Origin: Penicillus capitatus
Taxonomy: Eukaryota > Plantae > Chlorophyta
Direction: 5' to 3'
Length of the DNA stretch: 64,000 nt
Assembly (NCBI GenBank): GCA_965649825.1
Contig: OZ287695.1
Span: 372,001 to 436,000, forward strand
In this document: piece after piece, positions 1 to 64,000 of the stretch
How the letters are laid out: every line of letters starts with the position of its first letter
Position numbering within the stretch: position 1 is the stretch's first letter
Translations under genes and position numbers: made by a program
The notes under the pieces: model-generated
The model's database searches: none
Seen by the model: only the letters and a program-made list of their open reading frames with translations
What the model was told of the DNA's origin: nothing

Positions 1-55
1 GCGACAGATATCGACGTCATCGCGTTTGTGCGTGCGATATGATATCAGCTAGAAC

Positions 56-562
56 AGAAGTGCTATCGCACCATCTCCAGTCACATCACTGCCACAACTG
101 AGATATTACGTTTGAAACCTCGTCTTCGAAGGACGTCTTTAAACGGCGCTCAGGATACGATGCGACTGCCAGCTGTGGTTCGTTGCGTGTTTCCTCGCCG
201 TCGAGAAGAAGAGAAAAAAAAGTCTCCAGGCGCGGCCCCATTCCCTGTCACGGTCGGCATCTAGTGTCAGTCTAGTAAGGTCTCTTCGCCTTCATGTAAT
301 CTGTGTTCGATAGGTTTGTCTGAAGAGACATTGGCAGAGAAGTAGTATCGGGCTGATGTGACATCTGTTTCTCAATATACACAGCGGATGCTTGTCGAGA
401 GGCGTCGCAGCGACATCGCGTATCGTCGGAAGCATCGAGATCGAGTCCCACCAAAAAGATTTAAAACTTCAATCTTTCCCACATAAAAACCGAAGAACCA
501 TCAAAGGTCATACGGTGTGTGTTAAGGATGTTGTCCATCAATCAGATCTTGTGTTTAGCAAA
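56..562. repeat. Duplicated 3' flank of trypsin-ankyrin copies 1 and 2 (paralogue of about 10615-11123)
   Basis: About 500 nt align nearly base-for-base with 10615-11123 (e.g. gcttgtcgagaggcgtcgcagcgacatcgcgtatcgtcggaagcatcgagatcgagtccc in both). Each lies just downstream of a minus-strand trypsin-ANK stop codon. Confidence 0.9.
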
Positions 563-767
563 GCAACAACGACAGACACGCAACTCTAGTGACTGCTGCG
601 CGATCAACAAGAAAAAAGAACGATCTAAACCGATGACCTTCCGGGCTGAGACGCTTTTCGTGGTTCGAAAAGCACAAAAAAAAACTGTTAACCCATTCCG
701 TCGGCTTCTGAACAAAAAGGAGCTGTCGAGACAGAATCTTTACGCTTTCTCAGAATCGGGAAGCGTT

Positions 768-3700
768 TCATGGCTTCAGCAGATCCTGGAGTTCTGTTTT
801 AGTTTGTTCCGTACACACATCGACGTGTGTACAGATAACGTCGTACGGTTTCTTGCCGTCGTCATTTTCGATTGTCTTGAGTTTCGTTCCCATCGAAGTA
901 TACACTAACGCCTACCGACACAGTTGTTATCGATCACGCCACCGAGTCAAGAACGCGGCTCACCTCGACCGACTCAATTTTTCCAAAGGATGCACCATAG
1001 TGCATCGCTGTGCTTCCCCCATTGTCCTTGGCGTCAACGATTGCACCGCTGTCCAGGAGAGTCTAAGGAAAACATCAATGCGGACTCTCCGAGTGCACGT
1101 CTTACTTCAATGATGTCTTCATTTCCTCGGGTTGTGGCATACATGAGAGGCGTCGTATCGTGTGGCGCCAGCCTATACTCAACATTGGCTCCACGTTTTA
1201 GCAGGAACTACAAAGTTCCACTGGATTAGAGAACGCAGAGGCTGTCACTGACAGACTTTGAGTGCTTTTCTGGAAATCTGATCTATTGCCTCGTAGAGAG
1301 CAGTTTCCCCAGCTCCATCCGGTTGGTCGATTTGCGCTCCGTTATCGAGAAGAAGCTTCGAACAGAGACAGATGGTCAGGGGAGGAGGACTGGCAGCAAC
1401 ACTGGCCTACTTCGACGATGTCCACATTATTGTTTCGTGTTGCTATGTGAAGGGCTGTATCTCCCGTCTGGGTTGGTTTCGTCGGATCGGCGCCGTTTTG
1501 CAGGAGAAACTGCACGTCACGTCTTCAATGACAACGAGTTGGCTCAGCTGTTTGGACTTACCTTCACAATGGCAGAGCTGTCGTCTTTGACGGCAACGTG
1601 AAGCACGTTCATTCCTCTGCGGTTCAAAGCAGATGTGTCCGCTCCTTTGTTGACGAGAACCTTCAAAGCACCCATTCATCAGAAGCATCGAAACAGATAC
1701 CGCCCTGACTTTGACAATCTCTGTGTATTCGTATTTGACTGCTGCATGAAGAGCAGTGTCAGCTGTTCTGTCGGCGATGTTGACATCTGCTCCGGCATCG
1801 ATGAATGCCTGCGGGCGAACAGCCTTCCGATAGGAAACTCAAGATAACAGTACAGGTATTACCTTTACAATCTCCAGATTGTTGTTCTCGACGGCAACGT
1901 GGATTGCTGACTTGTGATCGGCGTCAAAAGTGTCAACGTTGGCGTGGGCTGCAATGAGAATCTTCGAAGAGCAAGTGCATTAGAGCGAATGGCAGCTGAA
2001 GGAGGACTTACTGATACGATCTCTGTTTTTCCTAGTTCAGTTGCGATGAAGAGTGCCGTTTTTGAATCGACAGCTGTGTCCATATTGATATTACTGCTGA
2101 CGAGTGCCTTTAAACAATGATCGTCAGGCAGAAACTGAAAATAGGCTTGTCAGCTATACCTTTGCCATCTCAACGTATCCATTCTCCACTGCGATGTGGA
2201 GCGGGGGCTGCTGCTTGTCGTTTTTGCCAAGATTAGCATCTGCCTTAGCTTGGATGAGCATCTGTGGACAACAACTGTCGGCACACAGGCGATGAAGAAG
2301 TGTCACGCGCCTTCACGATCTCGAGGTTATTCTGTTGCACTGCAATGAGGAGAGGCGTCTTATCATCGACGATAGTATTCACTTCGACACCATTCAAGAT
2401 GAGCAACTGCAAACCAATCGTTGCCGAATCAGTAAGCGGCAATACATATGAAGGTTTACTTTTGTGATATCTGGGTATTTCTTTTCGACTGCCGTGTGGA
2501 GAACGGTCCAACCTGTTTCGCTGGGAATATTAACATCTGCTTTGGCTGCGATGAGTTCCTGCGATCGACGTTTATCAGATCAAGGACTGGAGACATGACA
2601 TGGTCTCACCGTTGCGATCTCTGTGTATCCCGTCTCAACTGCGGCGAAGAGTGCCGTTCTTCCATCGACGATTTCATTCAAATCAACTCCGCGCTCGATC
2701 ATTTTCTGAAACAACACAAAGTCGAGCCAGAAACTCAAACGAAATCTGTCTCACCACTACAAGTCCCTTGGATCCCTTCAGAACGGCGTCGTAGAAGAGC
2801 GATTTTCCCTCACCGGGGACAGTCACATCAGCCCCCTCTTCGACGAGGTACTTCACGAAAACAAAAGCCGTTAAAACATGGATACAGAGACATTGCCGGT
2901 ACTTCTGCAATCACTGTCTGATCTGTTTCACATGCAAGCTGTAGAGGTGTTTTCCCGGCACCAGGAGCGTTGATATCAGCCTTGTTTTTGATGAGAGTCT
3001 ATGCAGCGCTCATGGTGAACAGGTTTGTCTGTTTCTGGCACACCTTTGTTATTCCGACGAACTTTCCCATCACCGCTTCGTGCAGTGCCGTCTTTCCGTT
3101 GTTGGCGGGAATATTCAGATCAGCATTCACATCGATGAGGGCCTGTAGCACAGCACGTCGCGATCGGATTTCTGTGACGGTCAAATTCGGAGTTACTGTT
3201 AGGGATGACGTGATGTTCTTCATCGCGGACACGTAAACAGATGTGCGTCCTTCAGCGTCGACACGGTTTACATCGGCGCCTCCATTTGCAAGAACCTGGA
3301 AACAACATTGATAGTCGAGATCAGAAATCAGGATATCAATCTGCAGCGCCGCTGCACAAGTATTACCCCTATGCTTTTTGTTGCCTCGTGGACGGTGGCC
3401 CAAAACATCAGCGTTGATTTGTCAGCAAGGCCGCCCGTCGTCAACTCTGCTTTGTTGAGAAAAGTATCGGGGTGCAGTTTGTTTTGAAGAAGCTCATCAA
3501 CTGTAGCAGATTTGTCATCTTTGATAGCCGCGATTATCGCCTAGTGTTCAATGAAATTTATATGAGATGAAGAAAGTGGCTCTGGTTTACGATGTAACGA
3601 CCATCAGTTGAACCAAGAGAAGGAGTAGGCTCCGGCGAAGGGGTCTCGACGGGCAACGGTGGTGTCTCGGATTCAATTGGAGGCTCCGGCGAAGGGGTCT

Positions 3701-5244
3701 CGACGGGCAACGGTGGTGTCTCGGATTCAATTGGAGGCTCCGGCGAAGGGGTCTCGACGGGCAGCAGCGGTATCTCGGATTCAATTGGAGGCTCCGGCGA
3801 AGGGGTCTCGACGGGCAGAGGTGGTGTCTTGGAGACAATTGGAGGCTCTGGCGGAGGGGTCTCGACGGGCAGAGGTGGTGTCTTGGAGACAATTGGAGGC
3901 TCTGGCAGAGGGGTCTCGACAGGAGGTGGTGTCGCTGGCGGTTCCTCTTTTTTGGGACATTTCTACAGAGAACAGCGACACATGTAAGGATTTCGCATTC
4001 GAAACAAAATCCTGAGATGTAGCCAAGTTGTAACCCAGAATGGAAATGTGAGATGGCATAGAGCACATGACCTACCTTGCATTTTTCGCAGAGAAATGGA
4101 TCTGACGGGAGGGGTGATGGCTTCTCCTTTATCTTGCACTCGCTTGGTGGAGTCTTGCCAGCCATCGTCTCCAGAATCCAGTCTCTGTAGTACGAGATGC
4201 TCGTCAGAACATTACAATCCCTGTAATAAGGAAGGTAAGGATCATAAGATGTGACACCGACCAACAGATCCTCGCCGGGATATCCCTTGCCGACATCGCA
4301 TGGTCCATCTGCCACCACAACAGGACCTCCGTCCAGACCTTGAAGCACACGAGCACTAAGGTTCAGCTTGGTGTTCTGCCTCACACCTGTTTTATCATTT
4401 TCATCTTTTCCGCAAAAGCAGAGCCAGCCATCTCTGGGGACGTCCCCACTCTGGCTTCGACATCGCCCTTTCCAAGCCGGGTAAAGCGACAGGTAGCTTT
4501 GCGTCCCACAGATGTCCGATCTGCCGCCGCCGATTTCCCATCCAGGCATCAGCATGTCCTTTTCTCCGTAGACCATCCCTCTTCGAAACAGCCTTGGCGT
4601 TTCCAGGTGTGCCGCTTTGTCAAGTTTGAGCATGGCCAGGTCGGAGCCTCTCTTTACGTTCCCCGTCCAGCCACTGTGGATGTAGGCGTCTTTAACGTGG
4701 AATCTCTGTCGCCGAACACAGCGGATTCGACCGCGGCGTCTCGCCTGCGACGACGGCTTACCTTCTTGGAGGACGTCGTGTTGATATGGTAGATCCCGCA
4801 GTACACCGTCGGGTAGCACCCGACTGAACCCTCGTGGTTCGGGTCGACGCAGTGCGCCGCCGTCAGGACCCATCGTTTGTTAACGAGTGTGGCCGTGCAC
4901 TCGTGGTTTCGGCTTCCGGCCAGTCGCAAACTGCATAGGTACGGAAATCTTCCTGGTGAACCTTCAATCCTGTGGCACAGCCCGTTCTCGTCGTCGGTCA
5001 CATCGCCACTCAACGGCGCGGAGATTTTCTCGTCTCCGTTCGAGATGAGCGAAAGGAACCCGTCGCGGCGGCCGAACCCTGGACAAAGCAGCGTTAGGGT
5101 TGACGGCAGGATGCCTTCGACGGCACCTGAACTGGCGAATGTTGGGCTCGGGCCACAGAGCAAAACGCAGAGCAGCAGAATCGAAAACGCATGGTCCTTT
5201 TTCTTGAGACAGCACGGCCCGAACAAACGCACGTGTTCAAGCAT
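768..5244 (-). CDS. Trypsin-ankyrin fusion copy 1: signal peptide, catalytically dead S1A domain, Pro/Glu linker, about 16 ankyrin exons, Cys cap; carries a 1-nt frameshift near 2660
   Basis: ATG 5244 MLEHVRLF...AFSILLLCVLLCGPSPTFA. Motifs WVLTAAHC and DLAMLKLD. Spliced DKT-GLDGGP replaces GDSGGP. Ankyrin exons end in phase-0 GT donors. Last exon ends ICTHVDVCTEQTKTELQDLLKP* (TGA 770-768). One ANK exon is 95 nt versus 96 nt in copy 2. Confidence 0.85.
3627..3935 (-). repeat. 54-bp coding tandem repeat (about 5.7 units) encoding ETPSPEPPIESETPPLPV in the linker of copy 1
   Basis: ggctc(c/t)ggc recurs at 3628, 3682, 3736, 3790, 3844 and 3898 (period 54 = 18 codons). The minus-strand frame between protease and first ankyrin reads as a Pro/Glu/Ser/Thr repeat. 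Confidence 0.9.
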
Positions 5245-5899
5245 GACTGCCTCGAGCAGCAAAACACTCGAATTTGAAAAGCGCCTATCAAGCGATCATT
5301 TGTACTCCGTTTCTATTTTCGCCATTTCAAACTTGAGGACAACGTTCTCTTCTGCCGCAGATTTATGCAGTAACCTTTGCGATGTCGATCGACTGCCAGA
5401 GAATCCCACGTTAAGGCGCTGCATGCATCTTTTTAGCGGGATTGGCAGCATTAGATTCGTGTCGATCCCGTATCTCCGCTCTGCGCTGCAGCTTCGCAAC
5501 CGTCCGAGCTGCTGCTGCGGAGAGTAGCCTGAAGCGATTGACAAGACGTAAGGACCTAACGGAGACACCTTACGTGTCTTTAGTGTAGCCGCATGCACGC
5601 TTGATACCTTGTCGACGCGAATCTTTGGAACGTCTCTACGTGGCTATGGGGCGATGCCGGCGAGCATGATACGGAGAAACCATCTTGGGATGCGCGGGAT
5701 CGACGTTGGAAGCAGAAAACCTGTGTGTCATCATTGACGCGACAGCAACGTACGGCAATCAACCAAAGAGAGCTTGTGGTCAAGACAACACTCCCAGCTA
5801 CAGACACTGTCTGAACACTCGTAGTCGCAGACACCGTCTCTCTACAATAGAAGGCAACGTGGGAGTCGGAGGAGAAGCGTCGTACACGTTTCAGGTTTC

Positions 5900-7300
5900 G
5901 TCGACTGGCCTGTAACAGGGGCGGCGGTTTGAAGAAGAAAGCAAGAATGATACTCCGTCGGGATCTGGAGACGGCCCAACGCGTCACCACTCAACTTGCG
6001 TTTTGCACAGGCCCGAATAGGAGCGCTCTGAACATTCGAGTCAAAGGTCAACCTAAACTTGATACATGGGAAGCTCGTACTTAATGCAATGTATACAGAT
6101 CATGATGCAAGCGAGCTTTGGTAAGGCGAACAGAGGTCCTGAAGAAGCCTCGACAAGCAAAGTGGGGCGTATCAGCGATGGAAGACAGTGAAGAGTAACC
6201 TGGAGAAGCTGCTGCCAGAGCAACGCGTCTTGGACCTTATGGACGCACTGAGAAGACGAAGAAAGACAAAGAGGATCCATTCTAAACTTCGCAGGGCGCT
6301 TCTGATCCACGGCTCAGATCTATCACATCGAAAAGAACATTACCAAGTGGAGACCAGTAGCGAACTCACACGTAGGTTCACGCATCTGAGGTCTCTGTGT
6401 GGCGCATGTCTGGAACGGACTTGGCGAACATGGCGATGGACGATCTAGAGAAGAGAGCCAAGAACGTGGTCGATTTCATTCTGTTCCGGGATACAGCAGT
6501 GCAATCCAATATTGCTTATTGGAGTACGTGGACATACTGACAGCGACATCGATGATCGCAGAGATCGTTTGCATAACCGACAAGAGGTGCTTGGTAAAAC
6601 GGTGTCGTTATTCGACAGGAGATGCAAGACTGCACTTTCCGCTTCCAACGGAAACAACAGTGTTTTGCGATAGTTGCGCTCAAGCGACAGGCGAAAGGAA
6701 CTTGCGATCCTGGAAGAAGCTAAAAGGGAAAGGAAGACGGAAATGAAGAGACGCAACGAGGAACGACGACAACTGCATACATTGCTAGAAAATTTAAAGC
6801 AGAAGGACAAGAGTAGTGGGCCGTGTTATCCGACAGCTTATTGTAGAATTTGACTTGTTACCACTCTTATGTCTTTGACCACAATTAGACAAGAAGCGGT
6901 CGATGCACGCAAGAATGAAAATTAATGGAAGACAAGTGAGGCACTGATAAACACGGGCGCAACAAAGAGTTCTTTACAAGACATGACTCTTGAGACGCTT
7001 TGGCCGAGGAGCACATAGGAGCCGTCCTAGCGGGAAGTCCTATTTAAGAATGGACAAAGAGAAACGATGAAAGGAAGAGTAAACATTCCTGTTTAAGTGG
7101 GAGGCAAGAGAATACAGATGAATACAGACCTATCGCAGGGACGGCAAGGGACATGTGATGATCATTGGTTTCAAGTTTCCAGAGGAGAACGGATGTCAGA
7201 TAAGCTGCAACTTAAAGTGGGTCATCCGGGAAATAAGAAACCGATCCAGTGCTACAGAGCAGAAACGCGTCACGCGCAGAAGCTGTATTTAACTGCCGGG
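5900..7300 (+). mobile_element. Decayed Ty3/Gypsy-type gag-protease remnant
   Basis: About 6920-6975 translates KINGRQV..ALINTGATKSS, a retroviral-type aspartic protease motif (normally ALIDTGA, here D to N). Broken gag-like ORFs lie upstream (6188-6746). Boundaries approximate. Confidence 0.5.
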
Positions 7301-8199
7301 TCCCAATTCGTCGACCGGCACAGAATTAAGCAGACTTAACCTGTTGGAACAACTTTGATACCCCCTTCAGAGAAAACAACAGATTGTTGATCCATATGAA
7401 CGGAAAAAGTTGACGATGAGAGAAAACGCAAAGACTTTAACAGTTATGTGAGACGAAGTTCGTCTGACTCGGTTGATTGTTATTATTAACTTAATTCAGT
7501 TCTGTGAGACACCGAATGAACATCGGAATTCTAGGATGCTACAGTCGCATCATACGAAGTTACATGATGTGACAGTCGTGCTCGTGTAGTTAAGTATTAG
7601 CATGCTCTGTTTGGTAAGTACGATCCTCCCTCGACAGTTCTCGCGTTTCTTTGATTTCCGCTGGCACCCTTAGCCCATCCATCGAAGAACAACGCAATGG
7701 TATGGAAGCCCAGTGAATACTTCGCTTGCTGTATGCCATGCGCCAAAACGCGATCAGGTTTTACACGACTCGGGTATGATGGCCAAGACCGTCGGTCGAA
7801 AGAGTGAGAGGAAAGAACCGTGGGTCGAAGAAATAGATACCGTCGATTTCAACAGAACTCCAAACCTGTTAGATTCCAGAGAATATGCCATTCACAGCCT
7901 TATGAAACATCCCGTTCAAGCATATGTCCGATAATATTGTCACGATTTGTGCAATGTTAAAGCGTTGCTTACGAAGTATGAGGCCGTTTTGATTTGCGAA
8001 TGGAGATATATAAGGTATTGTGTACAATGTGTCGTGAAGGAGGTTACTTGGACCGTGCGACAGCTTTTCACTGATGAATGAAAAGACCACTCGCAACTAC
8101 GTCGTTTATTGTCGAGTTTAGTAGCATGTGACTGCTCGCTTAGGCGTTAATATAGATGGCCCTTGCGTTCACATTTAGCAAGGTCAGGTAGAATCCGTA

Positions 8200-9300
8200 A
8201 GGAAAAATGACCAAAGAGTAAACTCTGACAATCGACCCGTCGCAAAGCATGAGGCGCTTTGTTTCCAAGAAAATGCTTGATGCATTAAAGCTTAATAGTC
8301 CGCACAAAGACGAGGAAAAATACACGCCGACGTATGACCGAATTCGCCGAATTGATGGACCAGTTACGGTGACCTATGAAATCTTCAAGGTGTGAAAAGA
8401 TCGAACCTCAGTGCCTTTGTTGGTTCTGAGCGTTACACGAAAAAACTCTTGTATTAAAGAACAACTCAAAGAACAATCTGTTTACTGACATGTTAATGTC
8501 GATAATCAAGCGGATGATGACCTTTGCTAAACGTCGTTTGTCAGATGTTTCGATGCATCCCTCATGGTATGCATTGTTAGCGAGGCAGCATAAACCGTAA
8601 TAAGTTTTCCAGCGCATTCATCGCAAGTTAGCGAATATGTGTTAAGAAGAATCTCGCAAAAACGATTGAAACAACAAAACTGTAAGTCAATCTTCCTGTC
8701 AGAGGCAACGTCATTCCCATTCTTTTAAAGACGGTCTATCCGGACTTGGCAAAGTCAAGGATCATAGACGAGTCATCTAGATCATTAGGGGTTTATGCCG
8801 ATTGACAGATTTGGGAGTTTTGTTAGAGGGATACGATCGTGCCTGTAACAAATGAACAGACCCAAGGGAGGTCGCTTTTCGATCGGTATAAAAAAAGACT
8901 TGTCGGTTATCGTCTATGCGAATCCACATCATCGGCAGCGAACACTACTTTACGATTGGCTGTCTATCGTGCGCCTCCATGTAGTGCCGAAAATGCCGAT
9001 TGGAGGCCATGCGCCTTTGTCAAAATAGCGGTAAGGGAAGACGATGGGTTCTAACTTGACCACTTTCCTAGTGTGTCGACGATTGACAGAATAACCCTAT
9101 CAGACTTTGCATCCTTAACTTCTTTACTGAAAAGAGAGATAAAGGTCGGGATGGTTAGCTTTCGATGACAGAAGGGAACACTTGAGAGAAACGTCTGTTC
9201 CGCTATTTTTTACAAAAACGATGGAAATGCAGTACCCGACCCTTAAACCTGAAATTAAACTCAAACGAACCGATCAAAGTGCTTCTCGTTGTCAAAGGAA
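8200..9300 (+). mobile_element. Decayed non-LTR retrotransposon RT remnant
   Basis: Ordered degenerate RT-like motifs by eye: HPSWYALL (P.SW), RKLANMLRRISQKRLK, H*GFMP (about 8780; Q-GF with CAG to TAG), LAFDD (about 9155). Many stops. Confidence 0.4.
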
Positions 9301-10614
9301 GTCAAATTGAGCGAAACTGACAAACCAGTAAACGCGTTCAGATGTTATCATTTCGGTTCTGTGTCAAAGGCCTACCTTTTACGACGTTTCGCATACGATT
9401 AGACTCGACATGCACGGCCGGTAACTTTAATCACCCATGTTTCTTCTTCTATGTATGCTTTTAGGTAGCATAGAACTTATTGACTGCTTGCTCTCTAGGT
9501 GGGAACTTTGAGAAACCAAAACAGAAACCCCGCACAACGACGCTGTTGGCATTGTTTGACGTTAGGACGTCAACGGGGTGCACGATGTGAACTTCATTCT
9601 CTGCGAAATGCACGTCCTCGAGATGGAGTCTTCGCATACAAACACCACTGTGGAATGTCCAATCCAATTCGCCATGTCGAAAAGAGCACAAAGAATAGCA
9701 TTATTCCTTCTGTTAACAGCTACGAAAACAAGCTACAGATCACACGTGGCGAGGCGACATCGAAATTGGACCTGCGATATTACACCGCAAGAAATGCAGA
9801 CCGGTAGAAGAAAACAAGAAGCACAGATGCACTGATTGGCCAGCCTAATCTGATAGGATCACACTCCTCCCTGTCTGAGTGATAATGTAATTTAGATGTT
9901 GTTAGGTGTGGGAATCATCACCATCATGTAATTCTATTTGTTTCAACTTTCAAGGGGATCGATTGTGATGGTCTAAGGCTTGGCCCTTCGACAAGCGACG
10001 CATATATACCCCTCCCAACTTAATAAAGCGTGCAAAGGACATGAGGAAAGGGTAATCCTCTTATTAAAAGAGAAGGCCAGGATCATTTGTCCTTCATCCT
10101 GGCACTATATATCGAGAAACAAAGCAGACTGCGCCTTTGATCTGAGCTATGAAAGATGCAGATCCCGACGCTGGTTTTAACGATAGTATTATTAATTTGA
10201 CTCGACAGTAAACTCGATGAGCGACGCAAGATGAACTGAGTCCGGAAACGCTGACGACAAAGAAGCATTTCGTCGTCTCCGCATTACGTTGAGGGACAAC
10301 TCCGTATGAAATACGGTGACGACGGCTTCGACGCAGGGGATGACGGAACAAAATAACTTGAGGACGACGCGTTTTGAGAACTACCCGTTGATGTGGCAGG
10401 ATAGTGTACAGGAGATGCGGGGTATCTCGTGCTTGACGCTTCGTGAAGAAATCACAGGAAGTGCTAAACAGCCAAAAGACAGTGACTGTTTTCGAGCGCG
10501 GCAACGACTACCAGAAGCAGATGATGTAACGGATGGCAACAAAAGAAACCTGGAGGCTGCTTCGTGCAATAGATCGTTCGCGTGTTTTCGTTCTCGACAT
10601 TCATCGCCGAATAA

Positions 10615-11123
10615 AAGTGCTGTCGTACCATCTCCAGTCACATCACTGCTCACAACTGAGACACCGCGTTAGAAAGCTCGTCTTCGAAAGGCGTCTCCAA
10701 ACGGCGCTCAAGATACGATGCGACTGTCAGCTGTGGTTCGTTGCGTGTTTCCTCGCGGCCGAGAAGAAGAGAAAAACAAGCCTTCAGGCGCGGCCCCATG
10801 CTCCTATCACACGGTCGGCATCTAGTATCAGTCTAGTAAGAAATCTCTTCGCCTTCATATAATCTGTGTTCGATAGGTTTGTCCGAAGAGCCGTTTGCAG
10901 AGAAGTAGTATCGGGCTGATGTGACGTCTGTTGCTCAATATACACAGCAGATGCTTGTCGAGAGGCGTCGCAGCGACATCGCGTATCGTCGGAAGCATCG
11001 AGATCGAGTCCCACGAAAAAGATTTAAAACTTCAATCTTTCCCACATTAAAATCCGAAGAATCATCAAAGGTCATACGATGTGTTAAGGATGTTGTCCAT
11101 CAATCAGATCTTGTGTTTAGCAA
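10615..11123. repeat. Duplicated 3' flank (paralogue of 56-562)
   Basis: Direct near-identical alignment to 56-562. Defines a tandem unit of about 10.5 kb for copies 1 and 2. Confidence 0.9.
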
Positions 11124-11289
11124 AAACGTGAGACATGCAACTCTCGTGACAGTTGCGTGCTCAGCTTGAATAGAGCATGAATGATCCAGACAGGTCCTTT
11201 CGGCAAAGACAGCTTTCCGATCAAAAAAGTGTAAAGAATTAGCGGAACCATTCAGCTTGCCTCTGAACAAAAACGAAAATCTAAGATCG

Positions 11290-14200
11290 TTACGTTCTCC
11301 CAGGAACGAATGGTTTTATCTTCAAGAGTTCTGCGAGATCATCCCGAACTTTTTTCGCGCATGCCTCTTTCTGGCAGATAACTTTGTAAGGAGTATCTCC
11401 CTTTTTGTTCTCGATTATCTTAATCCTCTTTTCCGGTGCCGCTTTCTCCAGCAGCGTCTATAGAGGTAGTTATGATCAAGCCGAGTGATTGAGATTCGGC
11501 TCACCTTAGCAGCCTTGCGTTGTCCGTGACGAGCGGCATAATGAAGTGCAGTGTTACCGTTGCGGTCAACGGCGTCGACCTCCGCTCCGTGGGCGATGAG
11601 TATCTTAGAAAACAGACATCGATGCAGACAGCGTCTAAAAATTCGGATCGCACTTCAATCATCCTCTCATTTCCTTCTTCGGCGGCCAGCATAAGGGGCC
11701 TCTTTCCAATTCTCTTCATTCCGAACTCGATATCGGCTCCATGTTCCAGCAAGGCCTACATTGTCCCACTGCGCGAGAAACCTCAGCGATTGTTACTGGC
11801 ATACCTCCAGTGCAGGGCCGGAGTTCTGATCTGTTGCAACGCAGAGAGGAGATCGCCCTTTCTCATCGGGCTCGTCAATTTTTGCTCCTTTGTGGAGAAG
11901 TGCCTTCGAACATCGACCGTCAGAAAGGACCAGAAAAACGACACTGGCCTACTTCAATAATATTGACCCTTCCTCTTCGAGCCGCAAGGTGAAGTGCTGT
12001 ATCTTTCGTTTCAGTTCTTAGTTTTGGATCGGCGCCATTTTTGAGGAGAAACTGCACGTCGAATGAGTCTTCGCCTCTGCTTGGATAAACATACCTTTAC
12101 AATCTTACAGTTTTCGGTTTCGACGGCAATGTGCAGCGCGTTCATTCCATATCCATTCCAAGACTTGGTATCTGCTCCTTTCTCAACAAGAACCTTCAAA
12201 GCACTTGTCCGTCAGAAGCATTTGAAACGGATGTCATCCTCACCTCGACAATCTCTGCGAATTCGCCTTTTACGGCTGCGTGCAGAGCAGTGTTATCCGA
12301 TGTGTCGACGATGTTGACATCTGCTCCAGCATCGATGAATATCTGTGGTGGGCAGTCGTCAGATCAGAAACGCAGAATGAGATAGGTGGTACCATAACAA
12401 TATAGGTGAAGTTCTTCTCAGCTGCAAGGTGGAGGGCGGTCTTATGCTCAGCGTCGAATGTGTTGACGTCAGAGTCTGCTGCAATGAGAATCTTCAAATG
12501 TTAGAGGATTAGCCAGAATCACAATTGAAGCAGGATGTACCGATACAATTTTGGCGTTTCCTAGTTCAGTTGCGGTATAGAGTGGCGTCTTTCCATCCAA
12601 AGAGGTCGCATTCACACTTGCGTTACCTTCGATGAGTGCCTACAATCAAGTATCGTAAGCTACAAACTGAGGTTAATTATGTCATCCGCACTATGACAGT
12701 TTCAATATATCCCTTCTCCACTGCGATGTGAAGTGGGGTCTGTTGTTTGTCGTTGATATAGTAATCAACGGCTGCGTGCGCTTGGATAAGCATCTTCGAA
12801 CAATAACCATCAGCACGCAGTCTATGACGAAGTGTCATTTACCGTTGCAATCTCTGTGTGGCCCTCTTCCAAGGCAATAAGAAGAGGCGTTCGCTTGTCA
12901 ACTACAGCATTCACTTTGGCGCCGCTTTCAATAAGCAACTGCAAACCAATGACAGTCGGACCAGAAAGGAGTGATGTGTTCTGGTGCTCACTTTTGTAAT
13001 ATCTGGGTACTTCTTTTCAACTGCGATGTGGAGAACGGTCCAGCCTGTGGCGCTGGGAATATTAACATCGGCATTGGCTGCTATGAGATCCTGTATCGGC
13101 ATCAATTTGGATCAAGGATTCGAAACAAGACAGGGTCTCACCGTTGCGATCTCTGTGTATCCCATCTCAACTGCGGCAAAGAGTGGTGTTTTTCCATCGA
13201 CGATTTCATCCACATCAACGCCGTGCTTGATCATTTTCTTGAACAACAGAAAGTCGAGACAGAAACTCAAACGAAATCTGTCTCACCAATACGAGTGCCC
13301 TGGATCCCTTTAAAACGGCATCGTAGAAGAGTGATCTTCCCTCACCGGCGACAGTCACATTAGCCCCCTCTTCGACGAGGTACTTCGAAGAGACAAAAGC
13401 CGTTTCGGAAAATGGATGCAAACATTGCCGGTACTTCTGCGATCATTGTCTGATTTGTGTCCCATGCAAGCTGCAGAGGTGTTTTCCCGGCACCGGGGGC
13501 ATTGATATCAGCTTTGTTCTCAACGAGAGTCTATGCAGCGCTCATGGTGAACAGGTTTGTCTGTTTCTGGCACACCTTTGTTATTCCGACGAACTTCCCC
13601 ATCACCGCTTCGTGCAGTGCCGTCTTTCCGTTGTTGGCAGGAATATTCAGATCAGCATTCACATCGATGAGAGCCTGTATCGCAACACGTCGAGATCGGA
13701 TATCTGCAGAGGATCGAATTCGGAGTTACTGTCAGGGATGACGTGATGTTCTTCATCGCGGACAGGTAAACAGATGTGCGTCCTTCAGCGTCGACACGGT
13801 TTACATCGGCGCCTCTGTTTGCAAGAACCTGGAAACAACATCGATAATCGAGATCGTGAAGCATGATGTCAATCCGCAGCGCCGCTGCACAAGTATTACC
13901 CCTATGCTTTTTGTTGCCTCGTGGACGGTAGCCCAAAACATCAGCGTTGATTTGTCAGCAAGGCCGCCTGTCGTCAACTCTGTGTTGCTGAGAAGAGTAT
14001 TGGGGTTCAGACTGTTTTGAAGAACCCATAGGACCATGTCAATGTTGTCCTCATTGATTGCCAGTATTATAGTCTAACATCCAATAAGATAAATCGATGG
14101 TGCAGACAGTGACATTTCTCACGTTGTATAGTTTTTTTGGAGGATAAACCGGCCTAGCCGGCAAAACAGGTGATGGCGTCGGCGAAGTCTCAGACGTAGC

Positions 14201-15598
14201 ATCCGACGTTGATGTTTTCTTAGGTGGAGTCTTCTTGTGTGGAGGAGGCGTCTTAGGAGGAGTCTTCTTAGGTGAAGGCGTCGCTGGCGGCTCATACTTT
14301 TCTTTGGGACACTTCTACAGAAAACAACGCGCGTATGAGCATTCGCATCCAAAACAGTATTTTGACAGGTGGTTGAGCCAGCAACCAGGATAGAGATGTG
14401 TGATGTGACAGATAGCACAGGACCTACCTCGCATTTTTCGCAGAGATGTGGATCAGATGGGAGTGGCGGCCACTCTTTCACGTTGCACTTGCTCGGCGGA
14501 GTCTTGCCAGCCATCGTCTTCAGAATCCAGTCCCTGTAGTACGCGACGCTGGTTTGAATCGAACACTCTCCGTATCCCTGAGGCTCGGGATCGAATGACG
14601 TGACGCCGACCACCAGATCCTCGCTGGGAGTCCCCTCTCCAACAGCGCACGGCACATCGGCCAACACAAGGGGACCCCCGTCCAGACCTTAAAGCACACG
14701 AGGATAGAGAGATGGCCGGTTTGGATGTCCCACCCTCCCACCTGTCTTCTGCTCAGCCTCTTCCCCGCAGAAGCAGAGCCAGCCGTTTCCCGGGACTTCC
14801 TTGCCCTTGCCTCGACACTCTCTGCGCGGAGACCGGTGCATCGACAGGTAGCTCTGATATCCGCAGCTGTTCGAACTGCCGTCGCCGATTTCCCATCCAG
14901 GCGTCAGCATGTCCTTCTTTCCCAGAACCATTCCATTCCGAAACAGCCGTGGCGTCTTCAGACGCGCCGCCTTGTCAAGTTTGAGCATGGCCAGATCAGA
15001 GCCTCTGGAGACGTTCCCCGTCCAGCCTCTGTGGATGTAGGCATCTTCGACGTGGAATCTCTGTCGCCCAACGAAGCCAGATCAGCCACAGCGTTTCGTC
15101 CGTGATGGCTCACTTTCTTCTCAGTGGTCGTGTTGACCTGATAGATGCCGCAGTACACAGTCGGGTAGCAGCCGACGGAGTCTTCGAAGTTCGGGTCGAC
15201 GCAGTGCGCCGCCGTCAGGACCCATCGCTCGCCGACGAGTGTGGCTGTGCACTCGTGCTTCCGGGTACCGGCCATTCGCAGACTGCATAGGTACGGAAAT
15301 CTTCCCGGAGAACCTTCAACTCTGTGACACAGCCCGTTCTCGTCGTCGGTCACATCGCCGCGCGACGCCGTCGAGATTTCCCCGTCGCCGTAGGAAACGA
15401 GCGAAACGAATCCGCCTCGACGGCCAAACTCTAGACAGAAGCAGTCTTAGGGTCAACCGGCATGATACCATCGATGGCACCTGAACTGGCGAATGTCGGG
15501 CTGGGCGCACACAGAAACGCGCAAAGAAACAGAATCGCAAACGCGCGACCCTTTTTCTTCGGACGGCAGGACGCGACTGAACGAACATGTTCAAGCAT
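11290..15598 (-). CDS. Trypsin-ankyrin fusion copy 2: signal peptide, dead S1A domain (GLDGGP), Lys/Pro/Thr linker, ankyrin array, Cys cap
   Basis: ATG 15598 MLEHVRSVASCRPKKKGRAFAILFLCAFLCAPSPTFA. WVLTAAHC. Spliced EQKT-GLDGGP. The ANK exons checked are in frame. Ends VICQKEACAKKVRDDLAELLKIKPFVPGRT* (TAA 11292-11290). Confidence 0.88.
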
Positions 15599-16109
15599 GA
15601 CTGCCTCGAGCAGCAAAACACTTGAATCTGAAAAACCCATGTCAAGTGTTCTTTTGTAGTCCGTTTAATTTTGGTTCTAAGCTAGCAACATTTTGCCGCA
15701 TGTTCATGTAGTACACACACTCCTGCGTGATGATTTATCGTCGCAGAATCCCACGTGAACTCCCAGCGTTAGCGTGCTTACCCCGATGGCAGCATCGGAT
15801 TCGTTCCGCTGGCGTATTTGCGCGCGATGCTGCATCTTTTGCAACCGTATTCCGCGAGATGGTGCGTCGTCGTGAAGATAATGATGCTCTAAATTGTACG
15901 AGTGTTCCTACTGAAATGACAGATCGTTTTTTGACTAGCTTTTTCTTTCGTCGACTCGTCTTTTGGATTTGAAATAAGATCTTCCTTAGTCTTTTGTCTT
16001 AAAATCGCGATTCTGATCACAAAACCATGCGCCGCCACATCGTTTTCGACTGTCGGCGATTCTCTTGTGCTCAGATCTGGCAAATTGTATGACGCCCACG
16101 ACGTAAGGC

Positions 16110-17010
16110 TATGCAGACGTACCGTCCACTGTCGGACAACAAGCTGAAGCTGGTATCGTTTGGTTGAGAGGTGGTCGTGTTCGCCACATCGGATGTTGCA
16201 GGAGATGATCCACGCGCTGCAGGAGGACGACCCTATCAAGGCGGACAGTCTACTGCTGACAGGCGTCAGCGCCAACAGTCGATACAGCAGCTACACTGTT
16301 GGGCGTTAGTATGCGAATCACCGTAAGCAACCACCGCGACTATTTCACACTCAATTACCATTCAAGCTCCTCTGAACCATGGAGAGCGATGGTTTAATGC
16401 CCTCGTCGCAACTTCCCCATAACGATGGGGATATGGTTGCTGAACTCACACAAGTTCGCAGCTGTTAGAACTTAAGGTTAGGAAACCTTAACTTCCTTGG
16501 GTATTTAAAGACGGCGAATCTCTCTTAAGTAATCTCGAATTCTTGTGCTAAGTCTAAGTGCGTCTTCATCTTCGTCGTCCGCGAGCGTAGCGACTCAAAG
16601 TTATTCAAGAAGTTTACACGATTCCTGACATACAGCACTCTACACATGTTGCCAGGATCAACTCTGCTTCCTTTGGCAACTGCGTACGATTCTATTCAGT
16701 GCGCGAGGGTGAGTGTCTCCGTCCGAAAGAACAGACATCTGCGGAAAGGCGGCTACTGAGCTGCCGGTGCCTGTTGTCGAAGATTCTGCTGCTGGCGAGG
16801 ACAGAGCTTGATGGGTTGAATGATGACGGGGGAACATCTCTACACGGCGGCATCGTTCGGATCGAGCAAAAGTGACAAAGGTGAGGAAGGGTGGACACAC
16901 ATGCCCATACTCTTAGCGTTTTCTCTCCGTTCCGCCTCCTATGTCGGAGCAGGACATTCGTCGCTCCCTACCTACAACTGATCGACTCAAGCAGGGCTTG
17001 GTCATTGAAC
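16110..17010 (+). pseudogene. Relic of a plus-strand trypsin-ankyrin gene (linker end plus first two ankyrin exons)
   Basis: Colinear with 51440-51995 (agacgtaccgtccactgtcggac...gcaggagatg...gaccctatcaaggcggacagtctactgctg). Interrupted by the insertion at 16297-16630 and cut off by unrelated sequence at about 17010. Confidence 0.85.
16297..16630. mobile_element. Probable solo LTR (334 nt)
   Basis: Insertion absent from the paralogue at about 51620. Starts TGTT and ends TGACA (TG..CA). Flanked by tacac / tacag, a 5-nt target-site duplication with one mismatch. Confidence 0.55.
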
Positions 17011-17039
17011 GATTTATTATCTGCTTACTACCGTGTTCT

Positions 17040-18650
17040 CCTTATTTGTAGCTCAACCCGATAAGAAACCAGGGACTGGTTTTTACGCTTAATCCCAAAT
17101 TATCTCGAAATAGATTCCCTTCCCGATTAGAAGCCCCCTCCTTCTCCTCGAAGAAGGTTGTATACGAGCACCATATGTCATGAACACTGTCGAACTTGTC
17201 TTTTGTCATTATAGACATGCCGTTTCGACGTATTGGGATGGTTCCGAGAATCATGGTTAAAGATATCCCCGGACATTGTCTAGAATGCACTGAAAAGCTC
17301 TTTCTTGCACAAGTCACCCGGAGTGGAATGTATATACATGTATAAACACGAAAGACTAGGAGGTCAGTTTCGTGAAGTTCTCCTATGTGAGCCACAAGAG
17401 TCTAAGTTAGACGAATCTGAAGATAACATCGACGATGACGAGGAACGTCGGAGAACTCTGCTCCGCGGTCGCGCAGACGCGTGACGAGAAACGGAGGGAA
17501 GAGGACTAAGTCGATGCAAAGACTACAGGGTGGGGTGTACAGTCAGCTTAATACCCGTGGTGGCAAGCGGCTTGACGTCACGTCACGAAGCTGCGACGCG
17601 TCCGATCCGCGTGTCCAAAACCGTTATCGTACACCCGTCAACGATGAAATCCTTCTGCACTGAGCATTTTCAAAAGAGCGGTGACTGATGACTGGTTCTC
17701 TGAATACAAGTTACGAAACTGTCGCATTCGTACGCAGGCGCTTCGCCGAATTGCACTAGTGCAATACACGCCCTGCCGAATTAGAAACCCCATCTGCGAA
17801 TACTGCTCTATTTTTTTAAGTCCGGTTACAAATAGGGAGAACACAGTATCGTTCGGCCGAAGTGAGATGCGAATAAGGACTATGGATTACAACGAGGCAG
17901 AAATAATGACAAAGTCGAGTTTAGAAGCTTCGATGCCGTTGTGACCGGAAGGGGACAGCTGTCGTATGAAAGTGACAGCGAAGGTAATCGTTGTCCCTCA
18001 ATACATAGGAACCTCGAAACAGGATCTGATTTTGGGCAAAATCCGTCTTACAGAAAAGGTGTTGGAGAGAGAAGGCGTTTGCGTTTGTATCAACCTACCA
18101 TGGCATCGGCAGTGTAATCGTCATCATCAAGTCACCATCAATGGGCCTGCTGTTTTGCTAGAAGCAATGGCTGTTAAGACTGCTTCTGTCATGCGTATGT
18201 GTGTTGTTGAGCCTTTATGTATGCATGTAAGCGGATAGTGATAGAAGAAGAATTTGTCGCATCTTCCGAGCGGCGGATTCCTCCTTTCAATGGTAATAGA
18301 AAAAGTTCTTTTTGTGTCTTCACTTCTTTTGGGCGTGCATGCTTGTTTAAAAGGGATTTCGATGTTCTTCTGAACTCATGACGCTTTGGTCTTCTTGATT
18401 CATTCTTGGCCGTGATGAATGATTGATCTAGAAGAGAGAAAATCCAATGCCAAGTGAGTGAGACGTGCATTTGAGTCTGTAAAGTTGGATACTGCCACCC
18501 TGGTGTTCGGCATATGAGGTAGGCAGATCGCATTTTTTCTCTTATGGTGTCTAACTCATTCACTTCATGACGTTCTTGTTCGTCTCTGGGAGAACGCTTC
18601 GTGTCTATGAGAAGTCTACAGTTCAATTGCACTGTTTTCGATTAACCGCA
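17040..18650 (-). mobile_element. Decayed LINE RT remnant
   Basis: Minus-strand frames give RT-order motifs: EAVLTAIASSKTAGP (K.PG), SQMGFLIRQG..CTSAI (Q.GF..GRS), VTALLKMLSAEGF, QSSPTFLVIVDVIF. Numerous stops and frameshifts. Confidence 0.45.
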
Positions 18651-18962
18651 TATCAAAGTAGAGAATGCAAACACTGCGTCAATCGCGATATGGAATAACA
18701 TTCACACGCAGGGACAGTCTTATGTCGACGATCCTAATCTGTCAGCAAATAACGACAGTTACAGTGAAGTTGATTAAGACAAACCACCAACAAAGCATTC
18801 TAGAAACGCGTCTAGGCGTGCTTCCTTCCACAAATACCATGTCCGCAGTTGTTTATAGCGGGACTTAATGTTGCTATCAACGTCACATCACACTACATCA
18901 CACTGAGTGTTGTAGTTGACAACAGAGAACGGAAAAAAGAATGCTGGTGCTAGGCATCTGCT

Positions 18963-21900
18963 TCATGGAGTCAGCAGTTTGATAAGGTCCCTCCGAGTCT
19001 TTTCGGAACAATGAGCATCCGGATTAGAACAAACGTATGCGAGAGGAGTTTTTCCTTTGTCGGTCAAGCTCAACCTCGATGCTCCAGCACCAACGAGGAT
19101 CTAGATAGAGTCACCTGCTAGGCAGCGAGGCATTCCGGCTTACTTCAGCAACGTTCAGATGACCGCTATATGATGCCAGATGAAGAGGTGTCCAAGCGGC
19201 ACTTGTCTTGGCGTCCAAATCGGCGCCAGCTGCGATCAGCACCTGCGACCGTCCATCATAGAGCTGATCGATCGCTGCAGAGACCGGACCTTTGCGATGT
19301 CGGTGTAACCGTATTGTAATGTCGTATGCAAGGGAGTGTGACCGGTGTTCGACGAGGCATTCACATCGGCACCGGCTGCGATCAGCACCTGCGACCGTCC
19401 ATCATAAAAGCTGATCAATTGCTGCAAGGACCGTGACCTTTGCGATGTCGATGTGACCGTATGCTGATGCCATGTTCAAGGGAGTGTGACCCTTGTCTAT
19501 CTTGGCGTTCACATCGGCGCCGGCTGCGATCAGCACCTGCGACCGTCCATCATAGAAGCTGATCAATCGATGCAGAGACCGGACCTTTGCGATGTCGATG
19601 TGACCGTATTGTGATGTCGCATGCAAGGGAGTCCAGCCAGTGTTCGACGTGGCGTTCACATCGGCACCGGCTGAGATCAGCACCTGCGACCGTCCATCAT
19701 AGAGCTGATCGATCGCTGCAGAGACCGGGACCTTTGCGATGTCGATGTGACCGTATTGTGATGTCGCATGCAAGGGAGTCCAGCCAGTGTTCGACGTGGC
19801 GTTCACCTTGGAACCGGCTTCAATCAGCACCTGCGACCGTCCATCGTAGAGCTGATCGATCGCTGCAGAGACCGGACCTTCGCGATGTCGGTGTAACCGT
19901 ATTGTGATGTCGTATGCAAGGGAGTGTGACCGGTGTTCGACGGGGTGTTCACATCGGCACCGGCTGCGATCAGCACCTGCGACCGTCCATCATAAAAGCT
20001 GATCAATTGCTGCAAGGACCGTGACCTTTGCGATGTCGATGTGACCGTATGCTGATGCCATGTTCAAGGGAGTGTGACCCTTGTCTATCTTGGCGTTCAC
20101 ATCGGCGCCGGCTGCGATCAGCACCTGCGACCGTCCATCATAGAAGCTGATCAATCGATGCAGAGACCGGACCTTTGCGATGTCGGTGTAACCGTATTGT
20201 GATGTCGTATGCAAGGGAGTCCAGCCAGTGTTCGACGTGGCGTTTACATCGGCACCGGCTGCGATCAGCACCTGCGACCGTCCATCATAGAAGCTGATCG
20301 ATTGCTGCAAGGACCGGGACCTTTGCGATGTCGATGTGACCGTATGCTGATGCCATGTGCAAGGGGGTCGAGCCAATGTTCGTCCTGGCATCCACATCGG
20401 CGCCGGCTTCGATTAACACCTACAGTATCTCTTCGACAAGAACAGATTATCGGTCTTATCGCTCACTTTGACAACTTCGAGATGTCCTTGGCGCGATGCT
20501 ATATAGAGAGAAGACCAGCTTTCTTTGTTGGTGGCACTAATGTCAGCTCCAGCTGCGATAAGAACCTTCTCCATTCCTTTCCAGCGACATAAAATGCTCT
20601 TTGGGGACGCACTTTGACGACTTCTGAGTGTCCGTGGTAGGATGCAATGTGGAGCGGAGTATCTCCTTTGACGTTCTTGATGTCGGTGTCCGCTTTGTAC
20701 TTCAACAACACCTGAAAGCACAGACAGACAGCTGGATGGATTGCATGCAAGCACAGCGTTCTGGACATCTTCTGATGCACTGATTTGTTCATTGCACCTC
20801 TGCGCATTTTGATGCGTCGAATGCTGCAGCCAAGTGCAGCGATGTCGATCCCTCTAGCATCTCATATTCCGGTGTGCTCATATCATGACCGTAGGTCGTG
20901 TCGACATCCAAACCGGCTAAAAGAAGCGCTTCTGCATCGAGTGCACTGTCCCCTCGAATGGCGACGACCATCTTCTGCAAAGACAAGATGCATTCGAACT
21001 CTCGTAAGCTAATGAGCTTACGGTGAGCATCTCTGAGTGAGTCATCTTGGCGTGATGTGTGCGTTTTTCGTCGAATCTCTTCGCCCCTCGCTTCTTGCGA
21101 CTTCGACGCTGCATGCACTCCGTATTCAGCAGTCCATAGATGTGTTTGCTTCAGATCACACCTTTTTCGTGCGATCGCTGCCGGTGATGCTTTCTATCCA
21201 GTCCAGAAAGTGGTCGACAGATGTGTAAACGGCTGGTTCTAAGCCGGAGCACTGTTGGGACTCGTCGTCCGCGTAGCCGTACGACGTGATGCCAACGATC
21301 ATGTCTCTTTTTGCATTCCCAGCAGCGATCTTGTCGTTCGGAGCGTCCACCAACATCAGAGGACCGCCGGAGTCGCCTAGCAGACAATCGCAACGACTCA
21401 CCCTCGGATCAGTTAAAGTCCATTGCCAGGGCACTGACCTTGACATGTGTCCTGTAAAAGCGCTCCGGCGCAGATCCAGCTGTCCTCGTCGACTCCTTGA
21501 GGTTGCTCTTTGCATGATTTACGCGCGACAACGGCAATTCTGTCAGCCAAGCGCAAAACGTGTGAGTGATCCGCGGATTCTGTACGTCCCCATCCTGTTG
21601 CAGCCAACAGCTTTCCGCGCCTCAGTGGAACGTCCCCCGAGCCCAAACGCGGCAGTGTAAGGTTGGCCGCCTCTCTGTCGAGCTTCAGCACTGCAATGTC
21701 AGATCCGTTGATGACATCGCCTGTCCAGTCGTTATGGATATGGCCATCAATGACATCGAACACCTGCATGTCACACGGCGTTCGTTCGACCTGATTGAAG
21801 AGAAGTGTAGAATCAAATCACTCACTTTGTCCTCGTCCACCTTGTCCTTCAGGTCATAGATTCCGCAGTAGACGACGGGGGACATACCCAGGGTTTTTTC

Positions 21901-22318
21901 TCCTTCGGGGTCCACGCAGTGAGCCGCCGTCAAAATCCATTGCGGCTTGATAAGCGTCGCCCCGCAGGCATGCGAATGGCTTCCGCGTTCACGCATGCTG
22001 CACATGTACGGAAATCTTCCACGCTTCGCTTTTGCGCCTCCCTGTAGCACACGGCTCAGATAATGACGGTTGAGATGCTTCCGCGTCGATAGACGCACCA
22101 CTATCTTCGCGTAGATGTCGTTGGACGCCTCGCGCCATCCTTGTCCTAGAAACGCGTCAAATGGACGGATAATGGGAACTACGCTCACCCGTTTCCTGGC
22201 TGCCGTGAGTTGGCCACGACAGCAGGAGTAGCCACAAGTGTATTGCTAGGTGCGTCATTTCTGCCGCCTTTCTTTCCGGGCGTCGACGTCCCTTTTCTGA
22301 ACAACGGTGCTCGAGCAT
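18963..22318 (-). CDS. Trypsin-ankyrin fusion, predicted active protease, about 12 ankyrin exons plus Cys cap
   Basis: MLEHRC...MTHLAIHLWLLLLSWPTHGS signal. Spliced AK-IVGG activation site. WILTAAHC, DIAVLKLD, spliced QDTCQ-GDSGGP. Ends YVCSNPDAHCSEKTRRDLIKLLTP* (TGA 18965-18963). Alternative start at 22258. Confidence 0.9.
19234..20420 (-). repeat. Tandem exon+intron units of about 147 bp (99-nt ankyrin exon plus about 48-nt intron) with a 588-bp higher-order duplication
   Basis: gatcagcacctgcgaccgtccatc (or a close variant) recurs at 19234, 19380, 19528, 19675, 19822, 19968, 20116 and 20263. Units at 19380/19968 and 19528/20116 are near-identical, introns included (offset 588). Confidence 0.92.
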
Positions 22319-22400
22319 TGTGTTTGCTGGGAAATGAAGCTTCGCGAACGATGCAGAACAATGGTCGCAAGACGCACCATTACGTACGTACATACATACT

Positions 22401-23395
22401 TTGGAAGTACGGGTCGTTCGAGTCAAATGCAGCACGAGCAACACCCGAGTCGTCAGTGCAAAGCTGCTCGACGGCGACGTCGTTGGTCTGCCCTTTCTCC
22501 GTTCCCGTGGATTCACTTACACACCGAGCCAGTACGTCTTCATCCGCTGCCCTCAGATTTCCCGATTCGAGTGGTACCCGTTCTCGCCGATGTCAAGTCC
22601 CGGAGACTGCTATCTCGGCGTCCACGTGCGCAAGGCTGGCGACTGGACGGCGGCGTTGCATCAACTGGTGGAGGAACACGCTCGCAGGAGGACTGGATCC
22701 TGTTCGGAGAACAGCGGGACGTTCTCTGTGTGCTCGAGATACCACGTCAAGCCTGTGCTCGACGAGTTCAACGTCGTCAAGCGATTCAATTTCAGCATCT
22801 CTGTGGATGGGCTTATCGGCGCCCCGCGCAGAACTATGCTCCCGATTGCAAGGTCATTGTGCTCATCGGCGCCGGAATCGGCGTCGCTCCTTTCGCATCG
22901 GTCCTCACCGATCTGCTCGATTCGCTCAAACAGTGCGCCTGTCCGAAGTGCGGCTACAGCAATCCGCACCTGATGCGCACCCGTATCAAGAAGGTCTACT
23001 TCTACTGGACAGTGCGATCGCGATCCGAAGCATCCTGGTTCAAGCATCTCCTGGAGGCCATCTCGTTGCGCGATGAAGACAGTCTGCTGGACATCCACGT
23101 GAACATCACTGGTATCAAGCGCGCCGATGACCCCAGGACGATGATGCTGCGCCTCGCGCAGTACGAAAGCGGCGAGCCTTCGACATCGGACGCCCATTCC
23201 CGCACCGTCACGCGCTTTGGCCGCATAGACTGGAACGAAGTTTTTGAGAAGGTCAAAGTCGACTTCCCGTGCGAACCGAGTGTGGGAGTTTTCTACTGTG
23301 GTCCCAATACAATCGCAAAGATCCTCGACAAAATGTGCCGACAGAACAGCAGAGGGCCGACAAAATTTCTGTTCATGAAAGAGTCGTTTGGGTAG
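22401..23395 (+). pseudogene. RBOH: 5'-truncated, frameshifted NADPH oxidase (RBOH/NOX) FAD- and NADPH-binding fragment
   Basis: FTYTPSQYVFIRCPQISRFEWYPFS..SSPGD..LGVHVRKAGDWT, then a frameshift at about 22827 into AQNY..VIVLIGAGIGVAPFAS...KKVYFYW...GVFYCGP...KESFG*. No transmembrane heme domain upstream. No introns. Confidence 0.88.
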
Positions 23396-23611
23396 GAAAA
23401 TAAACGAACCCCATTATGGATTGGGGTCTGTTGGGAGACAGGTGCGTATTATCTCTTGGTTTTGCCGCTGATGATTTCTTGGCTCGACCTCTCTCTGGAG
23501 CTATTTGATGAGTCCGAGGACTGAGATGACGGAATGAAGGAATAGTGACTTCTCCTTTGTCTGTTTCTTCGTTTAGCCTTTTTCATCTACTGACTCTACT
23601 TGTGTTGGCAT

Positions 23612-24520
23612 CTATCGCGCAAGAAAACAATAGGATGCCACAAGTGTAATCGTTGGAGGCATCAAGGCTTCGGAACTTAAACGGAGCGTTCCAAGAAATT
23701 GGGGGATCTGTACGTCCATGCTGTTGTGTGTCTCGTCCGTTCTGATAAGTTGAGGCAAGCAGATAGAAGTCTTCAACCTAGAGAGAGATGTAATGACGTG
23801 ACGTGTAGACATAGCGTCTGTCACCTGTTCCACGACTGTCCGTTCGGATCCACCCGACGTGGGGCCTGGATGATTGTCGGAATGGGCAGCAGCGCAAAAT
23901 GCGTGTTGACCAGTCCAACGGTCACGCCTAGGAGCACACGTCATCGGACGGCAGGAAGGGTGGGCGGACAGACCGGTGTATCCGGCAAAGACAGCATGAA
24001 CGGCTCCCTGTCCCAAGATGTTGCAGTAGACGCGATCGCCGCTGCAGGTCGGGATGGCGCGGATCATGTAAGCGGGATCGATGTACTTGATGTCGCGGTC
24101 ATGCTGGCAGAACAGAACGCAGCATTGGAGCGAACGGCATGGACGGCACTGCCTACTTCGAAGTACGTGCTCAGTTGCTCTCGCAGCAGGTCGCCTATCT
24201 CGTTCAGAACCGGATTCCCGAAGGCATCCTTCTGTCCGGACACGCCGATCATATCCTGACCAGCCCCTGCAGAGATGGGATCAGTGGTAGAGAGGAAGCT
24301 AGGAAGAAGGTGCCTTCCGCAACGTGTATGACGCAGTGCCCCTTCTTGGCGATCGCCGAGGCGACGTAGTCGTAGAGCCTATCGACGGAGAGAGGCACCT
24401 CGCGAATAAGACACACGTTAACCACGTCATCAGTGCAGCCTCGGGAATGCCGCCGTCGTTAGGAATCGGTTGCCCGCAGACATCGAACGCCTTTATGGCA
24501 ATGAAACCCGATTGAAACAC
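23612..24520 (-). pseudogene. PFK: 5'-truncated ATP-dependent 6-phosphofructokinase (plant PFK group) fragment with introns
   Basis: Spliced pieces [101 protein letters not shown]. The N-terminal half is absent and replaced by LINE sequence. Confidence 0.85.
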
Positions 24521-25785
24521 GATTAGATCATCTGCAGAACCTTGAAAATGATCAAAGTTACAGACCCTGCTTGCGTTTGCAAATTGAAGCTAACATCGAA
24601 GCAATTGTTGGTAGAAAGAGTCGGGTGAGTGATAAAAATAGGGATCCTTTTAACATCCTCCAAGAATATCCGTCTCCTGTTCGTCGTCCCCTTTGATCTT
24701 AATCGTTCCTGTATGGCCTCTGAAAATGAAGGAGGTTGTCCAATATATCCAATCAAGAGGCGCAAGTTGATTCGATTAAGCGATTGAGAAGCTGATCCAA
24801 TCTCTCCAAGTCAAATGCGCTTGTAATGTCTGCATTTAGTTAAAGAACATGGTCGACGCTACGAAGTGGAGTAGAGATTACACGAGAAAGCCGGCAATGC
24901 CACCTTCGTGCTTTGCTACATTGTAGGAGAAGATTGTTGTCCCAACTTCAGTTATCGCGATTTCTTCAAACTTTTGCACTCTTGATTGTTCATTCCAAAC
25001 ATGTTGTGTCCGAAGTAATAAGCATATCTGTTGTTTTAACGATTAATACGCTTTGACAAACCAGGTTTGGAGCTGTTCCATCTTTGAAATTTGTTATCGA
25101 AGTCTCTTGTGAAAGCTTACCGTGCAGAACAGCTTCGTCTGCAGCTCGGAGGACCTTACTAGATGAAGAGTTTTACTTGATTGCCCACGGGTTGTAACTT
25201 ATACAGGTTGTAACGAGTAGTGCATGACATGTGCTGGGACATAGACCACACGGAGAGGTGAATGAATAACATATTGCCGTCATTAATCGATCAAGCATGC
25301 CGGGGATTATGTCCGGGAAACTCTTAAAACGCCTTGCATTCGCGCGATGACTTTGCCGCAGTTCGCCGGCGAACCTTTTTGTCATCGACCGACAAAGCGA
25401 CAAAGCCATTCTAAAGTTTGTATGAAAGCGAGTTTCTTTTGGAGCAAGATAGGTTGAGAAAAGATGAGCTCAATACAAGACTGGAGAAAGTAGGATTGAT
25501 GGGTGCGAAGTATTCATTGCACACCAGTTACGGTTCTGTGTAGATCGTACAAGTCGACTGTTGATTGAAAATGGACCGCTAGCGTTGCAGACAACATTAT
25601 CGCAGCAACAAACGTTATAGATGACAGATCCGATCCTGCAGCAAACGACGCACAGTTACCGAAGACAAAGTCGGCGAAAACAGACAGCTAATTCAGAAAT
25701 CACAAGTTAGACGCAAAGACACACTTTTGATAAAGAAGCAAGCTCTTTTGTCACAACGGGCTTTACGCTTAGGTAGGTGTGGCAT
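24521..25785 (-). mobile_element. Decayed LINE (non-LTR) copy A
   Basis: Minus frames: EEIAITEVGTTIF, LNADITSAFDLERLDQLLNRL (LD..KAFD), GSADDLTCF (ADD). Shares sequence with 48160-48885, 59620-59900 and 60830-60920. Shares the end cttaggtaggtgtg with 48885. Confidence 0.75.
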
Positions 25786-26199
25786 GGCTTTTATCCCCGT
25801 CAATTTAGTCGTCAGTTTTAGCTTAACCTTGTACATCAACGTTCCGTCGTTTACTGTCGACTCTTACTAGCCAGATTTAGCGTGTAAACATCCAGTCCGC
25901 TTTCCGATCGATTAGGGACCATCAACAGATACCTCGAGTTTGTCTGAGCGATTTGCTCTATCATTGCTACCGAAGACACGGTTATGCGAACGAACAATGC
26001 AAAGTGGCGTTTTAATGCCGTCTTGACACGTACTATACTTCCCGTATGGAGTGGCAATGGACCCAGTGTGGCATGGGAATTCTCCGATCTCGAGGAAGAA
26101 AGAAATTTCTCCTCGATTACCGTCACCAAAATAGTAGGTTCTAAACGCCCGTGTGGTTTCCCGCAAAACTGTCTATTAGTTTAAAAAAAGATGAAGATC

Positions 26200-26700
26200 G
26201 TGTGCTTAATAATAATGCCGGCTTCTGAGTTATCATTCGAAAAAACGAGCTTGCCAGGCCGGCGAGCCCTTGCGCCAGATTGGTGGCATTTTAACGGCGG
26301 CTAGATGGTTGCCTTCCGTGAAGTTAGTGATGCAAGATACCTTGAGAAAGGGTGTCGGGAATCAAGGGCATTAGCGAGGAACACCTCGTATCAAGAAAGA
26401 CAGTGCACTGTTTGATGTTTCAAATATTTGCATAGGCCTTCGACAGTCGAGGGCGATGATTCTTCCGATTCAAGTCGACAGATAGGGTGTGCGCGGCATC
26501 GTGCCAATCAGGCAGGTTGCTGATACTAAGGTATCGCCGTTAATGTCAGGGGAGGGAGCGTGTCTTCTACACAATGCGAGAAGAATTGCGAAGCTAACAC
26601 AAGACCCGAATATAGGAAACAACTCGTATGATTGGTTCTTTGAGTTACGTCGATACTCTGCTTTAGACATCGAATTGAGCAAGGACTTCTGAAAACGACA
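26200..26700 (+). mobile_element. Possible LINE RT remnant
   Basis: FQIFA*AFDS (about 26420-26450, resembling DF.KAFDS), followed by GVRGIV and LTQDPNIG-like segments. Very degenerate. Confidence 0.3.
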
Positions 26701-27099
26701 CAGGCGTATTTGGGCGTCGCTTTTCAGGATTCGTCGTGATTAGCTTCTTGCGCGTTTGTGTTACAGGAAAGTAAACAGCAAATCATGATTTTGAGGTCGA
26801 CTACTTTGGAAGCGTTGTTTAAGATGTGTGATATCTATGCTTGTATCAAATAGAACTTGATGCAACGGTGCAACGTGTTTGAGATTGGCTGACTCGGGCT
26901 AGACAAAACAGGCGATGGATTGCATCTAGCAAACTTAAAGTGGTTTTGCACAATTCGCTTGTTTGTGCAGATCCAAAAGAAGGAAACGCAGAGTCATTGC
27001 TTTCTTTATGATAACGACATAGAGAGTGTCTTCGATAGACTTCTGCTTTCCGACACTATTCCTTTAGACAAGTTCATCGACATCTAGAGATACCATCAT

Positions 27100-27620
27100 A
27101 CTACCTAACTCGACAGTACTGTCCTCATATGGCGCGCTCGACGTTAAACTACTAGATGCAGTCTTCTTAGAGACATAGTGTCTGTACGTTTCGGGAGGCC
27201 GACATTCTTGGCAGCGTCCAAAACGGTATCGAAAAATCACCGGTGGCCTTCTTACGGCACCTTAAGAGCGTACGCAAACGCATCTACTGTTAAGTATCAG
27301 GCGTCAAACGTGGCAAGAGAGCCATTTCTTGCGACGAAGAGAGATATCGCATACGGGCTGTGAGCGAACTCCGTGCACTGCCCACTTTTTAGACATATGC
27401 TCGGCGTCTGTCCCAACGACGATCGCCTGCTCTACGGCGATATGTCCTTCCGAACATCCGACATGGCTTAAGCGCGCCATTGTACGACGTCGCCTGGGCT
27501 GTCGCGTCTGGCTGATCGCGACTGAGGGTGGCCACTGGAGGAGGCGCTTCTCAAGTCGTACGGACGGGACGTCTTTTCGCGACACCATGTATCTTCCTTT
27601 GCCATTCAAAACGACCTGCG
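27100..27620 (+). mobile_element. Decayed Ty3/Gypsy RT remnant
   Basis: Ordered degenerate motifs: AFLRHLKS (SK.DLKS), KRAISCDEERY (KTAF....Y), LRALPTF..HM (NAPATFQR.M), LLYGDM (YxDD position), VFSRHHVS (FLGH.VS). Frameshifted. Confidence 0.45.
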
Positions 27621-27998
27621 ATACCCGATGCGTTACAACAACTAACCAACTGTCATTTCATAAATTATCCGCTTCCGGCTCACACAAAATCCAAGGTGGA
27701 AACCGATGAAAAAATTGCGATCCGTACCGACTGGTTCAAAACGAAATCCACAACACCCGATGCCTCGTGCACCGAATGTCACTAGTAAACGAGATCAAGC
27801 ACTCGTTAGCGTCCACCTTGTCACTAACGCATGATTTCACAATCGTCTTTACGCCTGTCCTTTCATCTTCGTATGTTCCAGGCAGAATATAAAAAAGGTG
27901 ACGGAGTCCCACAGTTGTCATTGAGCCAAGTCGAGCGATGGAGATAGATTGCGGCTAGACCCCCACGGTTAAAGAAACGGGAATTCAGTTAGAGATCG

Positions 27999-30900
27999 TT
28001 AGGTCATTTTGTGCGTAGGGAATTCGTTCTTCAAGTACCTCTTGATTTCTTTCGCAGCGACACGCGTACACTTACGGTTGCGTTCTGCGGCTGTGCACAC
28101 GATATCGCGAGGGAGCTTGTCCTCTGCGTTCTTCATCGTCCTGGACGCCCCGCCCTCCTCGATAAGGATCTGTCACATCATTCGCATCGTCAGAGCCCAG
28201 ATTCAGAATGCAGACCGTGTACCTGAACAGCTCTCTCGTTGCCGTACTTTGCGGCGTAATGAAGTGCGGTCATCTGATCGCTGTCGACGGCGTCCACTTC
28301 TGCCTCTTTCTCGATGAGACTCTTCACGGGCAATCATCTGCATCGTGCTGCACAGAGGTCGAGGCTTACTCTTATGATCGAGTCAGATCCCCCGATAGCC
28401 GCCAGCATCAGCGCCGTCTTATGCTTCAGATCTTCGGCATTGACATTCGCACCACGTTCGACGACCACCTGTCGGTTTCGCAAATACAACGACGGTTGCG
28501 AACGGCTCAGCATACGTACGTGTACAACGGATCTGTGATCACTGTTGGCCGCGACGAGAAGAGCGGTCCTTCCATCGGAATTGGCCTCTTCGATGCCTGC
28601 CCCGTATTTGAGAAGGACCTTCAGGAATGGCCGTCGTCATTTTGCAGTCTGGAGACGGAAACAGCTTCACCTCTACGAGATGAGCAGAGCCATGGCGCGC
28701 TGCGTAGTGAATAGGGGCTCCCCAATAGCACTGGGCATTCACGTCTGCTCCGTATTTCAAGAGCAGCTACACGTTTCCATAGCCCAAAGCGTTTTGGCGT
28801 GCCGCTGGTCGTACCTCTGCTATGTCGACGTATCCCTCGTCGGATGCAATATGAAGTGGCGTCTGTTTGTCCTCGTTGGCGACATCCACCGTGGCTCCCG
28901 CCTCTATGAGTTCCTTCGAGGGGAGTTCGTCAATTCAGAAGCTCCGACAATGGCTGGCTATCTTACTCTTGCGATCTCCGCTCTTCCGTTAAATGCCGCA
29001 ATGTGGAGTGCCGTTTCTTCCCTGTAGTCCGCAGCGTCGAGGGAAACACCGCTCTGGATGAGCGCCTTCAGACAACGACATCATCTATCGGGCCCTTCAG
29101 AACGTCAGCCAGACGCACCGTCACATCCAGTTTCTGTCCAGTAAACGCAGCCATATGAAGTGCCGTCTGTTTCTTGGAACTGGCAGCATTGACGTCGGCA
29201 CCTGACTTAAGCAATAACTACAAGCATCGACAGTCAGTTGTCCCTTCCAGCACATCCGTTGATCGTACGAAGATGATTGCGGATCTTCTTCTTCTGATCG
29301 CGTGATGCAGTGCCGTATAGCGTCTTCTGTCCGTCGCATCGATGGAGATCCCTTGCCGAATAAGCGCCTTCGAACAACGATAGCCCATTCGCATGTCTTA
29401 GTGCGTCTCGGGGATACCTCTACGGAGTCAATCTGTCCTTCGTCTACTGCGATGTGAAGCGCCGTCTGTTTCTTGGAATCGCTGGCGTTGATGTCGGCTC
29501 CTGCCTTGACGAGTTTCTGCAACGGATCGCCACTTATGCATTTCGGTTTTCAGAACATTCAGTGTTCTCACTCTGATGATCGCGACGTTCCCCATAGCGG
29601 CGGCAATGTGCAGTGCCGTCCAACCGTCGGCATTGCCAGCGTTGATCGAAGCGCCTGCACTGGCGAGCACCTTCAATGAAGCGCCGCCATTTACGAACGC
29701 GTACCGAGTGCATTTGCCTCACCTCTATGGCATCCGTCTGTCCGTTTGCTACAGCAAGGTGCAATGCTGCCTGTCCGTCGTTGTCCAAGGCATCGATTTC
29801 CGCTCCCTTGGCGATGACAGCCTGCCGAGAACACTCTTCGATGGACATGCACGCAGGACAAGCACTTGACGCACTTTCATGGTCTTTGTGTGCCCTCCTG
29901 CCGTTGCAACGTGAAGCGCCGTCTGACCGTGAGCATTGACGCTCTCGATTGGTGCCCCCAAAAGCAAGAGTGCCTTTAGCAACCCCGTCATCAGTGGTTG
30001 GGAAGTCTGAACGTGTGTCGGCCGCACCTTCACCGTCTTAGTCTCTCCGTTCGCTGCTGCCAAGTGCAGGGCTGTCTGTCCATCGCTATCGAGCGGGTCG
30101 ATCGTCGCTCCTCCGTCGACGAGTTCCTGCATTGCACCGTCTTAAGTTCACTAGCATTCCATACCCGCACAGATCTCGCCTCCATCGTCTTTATGTGTCC
30201 GCTAGCTGCCGCCACGTGAAGCGCCGTCTGGCCCTGAGCGTTGAAGCTGTCGATTGGTGCGCCCAAACGAATGAGCTCCTGGAAGGTCACATCATCTGTA
30301 CATAAGAGAGTCCTTGTGCTTGTCGAACGCACCCTCATCGTCTCGATATGTCCATTTGCCGCTGCCAAGTGCAATGCTGTCTGTCCGTCACCATCAAGCG
30401 CATTGATCGTCGCCCCTCTGTTAATGAGCTCCTTCAAATGACCGTCTTGCCTTCACGACCTCCCAAGGAGAGTAACGGCTCTCACTGTCGTGGTCTCTGT
30501 GTGTCCGTTCGCTGCCGCAACGTGGAGTGTTGTCTGTCCATGAGTATTGACACTGTCGATCGGTGCCCCAGCAGCAATGAGCTCCTTCAAGGGTCGCCCG
30601 TGGGCCAAACGCCAAATGTGAGTAACGGAGGCACCTTCACGGCATCCGTTTGTCCATCTGCTGCTGCGAGGTGCAATGCCGTCTGTCCATCACCATCGAA
30701 AGCCTCGATCTTCACGCCTTGCCCGAAGAGCACCTTGGATGAACCACCACTGACCCGCCATCACACGACACGAGCATCGCTAGCACCTTCATCGTCTTTG
30801 TATGCCCGTTGGCCGCTGCGACGTGAAGCGCCGTCTGACCCTGAACGTTGACGCTGTTGATCGGAGCCCCAGCGCCAACGAGCTCCTTAAAGGTATAGCC

Positions 30901-33504
30901 ATCAGGACGTAGAAATGCGGATGGTGTGTCTAACGCACCTTTAGGGCATCGGTTTGTCCATTCGCTGCTGCGAGGTGCAGGGATGTCTGTCCATCGCCAT
31001 CGAGAGCATTGATCCTCGCCCCTTTATCGATGAGCACCTGCAGGTGCCGCCTTGAGCACACGATTCTCAGAGCAGCGACGGTCTCACTCTCATCGTCTCT
31101 GTGTGTCCGTTTGCTGCGGCAACGTGAAGTGGCGTCTGATAACGAGCGTTGTTGCCGTCGATCGGTGCCCCCACACGAACGAGCTCCTTCAAAGTCACAT
31201 CATCCGTTTGTGAGATCTGCGAGATGATCATCTGTCCTACGCTTGTCATGTGCGTCTGTCCACTTTCAACAGCAATGTGCAAAGCCATCTGTCCGGCAGC
31301 GTTCAGGGCATCGATCACCGCGCCAGCGTCGATGAGTTTCTGCAGGAAAGCGCCGTTCGTTGATGACATCAAAGAGACATGGGCGCGACCAGTGCGATTT
31401 CGACGTTGCTCTTTTCCACCGCGATATGCAGCGGCATGTTTCCGCCACTCGCTGCGTTGACATCAGCTTCGTTGTCGATCAGCACCTGCAGGCATGTGTA
31501 CGGAACACAGAATTTGCCAAGGCCTCTTGGATATACCTTGGCTATTTCGTCGAACTCTTTCTGCACTGCCGCAAACAGTGGCGTCGATCCGTCGTTGCTG
31601 GCAATGTCTAGGTTCGCACGGAAACGGATGAGAACCTGCGAAAGGGCGTGTTGCCTGAAGAGAGGAACAGACGTCATTCATTCTGAGTTACTTTGGCGGC
31701 GTCGATTCCATTCGTCGCCGCAGCGATGTACAGACTTGTGTGTCCACTGGAGTCGGCAGCATCGACATCAGCACCGTTCTCCAGAAGAATCTAGACGCAA
31801 TACAGCGAGGGCAAGGAATGAGCAGGTCGGCGGAAGATGGCTGGACTGTTGTCGGTGTTACCTGCATGATCTTCAGCGCTTTGCTGATAACGGCGTAGTG
31901 AAGCAGCGTCGCGCCAGAGGCGAGATTGGCACTTGATGCCGTCTCTCTGTGGTGGAGCTCGACGTCGGCGCTCAAGCCCTGTTCTAAGACCAAGAGGGCG
32001 GTGTCAGGATCATGGTCCCTGATGGCAACGATCATTTTCTGAGGGGCAGCGAAAGAACTTGGAGATGGCATAGCGCTGGTGTTTGCGTACATTGTACTTT
32101 GACTCTGGCGATGGAGGCGGGGGAGATGGGGAAGGAGCCGGCTGTTGCGATGTCGAAGGAACTTCCGAGGGGAAAGAAGGTTTCTTCTTTGTTGTCTTTG
32201 TCTTCTTCTCACACGTCTAGAGTAACAGACATGCATACAGTCGACATTGGCCATCGAAAACGCGTAGAGTCCTGGCAGGTGGTTGAGCCAGCAACCAGGA
32301 TAGAGATGTGAGATGGTGGATAGCACAGGACCCACCTCGCATTTTTCGCAGAGATGTGGATCAGATGGGAGCGGCAGCCACTCTTTCACGTTGCACTTGC
32401 TCGGCGGAGTCTTGCCAGCCATCGTCTTCAGAATCCAATCCCTGTAGTACGCGACGCTGGTTTGAATCGAACACTCTCCGTATCCCTGAGGCTCGGGATC
32501 GAATGACGTGACGCCGACCACCAGATCCTCGCTGGGAGTCCCCTCTCCAACAGCGCACGGCACATCGGCCAACACAAGGGGACCCCCGTCCAGACCTTAG
32601 AGCACACGAGCGCTGAGGTTCAGCTGGGCGTCCCACCCTCCCACCTGTCTTCTGCTTAGCCTCTTCCCCGCAGAAACAGAGCCAGCCGTTTCCGGGGACT
32701 TCCTTGCCCTTGCCTCGACACTCTCTGCGCGGAGACCGGTGCATCGACAGGTAGCTCTGATATCCGCAGCTGTTCGAACTGCCGTCGCCGATTTCCCATC
32801 CAGGCGTCAGCATGTCCTTCTTTCCCAGAACCATTCCATTCCGAAACAGCCGTGGCGTCTTCAGACGCGCCGCCTTGTCAAGTTTGAGCATGGCCAGATC
32901 AGAGCCTCTGGAGACGTTCCCCGTCCAGCCTCTGTGGATGTAGGCATCTTCGACGTGGAATCTCTGTCGCCCAACGAGGCCGAATCAGCGACAGCGTTTC
33001 GTCCGTGATGGCTCACTTTCTTCTCAGTGGTCGTGTTGACCTGATAGATGCCGCAGTACACAGTCGGGTAGCAGCCGACGGAGCCTTCGAAGTTCGGGTC
33101 GACGCAGTGCGCCGCCGTCAGGACCCATCGCTCGCCCACGAGTGCGGCTGTGCACTCGTGCTTCCGGGTACCGGCCATTCGCAGACTGCATAGGTACGGA
33201 AATCTTCCCGGAGAACCTTCAACTCTGTGACACAGCCCGTTCTCGCCGTCGGTCACATCGCCGCGCGACGCCGTCGAGATTTCCCCGTCGCCGTAGGAAA
33301 CGAGCGAAACGAATCCGCCTCGACGGCCAAACTCTAGACAGAAGCAGTCTTAGGGTCAACCGGCATGATACCATCGATGGCACCTGAACTGGCGAATGTC
33401 GGGCTAGGCGAATACAGCAACGCGCAAAGCAATAGAATCGCAAACGCGCGACTACTTTTCTTGAGACGGCACATTCTACTTGAAAAAACGTATGATGCAA
33501 ACAT
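27999..33504 (-). CDS. Trypsin-ankyrin fusion copy 3: dead S1A domain (GLDGGP) with the longest ankyrin array (about two dozen exons)
   Basis: ATG 33504 MFASYVFSSRMCRLKKSSRAFAILLLCALLYSPSPTFA. WVLTAAHC. Spliced KQKT-GLDGGP. Linker SQQPAPSPSPPPPSPE. Ankyrin exons from about 32.0 to 28.2 kb. Ends IVCTAAERNRKCTRVAAKEIKRYLKNEFPTHKMT* (TAA 28001-27999). Confidence 0.87.
29700..31350 (-). repeat. Alternating A/B ankyrin exon array in copy 3
   Basis: Exons alternate between a ..ID/NALDGDGQTALHLAAANG.. type and a GAPID/N..NA.GQTALHVAA..GH type, at about 150-nt spacing (about 300-nt dimer period). Confidence 0.8.
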
Positions 33505-33869
33505 GACTGACTGCCTCGAACGACTAAACACACTAATCTGAAAGACGCATGCAGACCAACGATTTGGTCGCTCCTTTCTATTTTGGTCCTGAAGGCTTCG
33601 AAGCTTCTCTGCTGCGAATTCAAACACGACGCCATCTTGTCGATTGTTGGCTGCCATAGAATTCATACGTCAATAGCCAGCGTAAGCACTTCACCGCGAC
33701 GGCGGTATCGGACACGTGCTGATAACGTATCCTCGCACTCGTCTGTCACGAGATACTGTATCGTCGCCAACATATCGATGTTCTAAACTGTACGACTGTT
33801 CCCACTCAGGTAGCAGATCGTTTCATCGACGGACTGCGCCTTTCTGGCTTGTCTTTTCGGCTGGAGTGG

Positions 33870-34030
33870 CATGTTCCTTAGTCCTCTGTCTGAAAATCGT
33901 GATGCTGAGCAGAAGACCATCCGCCGCCTCGTTGTCTCCGATAGGCAGCGTTTCATCCTCTTGTGCTGAGACCTGGAAAATCGTGTGACGCCCACGACAG
34001 ACGGTTATGCAGACGCAAATGTCGTACGAC
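33870..34030 (+). pseudogene. Relic of the linker of a plus-strand trypsin-ankyrin gene
   Basis: Similar to 15985-16125. Translates SAASLSPIGSV, resembling SSLPSIGSV in the 50-kb gene (about 51360). Confidence 0.45.
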
Positions 34031-34757
34031 GGTTTGCTGTCGCATCGCGTCTGATAGGAGCTGTCTTTCGATCAGCTTTCTCCATGATTCGGAGGGAACC
34101 TTCGAAGCGATCGCTGGATTTCTGAACGGAAAACACGTCGGTGAGGTCGAGAACAGACCAAAGGCAACCGATCCTCGCTCTGTATGATGGCGGGTTCTCA
34201 ACATCGAGAGAACTTGCGCGCGAAGCACCTGCCACGTGCCGACGGACGGCGCAAAAGAGAGCATGCATTTTAGAAGCTGTGTGGCCTTAAGATGTATAAG
34301 ATCACCATTTCCAGCAGCCTGCAGACAAGACTTCATCGCGTGAGATATATTTCCACCGAAACGCAGCTTCTGTTTGCAGCACCCTAGCCACCAAGTGCGC
34401 ATGCGACAGCGCCTTACCTGGTAACCTCATTTCATGCGAAACGCTACAGGCCTCGCCCGTTGCTCGCTACCGTCGGCGATCTTCTCAAACAGACGAGACG
34501 CGTTTCTACGAAACAGAACGCACGCACCGTCTTCCTCCTGTACACCTGACAATCACCTTCTCGCTGTATTCGACTCCCCATTTCGTCTCATCCTTGGCGA
34601 GCAGAGCTGAACCGCTGTCTCCGTCGCCCACTCTTAACGATCTCGGTGGCGCCACTCATCATCCGTTGGCACCTGCGGCTGCGCCGTCTCAGATGCAGTC
34701 CATTGACGTCATCATTCCGCTGTCGACTTGTCCTTCTCTCACGCCGCGTCGTTCGCG

Positions 34758-35107
34758 ATGAGTTTCTTCCTTGACTTTATCGGCGACGTCATTGCGAATT
34801 GTATGCAAGACCCGGAGGAGAACAAACGTGTCTGGGACGAGCACATTCGCAGAGTCGAGGCCAAGGCACAGAAGAGGCAGGACACTTCCGACTGACCCTT
34901 TCCTACGCGACCTGTTCTAGACTCGAAGTCTGGAATTCGCCAAAGTACTCGTGGGGCTACTGGCGCAACAAATTTCGCAATGCGATCGTAAGATCCTCAA
35001 CCCGACTGCTCTTCCTCGACGCCGGTCTGTTTGTACAGTACGAGCAGAAGCTCCATCCGGCATATAAGGAGTACCCTGGCAGAAGGGATACCAAGTCGGA
35101 CTATTGA
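34758..35107 (+). CDS. Mitochondrial complex I plant/algal subunit P1 (At1g67350-like), 84 aa, 3 exons
   Basis: Exons 34758-34876, 34921-34987 and 35039-35107 (first intron GC-AG) splice in frame to MSFFLDFIGDVIANCMQDPEENKRVWDEHIRRVEAKAQKRLEVWNSPKYSWGYWRNKFRNAIYEQKLHPAYKEYPGRRDTKSDY. This matches the recalled P1 pattern M.F..eF......ME.PEE....EH......K...W..P...GFW.....N........GRRD. Confidence 0.82.
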
Positions 35108-35620
35108 CACTCTTGCCACTGTCCCGCCGCCAAGATGTCGATTATCGAGGGACCGATGATGACGGTCCTTATCCCAATCTTAAATTTCAGCTGTTTTCCT
35201 CTTGGCCAGCACTGTCCGAAACATAACGCACGAGGGCCTCTCGGCGGCGGCGGCGCCGCCGCCATTCTCGCCGATCTTGACAGAGCATAGGCGAGATACC
35301 CAGGCAGGTACGGTGTGAGATGCTTGGTCGTCGCGTCGGGGGGCTATGTTTCGCGGGAGGTTGTTCCTGGGAACGTTTTCTCAGCGAAACGCTTCGTTTC
35401 TTACAAACAAAGCAACAGATCTGCGAAAGGTCTTAACCACAAATGCCGCCGTTCGGCTGATAGACACCGTCCGTCGTGTTCGTGTCAAAGATCGATCGCC
35501 TTGGACGAAACAAACAAATAGCAGCTGAATGCTATGCCTCGCTACACACGATAGCCCATCTGTCCCATCAACAGACAGATCGGTCGCTATGGCGCACAGG
35601 ACAGAGGCAGAACGAAGCAA

Positions 35621-36157
35621 CTAGTGTCGAGCAGCGGCAGGCAGATAATCAGAGCTAGATGCATCTCCCTGTGTCCCATCCATAGCTCTCATCGAGCTGC
35701 GCGTGACACCCTTACACCAAAAGCGACTGTCAAAGAGTAACAAGTGTGACCAGCCACATACCTGGAGGAATTGCTCCTGGATCTCCGAATCCCCAGAGAT
35801 CACACGATCCAGCTGCTTCTCCTGTCGGCGACCTTCTGCCGCCGATCTCTTCTCCCTGCTGACAGAATCCTGCACACAGGCGAGGTAGGTCTCCGGGGAA
35901 AAGGCGTGAGATATCATACGGCGTGCGACGCTCTTCCGGAGGCGGAGTGTGTTCCGTCCGATGGCCTTCGTTTAGAAGACTCGGCTGGGACAGCATCTGT
36001 CGTTCTCTCCTCTGCGACACACATCGATGGACGTCGTCTGCGGTGCACTGCCGATGGTACTTGTCGTTTGTGATAGATGCGAGGATCGATCGTTCTCTCC
36101 CGTCTGCCAGGAGCTTTTGCTTTCCAGAGGAAACTGTCCGGTCGGCGTCGGATTCAT
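35621..36157 (-). CDS. Hypothetical 128-aa hydrophilic protein, 4 exons
   Basis: Exons 36157-36061, 36011-35920, 35869-35762 and 35710-35621 are joined by GT-AG introns of 49, 50 and 51 nt. The spliced frame stays open to TAG. No recognisable domain. Confidence 0.65.
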
Positions 36158-36234
36158 GAAGTCCGCGGTTCCTGGCACGTGTGCCGAGGGGCGTGAGGCA
36201 GGCACGGACCCACGGGTCGATTCTTCGTCTCCCT

Positions 36235-37692
36235 CTACACCACACGTGCATCGTTGGCAGGCGTGGAGGTCGTTGGCTTACGTGGCGGCTCGAAGACGTC
36301 TTCGAACGCCGCCGGCAGTTTCTCCGCCATCAAGAGCATCGTCCGAGTGGCATTGGTCACCCGACCCACGCTGGCCCGCAACGGAAACTTTGTGCAGTGA
36401 TCGCCGAAGGGATTGTCCAAAAGGGTGTGCATATTCAGAAGTCCTTGGTACGTCACATTCGCCATGGTCATCAGTACATAGCACCAGAAAATCATCCAGA
36501 CGCTCGTCTGGATATCGTCATCTGACTTCTTCGCCGCGCCAGCTCCGCCGCCAAAGAGCTCACCCAGTCGACCCGTGTGCAAAAAACTGCCAAACCAGGT
36601 GGCCAGTACCATGAGATAGACGTGGACAACGAAAGAGACGAGATGGACATAGGGATACGGCATCTGGGAGTTGATGGTATTGATGATGGAGGTGCCAGCC
36701 TCGACGATGCCGTTGATCTTGTTCAGCAGCAGGGGCAGCATCTGCGGAGCGGCGACGAGCCATTCTGCCGCCTTGCATCGGTTCACGAGAGACTGCGTCC
36801 AGTAGTATACCATCTCAAAGGCGGCCATACCATCGTTCTCGGCATCGTTAAGCAGCTCCCATTCATCTCGATTCATCAACCCCTCGCTGACCATGTTGTC
36901 AAACGTGAGGAGATTACGCGGTTTTTGCAGGGCCTTGGCGTAAACGGGCGAACCGGACTGTACGGAGAAGGTCGTGTTGAGGCCCTGATTGCGGATTCTG
37001 TGGAAGGACGATTTCATGGAGTCGACGAGCGATCGCAGACCATACGCCTTCTTATACCCTTCATTCTGCGCATCCGCCTTGGCAAGCACAAGCAGATGGC
37101 CCAAATTGAGCAGACGTGTGATTTCGGTCCGGGCGCGTTGGACACGGAGGTCTTCGGCGTTCTGCGGATTCTTGATCGTGTTGGCCACTATCATGCAGAG
37201 ATCCGTCGTCGTGCCCATGAGCTTCGCATAGGCCGCACGGATACTCCACCAGCGATTGACGACGAGGGTGATGAAGAGACCGAGGGTGAAGATGACGAGC
37301 ATGCCACAGTTGAAGATGCCGCCAATGTAGGGCGTGCCAAACATGGTGACCAATGTCGCAAGGTCGTCGTCGCGGACACCGAGTCCCGTGATGTGAATCG
37401 CCGCCATCCACAGTAACAAGGCATAGTTCTGTACGTGGAGATAGATGTCGGCGAAGACGGTCGCCTTCCAGTTGCGCATAACGGCCATCGGAATCCATCC
37501 GTAGTAATGCAAGTGTCCGGGGCGGTACTTCAGAACGCGGTCGGGGTGATGCTGCCAGAGGATGTCGCGCTTGGGCATGGCATGGGTGGTGACGCGCTTC
37601 TGCTCGACGGTCTTGCGCGTCTGGCTGCGGAAATGAAAATCCTCGCGACGGCGATGCGTGCTGTCTTGCACATTATCGAACGGCGACGCCAT
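36235..37692 (-). CDS. Bestrophin-family anion channel (intronless)
   Basis: LVIFTLGLFITLVVNRWW, MPYPYVHLV and LLDNPFGD motifs, with several hydrophobic helices. ATG at 37692 preferred; an in-frame upstream ATG exists at 37842. Confidence 0.88.
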   Translation of the reverse strand: MASPFDNVQDSTHRRREDFHFRSQTRKTVEQKRVTTHAMPKRDILWQHHPDRVLKYRPGHLHYYGWIPMAVMRNWKATVFADIYLHVQNYALLLWMAAIHITGLGVRDDDLATLVTMFGTPYIGGIFNCGMLVIFTLGLFITLVVNRWWSIRAAYAKLMGTTTDLCMIVANTIKNPQNAEDLRVQRARTEITRLLNLGHLLVLAKADAQNEGYKKAYGLRSLVDSMKSSFHRIRNQGLNTTFSVQSGSPVYAKALQKPRNLLTFDNMVSEGLMNRDEWELLNDAENDGMAAFEMVYYWTQSLVNRCKAAEWLVAAPQMLPLLLNKINGIVEAGTSIINTINSQMPYPYVHLVSFVVHVYLMVLATWFGSFLHTGRLGELFGGGAGAAKKSDDDIQTSVWMIFWCYVLMTMANVTYQGLLNMHTLLDNPFGDHCTKFPLRASVGRVTNATRTMLLMAEKLPAAFEDVFEPPRKPTTSTPANDARVV

Positions 37693-37840
37693 GGTGCCGC
37701 GCTCGGGGACGTCGAATGGCAACGAACAAGGCGGGTGGTAAAGATGCGTCTCGGCAAAGATGCGTTCGTTATGTGATGATGATGACAATGTCCGAAGTAC
37801 ATGCGTCAACGGTGGTGCGTGGGTGGGTGTATTGATAGCC
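37693..37840. promoter_or_regulatory. Short divergent intergenic region, bestrophin / kinesin
   Basis: 148 nt between the head-to-head start codons at 37692(-) and 37841(+). Confidence 0.55.
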
Positions 37841-40625
37841 ATGGTGCAGAAGAGCTTGATTGTGGGCGTCCGTGTGCGACCGGTATTGCCTTTTGAGTTG
37901 GCGCGCAACGAACAGTCGAAGGACATTCTGAGAGTGATGAACAATCGAATGGTCGTCGTGCTGGATCCCGACGAATCTAAAGTATGGCGTCGCTTTCTTG
38001 GACGTCACTGAACGCACGCACGCGTTTTTGTTTTGGCGTAGGGGTATCTTGACCAATTGGCTAACCGTAGCAAAGAAAAGCGCTACACATTCGACTGCGC
38101 CTTTTCGCCAGAGGTACATCGGCAGAAGGCGAAGTGGATGCGAGTGCGCGACAGGCGACGAATCGGACGATCTATGATGGGACGGTGAAAGAGTTGGTCA
38201 GCGGTGTGATGGATGGACTGAACGGTACGGTCTTCGCTTACGGCGCCACAGGCTCTGGAAAGACGCACACGATGTTGGGTACGACGTCGTACGTCCATAC
38301 CAAACGACACTCGACGTTTTGGGCATGGTATAGGAACGCCGGACGATCCAGGACTGATGGTGCTCTCCCTCGAGGAGCTTTTTGTCGAGAAGCAACGTCG
38401 CGACACAAGTGAAGAGGTCGACGTGACGTGTTCCTACCTCGAAGTCTACAACGAAGTCCGCCTCGCCCGTCGGCAGGAGTCAAAGGGCGATGGGTGCCGC
38501 TACAGGTGATCTACGATTTGCTGATCGAGAAACCGAGTGCGCTGGAGTTGAGAGAAGATCCGGCACAGGGCGTTCAGGTCGCCGGTCTCACACGTGTGCG
38601 CGTGGAGACGGTGGAGGAGATAATGGTAAAGTCTCTCACTCTCGTCCAGGGCCAAAAGTGTGACCGTTGAGTAGGGTCTACTGAATGAGGGGAATAAGAG
38701 AAGGAAGACGGACAGCACGAGCGCAAACCAAGCGTCGTCGCGATCTCACGCCGTGCGTGCGATGGGGGAGTGAGACTCTTGGCGAGGTGATGCTGCTCTG
38801 TAGGTGCTGGAGATCGTCGTGCGTCGTTTGGCGCCGGAGCATTACCGACGCAACGAACTGCGCGGAAAACTGTGTCTCGTCGATCTCGCAGGTTTCGCCT
38901 GGCGTCGTGGCGGCGGCGGGTCGGTGTACCATGGGGATGCCGTTTAGGAAGCGAGCGCGCTGCCGAGACGCATAACGTGGGGCAGAAGCTTCGTGACGGC
39001 GCCAACATTAATCGCTCGTTGCTCGCTCTGGCCAACTGCATCAACGCCCTTGGCAAGCGAAAGAAGCGTGGAATGGCGTACGTTCCTTACAGGCACGTCT
39101 GACGAGATCGTCCCTCTCTGCGAATCGTGCGCTGTCTTGTGATAGGAACAGTAAATTGACGCGACTGCTGAAGGATGGACTGAGCGGCAATTCTGCCACG
39201 GCGATGATTGCGACCGTCGCCGCCTCGTCCGATCAGTACCATCACTCCATCAACACCCTCAAGGTATGTGGCTTGGTTTATCGCTTTTCGCCGCTGATCC
39301 GATCGCGTCGATGCGTGCAGTATGCCGATCGGGCGAAAGAGATCAAGACGGACGTCATTCCGAACGTCGGCACGATCGAGAGTCACATCAGCGACTACCG
39401 AAAGATTATTGATAACTTACAGGTGATCACACTTTTCTATATTTCTCACACTTTTGTGGTGTGTGGTCGTCAGGCGGAAGTGCAGACACTAAAGACGCAG
39501 CTGGACGAGCGCCCTGCCGTTCACGAAGCGACGAGCGTCGACGATCAGTTGAGTTGGATCGACCATCTCGCCTCCGAGATCAACGAAAACGTCGAGGAGC
39601 GTATCAATCTCCAGAAGGCGCTGTTCGAGATCGAAGACGTCAATGTCTGCAACAGATTCGAATTGAAGAACCTGGACGAGTGCCTCGGCGCTTCGGATCT
39701 GAGTTCAGATGAAGAGAGGGAGCTGAACGAACGGCGAGAGAATATTGTGGAGAATATTAAAGAGAATGCCGAAGCGGGTGTGCGTTGTCGGCACGATATC
39801 GATGCGAACGAACGCACACGATATCAGATTCAGCAGCGCATTGAGGAAGGCATGGAGCACTACCAGAGCGCCTCCTTTCTCAAAATCTTGAGCACCTTTC
39901 GTCTACAGGCCGTTCGTCTTCAGGTACTGTACTTGAGAAGGACAGAGGGTGATGGGTGCCGGGATAGGAGTTTCAATTTCAGATGGCGATTCGTGATCAG
40001 ATCATCGCCGAACAGAGAAGCGTCATACGCAATCTGTGGAGTGTCATGGAGTACTCGGGTCTGGACAGAGAGGCTGTGCTAGAGATTGCGCACAACGAAG
40101 GTATGCGGCCGAATCTCGATGGAATAGTGCAGGGGGGATCTTATGCGTTTGTTGTCAGGTATTCTGCTGGAACCGTATCTAGAGACGTCACATCATGCGC
40201 CAACCGTCGGTGCTTCTGAGCTGCTGGCGTTGCTGAATACCGAACGATCCGGTGCGCGCACCGTCCAACCGAGAGATGGATCGCGACGAGCGGAGGACGA
40301 GCGGCGGAGCGAAGAGAAGGAAAGCGATACGTCACTTAGCGACGGCAGCGAACGCAGCAGCGGCAGCTCGACCGCGTTTTCTTCCACAAAGCCCCCTGCT
40401 ATGACACCGACGTCTCGCCTTGACACACAGGGACCTGTCGTTTCCCGGCCGCCTTCAGGAAAACGCACAGATCGGACGCTGCAGAACTCGGCCATATCGC
40501 CGAGTGTATTGCCAACGGCCAACGCACAGAGCGACGCGTCCATCAATACCTGTCCTCGCTCGTCAACATCTTCCGTCGACGATCTGTCCAACGCACAACC
40601 GTCGCGTTTACCAAGGCCACAGTGA
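37841..40625 (+). CDS. Kinesin-8 family motor (KIF18/KIF19-like)
   Basis: [41 protein letters not shown], spliced [48 protein letters not shown]. Followed by coiled coil and a Ser-rich tail ending TGA 40625. About 11 short introns. Confidence 0.93.
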
Positions 40626-40924
40626 GACACCGGACGCATTACCTAGCTTCCATACATGGCGCGTTTCAGATCGCCGCCTTCGTTGCCTATGCGTGAACGC
40701 GAACGCCGCCGCATTCAGCTCGAGTTACTCAAGAGCCTGTCCAGACGTGGCACGAAGGCGCCGCCGCCGAAATAAAGCCTCGAAGCATCCAGCCGCCCCT
40801 ATGCTCCGTTAGGAGACCGATCATCTTTTGCGCCTTACAGACACCCATCCATCTTTTGCCATTTGCGTGTTTGACAAGAACTCTAAAAAATCGTTTCTGG
40901 CGCAAAAGGATCATCAAGTTTTTT

Positions 40925-43072
40925 TCACGCCGTCTCCGTGTGCTTTCTTTCGTCCTGCACGAGGGCGACGTGCGGCACTTCCTCGTCGTCTTCCGGAAGC
41001 AGCAGATGGAGCGTGACGGCGACAAATCCTCCGAGAAAGTAAGGGACACGCATCATCGATATGATAGCAAACTGTAACGTATGGACGACGTCGTTTGGGT
41101 CCTCGCCCAGCGGCCAGAGGTCGTAATCGATAAAGTTCTCCGCGAGGAGATTGCCCAGTCCAAAGAGAAACGAATAGAACATGATCGTACCGGTGCGCCC
41201 ATCCCACGATTCTCTCCGGAGAATCTAGAAACCACACAAGTGTGAGAAAAGGATCTCACTCAATAGATCGCGCCCTCTTACACGCAATCCGCATTGAACG
41301 ATGTTAGCAGCGAACGTCGCGATGATGGCGCCCTTGATCACGAGGGGCATTTCGTCGATGAGCGCCAGGAGATGACCAAAGAGGCCAAAAAGAAGGAGAA
41401 TGATGGCGCCCATGATGCCGGCCATTCGCGAAGCGACTTTCGACGAGGAGATGAAGGCATTGTTTTCTGCGATAGGGACGACGGGGATCCCTGTTGCCAA
41501 GACAGCAAAGAAAGACATCACCGCCGTCAAGGTCAGGCCTCCCTGCCAAACAGCGCACCGTTCGATATGGCGGCGGGGTTGTGGAGGGAAAGCGAGACAC
41601 ACCTGAATACGGGCGTCGGCCTCGGCACCTGTCACATCAATTTTGGACTCCTCCAGAGTCGCCGTCAGGACGGCCGTGGTGTACATATAGGAGACAACGA
41701 AGGTTCCCAGGACGGGCATAAAAACGGATTTGTGGACGCCCAGCGTGTAGGTCTAGGTCACAGAGATTCGCTGAGAAAGGCAGAGGTGGGCGATGACGTG
41801 ACCTTTTCCCAGAGATAGTTAAACGCTTGTGCCCGATCCATAAGGTCACCCGAGACGTAGTGCTTTCCATCCCGGGTCACAAACATGGACAGTATGTAAG
41901 GAACCATGACGGCCACGAACACTGAGTTTTGGCGCAGGAATGCTGAGCCGAAGAAGTGAATGAGCAGCAAGATCGCCACCACCATGAATCCCAGACCTGC
42001 CACCGGCAACACACAGCGATCCCATCCAGCCGAAACCAGCTGCGCGTTACCAATGTACTCTGGACTGCCGTAAGTCAGGTGGACGTTTCCATTGAAGTGA
42101 CAGGGCGGTTTCGTCGCTACGGCACAGTCACTACCGCCTCCCCACAACTCAATACCTGCGGAAAAGCGAGAGACGTGAGATGACGACGCATGTCGGCATG
42201 ACCTCCAGATAGGCAGTTCAGGCCGATCAAAACGAGAATGCTTCCCGTAACGGCAGGCGGGAATAGTACTCGAACATAGTGTCGAGGGATAAGGGTCAGA
42301 CCGATGAAGAATACAGCACAGATGGCGGCGGAACCCAGTACTTTACCGTAGGCATCCGGGAGCGGAATCTGATCATCCGTCGAAATCTTCCTAAAACCAC
42401 CCGCCGCCAGTCACACGTGCGTAAAAGAGTGAGAGTAACCAAGCGAGTCGCAGGAAGAGGTTGCTGATGACCATGGAGTTGCTGAGAAATGCACTCATGC
42501 CTGTTCCGATGTAGTACTGGGTTCCCGGGATACGGATGTGCATACATTGCAGCAGACTGGCGATTCCCGAGATGATAAACGCCGACTGGACCGTATCTGT
42601 TCATGCGCGCGCCATAAACACAGAGAGTGTTCGGCACGGAAACGAGATCTTCACGTACATTGAGCATCGAATGCACCGGGAATGGCGTATGCGAAGGTAA
42701 GGGCGGCGGAAATTACCGGCCCGAATGCGGCTCCCATGTGCTGTATACCGAGCAAGATGTTCAACAGCAGCGGGATGAATTCACCGATGCCGCGAAAACG
42801 CAGATGCGGTGTCTCTGTGCTTTTCTTCTTATAGATGGAAAGCGGCTACAGTCGACGACGTCGGGTCGCATTAGGTGTGTTCGTGGCAGCGATAGGGGTA
42901 CCTTGCACATGTAGGTCCAGTCGATGTCTCCTAGCAACCATCCCTTCGTCGTGGCAGGCGGAACCGACGACCGAGGCGTGCAGCTCGCTCCGTCGGCGAA
43001 GCTGTCGCTCGTGGCATGCGAGAGAAGAGGTTGCTGCGTCGGGAAAGTGCTCGATCCGCTTGTGTGTTCCAT
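40925..43072 (-). CDS. Nucleobase-ascorbate transporter (NAT/NCS2, xanthine/uracil permease family)
   Basis: GFQHLAxY-like TM1 region, GIGMSAFLS, VLFPPAVTG, signature region PVVPIAENNAFISSSKVASRMAG, PLVIKGAII, LGGFVAVTLHLLLP. Multi-exon; start codon tentative. Confidence 0.85.
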
Positions 43073-43834
43073 CGTCGAATGCTGGCCACACGAACGCACA
43101 CGCGACGACGATTTTACTTCCACGAATGGATGTGACAGCGTGCAGCCTGTCACATCACGGGGTCGATGTCGTTTCTGCTCTCTTCTGTGTCGCTGCACGT
43201 TTTGCTCGCGCTCAGTCGAAAGGGTAAGGTGATGAGAAGTCGTGATATCGGCACAGACGGTGTCTAGGCTGTTCGGCAGCGGCATCCGCCGTCGTGGTAC
43301 ATGAGACGTTCCAGGGCAGTTCCACACTTGACCCATACGACGTGGCGCTCTGTCAATTGGCAACGCCTTCGACGCAGACACCCATCGCTCTCGCAGATAC
43401 CGCTATCGAAACGGGTACGCGCATTGCGGGATCTGTCAGCGTTGTATGCGGTGTCCGATAGGCGAGGCGATAGATATCGTCGGTTGGGGACGTGTGGAAT
43501 CGCAGGGGGGGCGTTATCCGATGTCTTGCAGCTCGATGCGAATCGACGTGTCGTTTCGTGCGTTGCCGATTGGCCCAACATCGATTCCGCCTGCGCTTGC
43601 ATAACCACGAGCCAATGCTCCGGTGCCAATCCTCTTCGCTTCACGACGAGCACATGAACGTCGTTTCATGTCGTCCAAGGCGACACCGGCAGTCACATCA
43701 CATATCGGGAGACATGGCGATGCCGGTCATGGGGGACTGTTGCTTTGCAGAACGTCCAGCGCCGTTTCTCGACGTGGGTCCATTGCACACATGGATCTCA
43801 GAGAATACTTAACAGAGCAACGTGCATCGAGTCA

Positions 43835-44762
43835 TTAGATGGGCGCCATATACTTGATTTCCCTCGTTTTTGGATCCCTGAGGATACCCAAATGCGAATC
43901 GGAATCCGGATCGCGTGATAGACGATCTTTTCGATTGTTCTTCTCGAAAACGATCTGATCGAACGTCTTTGAATTTTCTTCCAGGTGCCATTCGGCGAGT
44001 TCGGCATAGCGACCGGCTGAGGCGATGATGAAGTCGATCTCTTCTGCCGTCAGTGAACGGAGCAGCTTCGCAGGAGATCCAGCCCAGACTTGACCGCTGC
44101 CGACGACGACGTTGGGCGGGACGACGGCACCGGCCGCGACAATGGAATTCGCTTCCATGCGTACACCGTCCAAGAGCGTCGCTCCCATTCCCACGAGGCA
44201 GCCATCCGCTATCGAACATGCATGCAGCACCGCTCCATGACCTGCCGCGCACAAAAGTGTGACCTCACAAAATGTGTGAGCCCTTACCAACGGTCACATT
44301 GCTGCCGATGCTAGTTGGCTTGGGCACTTGGGGTGGTAACGGATGCTTTGCGACGTGGACAATGACGTTGTCCTGTATGTTCGTTCGTTCGCCGATCACC
44401 ACCTGGTTCACATCTCCTACAGGACGAGATGGGCGACGGAGGGGACAAGTGACGGCAGACCTCGGATGACGGAGCCGTACCAGATCGACGCCCGGTCTCC
44501 CACTTTGACATTTCCCACCAGAGCGGCGTTGGGCGCAACAAAGACGCCTTGACCCAGTACGGGTTTGACACCTGCGTACTGTGTCAAGGCGAGCGTCGGG
44601 ACCACTAGAGCACACAAGGTTGAGATGGCGTCGAGGTGGAGGCGGAGAAGGAGGACGTTTCTCAACGTAGCCGCATTTTCCTTGCACGCCCGCGCCGAGA
44701 CTGTCGATGGCTTGTCCAGCGGAACGCAGAACAGATCCGATGGCGGAGAAGATTCGCGACAT
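43835..44762 (-). CDS. Mitochondrial gamma carbonic anhydrase (complex I CA domain subunit)
   Basis: MSRIFSAIGSVLRSAGQAIDSLG N-terminus. Hexapeptide repeats FVAPNAALVGNVKVG and SIWYGSVIRGD. IGERTNIQDNVIVH, GHGAVLHAC, VGMGATLLDG, GQVWAGSPAKLLR. Ends YMAPI*. Confidence 0.95.
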
Positions 44763-44820
44763 CGTGAATCCGCGACGGAGCGGAGTGGATGGGCGTAACG
44801 TGGGTCATCAATTTTGCCAG
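44763..44820. promoter_or_regulatory. 58-nt divergent gap, gamma-CA / WD40 gene
   Basis: Start codons at 44762(-) and 44821(+). An in-frame upstream ATG for the WD40 gene at 44740 overlaps the gamma-CA CDS. Confidence 0.5.
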
Positions 44821-46484
44821 ATGCATTCGAAGGGACACTACGGTGGAACGGACCTCCGACGTACGTTCAAGACACCCGAAGGCTCTTACCAACTCAAATC
44901 CGAAACGCGCCATGGACAGGTCGCACACGCCACGTCGCTTGCCTCCTTACCATACATGCCATACCAGGTCACCTACATGGACCGTCAGTCCGCACGCATG
45001 ACGCTCGGATGCGTGGAGGACGGCGATGAGAAGGGCGACTATATCATCTTCAACATTGGCGATGCATTACACCTGCTGCACTTTGATAACGACGAAGGAG
45101 TGAGATCACATCTTCTGCTGGATTGTGATTAAGGGGATATGGGTGACAGGACTCAGTTAAGGTCATCTACTTTCGACGCGATGTCTTTCCGACGTGTCAT
45201 TGCTTCGCTCCTGCCTCCGACGACGCCGATGTCCTTGTCGGATTGTCCAGTGGCGAAGGTCGTGTATGCGTTGAATGGTAAAGGTGTCTGGATCGATGGC
45301 TGTCGTGTCGTGCAGTGATGTTGCTGTCGCTACGGTCGCTGCTCCAAGGCGGGCAATACAATGCACAAGTCTCGCCGCTTGCCACCTTTACGGGGTCCTA
45401 TCGTCTGGATGAAGAGACGTCGTGTACTTCCGTCGTCTGGACATCGAAAGAGAATCCGACGCATTTCGTGGCGACGTATTCCGACGGCAATCTGCGAATC
45501 TTTGAGAAGCCGAGAACGGGACCGGCATACGACACGCGAGCGTTGAGAGGGATCACGGCAGAGGAGACGATGGACATTGGCGGCGGCTGCATTCAAGACG
45601 CCGCCACGTCGCCAGACGGGTCGAAACTCGCCGTCGTCTCCAAAGATGGACTCCTTCGCGTCTTCGATGCCACGTCACGTCAGCTACAGACGGGATTCCA
45701 AGTAGCGTCCCTTATCGCCAGAAGGTGGCTGCGATCGTTGTGGTCGGGCGCAGAGTTACTATGGTGGACTGCTGTGCTGCGCGTGGAGTCCAGACGGTAA
45801 GTATGTGGCAACGGGCGGCGAGGATGATCTCGTCGCCGTGTTCTGTATCGAGCAAGGCGCCGTCATCGCTTTCGGCGAAGGTCACACTTCCTGGATCTCG
45901 CAAGTCGCTTTCGACCCAGGGTAACGTCACATCGCGTTTGCATTGACGAAAGGGCGTGATCGCAGAGTCGAGGCGATTCAGAACAGCGCCCTCGGTGTGG
46001 CACACGAACCGCATTCGTTTATCTACCGGGTCGGATCGGTGGCGCAAGATACCCAAGTTGCTCTGTGGGATTTCGAAGTCGATCTGTCGTTACCCACTCC
46101 ACAGTAAAGCCAATCGCCGCCGAGACGTCGATTCTATTCTCTCTAGTGGTTCGGCCGTCTCGACACCGAAGCATTCGTTGACGGCGAACGGTATCGTGGA
46201 CGAGAACGAGGAATCGTGCATTGCCTCGGCGATTCCGCACCGAAATATGGTGATGATTCCGCCCGTCATGCTGCACAAGTGAACGCCGTCGATGCCGCGG
46301 ATCTGTGCTGAAGGTGTTGTGCTGCAGATTGCATCCGGATCCTGTGACGGATATCGTCTTCACGTCCAATCGGATGTTCACTTGCGACTGTAGTGGTCAT
46401 GTACGTTATTGGTCCAAGCCTGCTGCCCAAACTGTATCGTCCCCGCACACGCCGTCGATCCTGGGAGAGCGAGATAGTTTGTAG
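44821..46484 (+). CDS. WD40 protein, WDR20/DMWD (dystrophia myotonica WD) type
   Basis: TFKTPEGSYQL, DYIIFNIGDAL, SPDGSKLAVVSKDGLLRVFD, SYYGGLLCCAWSPDG, GEDDLV, GHTSWISQVAFD, RFGSVAQDTQVALWDF. Last exon LHPDPVTDIVF...WSKP ends TAG 46484. Confidence 0.9.
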
Positions 46485-47697
46485 AATAGGGAGGGGGGCG
46501 TCGAGAGATGCCTGTGACAACGGCTGACTGTAGTTGACGTCCATTGTTGTAGCTGTCAAGTGTAAATGCGATACCCTTGTCGGAAAGCGGCAGGATCGTA
46601 AAGATCAGAAGTCGGTGAAACGGTGAAATGACAGGGTCATGTCAGATGCGAAGGGAACGGAAACGACTCCTGTCACATGTGACGTGACGGGTATGTCGGG
46701 AGCAACTTTGCCGGTTCGTCGACGTCGCCATACACAGTGGCGGAACCTGAACACAACCGACGAGACACACGTAGAGACCAAGTGCTCATGGCTGCACGAG
46801 GATCCGTTTCTGCGAAGTCTCGGCGTGGTTGACGATGAATGTCACTCGGAAGATGACTTATCAGTGGCAATATTGAATCCTTTAGAAAGTATACCGTTCC
46901 TCAGTAGATCCGATACAGAATCGGCACTCGACCGTATTGTTCTCAAACTACAAATGAATTAAGCGCTGATGCGTCATGTGTTGTAAAAGATTATAAAAAC
47001 AGCCGTCGGCAACAATTCAGAGTGCTTAGTCACTTTTACCAACCACGCACGGTTTGCTGATCTCTATCTAGTCTGCGAAAAGTGAAACGTGTTGACTTAA
47101 GCTTTCCATCGCCAGAAGGAGATAGGTATTGAACGTGTCTTCACGATAAAAAGTAAGAAGCAAGGTCAGAGGTTGACGTATCCTTCATCACGTCGGGGAT
47201 TTAAGGCGCCGACTTTGTTCTCTGATGGAACCAAATGTTTCGATATATAATGCTTCGATACTCTGCGACAGACATTCCACCCTTCTGTCGGCTCCTTCTG
47301 CGAGAACTTCGATCCCAATTGCCTGCGACGCTGGATTTCTCGTTTAGTCAGCGAAACGGCTATCGAGGAGACGTTTGCGAGGAAGCCGACGCAAAACTTA
47401 TCATTTAAACAGAAGACAGTACATAGCTCAAACTATCTCCTTAAACATGCTCGGGAACGTCGCCCCAAAGACTCGAACTTACAAAAGACGGAATTGCGTT
47501 TCTAGGACATTTACACTAACGGATTCGAAGGATTTTGCTATTTATCTCCGTTGATCCGGTTTCCACGTGTGTGGCTCTTTTTTACTAGTTGAGGATTCTT
47601 ACGTAAATATTCAGAATCGAAATTATTAGTTGTTTTTCTTAGAGAACGAGGTCAAGTAGGTTTGCATTTCTCCCATGTTGTTTGTGCATGTCGTTTC

Positions 47698-47937
47698 CTG
47701 CCTACGTTGCGCCTGCTGTTTGCTGCCTACGTTGCGCCTGCTGTTTCCTGCCTACGTTGCGCCTGCTGTTTGCTGCCTACGTTGCGCCTGCTGTTTCCTG
47801 CCTACGTTGCGCCTGCTGTTTCCTGCCTACGTTGCGCCTGCTGTTTGCTGCCTACGTTGCGCCTGCTGTTTGCTGCCTACGTTGCGCCTGCTGTTTGCTG
47901 CCTACGTTGCGCCTGCTGTTTGCTGCCTACGTTGCGC
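47698..47937. repeat. 25-bp minisatellite, about 9.6 units (ctgcctacgttgcgcctgctgttt[g/c])
   Basis: cctacgttgc recurs every 25 nt from 47701. Only the last base of the unit varies. No spacers. Confidence 0.95.
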
Positions 47938-48159
47938 GTGGTTGTTGCACATCCTGTGCATGCCTCACCTTCCGGCACGTTGTTGTATATGCCGTTTCTA
48001 CCGTGCCGATGTCATGTAACGTTAAAGTCCTTTAGATACAAGACATCGAACATCTTCAAGAGCGTCGAGCATCTTAGGGTCGTTAACGATAGCATTGTCA
48101 AGATCAGAGTATCAAGTGAACACAACGGGCAAAGATACGTTATACATGAACCACACGGA

Positions 48160-48885
48160 GAGCTAAATGAATAGCATATTGCCGTCCTTAATCGATCAAG
48201 GATGCTTGGGGATCATGACATTACGTTACCCTAATCATATTTGATGATTCTAAAGCAACGCATAGCTATCTGAGAAGATTTCTCTTTGACTTAAATGCAT
48301 TTGCACATTCGGACTAACAGTGTGCAACGCTAGGCATATTGATGATGAGATACATGTCTGCGATTCGCTCTTGATTGTTGTTTGTTGCGAGAAAGGACGC
48401 ACGGTTAACATCTCTCACCGTAAATGTTCGGGAAACTTTTGAGGCGCCTTAAATTCGCAGGAATACTTCGCCGCAGTTCGCCGGCGAAACTTTTTGTCAT
48501 CGACCGACAAAGCCATTCTGTAGTTCGTATGAAAGCAAGTTTCTTTTGGAGCAAGATAACTTAAACAAAGATGAGCTCGATAGAAGACTGGAGAGAGCAA
48601 GGTGGGTGCGAAGTATTTTATTGCACACCAGTTACGGTTTTATCTACATCGTTTAAGTCGCCTATCAATTGAAAATGGACCGCTAGCGTTGCGGACAACA
48701 TCTTTGCAGCAACGAACGGCATAGATGACAGATCCGTGCTCGTAGCCAACGGCGCACAGTTACCGAAGGCAAAGACGGCGAAAACAGACAGCTAATTCAG
48801 AAATCATAAGTTAGACGCAAAGACACACTTTTGATAAAGAAGCAAGCTCTTTTGTTACATCGGGCTTTACGCTTAGGTAGGTGTG
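48160..48885 (-). mobile_element. LINE copy B (5' portion), same family as 24521-25785
   Basis: 48165-48205 and 48420-48885 align with 25262-25785. Similarity ends at the same ...gctttacgcttaggtaggtgtg boundary in both copies. Confidence 0.7.
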
Positions 48886-50192
48886 CTATAGCGTTGAAAA
48901 GGAGGTTTGATCTTTGGATCGGTCTGTGTGTCTATCCAAGATCCGTCGTAGCACAAGGGGAGCAGAAATCAAAGGAAGAAGGGAACGACAAACGCACTCA
49001 TAGGGAATAGAATCTTCCGTTGGCGAATGTGATGAGGGTTTGTCGATAGGCGATTAGGTATGTGAAGCACTGGATTATAAAGTGTCGTCCTCACTCGAAG
49101 TTGGGCAACGATCCAATCCGTCGATTTCATAACTTTATGAGAGCCCTGGGACGCCGTCCGTTCTCAAAACTCAAAAAGTGTATAAGTCTTCAAGCACAGA
49201 TTAGGTCATCACAGGTGTCAAGATAATGCTTTCGATGCAGTTAAGGAAACTCAGAGTAGGGGTATGAGCGGGATGAAAGACCAGGTAGGAGCTAGCTATA
49301 TTGTTTAAGCGTTCTGGATAGACACCAAAGGAGAGTATAGAGTCAGACGAAGAATGACAGGAGAACTCAGAAGAGGGCTTTATTTTACTCCGACATCTGA
49401 ACGTCTATCTGTGTTATTCCCTTGAGAAACCACTAGTTATCACACGATCTCTTAGCGCCTTCTAGCGAAGGTGGCGAAGATTCGTTAAGGCGCTGCGACA
49501 ATAGCTACATATTTCACCACGACGCCCAGGTGAGAGAGTGCACGCGGAAAGAGAGGGCACTCCGCTACGCAGTTAAGCGCCGACATTACGCTTTTAACAA
49601 CCAGACGTCTGGAAGAGGCGCACGCCGACCTCGGAGACTTGTTAAATTCTAGAAGCGTTGATTGAAGGTGGAAACGCCGCATTGTTTCAGTTTCGTCTCA
49701 GAGGCGCTTAACCGTCTCAATTCTGCCAGCACGCGCACGAACCTCGGTCTCCGTGGCCATGCTCGTCACTTTCGTCTTCGACGAATGCGTCCACGACGCC
49801 GGGCGTCACTTGTTGTCTCTTCGAATCTGCGGACCCCTTCGTCGCAGTCCATCGGAATTCTGACGGCTCGCAAACACCGACTGCGACAGACGGGCAGCGA
49901 CGTGCACTTCAGAGCGTCTCGACTGGCAACACAGACTGGAGATCGACAGACTGCTGTCGATGGGGCAGTTTTTCCGCCTTCCATGGGTGTGCGTCAGCGG
50001 TTAAAATTTTCCGCCAAAATGTGGCAGGCAAAAGCATCCCGGTTTCTTTAAAATCATTTCCTCCGTGTCTCTGCTGCCCTTTTGCTCCCAGACACGAAAC
50101 ACGCACGCTCGGTCTCTCTCTGTCACTTTCCGTATCTTCCTGACGTCTGTAACGTACGACCCCGTCGCGAAAGGCATCCGCGTCTTGGAGAG

Positions 50193-53100
50193 ATGCCCGC
50201 CGACATGACACCGTATCCTCTCCGTCTGGCATTGCTCTTCATCTTATGGCCGAGTCACTGCATTCAAGGTTCGCCAAACGCAGACGCGACGCAAACGCTG
50301 CTATCGACTGCGCTGCAGATTTGGAGCGCCACACCGCCATGTCCAATATCCTTGATCCCAAAATCGCCGTCAGCAGCCATCCCCCCACTATGCTCTCTCC
50401 GGACGCCAATGCCGTTCTAGGGTGGAGTGGATGCTCCGAAGGGAAGATTCCCATACATGTGCAGTTTGAGGAAGAGGGGGTCGCAGGAACACATGTGCGG
50501 CGGCACGCTCATCCAGAAGACGTGGGTCTTAACCGCTGCACATTGTCTGATGAACAAAGCAGGCCGTGCTCTCGGTTACTACCCCATCGTGGACTGCAGC
50601 ATCTACCACGTGGACATCGTCGCCGACCATCTGGTAACTTCACAGTCCAGCGAATCCGAGATCACGGCGTTCTGCTCCAGACGTTTGCCACCATCGACTC
50701 TCACGTCCATCGAGATTGGAACGGCGATGTCGACGATGGATTCGACATCGCCATGCTGAAGCTGAACAGAGAAGCGGAATTGATCTCTCCCCAGATCGAT
50801 AAGAAAGGCGTATTGCTTTCACAAGGCGATTACCTGAGCGCCGTCGGCTGGGGAACGACGCAGAAGGCAGACATAGCAGACGTGTTGCAGATGGCCCAGC
50901 GTTTGGTCTACATCTCAAGGAACAACTGCGAACGCGTTCTGGACATGAAGCTGAAAGAACACATGATCTGTGCAGGAATGCTCGATCAAGATACGTGTCG
51001 AGGTGGATACCGCCGAGCGATTCGCTTCGCTTCGTTACGATGGCACCGCGCGTGACTTCATGTCTTTCGCTGACAGGCGACTCGGGTGGTCCACTCTTCT
51101 TGGCAAGTGCTCCGAAGGGCAAGGTGAAAAAGGGACTGCCGGCACTCGACTTGCTCGTTGGTGTCACATCGGCCGGCCGCCAGACAGAGATAGATGGAAC
51201 CGTCGTTTGTGATGCCAGCGTGCCCGGGGTGTACACGAATGTCTCGTTCTTTTGGGACTGTGCGTTTGTCAATAGCCACTCGCACTCTCACGAGGCCGCA
51301 TTTTTTGTTAGGGATTTCAGGGATCATCGAAGATGGCAGCGAGGTTACATCTTCGCTAGCTTCCTCTTTACCCTCCATCGGCTCTGTGTTAGACGGTCGG
51401 TCAGGGACGCTTGTGGAAAAAGGAGGCAAAGGAGCTCCGAGAGACGTACCGTCCACTGTCGGACGACGAGCTGAAACTGGTATCGTTTGGCTGAGAGGGG
51501 TCGTGTTCACCGGATCGGATGTTGCAGGAGATGGTTTACGCGCTGCAGGCGGACGATCCGCTCAAGGCGGACAGTCTGTTGCTGGCAGGCGTCAGCGCCA
51601 ACAGTGAGTACACCAACTACACCTTTCTGTACATGCCGCCAGGATCAAGTCTACTCCATTGGGCAGCTGCGTACGATTCCCTTCAGTGCGTGAAGGTGCG
51701 TGTCTCCGTCAAAAAAGAACAGGCATTTGCGGACGCCGCGGTTGCTGAGCTGCCTGTGTCTGCTGTCGAAGATTCTGCTGCTGGCGAGGGCAGAACTCGA
51801 TCGGCTGAATGATCTATGGGAAACCTCTCTCTACACAGCGGCATCGCTCGGATCGAGCAGAGTGACAAAAGTGAGGGAGAGTGGACACACATGCCCATGC
51901 TCTTTGCGTTTTCTCTTCGTTCCGGCTCTGATGTCGGAGCAAGGCATTCGTCGCTCCTAACCCACAACTGATCGATTCGCGCACGGGGCCTCGACCATTG
52001 AACGATATTTATTATGTGCTTAGTATCTGTTGGATTTTGGAGCAGAGAAGGATCGAGCGTCCCGGGAAGGCAAGACTCCATTGCATGCCGCCGCCTGGAA
52101 CGGTCACTACCATGTTGTCAAGGTTCGGTTTTCGGTTGAGCCAGTCGCCCTGTGAACAGCGACAGTCGCATCCAGATACTCGTCGAAGAAGGGGTGGATT
52201 TAGAGCCGAAGGACAGCAGAGGACAGACGCCGCTGCATCTGGCGGCGAGAAACGGAAGTGCAAAGATCGTGAAGGTGACCGGCCTTCTCCTGTCTTGTAA
52301 GGACGAGACAGTCCGCACAGAAACTCATCTCCAACAACGTCGCGGTGGACGTGCGAGATAATCGCGAACAGACACCTCTGATCCTGGCTGCAAAAGGTGG
52401 AAACCTCAAAGCGGTCAAGGTGAGCATGTGCTGTCAATGAAAGAGCATGCATCTCTGTGGATGGACCGGTTAGGTGCTCATCAGGGCAGGCGCAAATGCG
52501 AGCGCAGTTGACAGCGATGGCAGATCTCCGTTGCTTTCTGCATCGAAAGATGGAAATCTCGAAATCGTCAAGGTTGTGTCTGCCCCTTTGCGCCTCCGCT
52601 GCAAAGGCATGTATCGCAGGAACTCGTTTCCCATGCAGTGGATATTGAATCGCCGGACAACAAAGGGACGACGCCGTTGATGGTGGCTGCTGAGGAGGGA
52701 CATCTCGAGATCGCAAAGGTAAGACTTTGGCGTCCCCGACGCCACATGTCTACGGGACTTGTACGAAGGAGCTCATAGCGAACGAGGCAAACGTAAGCGC
52801 TACGGACAATCTCGGGAAAACGCCACTCCATATGGCGGCTCGCAATGGCGACGCCGAAGTCGTCAAGGTTCGAAGACGTCTCCCGAATCCCTTCCAGAGC
52901 ATTGCGCTGCTAACAGGTGCTCCTGTCCGAAGGGGCCGATGTTCATGCAAAGACGCAGACGGGAAGAACGCCGCTCATTGAGGCATCCTACTATGGGCGC
53001 TTCCAGGCCGTCAAGGTTCGGTAGCGGGCTCGAGATCTCGCGTTCCGTTTCGGCAGCTTTCATTTCAGGAACTCCTCGCCAATGACGCAGATCCCAATGC

Positions 53101-53814
53101 GGCGGACAACTCCGGCGCTCGTCCTTTGCTTGAGGCATCGAAGTACGGGTACGTGGATACTGTGCAGGTTCGAGGACGGCGTCTCGCCTGAGGACTCGGC
53201 CAGGGGTGATGGTCGGTAGGCGCTAGAAGAGAGTGGAGCCGACGTGAACGCGACGGATCTGCAAGGAAGGACTGCCCTGTCTCTGGCCTCTTCTTCCGGG
53301 AAAGTCGACGTCGTAAAGGTGACTCGTTCGCAGACGTTTGCGCATCCGCTGTCTGATATCTCGAAAACAGGCTCTTCTGTCATACGGCGCGGACATGGAC
53401 GCTGCTACAAGACCCGGGGGTGCGACAGCGCTGCACCAAGCGTGTACGTCGTCCAGACGAGTGGAAGTGATAAAGGTCGAGTGTCGAATGGTGTCTCTCG
53501 CGCATCTAAGCGAATCTGAAAGGTTCTGGTTGAAAATGGCGTGAATGTCGACAAGCCCAACGACGAGGGAAAAACTGCGTTGCATATTACATCTCAACGT
53601 GGATACCTCGAAGCCGCCAAGGTAGAGACGGACCATCCATCTGCTAAGGCGCAGGACGCAACAGAGTGTTGATTAGGCTCTGGTAGAAGGAGGAGCCGAC
53701 AAGACTATTAGAGACGGCGACAGCGAAACGGCTCTGGATGTTGTCTGCAGCTACGCCTACGCCTATTGTTCTGCGGAAACGAAAGCCGCTTTGGAGAAGC
53801 TCCTGGCATTGTGA
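50193..53814 (+). CDS. Trypsin-ankyrin fusion, predicted active protease, 13 ankyrin exons plus Cys cap
   Basis: MTPYPLRLALLFILWPSHCIQ signal. Spliced PK-IAGG. WVLTAAHC, FDIAMLKL, spliced DQDTCR-GDSGGP. Thirteen phase-0 ANK exons. Ends VVCSYAYAYCSAETKAALEKLLAL* (TGA 53812-53814). Confidence 0.9.
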
Positions 53815-54765
53815 GAATCCCTATCTTGGTTGCTCTTTTCTACATAGGAATGTATATCGAGTGCAACGTGAGAAATCTTTATCGTTGTGAAGAACCGGTG
53901 GTGCGATGAAATGACTATCAGCAGTTTGTGCACAAATGAGAGTGATCGCAACAGAAACGAGAAAAACTGCGAAATGCTCACGGTTTATTGTCATCTGGCA
54001 ACTCGTCTTTCTCAGCAGTTCGTAATGCGAAGCCTTGGTCTTGTGCGAAGCCAGACTCGGCCATAACGAATTGTCACGCGGACAGAGCGAAGACGCTGTG
54101 GGAGAATGGTTAATTTTTTTTCTCCGAAACGAACTCGACATTGAAGGTCTGCAAACCGAAACACTGTTGCGGGGAAGTACGTCTCTTGGTTTTGTTCTGT
54201 ATTCGATCGCACATGTCCCATCAACGTAAAAACTGTCGAAACGTTGAATTAAGATGTTGCCGTCGCCGACGCATCATAGTGATTCACTGCTGAAGAGAAT
54301 CTTCGTCGATGAATTCCTAACGAAGAAGACGAACAAGTAATTTTTATGTGCGGGAGAAGAAGAGATTGCCAAGGGAATAACACTATTCAGGTTTATACCA
54401 TTCAAGGTTGTTGCTGCCGTTCTACCCACGACAAAAACTTCGTCGCGGCAGCCGCTCAGCAGCATCGGATTACGATCGCTGATAGATCCAGCCAGAGAGA
54501 GTCTTAGTCAAGAATGTACGCGCCCTGTACGCGCCTTTCTCATTCGACATCGCCCTTACGGAACTGCACGTTGCTCATGAAACCGACACTTTCAGAATGG
54601 TAGCGTTGTTCCTTCGCGATTAAATGGCTGCTCGATTTCGCGGTAAATGTAATGGCGGCGAAGATCAGACCTAGCGATTACGTTGCAGCGAGTGTTAGTC
54701 GACACAAGAACAACACACAGCGTCAGATTCCGTTGCTGCAGAGAGGACAAAAAGATGCAGGGGGT

Positions 54766-55744
54766 TCAAACACGCAAGAGTTCAGCGAACGCTGCTTTAG
54801 TTTTATCCGAGCACTTGGCGTTTCTGTCGACACAGACACGATTCAACGGAATCTTGTTATCCCTGTGGGCGGTATTTTTGTTTGCTCCAGCTGCTACGAG
54901 CATCTGCCCATACTTTCTATAGGTATGCGGCGGTTAACGCAATCGGTGGCTTACCTTAGCACTTTGCAGTTTGCCATAATGACCCGCCATCTGCAGCTTC
55001 TTCGCGACGACGCCGTCTTCGGTCAGTCCCCACCCCGTGGCACCAAAATATTGACCCTTGTCCAGGGGAACGTAGCCCGTGCCCAATCGCGGCAGCGTCA
55101 CGTCTGCGTCTCTGTCAAGCTTCAGTACAGCCACGTCGTGTCCATGTCCGATGACGCCTGCCCACTTGGGGTGAACGTATCCTGCGATTGCATCAAAGAC
55201 CTGCGCCGACACAGCGCGCTTTGCTCTATCCGAGAGCAATTCGCAGCTACCTGGTCGTCTTCCGCCTTCCTACGGTCGTGTATTCCGCAGTAGACGATGG
55301 GCGACAGGCCAATGGTTTCGTGGTCTTTAGGGTCCACGCAGTGAGCCGCCGTCATGACCCTGTCGCGTCTGAACAGCGTCGCCCCGCACATGTGGCGGTG
55401 AGTGCCACGTTCTCTCAAGCTGCATGTGTATGGAAACCACCCAAGTGGTGCCGTCTTCCCTCGCTGTCGACCGTTGGCCTTGAATTCTGCGGCAAAAACG
55501 TTTGTAACGCTTACCACTATTCTTCCGACGGCGGTTGTCTTCGACTCAGAGCTTAAGCCACTGTTGTCCAATGCTTCGCACAAGAGAAGGTCGTACGAAT
55601 GCAAGATTTCAGGTTTTTCGCACATTGAGTGTCGACGGATGCCCGTGCCGTCAGTAACAGCGAGTGCAGCGTCAAGTTCGTCAGCGCGAAGAGCCATTTC
55701 TTCGAGCGGTGTGCTTGTGTGGAAGACCGACGAAGCGCAAACAT
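54766..55744 (-). CDS. Internally deleted, in-frame trypsin-ankyrin mini-gene (signal peptide + N-terminal protease part + last half-ankyrin + Cys cap)
   Basis: Paralogous to the 58829 gene through ..VAKKLQM, then continues in frame AGHYGKLQSAK. After a 51-nt intron (54954-54904): MLVAAGANKNTAHRDNKIPLNRVCVDRNAKCSDKTKAAFAELLRV* (TGA 54768-54766). The Ser195 region is absent. Confidence 0.75.
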
Positions 55745-56235
55745 CTTCTCCGACGAGAATGGCGTGTAGATGCAAGAACAGTCAACCACTCCCGAGTCAT
55801 CTATTGCACCGAATCAATTGCGATCATTCCCACATTAAACAGCATCACCCTTTCGACTGCGACTCGTCGTCCATCTCACTACCAGACGGGCAAACTTGAG
55901 CTTAAGTTAGTTTCTTTCCGTTATCGTGCCGTCGATAAAGATCTCTCGAAAGTTCGCGAGTTCTCTGTTATTATGATGCGACAGTCGTATGCTGCCGATG
56001 ATTCTAATCTCGCGTCATGTGCGCACGTTGTCAACAAATAACGACAGTTACAATGCAATTGATTAAGGCAGACCACCAACAAAGCATTCTAGGAACGCGT
56101 CTAGGCGTACTTCCTTCCACAAACACCATGTCCGCAGTTGTTTAACTTAATGTGTCTGTCAACGTCACATCACGCTAGAGTGCTGTGGTTGACAACAGAG
56201 AACGAAAAAAAGAATGCTGCTAATAGGTTTATGAT

Positions 56236-58829
56236 TCATGGCGCCAGTAGTTTGGTAAATTCGTTCCGAGTCTGTTCAGAACAATCAGCATTTGCGTCAG
56301 CACAAATGAACGCGCGAGGAGGGTTTCCCTTTCTATTCAAGTTCGACTTCGACGCTCCAGCAGCGACGAGGACCTGGAAAGCGTCGTCTATTCGGCCGGA
56401 TGCTTTCTGGCTTACTTTAGCAATGTTCAGATGGCCATGATTTGATGCCCCATGCAATGGAGTCCAATCGTTTGAAACGGCAGTGTTGACGTTTGCGTCG
56501 GCTTTTATAAGGATCTGCATCTTGTCGTTTTCTAAGTGAACAAAAATGCGAAGACGCGAATCCGACCTTCGTAATCTGTAGGAAGCCACGGTTTACGGCT
56601 ATATGCAGTGGTGTGTAATTGTATTGGTTAAAAACGTCGACGTCTGCCCCAGCGTCAACTAGAGTCTGCCTTCCATCGTCTTTTAAAAGAGATCGGATCA
56701 AAGGCGTGATTCCTACCTTTACAAGTTCAGTGTATCCTTTTTCGGCTGCTGTGTACAGTGGAGTATAACTGGCATCGTTCGCAGTGTTGACGTTTGCACC
56801 GGCTTCGATAAGGATCTGTATCCCGTGGTCTTTAAGTGAAATAGAAGCGAAGGTGCGATTCTGACCTTCACGGTCTGCACAAATCCGTATTTTACAGCTT
56901 CGTGCAGTGGTGTCCAACTGTGTCGCTCGAAAACATCGACATCTGCGCCGTGGGCGACAAGAAGCTTCGGCCATCTTCATCATGAGATTCGAAAGAAACA
57001 GGAGGTTTACCTTTACAATCTGGAAGCTCTTATGTTGAACCGCAAAGTGAAGCGGAGTCCGATCGTCACGGGAGAATGCATTCATGTCTGCCCCATGATG
57101 AAGCAGCACCTGCTTGCACGACCGATGGTAGGAGACTTGATGCTGTTCGATCTTGACGACCTTTGTCGCCTCGACGCTATCGTAGATCGCCGTCGTGTGC
57201 AGAGCGGTTTCTCCATCGGCATTTCGGGTATCGATTCCTGCCTTGTGCTTTATCAACACCTACAAGCCACAACCAGAAATCAGAGGACGACAAGTCTGAA
57301 TACAGTCCAGCCAATTCGTTCTCCGGCCTTGCCTCAGCGCAGAGTGGGGCGTCGAAGACAGCGGCCGCGTGCAGCAAAGTCGAGCCTTCTTTCAGCTGAG
57401 GTCTGGATTTGTCGACTTCGAAAGTGGCGTTAGCGTACAGTCCAGACAAGAGAAGCGCCTCGGCATCAAGGGGATTGTCCTCCTTGATCGCACGAAGCAT
57501 CTCCTGTGCAGAACCCTGTCTATCTGGCTTTGCTATTGATGTACTGTACCGAGATCGTGTCCGACTCTGACAGGATGGCGTAATGCTTGCGTCTCTCTGT
57601 AAGCCTCCATTGCCATTTTCCTCCGTCTCCCGAACACTGCGCGCATTTACAGAAGATAAAGAAAGCGACACTCTTTCTTTGTTCCGATCTCACATCAGGA
57701 TGACAGTCGATGATCCACTCGATCCAGTCCAGGAAGTAATCGACGCTCGTGTAAATAGCTGGCTCAATTCCAGAACATGGCTCAGCGTCGTCGTCTTCCC
57801 TGTAGCCGAACGACGTGATACCGATGATCAGGTCCAGTCGCGCTTTCCCGTCATCCATGCTTCCATAAGGAGCGTCCATCAGCAGCAGAGGACCTCCAGA
57901 GTCACCTGTCGAACAGCGCGAACGTTGCTTGTACGAGGGTGCAGCAGGGTCAGTCCAGATGACCTTTGCAAGTGTCCTGCTGCAGTCCTCCAGCGCATAT
58001 CCAACTCTTTGGGTCGACGCCTTGGGGCTGTGCTATGCATTTGTCTTGCCCGACGACGGCGAGCTTTGCTGTCACTTGCAACTTCTTTGCTGGGACGCCG
58101 GAATCCGTGTTTCCCCATCCTGTCGCAGCAAGAAGCCCGCCCTTGTCCAAGGCGACATTGCCCGAACCCAAACGCGGCAGTGTCAAGTTGGCGTCTCTAT
58201 CAAGCTTCAGCACGGCGACGTCGTGTCCATGTGCGACGTCGCCTGTCCACTTTGGGTGAACGTATCCTGCGATTGCATCAAAGACCTGCGCCGACACGGC
58301 GCGGTTTGCGTCTGTCTACGAGTGATTCGCAGCTACCTGGTCGTCTTGCGCCTTCTTGCGGTCGTGTATTCCGCAGTAGACGATGGGCGACAGGCCAATG
58401 CTGGGGCGAGAGTTAGGGTCCACGCAGTGTGCCGCCGTCAGGACCCAGTCGCGTCTGAACAGCGTCGCCCCGCACATGTGGCGGTGAGTGCCACGTTCTC
58501 GTAAGCTGCACGTGTATGGAAATCTTTCAGGCGGCGCCGTCTTCCCTCCCTGTCAACCGTTGACTTGCTGCTTCGCGACAGAGGCTTCGAGCCGCTTACT
58601 GTTATTCTAGCTTCGATGACTGTGTTCGACTCAGAGCTCAAGTCCGTGTCGTCCAAAGCTTCGCAGAAGAGAAAGTTGTACGAATGCAGGTGTTTCCGTT
58701 CTCTGTACCTCGACTGTCGGATGCTGCCCACGACGTCAGCAACAGCGTGTGCAGCGTCAAGTTCGTCAGTGTGAAGAGCCATTTCTTCGAGCGGTGTGCT
58801 TGTGTGGAAGACCGACGAAGCGCGAACAT
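56236..58829 (-). CDS. Trypsin-ankyrin fusion, predicted active protease, 7 ankyrin exons plus Cys cap
   Basis: MFALRRSS...WLFTLTNLTLHTLLLTSWAAS signal. Spliced EAR-ITGG. WVLTAAHC, HDVAVLKLD, spliced QQDTCK-GDSGGP. Ends FICADANADCSEQTRNEFTKLLAP* (TGA 56238-56236). Confidence 0.9.
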
Positions 58830-59323
58830 CTTCACCAACGAGAATGGCGTTCAGATGCGAAAAACAGTCAACCAGTCCCGAGTCATCTGTTGTACCGGAT
58901 CGATTGCGATCATTTCGACGTTAAACGGCATCACCTATTCGACAGTGTCTCGTCGTTCATCTCGATACCAGACACGCAAGCTTAAGTGCAAACATGTTTG
59001 TTACCTTTATCGCGCTGTCGAAAAGACCTCTCGGAAGTTCGCGAGTTCTGTTGTTGTGATGGGACAGTCTCATGCTGTCGACGATCCTAATCTTCTTTAT
59101 GCACACGCTGTCAAGGAAGAGCGTCAGAAACACCGCAGCTGATTAAGACAGACCGCCAACATCATAGCATTCTAGAAACGCGTCTAGGCGGACTTCTTTC
59201 CATAAACACCATTTCCACAGTTGTTTATAACGGAAATCAATGTTGCTGTCAACGTCACATCACACTGAGTGCTGTGGTTGACAACAGAGAACGAAAAAAG
59301 AATGCTACTGATAAGCATCTGCT

Positions 59324-59600
59324 TTAGGGTGTAAGCAGTTTGATGAGATCTGTCCGAGTCTTTTCGGAACAATGAGCATTCGCGTCAGCACAAATGAATG
59401 CGAGAGGACTTTTTCCCTTGTCGGTCAAGCTCGACCTCGACGCTCCAGCAGTAAGGAGGATCTAGAAAGTGTCACTTGCTCAACGGCGAGGCATTCCGGC
59501 TTGGTTTAGATGACCGTTATATGATGCCAGATGAAGAGGTGTCCAATCGACAGTTGTCGTGGCGTCCACGGTGGCACCGGCTTCAATTAGAACCTGTAGC
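59324..59600 (-). pseudogene. 3' relic of a trypsin-ankyrin gene (last ankyrin + cap), splice donor deleted
   Basis: VLIEAGATVDATTTVDWTPLHLASYNGHL, then ILLTAGASRSSLTDKGKSPLAFICADANAHCSEKTRTDLIKLLTP*. Close to 18963-19230. The flank at 59150-59320 matches 18770-18960 and 56060-56230. Confidence 0.85.
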
Positions 59601-61400
59601 TGCCAGTCATCGGAGAGGCGGAGCATTCGCCTTCAGGGATCCTTGTGAACATCCACCGAGAATATGCGTCTCTTGCTCGTCGTCTCCTTCGATTCTAATC
59701 ACCCGAGTATGGTCTTCCATAAAGGAAGTTGTCCATAATATCAAATGGAAGTGCCGCAAGATTGATTCGATTAAGCGATTGGGAAGCTGTTTCAATCTTC
59801 CCAAGTCAAATGCGCTTGTAATGTCTGTATTTAGGTAAAGAACGTGGTTGGCATTACGAAGTGGAGTAGAGATTACACGAAAAAGCTGGCAATGCAGCCT
59901 TTGTCACTTGTAAACGACGAGAGTTGTGCTGTTGGTCGATGATTCGTGTAGAGTTCAAGTGGCGACGATACTTGTGTCCCTAGTGTTTTCAATAGCTTTT
60001 ACAACCTCGAGAGCTGCTTAAGTGCCACATCGTCGCGAAGACTGTTCACGTAAACTAGTTTCTTACGCAAAGTGGCGTCACGACTTGATGGGAAAGGAAA
60101 CCCGTCGTCCGGCGCCAGGACATCCCAATAGAATGACAGGCGTTCGAAGGAGTCACCGAAGAGGACATCCGCTACAATCGAATCCGGCTTGCTGGAGAAA
60201 TTTTGGTTAAGATTAAGGAAGGGCTGCGGCTCTTACGTGAAGAACGCCGTCGCACTGCGATTGGGCTCAAAATTCGAGCTCTAGAATAACGTGACAGACT
60301 AGCAAAAAACATGCACCTAAGAAATGGAAAATTCCAAACTACATATTGAAAGAATCTAAAACTTAGGACGAAATACTGTGCAAGTTACGAGGTATAATAA
60401 ATGAAACCCGGAAGAAAATGAAGACAGAACATTAACTACTCGAAGGAATATGCCCGTGGAAGAAGAACCACGGAGCATTTTCAGTTCAAGCATGCACGAA
60501 CGAAGTTCTCACACATTTATGAGTATGTAAGGCCGACGGACCATCTGGGGTGAAGGTGAAGAAAGTTAGGAGTCTTCTTGATAATTGTGCGTTCAGAGGA
60601 GGCGAAGATTAGCGAAATGGATCTTAGTTTGGCAACGCAGTTTCTATGAATTCGCATTTGGGTATAGTTATCTCCGAGATTAGTTTAGAATGTGTAGTGG
60701 TATCCAGCCATCAGGCATTCGTTTAAGATGTTGTACAAGATCAAAATAAGAACGTCTGCCGATTTTCTTAAGTTTGTTCGGAATCCCTTCATATCCAGGA
60801 GCTTTGCATTTTTCTTAGAGAAGATTGTTGTCCTAACGTTAGTTATCGTGATCTCTTCAAGCTTTGGCATTCTTGATTGTTCATTTCAGACATGTTGTGT
60901 TCGAAGTAATCCAGAATATGGGTTTTGCGTTTGTCTACAGGCAGACATGGAGAAAACATATTCTAAGTATTTCTGAAATTTACTTCCGACAGTGAGGGTA
61001 TGTCTCCCTTTCGGTTAACAGGAAGAATGGTATCAAAAAGGTTTGCATCCGATTAGTCTTATAACATTTTGCCACAAACTTCCTTTGTCTGTATGGTTTA
61101 GAAAGGAATCTCAATCTCCGATTCTTTCTTTGAATCTTTCTAACTTCTAAGCTTTTTTGTAAAACTCCAAAAGATGGTACTTCCTTTCCACACTCAGACA
61201 AGAAATTTTTCGGTGTCTTAGGATTTGACTCTGTAGTTTTTTAGATTTTTTGCGTCTTTCAAAAGCAGGGTCGTTGCATTAACTCCTTCGATTGGTCTTA
61301 GGCTTATGTGTTTAACGGAGTGCAAAGCGGGTGTGTTCATAAGATCCCTTTCTACTTTCTGCCATTAGCTGTCGAGTTCATTTCTTAATGAAATGCAGTT
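59601..61400 (-). mobile_element. Decayed LINE ORF2 (RT) copy C
   Basis: KAPGYEGIPNKL (about 60800), LYNILNECLMAGY, LRSISLIS, YLNTDITSAFD and LWTTSFMEDHTRVIRIEG...GGCSQGS (59620-59830): canonical non-LTR RT motif order. Confidence 0.78.
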
Positions 61401-61797
61401 CTAATCGTATGAGCACTCTCCGGAAACAACAGCATCTATAACTTATGTGAACCATCGCAATGTGCCATCTAAACGTTACTGTCAGTTGTTTCCGATTCTT
61501 CTGTGTGTCAAAGTATGTCAATGGAAGAATCAAGCAGAAGGAAAGATGCTCAGAACTCTTAAGTCTCGATAAGGTGCGCGCTGGCAAGGCATCTCTTCAG
61601 CGCAGAGCTTTCGTCGACGAACGACGTCAGCACGCAATTACATAACGCAAAGACCATGCGGACAATGGACCGGCGCGATATGATTTAAAGGAGTTGCGTT
61701 ATCGCAGCGTCCTCTGACCCATCTACTGTAAATCTATAACTGAACAGCGGACAACATTTTAAACCCGCTGAATTCTTTAGCGTATTCTGTACTGACG

Positions 61798-64000
61798 ATG
61801 CAGCGCTCGGTGTCCGTTGCTATTCTCTATCTTTTTTCCTCTCTAGTGTCTCTACCGTATGGTATCCACTGTGTATTCAACAAAGAATCCCGTCTCTCCG
61901 CCTTCGGTTTCACATGGCTCAATGGGACAACCTCCGCCAATGCATCCGACGGCCACGTCCATCGAGAATCGACAGTACACACCGCATTATCCAGATGCTA
62001 CCCTCTCTAATAACACGCATCGTGCATGCCTTCTGACAGCAGAATGACGAAGCGGGTAACTCCACCTCATTTCTCTCGCCTTCAGCCGAGGGAGATGCTG
62101 TGCAACAGGTCGTGCTGACCATAGCGCTCTCGATGTTCAAATTGAAACGAGAATCATCGTATTGTGGATCATACATTCCCCCCACGCAAGCCGTCCTTCG
62201 TTTGTCCTTTTCAGGGAGGAAACCAAGCGCCGAGAGAGAGATTTCCGTACATATGTAGCATTAGACGCCGCGGCACCGAAGAGCATGTTTGCGGTGGAGC
62301 ATTGATCGACGAGCAATGGGTCCTCACAGCAGCGCATTGCCTGCACAATAACGATAATACTGGACTGGGCCATTACGCTCTCGTGCGTTGCGGCATTCAC
62401 GAAATCAACGCCGACGATCCCGAGAGTGTAAGCCGCAAGGATGTGGGAGCGCAGTACCAACGGCATCGTGCGATTCTAGCTCTACCTCTCGAAGAGAGCT
62501 TACTGGCACAGCAAATGGACGGGCGATGCCATGCGCGGGTATGATATTGGTCTCATTCGACTGGACAGAAAAGCGCCACTCCACCTGCCACGCATCGACA
62601 AGATTGGCGTCTCGCTGCAAGTTGGCGATTACCTGACGGCCGCTGGTTGGGGGAGCACCGACAAGAAACGGACATCGAACGTCTTGCGAGTCGTCGACAA
62701 GCTCATCTACGTCGGATCGCAACAATGCGCACCAGATCTTTTCACGAATCTCGGGGCGCACACCATCTGCGCTGGCTCCTTCGGACGGGATACCTGCCGC
62801 GGTGAGCGTGTTCGATACTGCACGGTTTCGTCAGGACTGTCGTCTATCTCCTGTGGTGTTGAGGTGACTCGGGGAGTCCTTTGCTGCTCTCGCACCGCCC
62901 AGAAGGCGATCTGACGCAAGGAGTGCCACGCAGCGATCTCATTGTCGGTGTTACGTCACTAGGTTCAAAGAACTGTGACGACGAGCGTCCTGCAGCGTAC
63001 ACGAGGGTCGCTCACTTTTGGAATTGGATAAAGGAGACGATGGAGACACAGTCTGGGGTGAGTGGACCTCCGACGGCACACCTCGTCGTTTCGCTTTCTG
63101 TCGTCAGCGATTCGGTTTTTTCGCATGGCGTCTGGCCAGAAGCCGCGATCTCTTGGCAGTCCTTCTTGTCGGAAGCTCCATTGTGCGTCGTGTTTGTAGA
63201 TGTACGATCCAGTCTACTTAGAGAAGAAAGAGGATGTCCAAGCGCTGCTCAGAATGAAGGAAGGGACCCCTCGACAGCAACTACACCTTGTGCGATGCCA
63301 TGAACAAACGTTACGTGACGCCAATCCTGTGGATAAAGGAAATGCTGAGAGCCTTTGAGAAGGACGAGAATTGGATCGTCGCAGCGGTTCTGGAGAAAGG
63401 CCTGCCGCTCGATGCGGCTTTCTACGACGACGAGCTGAATGCCGCACTTCTGGTAGAAGGATCCACGATGTTGCACTGGGCGGCGGCATTTGGCGCAATC
63501 GACAGCGCAAAGGTCCGATCGTTCTAAACATCCGAACGACGCCTTCAGTGTATGCCGTATATCGCTTAAACTCTGTGATGCTGTCAAGGTTCTGGTCGAG
63601 CACGGTGCAAACATATCTCGGGTCAACAACGAACGCCTGACGCCCTTACACATCGCGGCCGCATACGGTTCGGCGGCTATGGCAAAAGTACGACTATCGC
63701 TCCGTCGGTCCTTGGAGATCGTCGCTTGATCGACGGACATCGCGTGATACCGACATCGAGAGCACAATGCGCATTTTGCTTCTCTGAACCCACCACGAGG
63801 TCGCTTGGTATCGTTGCTCGCGGATGCTGCAGTCGCCAGCCGTTACCTCGAACTCAGCGGACGCGTGCGTGCTGTAGTTTCTTCTGAATGCTGGAGCCGA
63901 AGTGGACGTGTTTGGTGCCAATGGAGAGTCGCCACTTCTTCTTGCCTCGAAGAACGGCCACGTCGACGTTCTCAAAGTGCGTCTCGGCCAAGCGTGAAGG
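61798..64000 (+). CDS. Trypsin-ankyrin fusion, predicted active protease (runs off window end)
   Basis: MQRSVSVAILYLFSSLVSLPYG signal. Spliced ETR-IIGG. WVLTAAHC, YDIGLIRLD, spliced GRDTCR-GDSGSP. First ankyrin EMLRAFEKD...GSTMLHWAAAFG, followed by further ANK exons. Confidence 0.88.

What the first reader, a model, noticed from the sequence alone, without database searches (positions are those of the whole stretch)
768..64000. A clustered family of secreted trypsin-ankyrin fusion proteins: protease effector plus variable repeat array
Seen: eight loci share one architecture, signal peptide / S1A protease / linker / ankyrin array / two-Cys cap. Array length ranges from 7 to about two dozen in the complete copies, and I found no transmembrane segment in the linkers. 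Known: ankyrin repeats are overwhelmingly intracellular, and I do not recognise S1A+ANK as a characterised architecture. Inference: a secretory-pathway system where diversified ankyrin arrays act as target-recognition modules steering a trypsin-type protease, e.g. in defence or wound response. The birth-and-death pattern among transposon debris fits a recognition or defence family.
Basis: partly seen in the sequence, partly recalled or inferred. Interest (0 to 1): 0.92.

Follow-up and report, generated by a model that had tools for sequence, protein, structure and literature searches.

The report
Secreted trypsin-ankyrin fusion gene cluster
A siphonous green alga carries a tandem cluster of genes that join a signal peptide, a trypsin-type protease (inactive in three copies), an ankyrin-repeat array of variable length and a disulfide-type tail; the design is found across its algal order, looks adapted to life outside the cytosol, and has not been described.

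Summary
The window is from an intron-rich bryopsidalean (siphonous) green alga. It carries eight loci with the order signal peptide, S1A protease, linker, ankyrin array, two-Cys C-terminal cap. There are also two gene fragments. Spliced models give open reading frames for all eight. Each ankyrin repeat sits on its own roughly 99-nt exon, and arrays have 6 to 24 such exons. No transmembrane segment follows the signal peptide.

- L1, L2 and L4 have the catalytic Ser replaced (GDSGGP to GLDGGP) and carry Pro-rich, extensin-like linkers.
- L6 is an internally deleted remnant.
- I found no transposon protein domains.
- The architecture is not unique. Among the named hits it occurs in Bryopsis, Caulerpa and Ostreobium as "hypothetical proteins", again clustered and again with one repeat per exon.

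An orthologous locus shows purifying selection across the whole fused frame (dN/dS 0.23). Ankyrin arrays with the Cys cap are about tenfold poorer in cysteine than those of transmembrane relatives. This supports an extracytosolic ankyrin domain.

Function (recognition, defence or wound response) remains inference. I rate it a new variant of modular S1A proteases, of moderate-to-high interest.

The parts
768..5244 (-). L1: complete gene, 22 exons, 1109 aa. Order: signal peptide, pro-region, S1A pseudoprotease (GLDGGP), Pro-rich linker, N-cap, 16 ankyrin exons, two-Cys cap.
   Evidence: Sequence read and spliced by hand. Pfam on the spliced protein: Trypsin 4.5e-19, Ank_2 3.6e-98.
4076..5244 (-). 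L1 exons 1-3: signal peptide (KKKDHAFSILLLCVLLCGPSPTFA|SS), about 55-aa pro-region ending CHR|IEGSPGRFPY, and the S1A domain with TAAHC and DLAMLKL but GLDGGP in place of GDSGGP.
3591..3962 (-). L1 linker exon: KCPKKEE followed by about 5.4 copies of an 18-aa Pro-rich unit (TPPLPVETPSPEPPIESE; 54-nt tandem repeat).
   Evidence: Tandem Repeats Finder 3627-3920, period 54, 5.4 copies
3367..3540 (-). L1 N-cap exon (AIIAAIKDDKSATVDELLQ...), a degenerate first ankyrin unit shared by all copies and by relatives P0004 and P0014.
964..3295 (-). L1 ankyrin array: 16 exons of 96-102 nt, one repeat each, with introns of 43-71 nt.
768..911 (-). L1 last exon: final half-repeat plus cap, ...GKKPYDVICTHVDVCTEQTKTELQDLLKP*.
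11290..15598 (-). L2: 23 exons, 1045 aa; pseudoprotease (GLDGGP), Pro/Lys-rich linker exon, 16 ankyrin exons, cap. The array is paralogous to L1's; the 5' part is paralogous to L4's. It needs a 38-nt intron (15468-15431) to stay in frame.
18963..22258 (-). L3: 18 exons, 796 aa; signal peptide MTHLAIHLWLLLLSWPTHG, pro-region, intact triad (GDSGGP, D189), short basic linker, 11 ankyrin exons, cap. The array contains about 8 copies of a 147-nt unit (exon plus intron).
27999..33474 (-). L4: 31 exons, 1285 aa; pseudoprotease, linker exon containing SPSPPPPSP, 24 ankyrin exons (the central part built from two-repeat units), cap.
50205..53814 (+). L5: 20 exons, 797 aa; signal peptide, intact triad, 12 ankyrin exons, cap. 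All exons are conserved and open in the ortholog in L001. An in-frame TAG at 50418-50420 lies in the proposed 159-nt first intron.
54766..55744 (-). L6: truncated copy, 4 exons, 275 aa. Weak signal peptide, N-terminal half of the protease fused in-exon to the end of a last ankyrin repeat, then the cap. No Ser195 and no array.
56236..58829 (-). L7: 14 exons, 627 aa; weak signal peptide (KKWLFTLTNLTLHTLLLTSWA), AR|ITGG activation-type site, intact triad, 6 ankyrin exons, cap.
61798..64000 (+). L8: partial at the window end; signal peptide candidate MQRSVSVAILYLFSSLVSLPYG, protease with GDSGSP, N-cap and the first two ankyrin exons.
16114..16711 (+). Relic fragment similar to L5 residues 286-355 (protease C-end, linker, N-cap).
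59327..59596 (-). Relic fragment: last ankyrin repeat plus cap (...FICADANAHCSEKTRTDLIKLLTP*). It belongs to the tandem unit that also produced L7 and L6.

Best explanation
The loci are tandem paralogs of one gene family that, among the named hits, is found only in siphonous green algae (Bryopsidales).

Architecture (shown). Each gene encodes a single polypeptide: an N-terminal signal peptide, a short pro-region, an S1A (chymotrypsin-fold) domain, a linker without a membrane span, an ankyrin solenoid and a small Cys-containing C-terminal cap.

Location (inferred). The whole protein, ankyrin array included, enters the secretory pathway. It ends up outside the cytosol, in the apoplast or wall or possibly the vacuole. 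There the array is stabilised by a cap disulfide and carries almost no free cysteine.

Mechanism (inferred). In the catalytically intact subfamily (L3, L5, L7, L8; D189, so cleavage after Arg/Lys) the protease is probably made as a zymogen. It would be activated by cleavage at an Arg-Ile/Val site. The ankyrin groove would serve as an exosite that selects the target or tethers the enzyme to it. In the other subfamily (L1, L2, L4) Ser195 is Asp and Cys191 is lost. These proteins would act as non-catalytic binders, cofactors or decoys held on a Pro-rich, extensin-like stalk, like the serine-protease homologues of animals.

Evolution (shown). One repeat per symmetric exon lets arrays grow and shrink by unequal crossing-over. 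Whole genes are duplicated, recombined (L2 = L4-like 5' part + L1-like array), truncated (L6) and lost.

Biological role (least certain). Extracellular recognition in defence or wound response.
For: One gene:
- All eight loci have the same order and strand, and frames stay open across every junction.
- The L5 ortholog in L001 keeps all 20 exons open. Exon indels occur only in multiples of 3. Exon identity is 85% against 77% for introns, and indels are 0.25 against 2.85 per 100 nt. dN/dS is 0.18 for the protease and 0.23 for the array.
- Annotated Bryopsis, Caulerpa and Ostreobium proteins, and the uninterrupted ORFs on contigs L002 and L003, join both parts.

S1A membership:
- Pfam Trypsin matches 1-220/220. 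The nearest solved structures are Der p 3 and matriptase, E about 1e-23.
- TAAHC, D-[ILV]-A-x-L-K-L and GDSGGP with D189 are present in L3, L5 and L7; L8 has DIGLIRL at the Asp102 motif and GDSGSP.

Extracytosolic location:
- Hydrophobic N-termini and no later transmembrane segment.
- An even number of cysteines in the protease domain of L3, at the spacing expected for S1A disulfides.
- The SPSPPPPSP and Pro-rich linker exons.
- Caps with 2 or 4 Cys in 19 transmembrane-less relatives, while the two clear transmembrane variants lack the cap.
- Cys frequency is 0.17% in the window's 87 ankyrin exons and 0.16% in capped relatives. It is 1.9% in transmembrane variants (Fisher p about 1e-5).

Recognition role:
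- Amino-acid changes between orthologs concentrate at canonical binding positions (DARPin 2, 3, 14).
- For L1 against L2, dN/dS is 0.52 at binding positions and 0.35 elsewhere.

Constraint on the inactive protease: dN/dS 0.30 for L1 against L2.

Array dynamics: a 147-nt exon-plus-intron tandem unit, about 8 copies, in L3; segmental duplications; one repeat per exon also in Bryopsis; tandem gene pair in Bryopsis.
Against: - There is no RNA or protein evidence for the window's own genes.
- Signal peptides were judged by hydropathy and by eye only, because no SignalP was available. L6 and L7 have weak h-regions.
- L2 and L4 need a 38-nt intron, shorter than any other intron here (42 nt and up). 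L5 needs a 159-nt first intron to skip a conserved TAG.
- No positive selection was detected; dN/dS is below 1 everywhere except the short cap exon.
- The cap disulfide is inferred from sequence only.
- Activation-site motifs vary (R|IEG, R|VEG, R|ITGG, R|VLQGG; unclear in L5 and L8).
- Nothing here shows what the arrays bind, or that the protease and the array act on the same target.
Confidence: 0.55

Rival explanations
1. Digestive or matrix-degrading secreted proteases. [quoted passage not shown] The ankyrin array would only anchor the enzyme to a wall or substrate matrix, or would stabilise or auto-inhibit it, without target-specific recognition.
For: Iha et al. (10.1101/2020.07.21.211367) report 189 S1 genes in Ostreobium, about 40% with signal peptides, and propose external protein degradation. 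Overall purifying selection and the absence of dN/dS above 1 fit a housekeeping enzyme.
Against: Three of eight copies lack the nucleophile yet remain under constraint. Array lengths range from 6 to 24 exons, and surface positions change fastest. The family also occurs in free-living Bryopsis and Caulerpa, which do not bore into skeletons.
Confidence: 0.17
2. Stored in the vacuole or in secretory vesicles rather than exported. On wounding of the giant cell the contents mix with cytoplasm. The ankyrin arrays then bind cytosolic or cytoskeletal proteins and the proteases process them, a clotting-like wound-plug trigger.
For: The secretory features are the same as for the main explanation. Ankyrin repeats normally bind intracellular partners (general knowledge). 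Pro-regions ending in Arg before I/V-x-G-G in L1, L2, L4, L7 and L3, together with D189 proteases, allow auto-activation or cascade activation. Siphonous algae plug wounds within seconds to minutes (abstract of 10.1101/2023.11.22.568388).
Against: No sorting signal was identified and there are no expression data. The extensin-type linkers of subfamily A suggest wall association rather than vacuolar storage.
Confidence: 0.15
3. The ankyrin arrays are cytosolic after all. Either the N-terminal hydrophobic segment is not a cleaved signal peptide, or a membrane span was missed, so these would be ordinary intracellular ankyrin proteins with an odd protease domain.
For: L6 and L7 have weak N-terminal hydrophobicity. 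Some relatives really do have a transmembrane segment between the protease and the ankyrin array (P0238, P0263, P0121).
Against: No segment reaches transmembrane-level hydropathy in any window copy. The transmembrane relatives differ in the expected way: they lack the Cys cap and have tenfold more cysteine in the array. The cysteine spacing of the L3 S1A domain implies an oxidising compartment.
Confidence: 0.08
4. Artefact or decay. Protease genes and ankyrin genes would merely lie next to each other, or the cluster would be a graveyard of pseudogenes with no function.
For: L6 and two fragments are clearly degraded. L2, L4 and L5 need unusual first introns.
Against: All eight spliced frames are open. 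dN/dS is 0.23-0.36 across both domains. Exon indels occur only in threes in the ortholog. Fused proteins or ORFs are found in three annotated genomes and on short uninterrupted contigs.
Confidence: 0.05

Closest known systems
Modular S1A serine proteases of animal extracellular cascades (CLIP-domain proteases, C1r/C1s/MASP, coagulation factors) and their non-catalytic homologues (insect SPHs, haptoglobin, HGF). This comparison rests on general knowledge.
   Same: Signal peptide; a pro-region ending in Arg before an I/V-x-G-G type N-terminus; an S1A domain with D189; an attached non-catalytic recognition module; tandem gene clusters; coexistence of active enzymes with paralogs that lost Ser195 but stay under constraint.
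   Different: The recognition module here is C-terminal and is an ankyrin solenoid. To my knowledge no animal cascade protease uses one. The lineage is a green alga. No cascade or substrate is known.
The S1 peptidase expansion of Ostreobium quekettii (Iha et al., 10.1101/2020.07.21.211367)
   Same: Same protease family and algal order. Ostreobium proteins CAD7703549.1, scf_693.4 and scf_1041.5 are relatives of the window genes. Many members are predicted to be secreted.
   Different: The main text of that paper does not mention ankyrin repeats (0 occurrences) and interprets the expansion as external digestion. The fusion, the cap, the exon structure and the inactive subfamily are not described there.
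Ankyrin repeats used outside the producing cell's cytosol: spider alpha-latrotoxin, bacterial Ank effectors and symbiont 'eukaryotic-like' Ank proteins, engineered DARPins. This comparison rests on general knowledge.
   Same: An ankyrin solenoid used as a protein-binding surface by an exported protein. The variable positions match the DARPin binding positions.
   Different: Those proteins either act in a host cytosol after delivery or are man-made. Here a eukaryote appears to send its own arrays through the ER, with a Cys cap, cysteine depletion and a fused protease.
Chimeric hydroxyproline-rich glycoproteins of green algae and plants (extensin chimeras, volvocine pherophorins and VMPs). This comparison rests on general knowledge.
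   Same: Subfamily A combines a signal peptide, globular domains and a Pro-rich rod. L4 has SPSPPPPSP and L1 has six Pro-rich 18-mers.
   Different: The globular parts are an inactive S1A domain and an ankyrin array. Hydroxylation and glycosylation are untested. Subfamily B lacks the rod.
Repeat-array receptor families with birth-and-death evolution (NLRs; NB-ARC/NACHT with LRR, HEAT or Ank arrays)
   Same: Clustered paralogs with variable solenoid arrays. A NACHT-HEAT gene lies next to the L5 ortholog in L001. An Ostreobium model joins Trypsin-TM-NB-ARC-LRR-Ank.
   Different: The window genes have no NB-ARC or NACHT domain and are predicted to be extracytosolic rather than cytosolic sensors.

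Membership tests
Peptidase family S1A (chymotrypsin fold, Pfam PF00089) | Sequence match to the Trypsin profile over the whole domain | tested here: met
   Spliced L7: PF00089 4.9e-35, profile 1-220/220. Spliced L1: 4.5e-19, profile 7-220. PDB phmmer: Der p 3 and matriptase, E about 1e-23.
Peptidase family S1A (active enzyme) | Catalytic triad His57, Asp102, Ser195 | tested here: inconclusive
   Met in L3, L5, L7 and L8: TAAHC, the D[IV]A.LKL motif (DIGLIRL in L8), and GDSGGP (GDSGSP in L8). Not met in L1, L2 and L4 (GLDGGP: Ser195 to Asp, Asp194 to Leu, Cys191 lost). The region is deleted in L6. The family therefore holds both enzymes and pseudoenzymes.
Peptidase family S1A (trypsin-like specificity) | Asp189 at the base of the S1 pocket | tested here: met
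   QDTCxGDSGGP in L3, L5 and L7, and RDTCRGDSGSP in L8, place Asp six residues before Ser195. Subfamily A has Asn at this position.
S1A zymogens | Pro-peptide removed by cleavage that creates an Ile16-type N-terminus | tested here: inconclusive
   R|IEG (L1), R|VEG (L2, L4), R|ITGG (L7) and R|VLQGG (L3) lie at the expected place. L5 and L8 depend on uncertain first introns. Cleavage is not testable here.
Ankyrin repeat proteins (PF00023 / PF12796) | Tandem 33-residue repeats matching the Ank profiles | tested here: met
   Ank_2 1.9e-57 (L7) and 3.6e-98 (L1). There are 87 repeat exons; the consensus of the 33-residue repeats is vLIxaGADVNAxdxxGxTALHxAAxxGhxdIvK.
Classical secretory proteins | Cleavable N-terminal signal peptide and no downstream membrane span | tested here: inconclusive
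   The test was heuristic only. There is a positively charged n-region, an h-region and small residues at -3/-1 in L1-L5 and L8. L6 and L7 are weak. No later Kyte-Doolittle 19-residue mean reaches 1.6. SignalP and experiments were not available.
Extensin-like / hydroxyproline-rich glycoprotein chimeras | Ser-Pro(3-5) or repetitive Pro-rich module; Hyp O-glycosylation | tested here: inconclusive
   The sequence motif is met in L4 (SPSPPPPSP). L1 and L2 have Pro-rich repeats. Subfamily B lacks the motif. The modification is not testable with these tools.
NLR / STAND receptors | Central NB-ARC or NACHT NTPase domain | tested here: not met
   No such domain in the window genes. It is present only in neighbouring or fused models of relatives.

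The most novel reading that the evidence does not exclude
Giant single-celled (coenocytic) green algae would have evolved their own extracellular or vacuole-stored protease system, analogous to animal clotting or complement. Trypsin-type zymogens would be aimed by germline-diversified, disulfide-capped ankyrin arrays working outside the cytosol. Catalytically inactive paralogs on extensin stalks would serve as wall-bound cofactors or decoys. The system would seal wounds and/or recognise microbes.
Probability: 0.2. Interest if true: 0.85.

Novelty: new variant of a known kind. Interest (0 to 1): 0.6.

Why it matters
Ankyrin repeats are textbook intracellular modules. This family would give a natural, evolutionarily successful example of ankyrin solenoids adapted to the secretory or extracellular milieu, with a Cys cap and almost no free cysteine, fused to a protease. 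That bears on three questions:
- How repeat scaffolds are repurposed, which matters for DARPin-type engineering.
- How protease specificity is built from modules outside animals.
- How metre-scale single cells defend and repair themselves.

The one-repeat-per-exon gene design shows a simple genetic route to array-length variation. The family is also testable: Bryopsis sp. KO-2023 carries a cluster of these genes (BSKO_04609 to 04794) and has published RNAi and regeneration assays.

Tried and rejected
- A home-made splice-aware gene finder (codon log-odds plus splice-site weight matrices) over-spliced at low intron penalties and retained stop-free introns at high ones. I used it only as a guide. 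Every 5' region and linker was fixed by reading the DNA.
- I looked for transposon evidence. Twenty intergenic ORFs of 110 aa or more gave no reverse-transcriptase, integrase or transposase Pfam hit. Only two short dispersed repeats turned up.
- The GDSGG match at 41640-41876(-) lies in a xanthine/uracil permease gene and is a chance match.
- A word-indexed search with the protease-linker-N-cap junction found only 8 hits, mostly unspliced ORFs on ENA contigs. The exhaustive representative search was needed to see the family.
- There is no poly(A) tail at the ends of L002 or L003, so their transcript origin is inferred only from the uninterrupted ORFs.
- No hidden ankyrin exon lies in L8's 190-nt intron.
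I did not try to obtain them another way, so there is no structural model.
- Literature searches for trypsin plus ankyrin in Bryopsidales, Caulerpa, Bryopsis and Halimeda found no description of the architecture.

Full report
**What the window is.**
The sequence is eukaryotic, with about 50% G+C. It is full of very short GT-AG introns; 34 introns measured between ankyrin exons are 43-53 nt. The protease segments have their closest named relatives in siphonous green algae: Caulerpa lentillifera, Ostreobium quekettii and Bryopsis sp. KO-2023. A bestrophin gene in the window gives the same picture. Its best matches are 92% to an ENA metagenome contig, 59% to a EukProt protein with a Caulerpa-style identifier (not looked up), 49-52% to Bryopsis and 46-48% to Ostreobium. 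The source is therefore an unnamed bryopsidalean alga. Locus L001, from ENA assembly ERZ26696514, is syntenic with window 40310-54231 at about 77-85% DNA identity.

**Checking the observation.**
Motif scans and tblastn find eight trypsin-like segments, and Pfam confirms Trypsin and Ank on raw ORFs. A scan for AG|open frame|GT exons showed that every ankyrin repeat is a separate exon of about 99 nt in phase 0. I built spliced models with a simple gene finder. I then corrected all 5' ends and linkers by reading the DNA. All eight final models are open and use only GT/GC-AG introns.

| Locus | Coordinates (strand) | Length | Ankyrin exons |
|---|---|---|---|
| L1 | 5244..768 (-) | 1109 aa | 16 |
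| L2 | 15598..11290 (-) | 1045 aa | 16 |
| L3 | 22258..18963 (-) | 796 aa | 11 |
| L4 | 33474..27999 (-) | 1285 aa | 24 |
| L5 | 50205..53814 (+) | 797 aa | 12 |
| L6 | 55744..54766 (-) | 275 aa | none |
| L7 | 58829..56236 (-) | 627 aa | 6 |
| L8 | 61798..window end (+) | partial | 2 in window |

Each complete copy also has a degenerate N-cap exon. Its last exon ends in ...C-x4-7-C[ST]...LL. On the spliced proteins Pfam finds the complete Trypsin profile and strong Ank matches. No Kyte-Doolittle 19-residue mean outside the N-terminus reaches transmembrane level; the maximum is 1.57, inside an ankyrin helix. Two extra fragments exist, at 16114-16711(+) and 59327-59596(-).

- *Two subfamilies.* L3, L5, L7 and L8 keep His57, Asp102, Ser195 and Asp189. 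They have trypsin-like specificity and short charged linkers.
- *Inactive protease domains.* L1, L2 and L4 read GLDGGP where GDSGGP should be. Ser195 is Asp, Asp194 is Leu and Cys191 is lost, so their protease domain cannot be a serine protease.
- *Pro-rich linkers.* The same three copies carry a separate Pro-rich linker exon. L1 has about 5.4 copies of an 18-aa unit. L2 has KKTPPK-type repeats, and L4 has the extensin-type run SPSPPPPSP.
- *A remnant.* L6 is an internal-deletion derivative: half a protease joined, within one exon, to the end of a last repeat and the cap.
- *Signal peptides differ in quality.* They are convincing in L1, L2, L4 (AF[AS]IL[FL]LC..L), L3, L5 and L8, but weakly hydrophobic in L6 and L7.
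- *An odd intron in L2 and L4.* Compared with L1, both share two 1-nt insertions and a TAG after the signal peptide. The frame is kept only if a 38-nt GT..AG segment is spliced out.
- *A conserved TAG in L5.* L5 has an in-frame TAG at the position of the activation site. The TAG is also present in the L001 ortholog. In both genomes a signal-peptide exon can splice past it, using different AG sites.
- *No transposon evidence.* Twenty intergenic ORFs gave no transposon domain. The intervening genes are ordinary: a NOX-like ferric reductase, bestrophin, kinesin, a xanthine/uracil permease, a gamma-carbonic-anhydrase-like gene and a WD40 gene.

**Are the protease and the array one functional gene?**
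The L001 ortholog of L5 keeps all 20 exons open. Exon indels are 3 nt only. Splice sites are conserved. Exons are 85% identical against 77% for introns, and indels are 0.25 against 2.85 per 100 nt. dN/dS is 0.23 overall, 0.18 for the protease and 0.23 for the array. L1 against L2 gives 0.36 overall and 0.30 for the inactive protease domain, so that domain is still under constraint.

Outside the window, JGI contig L002 (1340 nt) carries an uninterrupted ORF with the trypsin C-end, a linker without a transmembrane segment, ankyrin repeats and a two-Cys cap. Logan contig L003 (2574 nt) carries a complete 627-aa signal peptide-Trypsin-Ank ORF. The genomic copies have an intron after every repeat, so these contigs are most simply read as transcripts. 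Neither ends in poly(A).

**How widespread is the architecture?**
I ran an exhaustive HMMER search of 1.84 billion cluster representatives with the L3 signal peptide-protease-N-cap segment. I then ran a local hmmsearch with an HMM built from the window's own repeat exons. Ankyrin repeats lie C-terminal to the trypsin domain in 23 of the 150 best clusters.

Every named one is bryopsidalean:
- Bryopsis sp. KO-2023: BSKO_04609, 04685, 04697, 04699, 04714, 04794 and 05102, all on one 7.4-Mb contig.
- Caulerpa lentillifera: g4815, g5122 and g8885, plus g7614.
- Ostreobium quekettii: CAD7703549.1, scf_693.4 and scf_1041.5.

The remaining clusters come from Logan or JGI contigs of 2-4 kb. All are annotated as hypothetical or unnamed proteins. 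In Bryopsis two such genes sit in tandem, and P0172 has eight consecutive 33-aa repeat exons. Clustering and the one-repeat-per-exon design are therefore family traits.

The Ostreobium genome paper reports the S1 expansion (189 genes, about 40% with signal peptides), but its main text does not mention ankyrin. The main texts of the Bryopsis and Halimeda genome papers mention neither trypsin nor ankyrin. Other searches found nothing.

**Evidence on location.**
Most relatives have clear signal peptides and end in a cap with two or four cysteines. Examples are ...DIICTNQFLDVPC... and ...EICQCVNITDPTRLQCREGGCGEGE.... The two relatives with an unambiguous transmembrane segment between protease and array (P0238, P0263) lack the cap.

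Cysteine content differs sharply between the two groups. It is 5/2866 (0.17%) in the window's 87 repeat exons and 5/3148 (0.16%) in the arrays of capped relatives. It is 10/517 (1.9%) in the arrays of the transmembrane variants. Fisher p is 4e-6 and 9e-6.

In L3 the protease domain has an even number of cysteines at the spacing expected for S1A disulfides. Together with the extensin-type linkers, this is coherent indirect evidence. It suggests that the capped arrays fold in an oxidising, extracytosolic compartment. By contrast, arrays behind a membrane span look like normal cytosolic ankyrin domains.

**Evidence on recognition.**
Between the L5 orthologs, amino-acid changes in the repeats concentrate at exon positions 14, 15 and 26. 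These correspond to DARPin positions 2, 3 and 14 on the binding face. Between L1 and L2, dN/dS is 0.52 at binding positions and 0.35 elsewhere. This fits a ligand-binding surface that diverges faster than the framework. It is not proof of positive selection.

**Array and cluster dynamics.**
- L3 contains about 8 copies of a 147-nt exon-plus-intron unit.
- L4's core is built from two-repeat units.
- L1 and L2 are whole-gene duplicates at 77-89% identity.
- L2 and L4 share a 5' half at 86% identity but have different arrays.
- L6, L7 and the 59.3-kb fragment are tandem units.
- Beyond L5 the related genome carries a NACHT-HEAT gene instead of L6-L8.

**Most likely mechanism.**
The fused secretory architecture is shown. 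Extracytosolic location and ankyrin-mediated target binding are inferred. Active members probably work as zymogen proteases whose C-terminal solenoid provides the exosite. Inactive members probably act as binders, cofactors or decoys on a wall-directed stalk, in the manner of animal serine-protease homologues. The role in defence or wound sealing is a hypothesis. It fits the biology of giant coenocytes and the cluster dynamics, but nothing here tests it.

The rivals cannot be excluded: plain digestive enzymes, vacuolar storage with cytosolic targets, a cytosolic array, or an artefact or decaying cluster. They are ranked in the report sections.

**Verdict.**
This is a real, well-delimited and under-annotated gene family. 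It is a new variant of modular S1A proteases, with an ankyrin array, a Cys cap and repeat-exon gene design. It is not unique to this genome and its function is not yet known.

Noticed in passing
window 15431-15468 (L2) and 33334-33371 (L4), minus strand: L2 and L4 share two 1-nt insertions and a TAG relative to L1, just after the signal peptide. The same changes create a GT..AG segment of 38 nt whose removal restores the frame. This is either a newly made mini-intron, shorter than any other intron here, or a shared frameshift in genes that otherwise look constrained.
   Followed up: partly
window 50418-50420 and L001 about 10200: An in-frame TAG sits at the position of the protease activation site of L5 and is conserved in the orthologous genome. 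Upstream, the two genomes differ by a 1-nt indel. Each can splice from the signal-peptide exon past the TAG, but through different AG acceptors.
   Followed up: partly
Ostreobium quekettii CAD7695718.1 (P0121), not in the window: A 1348-aa model reads signal peptide, Trypsin, transmembrane segment, NB-ARC, LRR, Ank. The EukProt model of the same locus stops after the protease (353 aa). This is either a merged gene model or a membrane-spanning NLR-like receptor with an outside protease domain.
   Followed up: no
L001 15096-19229 (-): In the related genome a 1377-aa NACHT plus HEAT-repeat gene lies directly downstream of the L5 ortholog. The window has L6-L8 at that position.
   Followed up: no
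window 22301-23392 (+): An ORF with a ferric-reductase / NADPH-oxidase-type NAD-binding domain (PF08030, 5e-26) lies head-to-head with L3, immediately upstream of its signal-peptide exon.
   Followed up: no
window 47693-47937: A nearly perfect tandem repeat of a 25-nt unit (9.8 copies, 97% matches) lies in an otherwise unannotated stretch.
   Followed up: no
window 24640-24909 vs 59635-59904; 25309-25781 vs 48424-48885: Two short dispersed repeats (82-85% identity) lie outside the gene family. They are the only candidate mobile-element traces seen, and no transposon protein domain was found.
   Followed up: partly
window 2262-2310 (-): One ankyrin-array intron of L1 uses a GC donor (AAG|GCGCGT) instead of GT. 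The L001 ortholog of L5 also has one GC donor.
   Followed up: no
L001 2876-3139 (+), window about 43170-43300: The related genome has a weak trypsin-like fragment between the permease and gamma-carbonic-anhydrase genes. At the corresponding place in the window the DNA alignment breaks, and no family match was found.
   Followed up: no
all eight loci, C-termini: The proteins end in a conserved ...[DE]LL[KTA][PL]-type motif right after the Cys cap. Relatives end in ...LLAP, ...LLKI, ...ILKS. This may be only the capping helix, or it may be a sorting signal.
   Followed up: no

Follow-up and report, generated by a model that had tools for sequence, protein, structure and literature searches.

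S1 pseudoproteases are well known in animals, and the principle of a non-catalytic S1 protein is not itself new. The arthropod cSPHs, among them mosquito CLIPA proteins and Drosophila cSPH35/242, have an S1 fold without Ser195 (the usual change is Ser to Gly), occur alongside active paralogues and are kept by selection. They carry an N-terminal clip domain and undergo activation cleavage. They are extracellular and serve as non-catalytic cofactors or regulators (PMC6901238, PMC10540698), and in insects about half of the S1 genes can be non-catalytic (PMC11172050). Among vertebrates, azurocidin, haptoglobin, HGF/MSP and protein Z re-use the chymotrypsin fold for binding after loss of triad residues. 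These proteins usually lose His57 too, and their partner domains are kringle, EGF/Gla or CCP modules. Human protein Z has an acidic residue at position 195. MamO of magnetotactic bacteria, an HtrA-like protein with a degenerate triad in a trypsin fold, has gained metal binding at a di-histidine motif (PMC4794232). Our literature searches found no description of a green-algal S1 pseudoprotease and nothing relevant on trypsin/ankyrin proteins or serine proteases in Bryopsidales or siphonous algae.

Judged from their sequences, the S1 domains of three genes (c1–c3) in the window, the 64,000-nucleotide stretch of DNA analyzed here, are pseudoproteases by every canonical criterion. The genes were modelled manually as follows.

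768–5244, minus strand: gene c1 (dead copy 1), manual model with 23 exons and 1093 aa
4076–5244, minus strand: c1 protease part, exons E1 5244–5127, E2 5078–4762, E3 4705–4387 and E4 4338–4076
3591–3962, minus strand: c1 exon 5, with a Cys-Pro-Lys start, then P-V-E-T-P-x-P-E-P-P-I-x-S repeats
964–3540, minus strand: c1 ankyrin region, a cap exon (3540–3367), then 16 exons of 96–102 nt
11290–15598, minus strand: gene c2 (dead copy 2), protease exons 15598–15481, 15430–15114, 15060–14742 and 14687–14428
27999–33504, minus strand: gene c3 (dead copy 3), protease exons 33504–33384, 33333–33017, 32963–32645 and 32595–32336

All three share one plan, consisting of a signal peptide, a chymotrypsin-fold domain, a proline-rich linker and 17–27 ankyrin repeats. 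In c1 the order is signal peptide, S1-like domain, Cys-rich tail, Pro-rich repeats and about 17 ankyrin repeats, and the spliced frame is open from ATG to stop. Its introns (21 GT-AG and 1 GC-AG) are 43–113 nt in size. The Pro-rich repeats of exon 5 are built from 5.4 copies of a 54-nt unit (3627–3920); in an ENA contig from the same organism the array is shorter by one unit and the frame is kept. Each ankyrin exon after the cap encodes one repeat, and these exons are separated by phase-0 introns of 43–55 nt (71 nt after the cap exon). In c2, which is 77–80% identical to c1 along the whole gene, the protease exons are followed by a short Pro/Lys-rich linker and 17 ankyrin-region exons (13828–11350). 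c3 is 96% identical to c2 only across 33471–32273, and its C-terminal array differs, with 26 ankyrin-region exons (31957–28062). The S1-ankyrin fusion in c1–c3 rests on manual splicing, in which ankyrin exons were chained with restriction to exons of about 99 nt.

c1 matches the Pfam Trypsin profile (PF00089) at profile positions 7–220 with E = 4e-20, scoring 73 bits where the cut-off is 20.6. The full-length c1 model agrees, with the Trypsin match at residues 79–306. It also matches Ank_2 (PF12796, E = 3e-98) and PF00023 (E = 8e-89). An AF2 model computed from the window copies and database relatives predicts a chymotrypsin fold (pTM 0.76, core pLDDT 85–97). Foldseek comparison of this predicted model with the PDB gave E = 1e-15 and target-normalised TM-scores of 0.76–0.81 to kallikrein, elastase and chymotrypsin, and the PDB sequence matches include heparin-binding protein (azurocidin, 1fy1). 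The Trypsin score, together with an identical change in three paralogues and in homologues on other contigs, excludes chance resemblance. Hydropathy analysis shows that the N-terminal segment is the only hydrophobic one; the signal peptide was called by eye and hydropathy only. Localization of c1–c3 to the secretory pathway is suggested by their signal-like N-terminus, their richness in cysteine and a conserved N-T-T sequon. A signal peptide and ankyrin repeats in the same protein are an unusual pairing.

The six-frame scan found GDSGG(P) or GDSGSP in copies at 21.4, 51.1, 57.9 and 62.9 kb. These are the four other full copies with intact triads recognized in the first-pass annotation (c4–c7), to which a truncated copy, c8, is newly added.

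21162–22318, minus strand: active paralogue c4, protease part, with K-IVGG, TAAHC, DIAVLKL and DTCQ-GDSGGP
50193–51343, plus strand: active paralogue c5, protease part, with K-IAGG and DTCR-GDSGGP
57694–58829, minus strand: active paralogue c6, protease part, with R-ITGG and DTCK-GDSGGP
62215–63057, plus strand: active-type paralogue c7, modelled from G-G on, with R-II-GG and DTCR-GDSGSP
about 54955–55744, minus strand: truncated non-dead copy c8, with I-V-R-G and only the His57 and Asp102 exons, without the Ser195 exon

c8 is 81% identical to c6. The active trypsin-type paralogues c4–c7 carry Asp189, and their domains are about 30–36% identical to those of the dead copies. The diagnostic positions of the dead copies are as follows.

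4957–4971, minus strand: c1 R-I-E-G-S, replacing the [K/R]-I-x-G-G activation site
4849–4860, minus strand: c1 A-A-H-C, His57 codon 4854–4852
4622–4642, minus strand: c1 D-L-A-M-L-K-L, Asp102 codon 4642–4640
4339–4386, minus strand: c1 intron 3, 48 nt, phase 1, within the Gly193 codon, GTGTGA...TTCAAG
4322–4338, minus strand: c1 former active-site codons (G)GT CTG GAC GGA GGT CCT = G-L-D-G-G-P, with Leu194 at 4336–4334 and Asp195 at 4333–4331
14741–14688, minus strand: c2 intron 3, 54 nt, with G-L-D-G-G-P at 14687–14671
32644–32596, minus strand: c3 intron 3, 49 nt, with G-L-D-G-G-P at 32595–32579

TAAHC and D-L-A-M-L-K-L were found by the six-frame scan in all three dead copies, and GLDGG occurs only at 4339–4325, 14688–14674 and 32596–32582. 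Once the phase-1 intron is removed, the old active site of c1–c3 reads K-T-G-L-D-G-G-P. In an alignment with the four active paralogues, Gly193 is retained, residues 191 and 192 are Lys and Thr, and residues 194 and 195 are Leu and Asp. Two changes beyond those listed in the first-pass annotation are Gly216 to Asp and the loss of Asp189. The activation region is H-R-[I/V]-E-G-S in the dead copies versus [K/R]-I-[V/A/T/I]-G-G in the active copies, and the intron that splits I-x from G-G in the latter is missing from the dead copies. In active enzymes, Asp194 pairs with the new N-terminus after zymogen activation. Of the features expected of a competent S1 protease, His57 and Asp102 are present; Ser195, the zymogen activation site and the S1 pocket with the Cys191-Cys220 disulfide are absent. 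The first-pass annotation had claimed retention of His57 and Asp102, a spliced KT-GLDGGP with loss of Ser195, Asp194 and Cys191, and R-[I/V]EGS instead of IxGG. The scan and the alignment bear out each of these in all three copies.

The reading of the active site depends on intron 3. In c1 the exon ends in ...GATAAAACAG and intron 3 is followed by GTCTGGACGGAGGTCCT; the spliced junction predicted by the model is ...GATAAAACAG joined to GTCTGGACGGAGG.... Intron 3 is in frame and free of stops in c1 alone. Because it carries an in-frame TAA in c2 and c3, and its 49 nt shift the frame in c3, splicing is obligatory in these two genes. The GT...AG ends are conserved, the length varies from 48 to 56 nt but not in multiples of three, and the position is the same in active c4–c7 and in all dead homologues. 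The spliced junction ARACAGGTCTGGAMGGRGGTCC had 0 matches when JGI metagenome contigs were searched for it. The first intron, present in every homologue modelled, is 50 nt in c2 and c3; in c1 it is 48 nt, which keeps the frame. Compared with c1, two 1-nt insertions just past the signal peptide had given c2 and c3 the appearance of frameshifted pseudogenes, a view that was rejected when the 50-nt GT-AG intron restored the frame.

By the relatives of a bestrophin ORF in the window and of the proteases, the host is a siphonous (bryopsidalean) green alga. The best named bestrophin relatives are from Bryopsis (49–52%) and Ostreobium (46–48%), and the nearest named protease relatives are from Bryopsis, Ostreobium and Caulerpa. 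GMH36736.1 and GMH36921.1 of Bryopsis sp. KO-2023 have an N-terminal Trypsin domain followed by ankyrin repeats, as in c1–c3. Other S1 relatives in the Bryopsidales are CAD7699406.1 of Ostreobium quekettii and g5119.t1 of Caulerpa lentillifera. The Bryopsidales S1-ankyrin proteins are 30–36% identical to the dead copies in the domain, and the genes are clustered in both. The Bryopsidales relatives are annotated solely as hypothetical or unnamed proteins. Trypsin and Ank domains also occur together in uninterrupted ORFs of 566–979 aa in Logan contigs (2.6–3.8 kb), including P0011 and P0019. The named Bryopsidales members all keep G-D-S-G-G-P, like c4–c6, whereas ENA metagenome contigs were the sole source of the G-L-[D/E]-G form. 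The arthropod immune-cascade frame of the first-pass annotation finds no support in this result, nor in a Pfam search, which returned only Trypsin, Trypsin_2 and Ank families and no clip domain.

Seven dead homologues (c1–c3, L002, L004, L005 and L007) from two ENA samples, ERZ25074695 and ERZ26696514, have an identical exon plan and open frames. E3 is 319 nt in 7/7, and the introns are 48–61 nt, again not varying in multiples of three. They all retain the motif G-L-[D/E]-G-[G/S/A]-P, as do L006 and L010. Throughout this GL[D/E]G clade His57 and Asp102 are invariant, within TAAHC and D-[L/I]-A-[M/V]-L-K-L in all dead copies, 195 is always Asp or Glu and 191 is always Lys or Arg. Position 189 varies (Asn, Glu, Ser, Lys or Arg), and 216 is Asp throughout. 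The activation region of dead relatives reads K-E-E-G-Y and P-I-L-E-G-A. More distant relatives are without an acid at 195 (G-G-A-G-S-P in L009, G-E-S-A-H-P in L008). In the phylogenetic tree the dead sequences are monophyletic (UFBoot 100), with a stem of 1.6 substitutions per site. The dead-type entries in the databases are without exception ORF fragments from ENA genomic contigs, and no transcript-derived dead-type protein was seen among the 150 best representatives or the looked-up clusters. The 88-aa exon-4 peptide had only 2 matches in a word-indexed protein search. With His57 and Asp102 invariant and an acidic 195, the site may not be inert; it may still carry out some chemistry, or bind a ligand or a metal.

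Like the arthropod cSPHs, c1–c3 lack Ser195 in an S1 fold, lie alongside active paralogues and are kept by selection. Conversely, they have neither a clip domain nor a canonical cleavage site, and the dead clade differs from cSPHs in its Ser to Asp/Glu and Asp194 to Leu changes, its C-terminal ankyrin arrays and its green-algal host. Unlike the vertebrate pseudoproteases, c1–c3 strictly keep His57 and Asp102 and have an ankyrin array as partner. The di-histidine motif of MamO is not seen in them.

Could the dead motif be a product of wrong gene models or of decay? The idea that another exon or acceptor restores G-D-S-G-G in the mRNA draws on nothing more than models without cDNA backing, and it is almost inconceivable. 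Translated in all six frames, 768–5244, 11290–15598 and 27999–33504 contain no G-D-S-G-G, leaving no sequence for the alternative splice that the first-pass annotation had considered. In addition, all modelled homologues keep the acceptor immediately before GT-CTG-GAC, where the active copies have theirs. It is also very improbable that c1–c3 are decaying pseudogenes with open frames left from recent inactivation, although the canonical nucleophile is gone, truncated c8 lies in the cluster, and dN/dS between c2 and c3 is 0.68–0.79 over the whole CDS. Relaxed constraint was rejected as the cause of the latter value, since the signal was traced to exon 1, part of which falls beyond the converted tract; across E2–E4 the value is 0.31. 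Divergence between the two genes is 1.1% in E2–E4, 7.5% in intron 2 and 24.5% in intron 3, and intron 1 is identical. Pairwise dN/dS in the dead clade, a check that the first-pass annotation had proposed, is 0.27–0.33 (0.27–0.30 for c1 and c2). On the 7-sequence tree omega is 0.313 (GY+F3X4), though approximate on the deepest branches (L004/L005 versus the rest), where dS is near saturation. A value of 1 is strongly rejected (lnL -4892.5 versus -4998.4, 2ΔlnL = 212). Frames are intact and splice sites good in each of the 23 c1 exons and in their counterparts in c2 and c3, and the dead motif and exon plan recur in divergent homologues from another sample. These results sustain the earlier proposal of a retained dead subfamily with its own ankyrin arrays rather than decay.

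As decoys, an option raised in the first-pass annotation, c1–c3 would compete with their active paralogues for Arg/Lys substrates or inhibitors. Co-clustering with four Asp189-bearing trypsin-type paralogues and the common overall architecture (signal peptide, S1 domain, ankyrin array) are consistent with such a role. However, Asp189 is replaced and not conserved, Gly216 is Asp in all members, and with the very long stem and low identity to the active copies the cleft is unlikely to mimic active enzymes. Because the S1 pocket is remodelled and the stem so long, a new binding function fits better than mimicry, and a simple decoy for the active copies' substrates appears unlikely. There is also a small chance that the site has been rebuilt, with His57, Asp102, the carboxylate at 195 and Lys/Arg191 forming a new catalytic (water-activating or Asp/Glu-nucleophile) or metal/ligand centre. 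These residues stay constant in the GL[D/E]G clade although synonymous divergence is near saturation, which argues for it, and MamO is a precedent for a trypsin-fold pseudoprotease repurposed for direct metal binding (PMC4794232). Conversely, both the activation and oxyanion-hole machinery (Asp194, Ile16) and the S1 pocket (Asp189, Gly216) are dismantled, and L009 and L008 indicate that an acid at 195 is not essential in the wider clade. The TAAHC block may be kept for structure, since Cys58 forms a disulfide. We know of no S1 enzyme with a carboxylate at 195, which also counts against a rebuilt site.

The probable explanation overall is that c1–c3 are intact, spliced pseudoprotease genes of single origin that are under selection and work as a non-catalytic binding module. 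On the sequence evidence they are a lineage-specific, selected pseudoprotease subfamily within an S1-ankyrin family. Ser195 was lost once, in the ancestor of a lineage-specific clade, and a burst of change along the long stem followed. Since that time purifying selection has maintained the dead clade across speciation, tandem duplication and gene conversion. We suggest that the chymotrypsin-fold domain serves as a non-catalytic binding module, displayed together with the ankyrin scaffold. Its most plausible partners would be the co-clustered active S1-ankyrin proteases or their targets, and it may serve as adaptor, cofactor or regulator, and not as a decoy that mimics a substrate.

The dead clade offers a natural example of protease-fold re-use, in which serine loss of single origin was followed by purifying selection. 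The replacement is unusual and conserved, pairing Ser195 to Asp/Glu and Asp194 to Leu with retention of His57 and Asp102. It points to a rapidly duplicating, unexplored gene family with one ankyrin repeat per exon, in siphonous algae, whose molecular basis of wound healing and microbe handling is poorly understood. More speculatively, and with low probability, the GL[D/E]G site is a rebuilt ligand-binding, metal-binding or catalytic centre and the cluster possibly part of an extracellular proteolytic cascade. If so, that cascade could act, for example, in wound-plug formation or microbe surveillance of giant coenocytic algae, and would be a convergent counterpart of the clotting and melanisation cascades in which arthropods use non-catalytic SPHs as cofactors.

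The window comprises nuclear DNA of a eukaryote. Its GT-AG introns are very short, mostly 43–61 nt, and the longest seen measures 113 nt. Eight trypsin-like loci were located in it by six-frame motif scanning and tblastn. Four of them (c4–c7) have G-D-S-G-G-P or G-D-S-G-S-P at the active site, and three (c1–c3) are dead copies.

Trypsin-like loci and other ORFs in the window
start about 5.2 kb, minus strand: c1, dead copy, G-L-D-G-G
start about 15.6 kb, minus strand: c2, dead copy, G-L-D-G-G
start about 33.5 kb, minus strand: c3, dead copy, G-L-D-G-G
22.3 kb, minus strand: c4, active-type motif
50.2 kb, plus strand: c5, active-type motif
58.8 kb, minus strand: c6, active-type motif
62.2 kb, plus strand: c7, active-type motif
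55.7 kb (54955–55744), minus strand: c8, ends after the Asp102 exon, no Ser195-region exon
22307–23395, plus strand: long ORF between protease genes, NADPH-oxidase/ferric-reductase-like C-terminus (judged by eye)
36235–37944, minus strand: bestrophin ORF, single exon, 569 aa, PF01062 relatives
39156–40082, plus strand: kinesin-like ORF between protease genes (judged by eye)

The best named matches of the bestrophin ORF are from Bryopsis sp. KO-2023 (49–52%) and Ostreobium quekettii (46–48%), and for the proteases the closest named relatives come from Bryopsis, Ostreobium and Caulerpa. c8, a duplicate of c6 that has been truncated (81% identity, 55055–56385 against 58140–59473), has I-V-R-G as its activation motif, not I-x-G-G, and exemplifies true degeneration of a copy within the protease cluster. 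A 25-nt tandem repeat at 47693–47937 (9.8 copies, 97% match) lies in a stretch that looks non-genic.

Gene models were built manually from three-frame translations, paralogue DNA alignment and splice-site positions. In each dead copy the protease part is spread over four exons.

5244–5127, 5078–4762, 4705–4387 and 4338–4076, minus strand: c1 protease exons, manual model

The region 4290–4400 holds the end of c1 exon 3 (...GAT AAA ACA G), a 48-nt intron (4386–4339) and the start of exon 4 (GT CTG GAC GGA GGT CCT); the spliced junction reads K-T-G-L-D-G-G-P. The phase-1 intron within the Gly193 codon occupies an identical position in active and dead copies. Active copies have all introns of the dead copies plus one that interrupts the activation motif (K/R|I-x / G-G) and measures 57, 52, 50 and 56 nt in c4, c5, c6 and c7, respectively. 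Because two 48-nt introns of c1 are stop-free and leave the frame open straight through, this gene resembles one long ORF. The matching introns of c2 and c3 (50, 54 and 49 nt) carry stops or shift the frame, and the coding sequence therefore exists only when spliced. A frameshift behind the signal peptide of c2 and c3 is only apparent, as the first (50-nt) intron accounts for it fully. The donor of c1 intron 13, at 2311, is GC (AAG|GCGCGT) rather than GT, and a homologous locus on an ENA contig with only 1.5x coverage (L006) may carry a second (AAG|GCGAGA). GC-AG introns seem to be in use in this genome.

Residues were compared in a protein alignment of all copies, with D-T-C-Q/R/K-G-D-S-G-G-P as the active reference. 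The dead copies have Lys191, Thr192, Gly193, Leu194 and Asp195, and retain His57 (TAAHC) and Asp102 (D-L-A-M-L-K-L). Asp189 is lost, and Gly216 is replaced by Asp (T-S-Y/F-D-P versus T-S-Y/F-G). Their activation region is H-R-I/V-E-G-S with a four-residue deletion, compared with K/R|I-x-G-G-x-x-A-x-x-x, and there are additional cysteines in G-L-C-H-R, S-V-G-C-Y-P, C-G-x-Q, W-L-C-F-C and G-P-C. The motif scan, spliced models and alignment thus bear out in every point the first-pass annotation, which had described a GDSGGP to GLDGGP change in three copies that keep His57 and Asp102. An alternative splice restoring GDSGG was also looked for. The six-frame scan found no G-D-S-G-G in any frame of the three genes, and therefore no alternative exon could restore the site.

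The c1 protease domain was modeled with AF2 from an alignment of 25 sequences (pTM 0.76; pLDDT 85–97 in the N-terminal barrel and about 55–95 in the C-terminal barrel). Plasma kallikrein, elastase, chymotrypsin and TMPRSS2 can be superposed on this model at target-normalised TM scores of 0.76–0.81 (E = 1e-15). These families were also returned by a sequence search of the PDB, and a pseudoprotease, heparin-binding protein, was among the matches.

c1 splices to a 23-exon, 1093-aa ORF with its stop at 768, and Pfam identifies Trypsin and Ank in the model. A signal-like N-terminus, the sole strongly hydrophobic segment of the protein, is followed by the S1-like domain, a Cys-rich tail, a proline-rich exon, an ankyrin cap and 16 ankyrin repeats. 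The proline-rich exon is built from 54-nt (18-aa) repeats (5.4 copies, 3627–3920). Each c1 repeat occupies one exon of 96–102 nt, and the phase-0 introns are 43–55 nt, with 71 nt after the cap exon. c2 parallels this layout; its Pro/Lys-rich linker is shorter, and its ankyrin region spans 17 exons. c3 has a distinct array of 26 such exons.

964–3295, minus strand: c1 ankyrin array, one repeat per exon, 96–102 nt
11350–13828, minus strand: c2 ankyrin array, one repeat per exon, 96–102 nt
28062–31957, minus strand: c3 ankyrin array, one repeat per exon, 96–102 nt

Since each repeat is one exon and the surrounding introns are phase 0 in all three arrays (about 43–58 nt), repeats can be duplicated, lost or skipped with the frame kept. 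Downstream of active c4, a tandem array at 19209–20421 has a 147-nt unit (8.2 copies, 84% match; also periods 295 and 441), a period equal to one ankyrin exon plus one intron. It looks like a recent duplication of the unit at the DNA level.

The window matches ENA contig ctg340412 (613 kb, 28x) from the same organism (metagenome assembly ERZ25074695), where the c1 linker has one 54-nt unit fewer, in frame, and three substitutions (L001, about 2640). The window therefore represents another haplotype or assembly, and c1 has a length-polymorphic linker. c2 and c3 have short linkers with no sequence relationship to that of c1. Identity between c3 and c2 reaches 96% but is confined to 32273–33471 versus 14363–15568, a stretch that begins inside exon 1 and ends shortly after exon 4; on the promoter side and in the linker and ankyrin array, c3 is unrelated to c2. 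c3 is therefore recombinant or converted, with the dead domain of the c2 type joined to a different ankyrin gene.

Homologues were sought by a HMMER scan of 1.8 billion representatives. Among the best 150, dead-type matches were ORF fragments from ENA contigs only. No evidence of dead-copy expression was obtained from these 150, from the looked-up clusters or from a spliced-junction search of JGI metagenome contigs (0 matches). Four complete protease regions were modeled and joined with c1–c3 in a seven-sequence set.

L002, sample ERZ26696514: G-L-D-G-G-P
L007, sample ERZ26696514: G-L-E-G-G-P
L004, another contig of ERZ25074695: G-L-E-G-S-P
L005, another contig of ERZ25074695: G-L-E-G-A-P

The reading frames of all four are open, and their exon plan is that of c1–c3. 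Exon 3 is 319 nt in 7/7 sequences, and intron lengths range over 48–61 nt without varying by multiples of three. Omega is 0.313 (GY+F3X4, 320 ungapped codons), with lnL −4892.5 versus −4998.4 when omega is fixed to 1 and kappa is also fixed (2ΔlnL about 212). Pairwise dN/dS is 0.27–0.30 for c1-c2 and 0.31–0.33 for c1-c3. The young pair c2-c3 differs at 10 of 896 exon nt (dN/dS 0.31); its intron 1 is identical, intron 2 differs by 7.5% and intron 3 by 24.5%. A dN/dS near 1, which would signal decay, is not what these estimates give. In the protein tree the seven sequences form one clade (UFBoot 100, stem 1.6 substitutions per site), apart from the active copies in the window and every named relative. 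The active-site substitution had a single origin and has stayed conserved. Open frames, a common exon plan, low omega and a single clade uphold the earlier proposal of a retained, non-decaying dead subfamily.

All named relatives have G-D-S-G-G-P. The Trypsin+Ank architecture occurs in Bryopsis gene models and in uninterrupted 566–979 aa ORFs on Logan contigs of 2.6–3.8 kb, which look transcript-derived. By descent, c1–c3 belong to an uncharacterised S1-ankyrin family of the Bryopsidales, on which no literature was found, and form a dead branch of it that is specific to their lineage. A two-domain S1 protein of Ostreobium quekettii (EP00803_P007559; P0015) has E-G-V-Y-G-G-P at the active-site position of its second domain; the catalytic serine was apparently lost independently in this second bryopsidalean alga. 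G-L-D-G-S-P is also found in L006 and L010, and L008–L010 are more distant members of an 'R-F-P-Y-L-C-S-L-R / G-C-Y-P' group.

L010, 2057–3023: G-L-D-G-S-P at the former active site
L009, 2486–3633: G-G-A-G-S-P, Ser195 to Ala
L008, 2744–3775: G-E-S-A-H-P, Ser kept, 194 is Glu

Judged from these motifs, the wider clade appears to have explored several states of the former active site.

The canonical machinery for catalysis and activation has been taken apart, yet conservation extends to the fold, the gene and the altered site. The dead S1 domain may act as a non-catalytic binding module. The signal-like N-terminus, many cysteines, conserved N-T-T sequon and proline-rich stalk suggest a secretory localisation. 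With Asp189 lost and variable, Asp in place of Gly216 and a very long stem branch, the domain is likelier to have gained a new binding specificity than to mimic the substrate cleft of the active enzymes, and for this reason a role as adaptor, cofactor or regulator would be more likely than one as decoy. It is improbable that the former site was rebuilt into a ligand, metal or catalytic centre in the G-L-[D/E]-G clade, an idea for which MamO is a precedent (PMC4794232). Within that clade His57 and Asp102 are strictly kept, residue 195 is always acidic and 191 always basic, as a rebuilt site might require; however, the acid is absent from the more distant L009 and L008.

By analogy, the nearest functional counterparts of such binding modules would include vertebrate S1 pseudoproteases and arthropod clip-domain serine protease homologs (PMC6901238, PMC10540698). 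c1–c3 do not belong to the latter, as they have no clip domain and their host is not an arthropod. The arthropod immune-cascade frame of the first-pass annotation is accordingly set aside: the host is a bryopsidalean (siphonous) green alga with relatives in Bryopsis, Ostreobium and Caulerpa. c1–c3 are selected S1 pseudoproteases, a known kind, in an unusual host and architecture.

Follow-up and report, generated by a model that had tools for sequence, protein, structure and literature searches.

A trypsin-like/ankyrin gene of Penicillus capitatus that probably acquired its trypsin-like domain by gene conversion from a neighbouring paralog

In a cluster of trypsin-like/ankyrin genes of Penicillus capitatus, one gene (c2) is almost identical to a neighbour (c3) over its trypsin-like domain, and its start region and first ankyrin repeats are closest to another neighbour (c1). 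How did such a gene arise? An earlier note on this DNA ascribed it to a gene-conversion or recombination tract covering just the protease domain, and went on to suggest that effector and recognition modules are swapped independently. To address this question, we analysed a window of 64 kb within a 613-kb contig, in which c1, c2 and c3 are copies 1, 2 and 3 of that note. With a probability of roughly 0.8, we explain c2 as a gene of type A in which a recent ectopic (interlocus) gene conversion replaced the trypsin-like domain.

The gene cluster and its two gene types

Using the copy-3 domain as a tblastn query, we identified in the window at least eight genes that encode a trypsin domain, each adjoining ankyrin-repeat coding sequence. 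Besides c1 (5244-768, minus strand), c2 (15598-11290, minus) and c3 (33504-27999, minus), they are located at 22020-18700 (minus), 50427-53751 (plus), about 55442 (minus), 58531-57000 (minus) and 62239 onward (plus). The genes of the window are intron-rich, with GT-AG introns of 43-119 nt, and both an Rfam scan and a tRNA scan of the window came back empty. A single-exon bestrophin-like gene was found at 36235-37944 (minus), and its best named relatives are from Bryopsis sp. KO-2023 (48-52%) and Ostreobium quekettii (50%). These moderate identities, like those of a trypsin paralog described below, suggest a green alga with Bryopsidales as its closest named kin. A related organism (assembly ERZ26696514) carries a bestrophin 92% identical to that of the window, followed by the trypsin/ankyrin family in synteny. 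The comparison loci used in this study, L002-L009 (including L003a/b, L004a/b and L009a), are from this organism.

The models of c1, c2 and c3 are predictions, built by hand from GT/GC-AG splice consensus and frame continuity, and they include two GC-AG introns. The c1 model (23 exons, 1093 aa) has the same exon-intron plan as the c2 model (23 exons, 1041 aa, about 17 ankyrin repeats), and c3 is predicted to have 31 exons, 1286 aa and about 25 ankyrin repeats. All three are intact, without internal stops. They share one layout, consisting of a signal-peptide-like start (a basic stretch, a hydrophobic core and PSPTFA/SS), a trypsin domain, a proline-rich linker and 17-25 ankyrin repeats, and the encoded proteins are presumably secreted. 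In c2, the trypsin domain spans aa 78-306 (Pfam PF00089, E=9e-21), and the ankyrins are recognised by Pfam as Ank_2 (E=6e-98) and Ank (E=4e-91). The linker between them, Pro/Lys-rich in c2, is entirely different from copy to copy.

The ankyrin region has a regular exon structure. Each repeat occupies one exon of 96-102 nt (typically 99), followed by a phase-0 intron of 43-56 nt, giving the DNA a period of about 150 nt, and each gene has 17-25 such repeat exons. Since a 33-residue repeat corresponds to one 99-nt exon between symmetric phase-0 introns, the reading frame can survive the gain, loss or exchange of entire repeats. The exon-plus-intron period of about 150 nt is itself tandemly arrayed at 19209-20421.

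We then examined the catalytic residues of the trypsin-like domain by aligning the c2-clade domain with plasma kallikrein (phmmer, E=2e-11). The equivalents of His57 (LTAAHC aligned to LTAAHC) and Asp102 (SDLAMLKL aligned to HDIALIKL) are kept, but GDSGGP is changed to GLDGGP, with Asp in the place of the catalytic Ser195. Alignment to S1 proteases of solved structure fixes these catalytic positions. In c2, the GLDGGP codons lie at 14671..14687 (minus), at the position of the S1 GDSGGP motif, and the Asp codon GAC is at 14680-14682. GLDGGP is present in c1, c2, c3, L002, L003a and L006, and L003b has GLEGGP. GDSGGP or GDSGSP is retained in the window's more distant paralogs, with GDSGGP in the one at 22020-21195, indicating that the c1/c2/c3 clade is a derived subfamily lacking the catalytic Ser. 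Because Asp replaces Ser195, the domain of this clade is probably not an active protease. Furthermore, Pfam found only trypsin and ankyrin families in full-length c2, without NB-ARC/NACHT or any other STAND NTPase. The labels "effector" and "recognition" are therefore not supported, as the catalytic Ser is lost, nothing shows recognition by the ankyrins, and an analogy to the effector-plus-recognition design of NLR proteins is unsupported for a protein with no NLR-type core.

By sequence comparison, the three genes represent two old gene types, A (c1 and c2) and B (c3), between which the trypsin-like domain can be aligned and the linkers and ankyrins cannot. We found c3 to be collinear with L003b/L004b/L005 along 6.4 kb that reach from the upstream region to the 3' end (74.6%). 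For the ankyrin parts of c1 and c2, alignments were obtained only with L002, L003a, L004a, L006 and L009a. Since c3 and c1/c2 each align with separate loci of the related organism, the two types are older than the split of the two organisms.

The c2-c3 tract and the mosaic structure of c2

The tract shared with c3 runs from 15549 to 14366 in c2 (minus), with a near-perfect core at 15502-14426. It is about 1.1-1.2 kb long, begins within exon 1, includes everything from intron 1 through exon 4, and ends about 60 nt into intron 4. The matching tract in c3, the probable donor, is located at 33452-32276 (minus; core 33405-32334). The breakpoints at c2 15549 and 14366 were obtained from a maximum chi-square of 179 and lie no more than 10 bp from the limits given earlier, when 14365-15540 had been described as almost identical to 32275-33440. 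Self-blastn of the window aligned 14363-16119 with 32273-34015 at 85.9% over 1783 nt. When identity among the three copies was plotted in 60-nt sliding windows, the c2-c3 comparison showed a sharp step. The identity is 0.93-1.00 from about 15534 to about 14460 of c2, with a dip to only 0.72 at 14757-14700, and drops abruptly to 0.38-0.65 on either side of the tract.

Comparison by gene part gave the same picture. Exons 2-4 of c2 and c3 are 98.9% identical (98.7%, 99.1% and 98.8% for exons 2, 3 and 4, respectively), exon 1 is 80% identical, and introns 1, 2, 3 and 4 are 100%, 92.5%, 68.5% and 74% identical, with no more than 55% from exon 5 on. The claim that introns are largely included is thus correct for the first two introns, and intron 3 fits it only in part. 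The differences in exons, ten in all, are scattered along the tract and are divided equally between synonymous and nonsynonymous changes (5 each), so that the c2 domain has 5 amino-acid differences from that of c3. The longest identical block is 283 nt. Over the same exons, c1 is 18-24% different. The exon divergence in the tract is about 1.1%, compared to about 25% between the two organisms, which indicates that the event was recent.

Two short segments within the tract depart from c3. At 15075..15087 of c2 (minus), in intron 2, there are 4 c2-c3 differences in 13 nt, 2 of which carry the state common to c1 and the type-A copies. The other is a patch of 35 nt in intron 3 at 14692..14726 (minus), which is not c3-like; the surrounding 54 nt contain 12 mismatches and a 5-nt indel. 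Here c3 resembles c1, and c2 has some states in common with the copies of the related organism. This patch was either left unconverted or introduced by a secondary micro-exchange, and it needs an extra event whichever the direction of transfer.

The clustering of shared sites was evaluated by a GENECONV-type permutation run test in our own implementation (not GENECONV or RDP). In the three-way alignment of c1, c2 and c3, c2 equals c3 at 279 of the 424 variable columns. The longest uninterrupted c2=c3 stretch comprises 63 sites; in permuted alignments, the longest stretch averaged 12.8 sites and never exceeded 33 (n=20,000, p<5e-5). Neighbour-joining (NJ) bootstrap trees, computed with our own code, changed along the gene, with 100% bootstrap for each grouping: (c2,c3) in the tract, (c1,c2) in the proximal ankyrin exons 6-8, (c2,L006) in the distal exons 17-22, where c1 is nearest L002, and (c1,c2) in the 3' flank. 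In no tree of the ankyrin part does c2 pair with c3. The trees of the protease and ankyrin parts are incongruent, and the proposal of a recombination or gene-conversion tract stands: the tract reaches from exon 1 to intron 4 and covers essentially the mature protease-like domain.

On the 5' side of the tract, the 5'UTR and start-codon region of c2 (15560..15700, minus) is nearest to c1 5210-5345. The stretch 15654-15594 has an identity of 0.83-0.88 to c1 versus 0.53-0.65 to c3, in agreement with the match to c1 reported before for about 15590-15640. The start MLEHVR is common to c1, c2 and the related organism's P0001/P0003/P0006, and c3 begins with MFASY.../MCRLKK. Farther upstream, c2 16120-15870 is c3-like but old (0.67-0.81), and unlike c1. 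This qualifies the earlier statement that the flanks differ.

On the 3' side, we identified a second and older exchange tract, with c1 as partner, at 12992..14073 of c2 (minus; c1 2460-3540). It comprises exons 6-12, the first seven ankyrin exons. Here c2 is 83-100% identical to c1, with introns equally high (intron 8, 100%; intron 10, 92%), and about 96% identical in a core at 13570-14020. The distal ankyrin exons 13-23 (11290..12991, minus) are only 47-81% identical to c1 and form c2's own backbone; exons 17-22 are 73.9% identical to L006 versus 66.3% to c1. The c1 match of the c2 ankyrins, placed at about 12930-14000 in the earlier note, accordingly extends to about 12990 and not beyond. 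The 3' flank of c2 (10609..11163, minus) is 89.5% identical to c1 52-606 by blastn, with 60-nt windows reaching 0.98. Over c1 and c2 as a whole, self-blastn matches of about 77% connect 3928-5312 with 14277-15666, and 1177-3491 with 11725-14024. The ankyrin parts of c2 and c3 gave no blastn alignment, and the downstream protein identity is 31% between c2 and c3 versus 61.5% between c1 and c2, consistent with the description of the c3 ankyrins as unrelated in detail.

The segments of c2 differ in age: divergence is 1% within the tract, 4-15% where c2 is c1-like and 25-35% in the remainder. Taken together, these comparisons show that c2 combines at least four histories in one mosaic, namely an L006-like backbone, a recent c3-type domain, an older c1 exchange over the first ankyrin exons, and a c1 exchange in the 3' flank. 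To this extent, the idea of independent swapping holds true: c2 carries several tracts of different ages, involving c3 for the domain and c1 for the proximal ankyrins and the 3' flank. In the related organism, the adjacent type-A and type-B genes L003a and L003b are 98-100% identical far upstream, 57-66% in the start region, 86-97% in the trypsin-like domain and less than 55% beyond it. This independent assembly shows a mosaic of the same style.

Origin and direction of the exchange

We infer that c2 most likely suffered a DNA break and that its repair used c3, at a distance of 17.9 kb and in the same orientation, as the template. Patchy heteroduplex correction, or later small events, may have produced the islands in introns 2 and 3. 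Extension of the tract would have been limited to the region where c2 and c3 were similar enough to pair. On the 5' side, it would have stopped in the signal-peptide codons of exon 1, where the identity between types A and B decreases from 80-90% to about 65%; on the 3' side, the stop would lie in intron 4, at the boundary between trypsin domain and linker, beyond which the linker and ankyrins have no A/B homology. The product would be an intact chimeric gene, in which a type-B domain sits on c2's own linker and 17 ankyrin repeats, and older exchanges with c1 would cover the first seven ankyrin exons and the 3' flank. Because the tract ends where A/B homology ends, its domain size needs no selective explanation. 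Independent swapping as a designed property, as implied earlier, is thus not supported: homology-dependent repair would in any case give a tract the size of a module, and the modular appearance of the exchange reflects the points at which paralog homology stops.

The transfer was likely from c3 to c2, judging from the sequences of the related organism. By site counts, the tract is more similar to L003b, the full-length counterpart of c3, than it is to c1 (137:78 sites, p=7e-5, sign test), L002 (107:60), L006 (122:59) and, marginally, L003a (71:48, p=0.04). For L003b, the nearest relative in the tract after its homogenised neighbour L003a is c2/c3, with a p-distance of 0.166-0.169. At 2 of the 4 clustered differences in intron 2, c2 has the c1/type-A state and c3 the L003b state, and type-A states kept in c2 intron 2 are the expected pattern if c2 was a recipient with incomplete repair.

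The opposite direction, in which c2's native domain overwrote that of c3, is unlikely but draws on conflict in the data. NJ trees joined (c2,c3) with type-B L003b in only 50-61% of bootstrap replicates, and the alternative (c1,c2,c3) appeared in 37-46%. When L003a was taken as the type-A representative, quartet parsimony gave more sites uniting the tract with c1 than with L003b (37 sites for c3,c1|L003b,L003a versus 21 for c3,L003b|c1,L003a). In addition, the distance between c1 and the tract is 0.22, not above that between the ankyrin parts of c1 and c2, and the c1 domain is about equally far from all other copies. We read the conflicting quartet signals as concerted evolution within each genome, and they do not fix the direction. 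Against c2 as donor stand the significantly closer relationship of the tract to L003b than to any type-A copy and the 2 intron-2 sites, which are as expected for c2 as the recipient. Counts of type-A versus type-B diagnostic sites were judged biased, since type B is a single lineage whose private changes score as A-like, and were used only qualitatively.

It is also conceivable that a third paralog outside the window gave the tract to both c2 and c3, or that c2 is a hybrid formed by unequal crossing-over, since the window is only 64 kb of a 613-kb contig and the family is large and clearly recombinogenic. We consider this very unlikely, because c3 is collinear with its type-B counterpart through the tract with no visible step, and the segments of c2 are of such different ages. 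A single unequal crossover is out, as it cannot yield a c3-like core flanked at both ends by c1-like sequence, and the segment ages contradict it as well.

The near-identity could also be false, if paralogs had been collapsed or cross-corrected by the assembler or polisher. The contig comes from a 28x metagenome assembly (ERZ25074695, ctg340412_28x_l), and exact look-ups of c2 ORFs across both junctions found no second record. However, the two tracts differ at 10 scattered exon positions and in two intron patches, leaving identical blocks of at most 283 nt, and a path switch would require two exact returns to the c2 path. Moreover, c2 is continuous on both flanks with the gene in frame, and the independent assembly of the related organism has the same type of mosaic. 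These observations make an artefact highly improbable.

That no exchange took place, and the domain merely evolves slowly under strong purifying selection, has virtually no chance of being true: the domain exons are the best conserved part of the family, but c1 is 18-24% different over the same exons, half of the exon differences between c2 and c3 are nonsynonymous, and the identity step is abrupt and lies partly in non-coding sequence. Constraint cannot explain a tract in which introns (intron 1 is 100% identical) and synonymous sites are as identical as replacement sites, and selection as the sole cause is refuted by this intron identity together with the divergence of c1.

Relation to known gene families

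Interlocus gene conversion is known in tandem multigene families such as plant NLR/R-gene clusters, the MHC, and globin or opsin duplicates. The c2-c3 event would be a standard case of this known kind. Like the conversions in those families, it involves a near-identical tract of about 1 kb between non-allelic neighbours in the same orientation, with old and divergent flanks, incongruent trees along the gene, patchy tracts, and recurrent exchange leading to mosaic paralogs. Unlike them, the partners have one domain in common, and the tract is thereby forced to the size of this domain. In contrast to plant NLR clusters, the trypsin/ankyrin family lacks NB-ARC/NACHT and any other core of immune receptors. 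The c2 gene offers a clean and well-delimited case of probable ectopic conversion producing a chimeric multidomain gene.

The c1/c2/c3 domain can be compared with inactive homologues of S1 proteases, which include azurocidin/heparin-binding protein, haptoglobin and the clip-domain serine protease homologues of insects. As in these proteins, the trypsin fold is retained (Pfam and a PDB search, with heparin-binding protein among the PDB matches), His57 and Asp102 are kept and Ser195 is replaced. Likewise, the clade seems to derive from predicted active paralogs, which in this case are still in the cluster. It differs in having Asp (Glu in L003b) at position 195, Leu at position 194, and a long C-terminal ankyrin array.

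For the GDSGGP-type paralog of the window, the closest named relatives are BSKO_02569 of Bryopsis sp. KO-2023 and a "Peptidase S1 domain-containing protein" of Ostreobium quekettii (37-38%). These Bryopsidales S1 peptidases are likewise green-algal secreted-type trypsins, but they are 339-413 aa long and consist of a trypsin domain only, without ankyrin repeats. Database searches gave no named relative of the c1/c2/c3 subclade above about 30% identity, no relatives of the trypsin-like domain turned up when JGI metagenome contigs were scanned, and literature searches yielded no account of green-algal trypsin-ankyrin families. Since the named relatives lack ankyrins, no relative exceeds about 30% and no literature description was found, the family looks lineage-specific and undescribed within the limits of the databases searched. 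It has been found so far in two metagenome-assembled organisms only. This analysis puts on record an undescribed trypsin-like/ankyrin family of green algae, one subclade of which is without the catalytic serine.

The membrane-binding domain of human ankyrin-1 is encoded by many 99-bp exons, with a repeat per exon. The genes of the window resemble it in having one 33-residue repeat per 99-nt exon, and differ in their short introns (43-56 nt), their DNA period of about 150 nt and the tandem arrays of that period. It is distinctly doubtful that the cluster is a diversity-generating system of secreted pseudo-protease/ankyrin proteins, kept because shuffling of binding modules is useful. The features that may be invoked for this idea are the single repeat per exon, the symmetric introns of about 50 nt, the tandem amplification of exon plus intron, and the frequent ectopic conversion. 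If it were true, the logic would be analogous to that of NLR clusters or variable surface-protein families, and such proteins might, for example, serve a siphonous-type green alga against microbes, in wound responses or in self/non-self responses.

The exchanges within this family also affect how its genes can be compared. Orthology calls and trees that rest on any one segment of the trypsin/ankyrin genes will mislead, and the near-identical patches of 1 kb are a stress test for metagenome assemblies.

Ankyrin units and linkers

A tandem array at 19209-20421 repeats a 147-nt unit 8.2 times (84% matches), and some pairs of units reach as much as 93%. A single ankyrin exon and its intron make up each unit, and the array sits within the ankyrin part of a further trypsin-ankyrin gene, whose trypsin part lies on the minus strand at 22020-21195. 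This array is a very recent amplification of whole exon-intron units. A stretch of about seven ankyrin exons in copy 2 (13616-12541) lacks a counterpart in several of the related organism's type-A copies (L002, L003, and L006) and has one in L004a. Therefore, the repeat number varies by whole exon-intron units.

The linkers of copies 1, 2, and 3 are mutually unrelated. In exon 5 of copy 1, a 54-nt tandem repeat at 3627-3920 (5.4 copies, 94% matches) specifies a Pro-rich repeat of 18 residues (PPLPVETPSPEPPIESET). Copy 2 has a linker of the PKKTPP type, and that of copy 3 is marked by KKTKTTKKK / PSPSPPPP.

Catalytic motif, base composition and predicted introns

The canonical GDSGGP/GDSGSP motif of the catalytic serine is retained in the more distant trypsin-ankyrin paralogs of the window (21195-21377, 51073-51171, 57721-57927, and 62863-63042). 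GLDGGP or GLEGGP is limited to the clade of copies 1, 2, and 3 and to its relatives from the second organism.

The G+C content is 56-59% in the trypsin-like parts (4076-5244 in copy 1, 14428-15598 in copy 2, and 32336-33504 in copy 3); in the ankyrin parts it is 48% in copies 1 (768-3540) and 2 (11290-14073), and 55% in copy 3. The higher G+C of the trypsin-like parts could reflect GC-biased conversion in this frequently exchanged domain.

Two predicted introns start with GC rather than GT, namely intron 13 of copy 1 (2311/2310, GCGCGT) and intron 17 of copy 3 (30180/30179, GCGAGA). Either they are GC-AG introns, or their donors have been damaged recently. In copy 3, translation continued into intron 17 would meet a stop codon.

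Related loci and the surrounding window

The related organism carries a tandem array downstream of a bestrophin gene, in which types A and B alternate. Its type-B copies in L003 (9450-15520), L004 (9450-15520), and L005 (900-6730) share ~100% mutual identity over the 1.5 kb compared, and copy 3 aligns equally with all three over 6.4 kb. The three copies are either haplotigs or tandem duplicates of very recent origin.

The window also contains genes for a ferric-reductase NAD-binding-domain protein (22307-23395, plus strand), a bestrophin-like channel (36235-37944, minus), a kinesin (38134-40082, plus), and a gamma-carbonic-anhydrase-like protein (43835-44762, minus). Bestrophin and gamma-carbonic anhydrase are syntenic with the trypsin-ankyrin family in the related organism (L008/L009).

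Within the window, further dispersed segments, 78-88% identical, join the neighbourhoods of different family members (16115-16296 with 51442-51622, 16631-17030 with 51618-52025, 24640-24909 with 59635-59904, 25309-25781 with 48424-48885, and 54992-56470 with 58077-59549). Such links point to additional duplications or exchanges, or to repeats in common. At 47693-47937, in an intergenic or unassigned region, lies a tandem repeat of 25 nt in 9.8 copies (97% matches).

What the first reader, a model, noticed from the sequence alone, without database searches (positions are those of the whole stretch)
19234..20420. One ankyrin per phase-0 exon, with very recent exon-unit duplication creating a combinatorial repeat array
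Seen: across the family each ankyrin is a 96-105 nt exon bounded by phase-0 introns. Here eight 146-148 bp exon+intron units are near-identical even in the introns, with a 588-bp higher-order duplication. Variation concentrates in a few positions: SNTG[H/W]TPLH[T/A]T[L/S]QYG versus IDKGHTPLNMASAYG. Known: the brown alga Ectocarpus has ROCO-LRR and NB-ARC-TPR genes with one repeat per exon that diversify by exon shuffling and are proposed as immune receptors. Inference: a convergent ankyrin-based diversification mechanism, possibly also using exon skipping.
Basis: partly seen in the sequence, partly recalled or inferred. Interest (0 to 1): 0.82.

Follow-up and report, generated by a model that had tools for sequence, protein, structure and literature searches.

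The report
Ankyrin exon-cassette array, algal protease gene
A siphonous green seaweed gene for a secreted trypsin-like protease ends in ankyrin repeats that each sit on their own 99-base exon, and eight of these exon-plus-mini-intron modules were copied in tandem very recently, showing how such a binding domain grows and varies.

Summary
Window 19243-20419 (minus strand) contains eight tandem units of 146-148 bp. Each unit is a 99-nt phase-0 ankyrin exon plus a 47-49-nt GT..AG intron. A 588-bp four-unit duplication is 93.8% identical.

The array is the middle of an 18-exon gene (22258-18963, 806 aa). The gene encodes a signal peptide, an S1A trypsin-like protease with an intact His/Asp/Ser triad, about 13 ankyrin repeats and a two-cysteine C-terminal cap. 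The window is a cluster of 7-8 such genes holding about 70 one-repeat exons. It comes from a bryopsidalean green alga whose closest named relative is Caulerpa lentillifera.

The array arose by duplication within the gene, not by exon exchange between genes. In a related alga, two 99%-identical contigs differ by one 147-bp unit in a paralogous array. Bryopsis homologues also have one repeat per 99-nt exon, but with phase-1 introns at a different codon, so the arrays were built independently.

Diversifying selection is suggested but unproven: pN/pS is about 1 overall and higher at canonical binding positions. Nothing supports an immune-receptor role or exon skipping, and splice sites score as normal. 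This is a new variant of known repeat-cassette systems.

The parts
18963..22258 (-). Whole gene A: 18 exons, 2421-nt CDS, 806 aa. Order of parts: signal peptide, pro-region, trypsin (S1A) domain, basic linker, ankyrin repeats, Cys-Cys C-terminal cap.
   Evidence: The spliced model is open from ATG to stop and all 17 introns are GT..AG. Pfam gives Trypsin at 2.3e-38 and Ank_2 at 3.8e-122.
22189..22258 (-). Exon 1: start codon and hydrophobic N-terminus MTHLAIHLWLLLLSWPTHG, which looks like a signal peptide.
   Evidence: Full-length homologues have similar hydrophobic N-termini. No signal-peptide predictor was available.
21162..22145 (-). Exons 2-4: trypsin-like protease domain. It carries TAAHC (His), DIAVLKL (Asp), GDSGGP (Ser), an Asp at the S1 pocket (QDTCQGDSGGP) and an R|VLQGG activation-site-like motif.
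   Evidence: H99, D152 and S241 are invariant in 24 homologues. Intron positions and phases match the Bryopsis homologue.
21022..21108 (-). Exon 5: polybasic linker RRSRKKRGAKRFDEKR... that joins the protease to the ankyrin part through introns 4 and 5.
   Evidence: Phase-compatible GT..AG introns. The fusion is inferred from the family architecture.
20467..20974 (-). Exon 6 (N-terminal cap region, 20798-20974) and single-copy ankyrin exons E7 (20613-20711) and E8 (20467-20565).
   Evidence: These exons are only 55-58% identical to other exons.
19243..20419 (-). The array: eight exon-plus-intron units U1-U8. Exons are at 20321-20419, 20173-20271, 20026-20124, 19878-19976, 19732-19830, 19585-19683, 19438-19536 and 19290-19388. 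Each exon is followed by a 47-49-nt intron.
19814..20421 (-). Higher-order copy 1 (units U1-U4) of the 588-bp duplication.
   Evidence: Self-blastn gives 93.8% over 610 bp.
19226..19832 (-). Higher-order copy 2 (units U5-U8) of the 588-bp duplication.
   Evidence: U2-U4 vs U6-U8 differ at 11 of 441 nt.
18963..19242 (-). Diverged last full repeat U9 (19144-19242), a 43-nt intron, and the terminal exon (18963-19100) with the conserved cap ...GKTPLAYVCSNPDAHCSEKTRRDLIKLLTP*.
   Evidence: The two Cys are invariant in 24 homologues. This part is 79-82% identical to the 3' ends of paralogues at 56029-56449 and 59137-59568.

Best explanation
The array is the recently expanded middle of the ankyrin-repeat domain of a secreted, probably active, trypsin-like (S1A) serine protease. 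The gene belongs to a tandemly clustered, fast-turning-over family in bryopsidalean green algae.

Shown: each ankyrin repeat is a self-contained cassette of a 99-nt phase-0 exon plus a 47-49-nt intron. Any gain, loss or swap of whole cassettes therefore keeps both the reading frame and the splice signals.

Inferred: the cassettes multiply and are partly homogenised by unequal homologous recombination and gene conversion between neighbouring units. Exact repeats of up to 238 nt provide the substrate. A block of four units was duplicated most recently.

Inferred, weaker: the ankyrin domain is the module that chooses the protease's target or partner. Differences between units fall mainly on the canonical ankyrin binding face (the hairpin tip and first helix), so changes in cassette number and type probably change what the protease binds.

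Speculation: a role in defence or wound response of the giant cell.
For: Anatomy:
- An in-frame 18-exon model with all introns GT..AG.
- Pfam Trypsin plus Ank hits.
- A catalytic triad and a C-terminal Cys pair that are invariant in 24 homologues.

The intervening segments are introns:
- 43 of 52 cannot be translated through.
- In an older paralogue pair, exons are 75.0% identical and introns 63.8%.
- In Bryopsis sp. [quoted passage not shown]
- A 2044-nt Logan contig carries trypsin, ankyrin repeats and cap as one uninterrupted ORF, consistent with an mRNA.
- Caulerpa lentillifera g5190.t1 shows a read-through 42-nt V...Q insert at the same K|x position.

Duplication within the gene:
- Array exons are 83-100% identical to each other and at most 63% identical to exons of other genes.
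- Introns are identical or nearly identical between units.
- Exact repeats reach 238 nt.
- Exon heads, exon tails (GYTD vs GHID) and intron types occur in different combinations.

The process is ongoing in the family:
- L003 and L004 are 99% identical yet carry 3.4 vs 4.4 copies of a different 147-bp cassette.
- Older two-unit periodicity is visible in the gene at 28229-31790.
- Internal near-duplicates occur in P0012 and P0045.

Independent rebuilding of arrays: ankyrin introns are phase 0 at K|VL here but phase 1 inside the Gly codon of KAG|AD in Bryopsis, while the trypsin-domain introns coincide in position and phase.

Binding-face variation:
- pN/pS is about 0.9-1.2 over whole exons among most U2-U8 pairs.
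- pN is 0.25-0.54 at six positions chosen beforehand, against 0.02-0.17 at the other 27 codons and pS of 0.13-0.23.
- Variable positions track family-wide variable positions (rho 0.43, p 0.012).
Against: - No transcript or read data exist for this organism. Splicing, the trypsin-ankyrin fusion across introns 4 and 5, and the copy number all rest on sequence logic and homologues.
- Without intron 4 the protease would stop at 21159, and an ankyrin-only protein could start at a downstream ATG.
- The selection signal is weak: short sequences, non-independent pairs, recombination, and 5 of 6 predefined sites variable with Fisher p = 0.10.
- Variation on non-framework positions is also what relaxed constraint would give.
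- The relative's array is nearly invariant between copies, so duplication by itself need not be adaptive.
- Ankyrin repeats behind a signal peptide are unusual.
- No ligand or substrate is known.
Confidence: 0.65

Rival explanations
1. Neutral churn. The cassette structure makes the array prone to unequal recombination. Units come and go without functional consequence, and the differences between units reflect relaxed constraint on non-framework residues rather than selection for new specificities.
For: Whole-exon pN/pS is about 1, and pS (0.17-0.23) is similar to intron divergence (0.12-0.16). The copy-number variant in the relative involves almost identical units. Enrichment at the predefined binding sites is not significant (p = 0.10).
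Against: pN at the six predefined binding positions is 1.5-3 times pS, while the other codons are below pS. All nine array exons keep open frames and normal-scoring splice sites despite up to 24% divergence. The architecture is conserved across Bryopsidales.
Confidence: 0.3
2. One reading: an immune-receptor-like system, convergent with Ectocarpus ROCO-LRR and NB-ARC-TPR genes, in which cassettes are shuffled and exon skipping adds combinatorial isoforms.
For: The same formal architecture: one repeat per exon, equal length, the same phase, tandem gene clusters. All array exons are symmetric 0-0, so any skip stays in frame. The family shows birth-and-death turnover between species.
Against: There is no signalling module; the partner domain is a secreted protease. 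No exon sharing between genes is seen. Array donor and acceptor scores are ordinary for the family. There is no expression or isoform data, and no link to pathogens.
Confidence: 0.15
3. Two separate genes or a dead gene. A trypsin-only gene ends at 21159, and an independent, possibly decaying, ankyrin-only gene carries the array.
For: A stop codon follows directly if intron 4 is not spliced, and ATG codons exist in exons 5 and 6. The window holds fragments of the family, such as the partial trypsin at 55466-54985 and a 3'-end remnant at 59137-59568.
Against: At least 24 homologues, including annotated Bryopsis models and an uninterrupted transcript-like contig, carry both domains. Seven further trypsin domains in the window are followed by ankyrin exons on the same strand. 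Introns 4 and 5 are phase-compatible. The array contains no stop or splice-site loss.
Confidence: 0.1
4. Assembly artefact: the array, or its copy number, was created by misassembly of a shorter repeat.
For: Tandem repeats with 238-nt exact stretches are hard for short-read assemblers. No reads were available.
Against: Units differ at 5-24 of 99 exon positions in a consistent, frame-preserving pattern. The same kind of array is seen in independent assemblies of other algae.
Confidence: 0.05

Closest known systems
Ectocarpus and brown-algal ROCO-LRR and NB-ARC-TPR genes with one repeat per exon (Zambounis et al. 2012, PMC3341825; Teng et al. 2024, PMC11378527)
   Same: Each repeat is one exon of fixed length (72 nt there, 99 nt here) in a symmetric phase. 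Genes are often tandemly duplicated. Repeat exons duplicate recently. Variable residues are proposed to lie on the binding face.
   Different: The repeat type is ankyrin, not LRR or TPR. The partner domain is a secreted S1A protease, not a GTPase or NB-ARC module. Introns are about 48 nt. No exon exchange between loci and no intronic or antisense relic exons were found. Alternative splicing is not shown. The host is a green alga.
Fungal NLR ANK, TPR and WD repeat domains with high internal repeat conservation (Dyrka et al. 2014, PMC4986451)
   Same: Near-identical tandem ankyrin repeats: 87% amino-acid identity over 132 residues between the two higher-order copies. Repeat-number polymorphism is seen here in a relative's paralogue. 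Variation falls on the inner helix and hairpin. A concerted-evolution mosaic is present.
   Different: Fungal repeats lie in continuous ORFs attached to NACHT or NB-ARC domains. Here every repeat is a separate exon with its own mini-intron, attached to a protease. Positive selection is demonstrated in the fungi and only suggested here.
Vertebrate ankyrin genes (ANK1/2/3), in which many repeats are single 99-bp exons (own knowledge, not checked here)
   Same: One 33-residue repeat per 99-nt exon, consistent with growth by exon duplication.
   Different: Those are ancient, diverged repeats with long introns. They show no near-identical cassettes, no mini-introns and no clustered gene family.
Animal S1A proteases with added recognition domains, such as matriptase/ST14 and Der p 3, the best solved-structure matches
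   Same: A chymotrypsin fold with His/Asp/Ser, an Asp in the S1 pocket and a zymogen-type activation motif. E-values against PDB are 1e-23 to 1e-22.
   Different: No solved or named relative found here has a C-terminal ankyrin array. The trypsin-plus-ankyrin combination was found mainly in Bryopsidales (Bryopsis, Caulerpa, unnamed contigs) and in a few unplaced sequences.

Membership tests
Ankyrin repeat proteins (Pfam PF00023 / PF12796) | Profile match above the curated cut-off with 33-residue periodicity | tested here: met
   Ank_2 scores 399.6 bits against a cut-off of 27.3. Ank scores 326.2 bits with 11 stretches. Array exons are 33 codons each.
S1A (chymotrypsin-fold) serine peptidases (PF00089) | Profile match plus the His/Asp/Ser catalytic triad | tested here: met
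   Trypsin scores 132.6 bits against a cut-off of 20.6. TAAHC, DIAVLKL and GDSGGP are present. H99, D152 and S241 are invariant in 24 homologues. Activity itself was not tested.
Exon-per-repeat shuffling genes of the Ectocarpus type | Each repeat encoded by one exon of constant length in a symmetric phase | tested here: met
   The eight array exons and three flanking ankyrin exons of gene A are all 99 nt and phase 0-0. The window holds about 70 such exons.
Exon-per-repeat shuffling genes of the Ectocarpus type | Exchange of repeat exons between loci, or relic or antisense repeat exons in introns | tested here: not met
   The best match of any array exon to an exon of another gene is at most 63% identity, against 83-100% within the array. 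Introns are only 44-66 nt and hold no relic exons.
Exon-per-repeat shuffling genes of the Ectocarpus type | Repeat domain attached to a signalling module (ROC-COR or NB-ARC) | tested here: not met
   Pfam finds only Trypsin and Ank families.
Exon-per-repeat shuffling genes of the Ectocarpus type | Alternative splicing of repeat exons | not testable with these tools
   No transcripts of this organism were available. Splice-site scores are ordinary for the family.
Repeat domains with high internal conservation (fungal NLR type) | At least 85% identity over at least 100 residues between repeats | tested here: met
   U1-U4 vs U5-U8 differ at 17 of 132 residues (87% identical). U2-U4 vs U6-U8 differ at 7 of 99 (93% identical). 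Counts come from the translations.
Repeat domains with high internal conservation (fungal NLR type) | Repeat-number polymorphism between alleles | tested here: inconclusive
   Not testable for this array. It is shown for a paralogous array in a related alga: 3.4 vs 4.4 copies on two 99%-identical contigs.
Repeat domains with high internal conservation (fungal NLR type) | Positive selection at binding-face positions | tested here: inconclusive
   pN is 0.25-0.54 at six predefined sites against pS of 0.13-0.23. The data set is small, the pairs are non-independent and recombination is present. Fisher p = 0.10.
Repeat domains with high internal conservation (fungal NLR type) | NOD (NACHT or NB-ARC) domain upstream of the repeats | tested here: not met

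The most novel reading that the evidence does not exclude
Siphonous green algae may have a protease-coupled, ankyrin-based variable recognition system. It would consist of clustered genes for secreted trypsin-like enzymes (some with the catalytic Ser replaced) whose ankyrin exon cassettes are duplicated, converted and perhaps alternatively spliced. This would generate many binding specificities against microbes, or for self/non-self discrimination when the cytoplasm of these giant single cells is wounded or extruded. If so, it would be a third independent invention of cassette-based receptor diversification, after brown-algal LRR/TPR exons and fungal NLR repeats, and the first to be tied to an extracellular protease.
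Probability: 0.18. Interest if true: 0.8.

Novelty: new variant of a known kind. Interest (0 to 1): 0.6.

Why it matters
This is a clean natural example of how a repeat protein can be built for evolvability. Because every 33-residue ankyrin repeat carries its own mini-intron in phase 0, whole repeats can be added, lost or swapped by ordinary recombination without breaking the gene.

The family is large, clustered and turning over quickly in Bryopsidales. In the papers searched, including the Bryopsis and Halimeda genome papers, it is not described.

Ankyrin introns sit in different places and phases in Bryopsis and in this alga, while the protease introns coincide. This indicates that the arrays were rebuilt independently by cassette duplication.

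The family also gives a testable candidate for target-directed extracellular proteolysis in giant coenocytic algae, whose wound and defence biology is poorly understood at the gene level.

Tried and rejected
- Continuous 49-residue repeat without introns. Rejected: unit lengths of 146 and 148 shift the frame, the longest ORFs through the array are 135-142 aa, and 43 of 52 family spacers cannot be read through.
- Exon shuffling between genes. Rejected for this window.
- Weak splice sites as a hint of exon skipping. Not found.
- Self-hit or orthologue of the array gene in the protein database. None: the best identity is about 42% for the full protein and 55% for the protease part. The source genome is therefore not in the collection, and the array could not be compared between strains.
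- JGI metagenome scans with the protease domain and with the exact 23-nt junction. Nothing found.
- Structure prediction of the spliced protein. Variable sites were mapped onto canonical ankyrin positions from general knowledge instead.
- Literature searches for a description of trypsin-ankyrin genes or ankyrin expansions in Bryopsis, Caulerpa, Halimeda or Bryopsidales. Nothing found.
- Searches for papers on one-ankyrin-per-exon structure. They gave only an unreadable reference, Paladin et al. 2020.
Full report
**1. The observation**

Tandem Repeats Finder reports one array at 19209-20421 with period 147, 8.2 copies and score 1629. The same array also appears at periods 295 and 441. A self-comparison of the window gives 19226-19832 against 19814-20421 at 93.8% identity over 610 bp, an offset of 588 bp or four units. 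Offsets of one, two and three units give 85-87%.

The reading strand is the minus strand. There the array resolves into eight units of 148, 147, 148, 146, 147, 147, 148 and 146 bp. Each unit is a 99-nt open segment encoding one ankyrin repeat, followed by 49, 48, 49, 47, 48, 48, 49 or 47 nt that begin with GT and end with AG.

- Units 3 and 7 are identical throughout.
- Units 2 and 6 have identical introns and 5 exon differences.
- Units 4 and 8 differ at 5 exon and 1 intron positions.
- Units 1 and 5 differ at 20 exon and 4 intron positions.

The longest exact repeat is 238 nt at offset 588. The 23-nt intron/exon junction occurs eight times, against none expected in shuffled sequence.

**2. 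The short spacers are introns, and this holds family-wide**

I scanned both strands for AG|open frame|GT segments and scored them with a small profile. This finds about 70 ankyrin exons, mostly exactly 99 nt with some of 96, 102 or 105 nt, spaced about 150 nt apart.

The 52 spacers between successive exons are 44-66 nt. Of these, 43 have a length that is not a multiple of three or contain an in-frame stop. Continuous translation through the array is impossible, and the longest ORFs there are 135-142 aa.

In an older duplicated gene pair (1586-3491 vs 12118-14024) the exons are 75.0% identical and the spacers 63.8%. That is the pattern expected of coding and non-coding sequence.

**3. What gene this is**

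Joining the exons gives an 18-exon model from 22258 to 18963 with a 2421-nt open CDS of 806 aa and GT..AG at all 17 introns. Pfam finds a Trypsin domain (residues 58-299, E 2.3e-38) followed by ankyrin repeats (Ank_2 E 3.8e-122, 11 Ank stretches). The parts are:

- **N-terminus:** MTHLAIHLWLLLLSWPTHG looks like a signal peptide. No predictor was available, but homologues have similar N-termini.
- **Protease:** it carries TAAHC, DIAVLKL and GDSGGP, an Asp at the S1 pocket, and an R|VLQGG motif in the place of the R|IVGG activation site.
- **Closest solved relatives:** animal S1A enzymes such as Der p 3 and matriptase.
- **C-terminus:** after U9 comes a terminal exon with a cap containing two Cys.

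In an alignment of 24 homologues the catalytic His, Asp and Ser and both cap Cys are invariant.

The link between protease and ankyrin parts across introns 4 and 5 is inferred. Without splicing, the protease would end at a stop at 21159. The fusion is supported by three things:

- Seven further trypsin domains in the window are each followed by ankyrin exons on the same strand.
- At least ten annotated Bryopsis sp. KO-2023 proteins carry both domains.
- A 2044-nt Logan contig from SRR6256312 carries protease, repeats and cap in one uninterrupted ORF, as an mRNA would.

**4. Whose genome**

A single-exon bestrophin gene in the window (36235-37944) gives these identities:

| Hit | Identity |
|---|---|
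| Unnamed ENA metagenome-assembly contig | 92% |
| Caulerpa lentillifera | 59% |
| Bryopsis sp. KO-2023 and Ostreobium quekettii | about 50% |

The source is therefore a bryopsidalean (siphonous, coenocytic) green alga nearer to Caulerpa than to Bryopsis. Its own proteins are not in the database.

**5. How the array arose**

Array exons are 83-100% identical to one another but at most 63% identical to any ankyrin exon of another gene in the window. Typical repeats within other genes are 45-80% identical. The array is therefore an amplification within the gene, not an import of exons from other genes.

The units are mosaics. Three exon "heads" occur (W type, H type, IDKGH type), two "tails" (GYTD, GHID) and three intron types, and they appear in different combinations. 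This pattern is what unequal crossing-over and gene conversion between neighbouring units would leave. Exact stretches of 79-238 nt are ample substrate for that.

The most recent event copied a block. U2-U4 and U6-U8 differ at 11 of 441 nt. By comparison, gene paralogues differ by about 20%, and syntenic DNA of the 92% relative differs by about 15%.

**6. Independent support from relatives**

- **Copy-number difference.** In the related alga (ENA ERZ26696514), two contigs that are 99% identical over about 21 kb are syntenic with window 35362-46744 at 83-86%. They differ by exactly one unit in a different trypsin-ankyrin gene. L003 has 3.4 copies and L004 has 4.4 copies of a 147-bp cassette (a 99-nt exon ILIDANADVDTFDANHRTALYIAVEKEYTEIIN plus an identical 48-nt intron). 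Cassette gain or loss is thus current in the family. Whether the two contigs are haplotypes, strains or nuclei cannot be told.
- **Same layout elsewhere.** Another metagenome contig (L001) shows the same trypsin-then-ankyrin-exon layout with exons ending K|V.
- **Caulerpa.** g5190.t1 contains a 14-residue V...Q insert between two repeats at the same K|x position. This looks like a 42-nt intron read through by the annotator.
- **Bryopsis.** In P0047, eight successive ankyrin exons are exactly 99 nt (one further exon is 102 nt) with introns of 112-640 nt. These introns are phase 1 inside the Gly codon of ...KAG|AD..., 17 nt away from the phase-0 K|VL site used here. In contrast, the two protease-domain introns compared coincide in position and phase in both species. 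The simplest reading is that the arrays in the two lineages were each grown by copying a different founder cassette.

**7. Are the differences between units selected?**

Over whole exons, pN/pS among most U2-U8 pairs is about 0.9-1.2 (full range 0.38-1.66). pS is 0.17-0.23 between unit types, close to the intron divergence of 0.12-0.16. There is thus no net purifying selection, in contrast with the older paralogues.

I split the codons using the six positions randomised in designed ankyrin proteins (own knowledge; exon positions 12, 14, 15, 17, 25 and 26). The result is pN of 0.25-0.54 there, against 0.02-0.17 at the other 27 codons.

The array's variable positions correlate with family-wide variable positions (rho 0.43, p 0.012). 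Five of the six predefined sites vary, against 12 of 27 others (p = 0.10).

This fits diversification of the binding face. However, the sequences are short, the pairs are not independent and recombination is evident. Relaxed constraint is not excluded.

**8. Exon skipping and the immune-receptor idea**

All array exons are symmetric 0-0, so skipping would stay in frame. That is a property, not evidence. Scored with a matrix built from the family's other introns, array donors fall at the 42nd-77th percentile and acceptors at the 95th. Nothing marks them as weak.

The domain partner is a secreted protease, not a NOD or ROCO module. The Ectocarpus comparison is accurate as cited: a 72-nt exon per LRR, phase 0, exon shuffling, and later evidence of alternative splicing. 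It is an analogy of gene architecture only.

The closest analogue for near-identical ankyrin repeats with length polymorphism and binding-face variation is the fungal NLR repeat domains. Those lack introns between repeats.

**9. Verdict**

The structure is real and well explained as a cassette-built ankyrin domain of a clustered trypsin-ankyrin family in Bryopsidales, expanding by unequal recombination. The functional reading, variable target recognition for a secreted protease, is plausible but inferred. Defence or isoform diversity is speculation. I found no description of this family in the papers searched.

I rate it a new variant of a known kind, with interest 0.6.

Noticed in passing
window 900-64000; trypsin parts at about 4953-4067(-), 15305-14524(-), 22258-21162(-), 33208-32432(-), 50421-51258(+), 55466-54985(-), 58552-57538(-), 62209-63033(+): The whole window is a tandem cluster of 7-8 trypsin-ankyrin genes with segmental duplications. 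Examples are 52-5319 vs 10609-15672 at about 80% and 14363-15568 vs 32273-33471 at 96%. At least one copy is truncated (55466-54985, no Ser motif found), and there is a 3'-end remnant at 59137-59568.
   Followed up: partly
window 4339, 14688, 32596 (minus strand); L003 15257: Three paralogues, and the related alga's gene that carries the copy-number variant, have GLDGGP in place of GDSGGP. The catalytic Ser is replaced by Asp while the His motif TAAHC is kept. The change is conserved across species, so this looks like a maintained pseudo-protease or altered-mechanism subgroup.
   Followed up: partly
L002 12836-15827 (Bryopsis sp. KO-2023, BSYQ01000004.1): Bryopsis homologues also have one ankyrin repeat per 99-nt exon. 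Their introns are 112-640 nt and phase 1 inside a Gly codon, 17 nt from the phase-0 site used in the window. The protease-domain introns coincide in position and phase.
   Followed up: yes
window 3627-3920: A 54-nt tandem repeat (5.4 copies, 94% matches) lies between the protease and ankyrin parts of the first gene. Read on the minus strand it gives a Pro-rich 18-residue unit (PIESETPPLPVETPSPEP), probably a variable linker.
   Followed up: no
window 47693-47937: A 25-nt tandem repeat (GTTTGCTGCCTACGTTGCGCCTGCT, 9.8 copies, 97% matches) of unknown meaning.
   Followed up: no
window 22401-23395 (+): ORFs resembling the FAD- and NAD-binding part of a ferric-reductase or NADPH-oxidase-type protein lie head-to-head with the 5' end of the array gene. 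No membrane part is evident upstream, so this may be a truncated gene. The identification is from motifs by eye only.
   Followed up: no
P0045 (Caulerpa lentillifera g5190.t1): The public model contains VYIFARVHLVVVIQ between two ankyrin repeats. That is 42 nt starting GT. and ending CAG, which looks like an unspliced mini-intron left in the annotation.
   Followed up: partly
gene A residues 785 and 792 (window about 18990-19020) and alignment A1: A C-terminal cap motif (G.TP...(V/I)C......C.......LL.P) with two invariant cysteines is conserved in 24 trypsin-ankyrin homologues. It may form a disulfide, which would fit a secreted protein.
   Followed up: partly
The protease domain's best named and solved matches are animal S1A enzymes. 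Trypsin-plus-ankyrin proteins are also annotated in the nematode Aphelenchoides bicaudatus (P0002, P0004, P0026). The origin of S1A trypsins in these green algae (old inheritance, transfer or contamination of the nematode assembly) is unresolved.
   Followed up: no
window 36235-37944 (-) and 39156-40082 (+): A single-exon bestrophin homologue, used here to place the organism, and a kinesin-like ORF. The region 35362-46744 is syntenic with a related alga's contig at 83-86% DNA identity, whereas the trypsin-ankyrin genes next to it are not one-to-one.
   Followed up: partly
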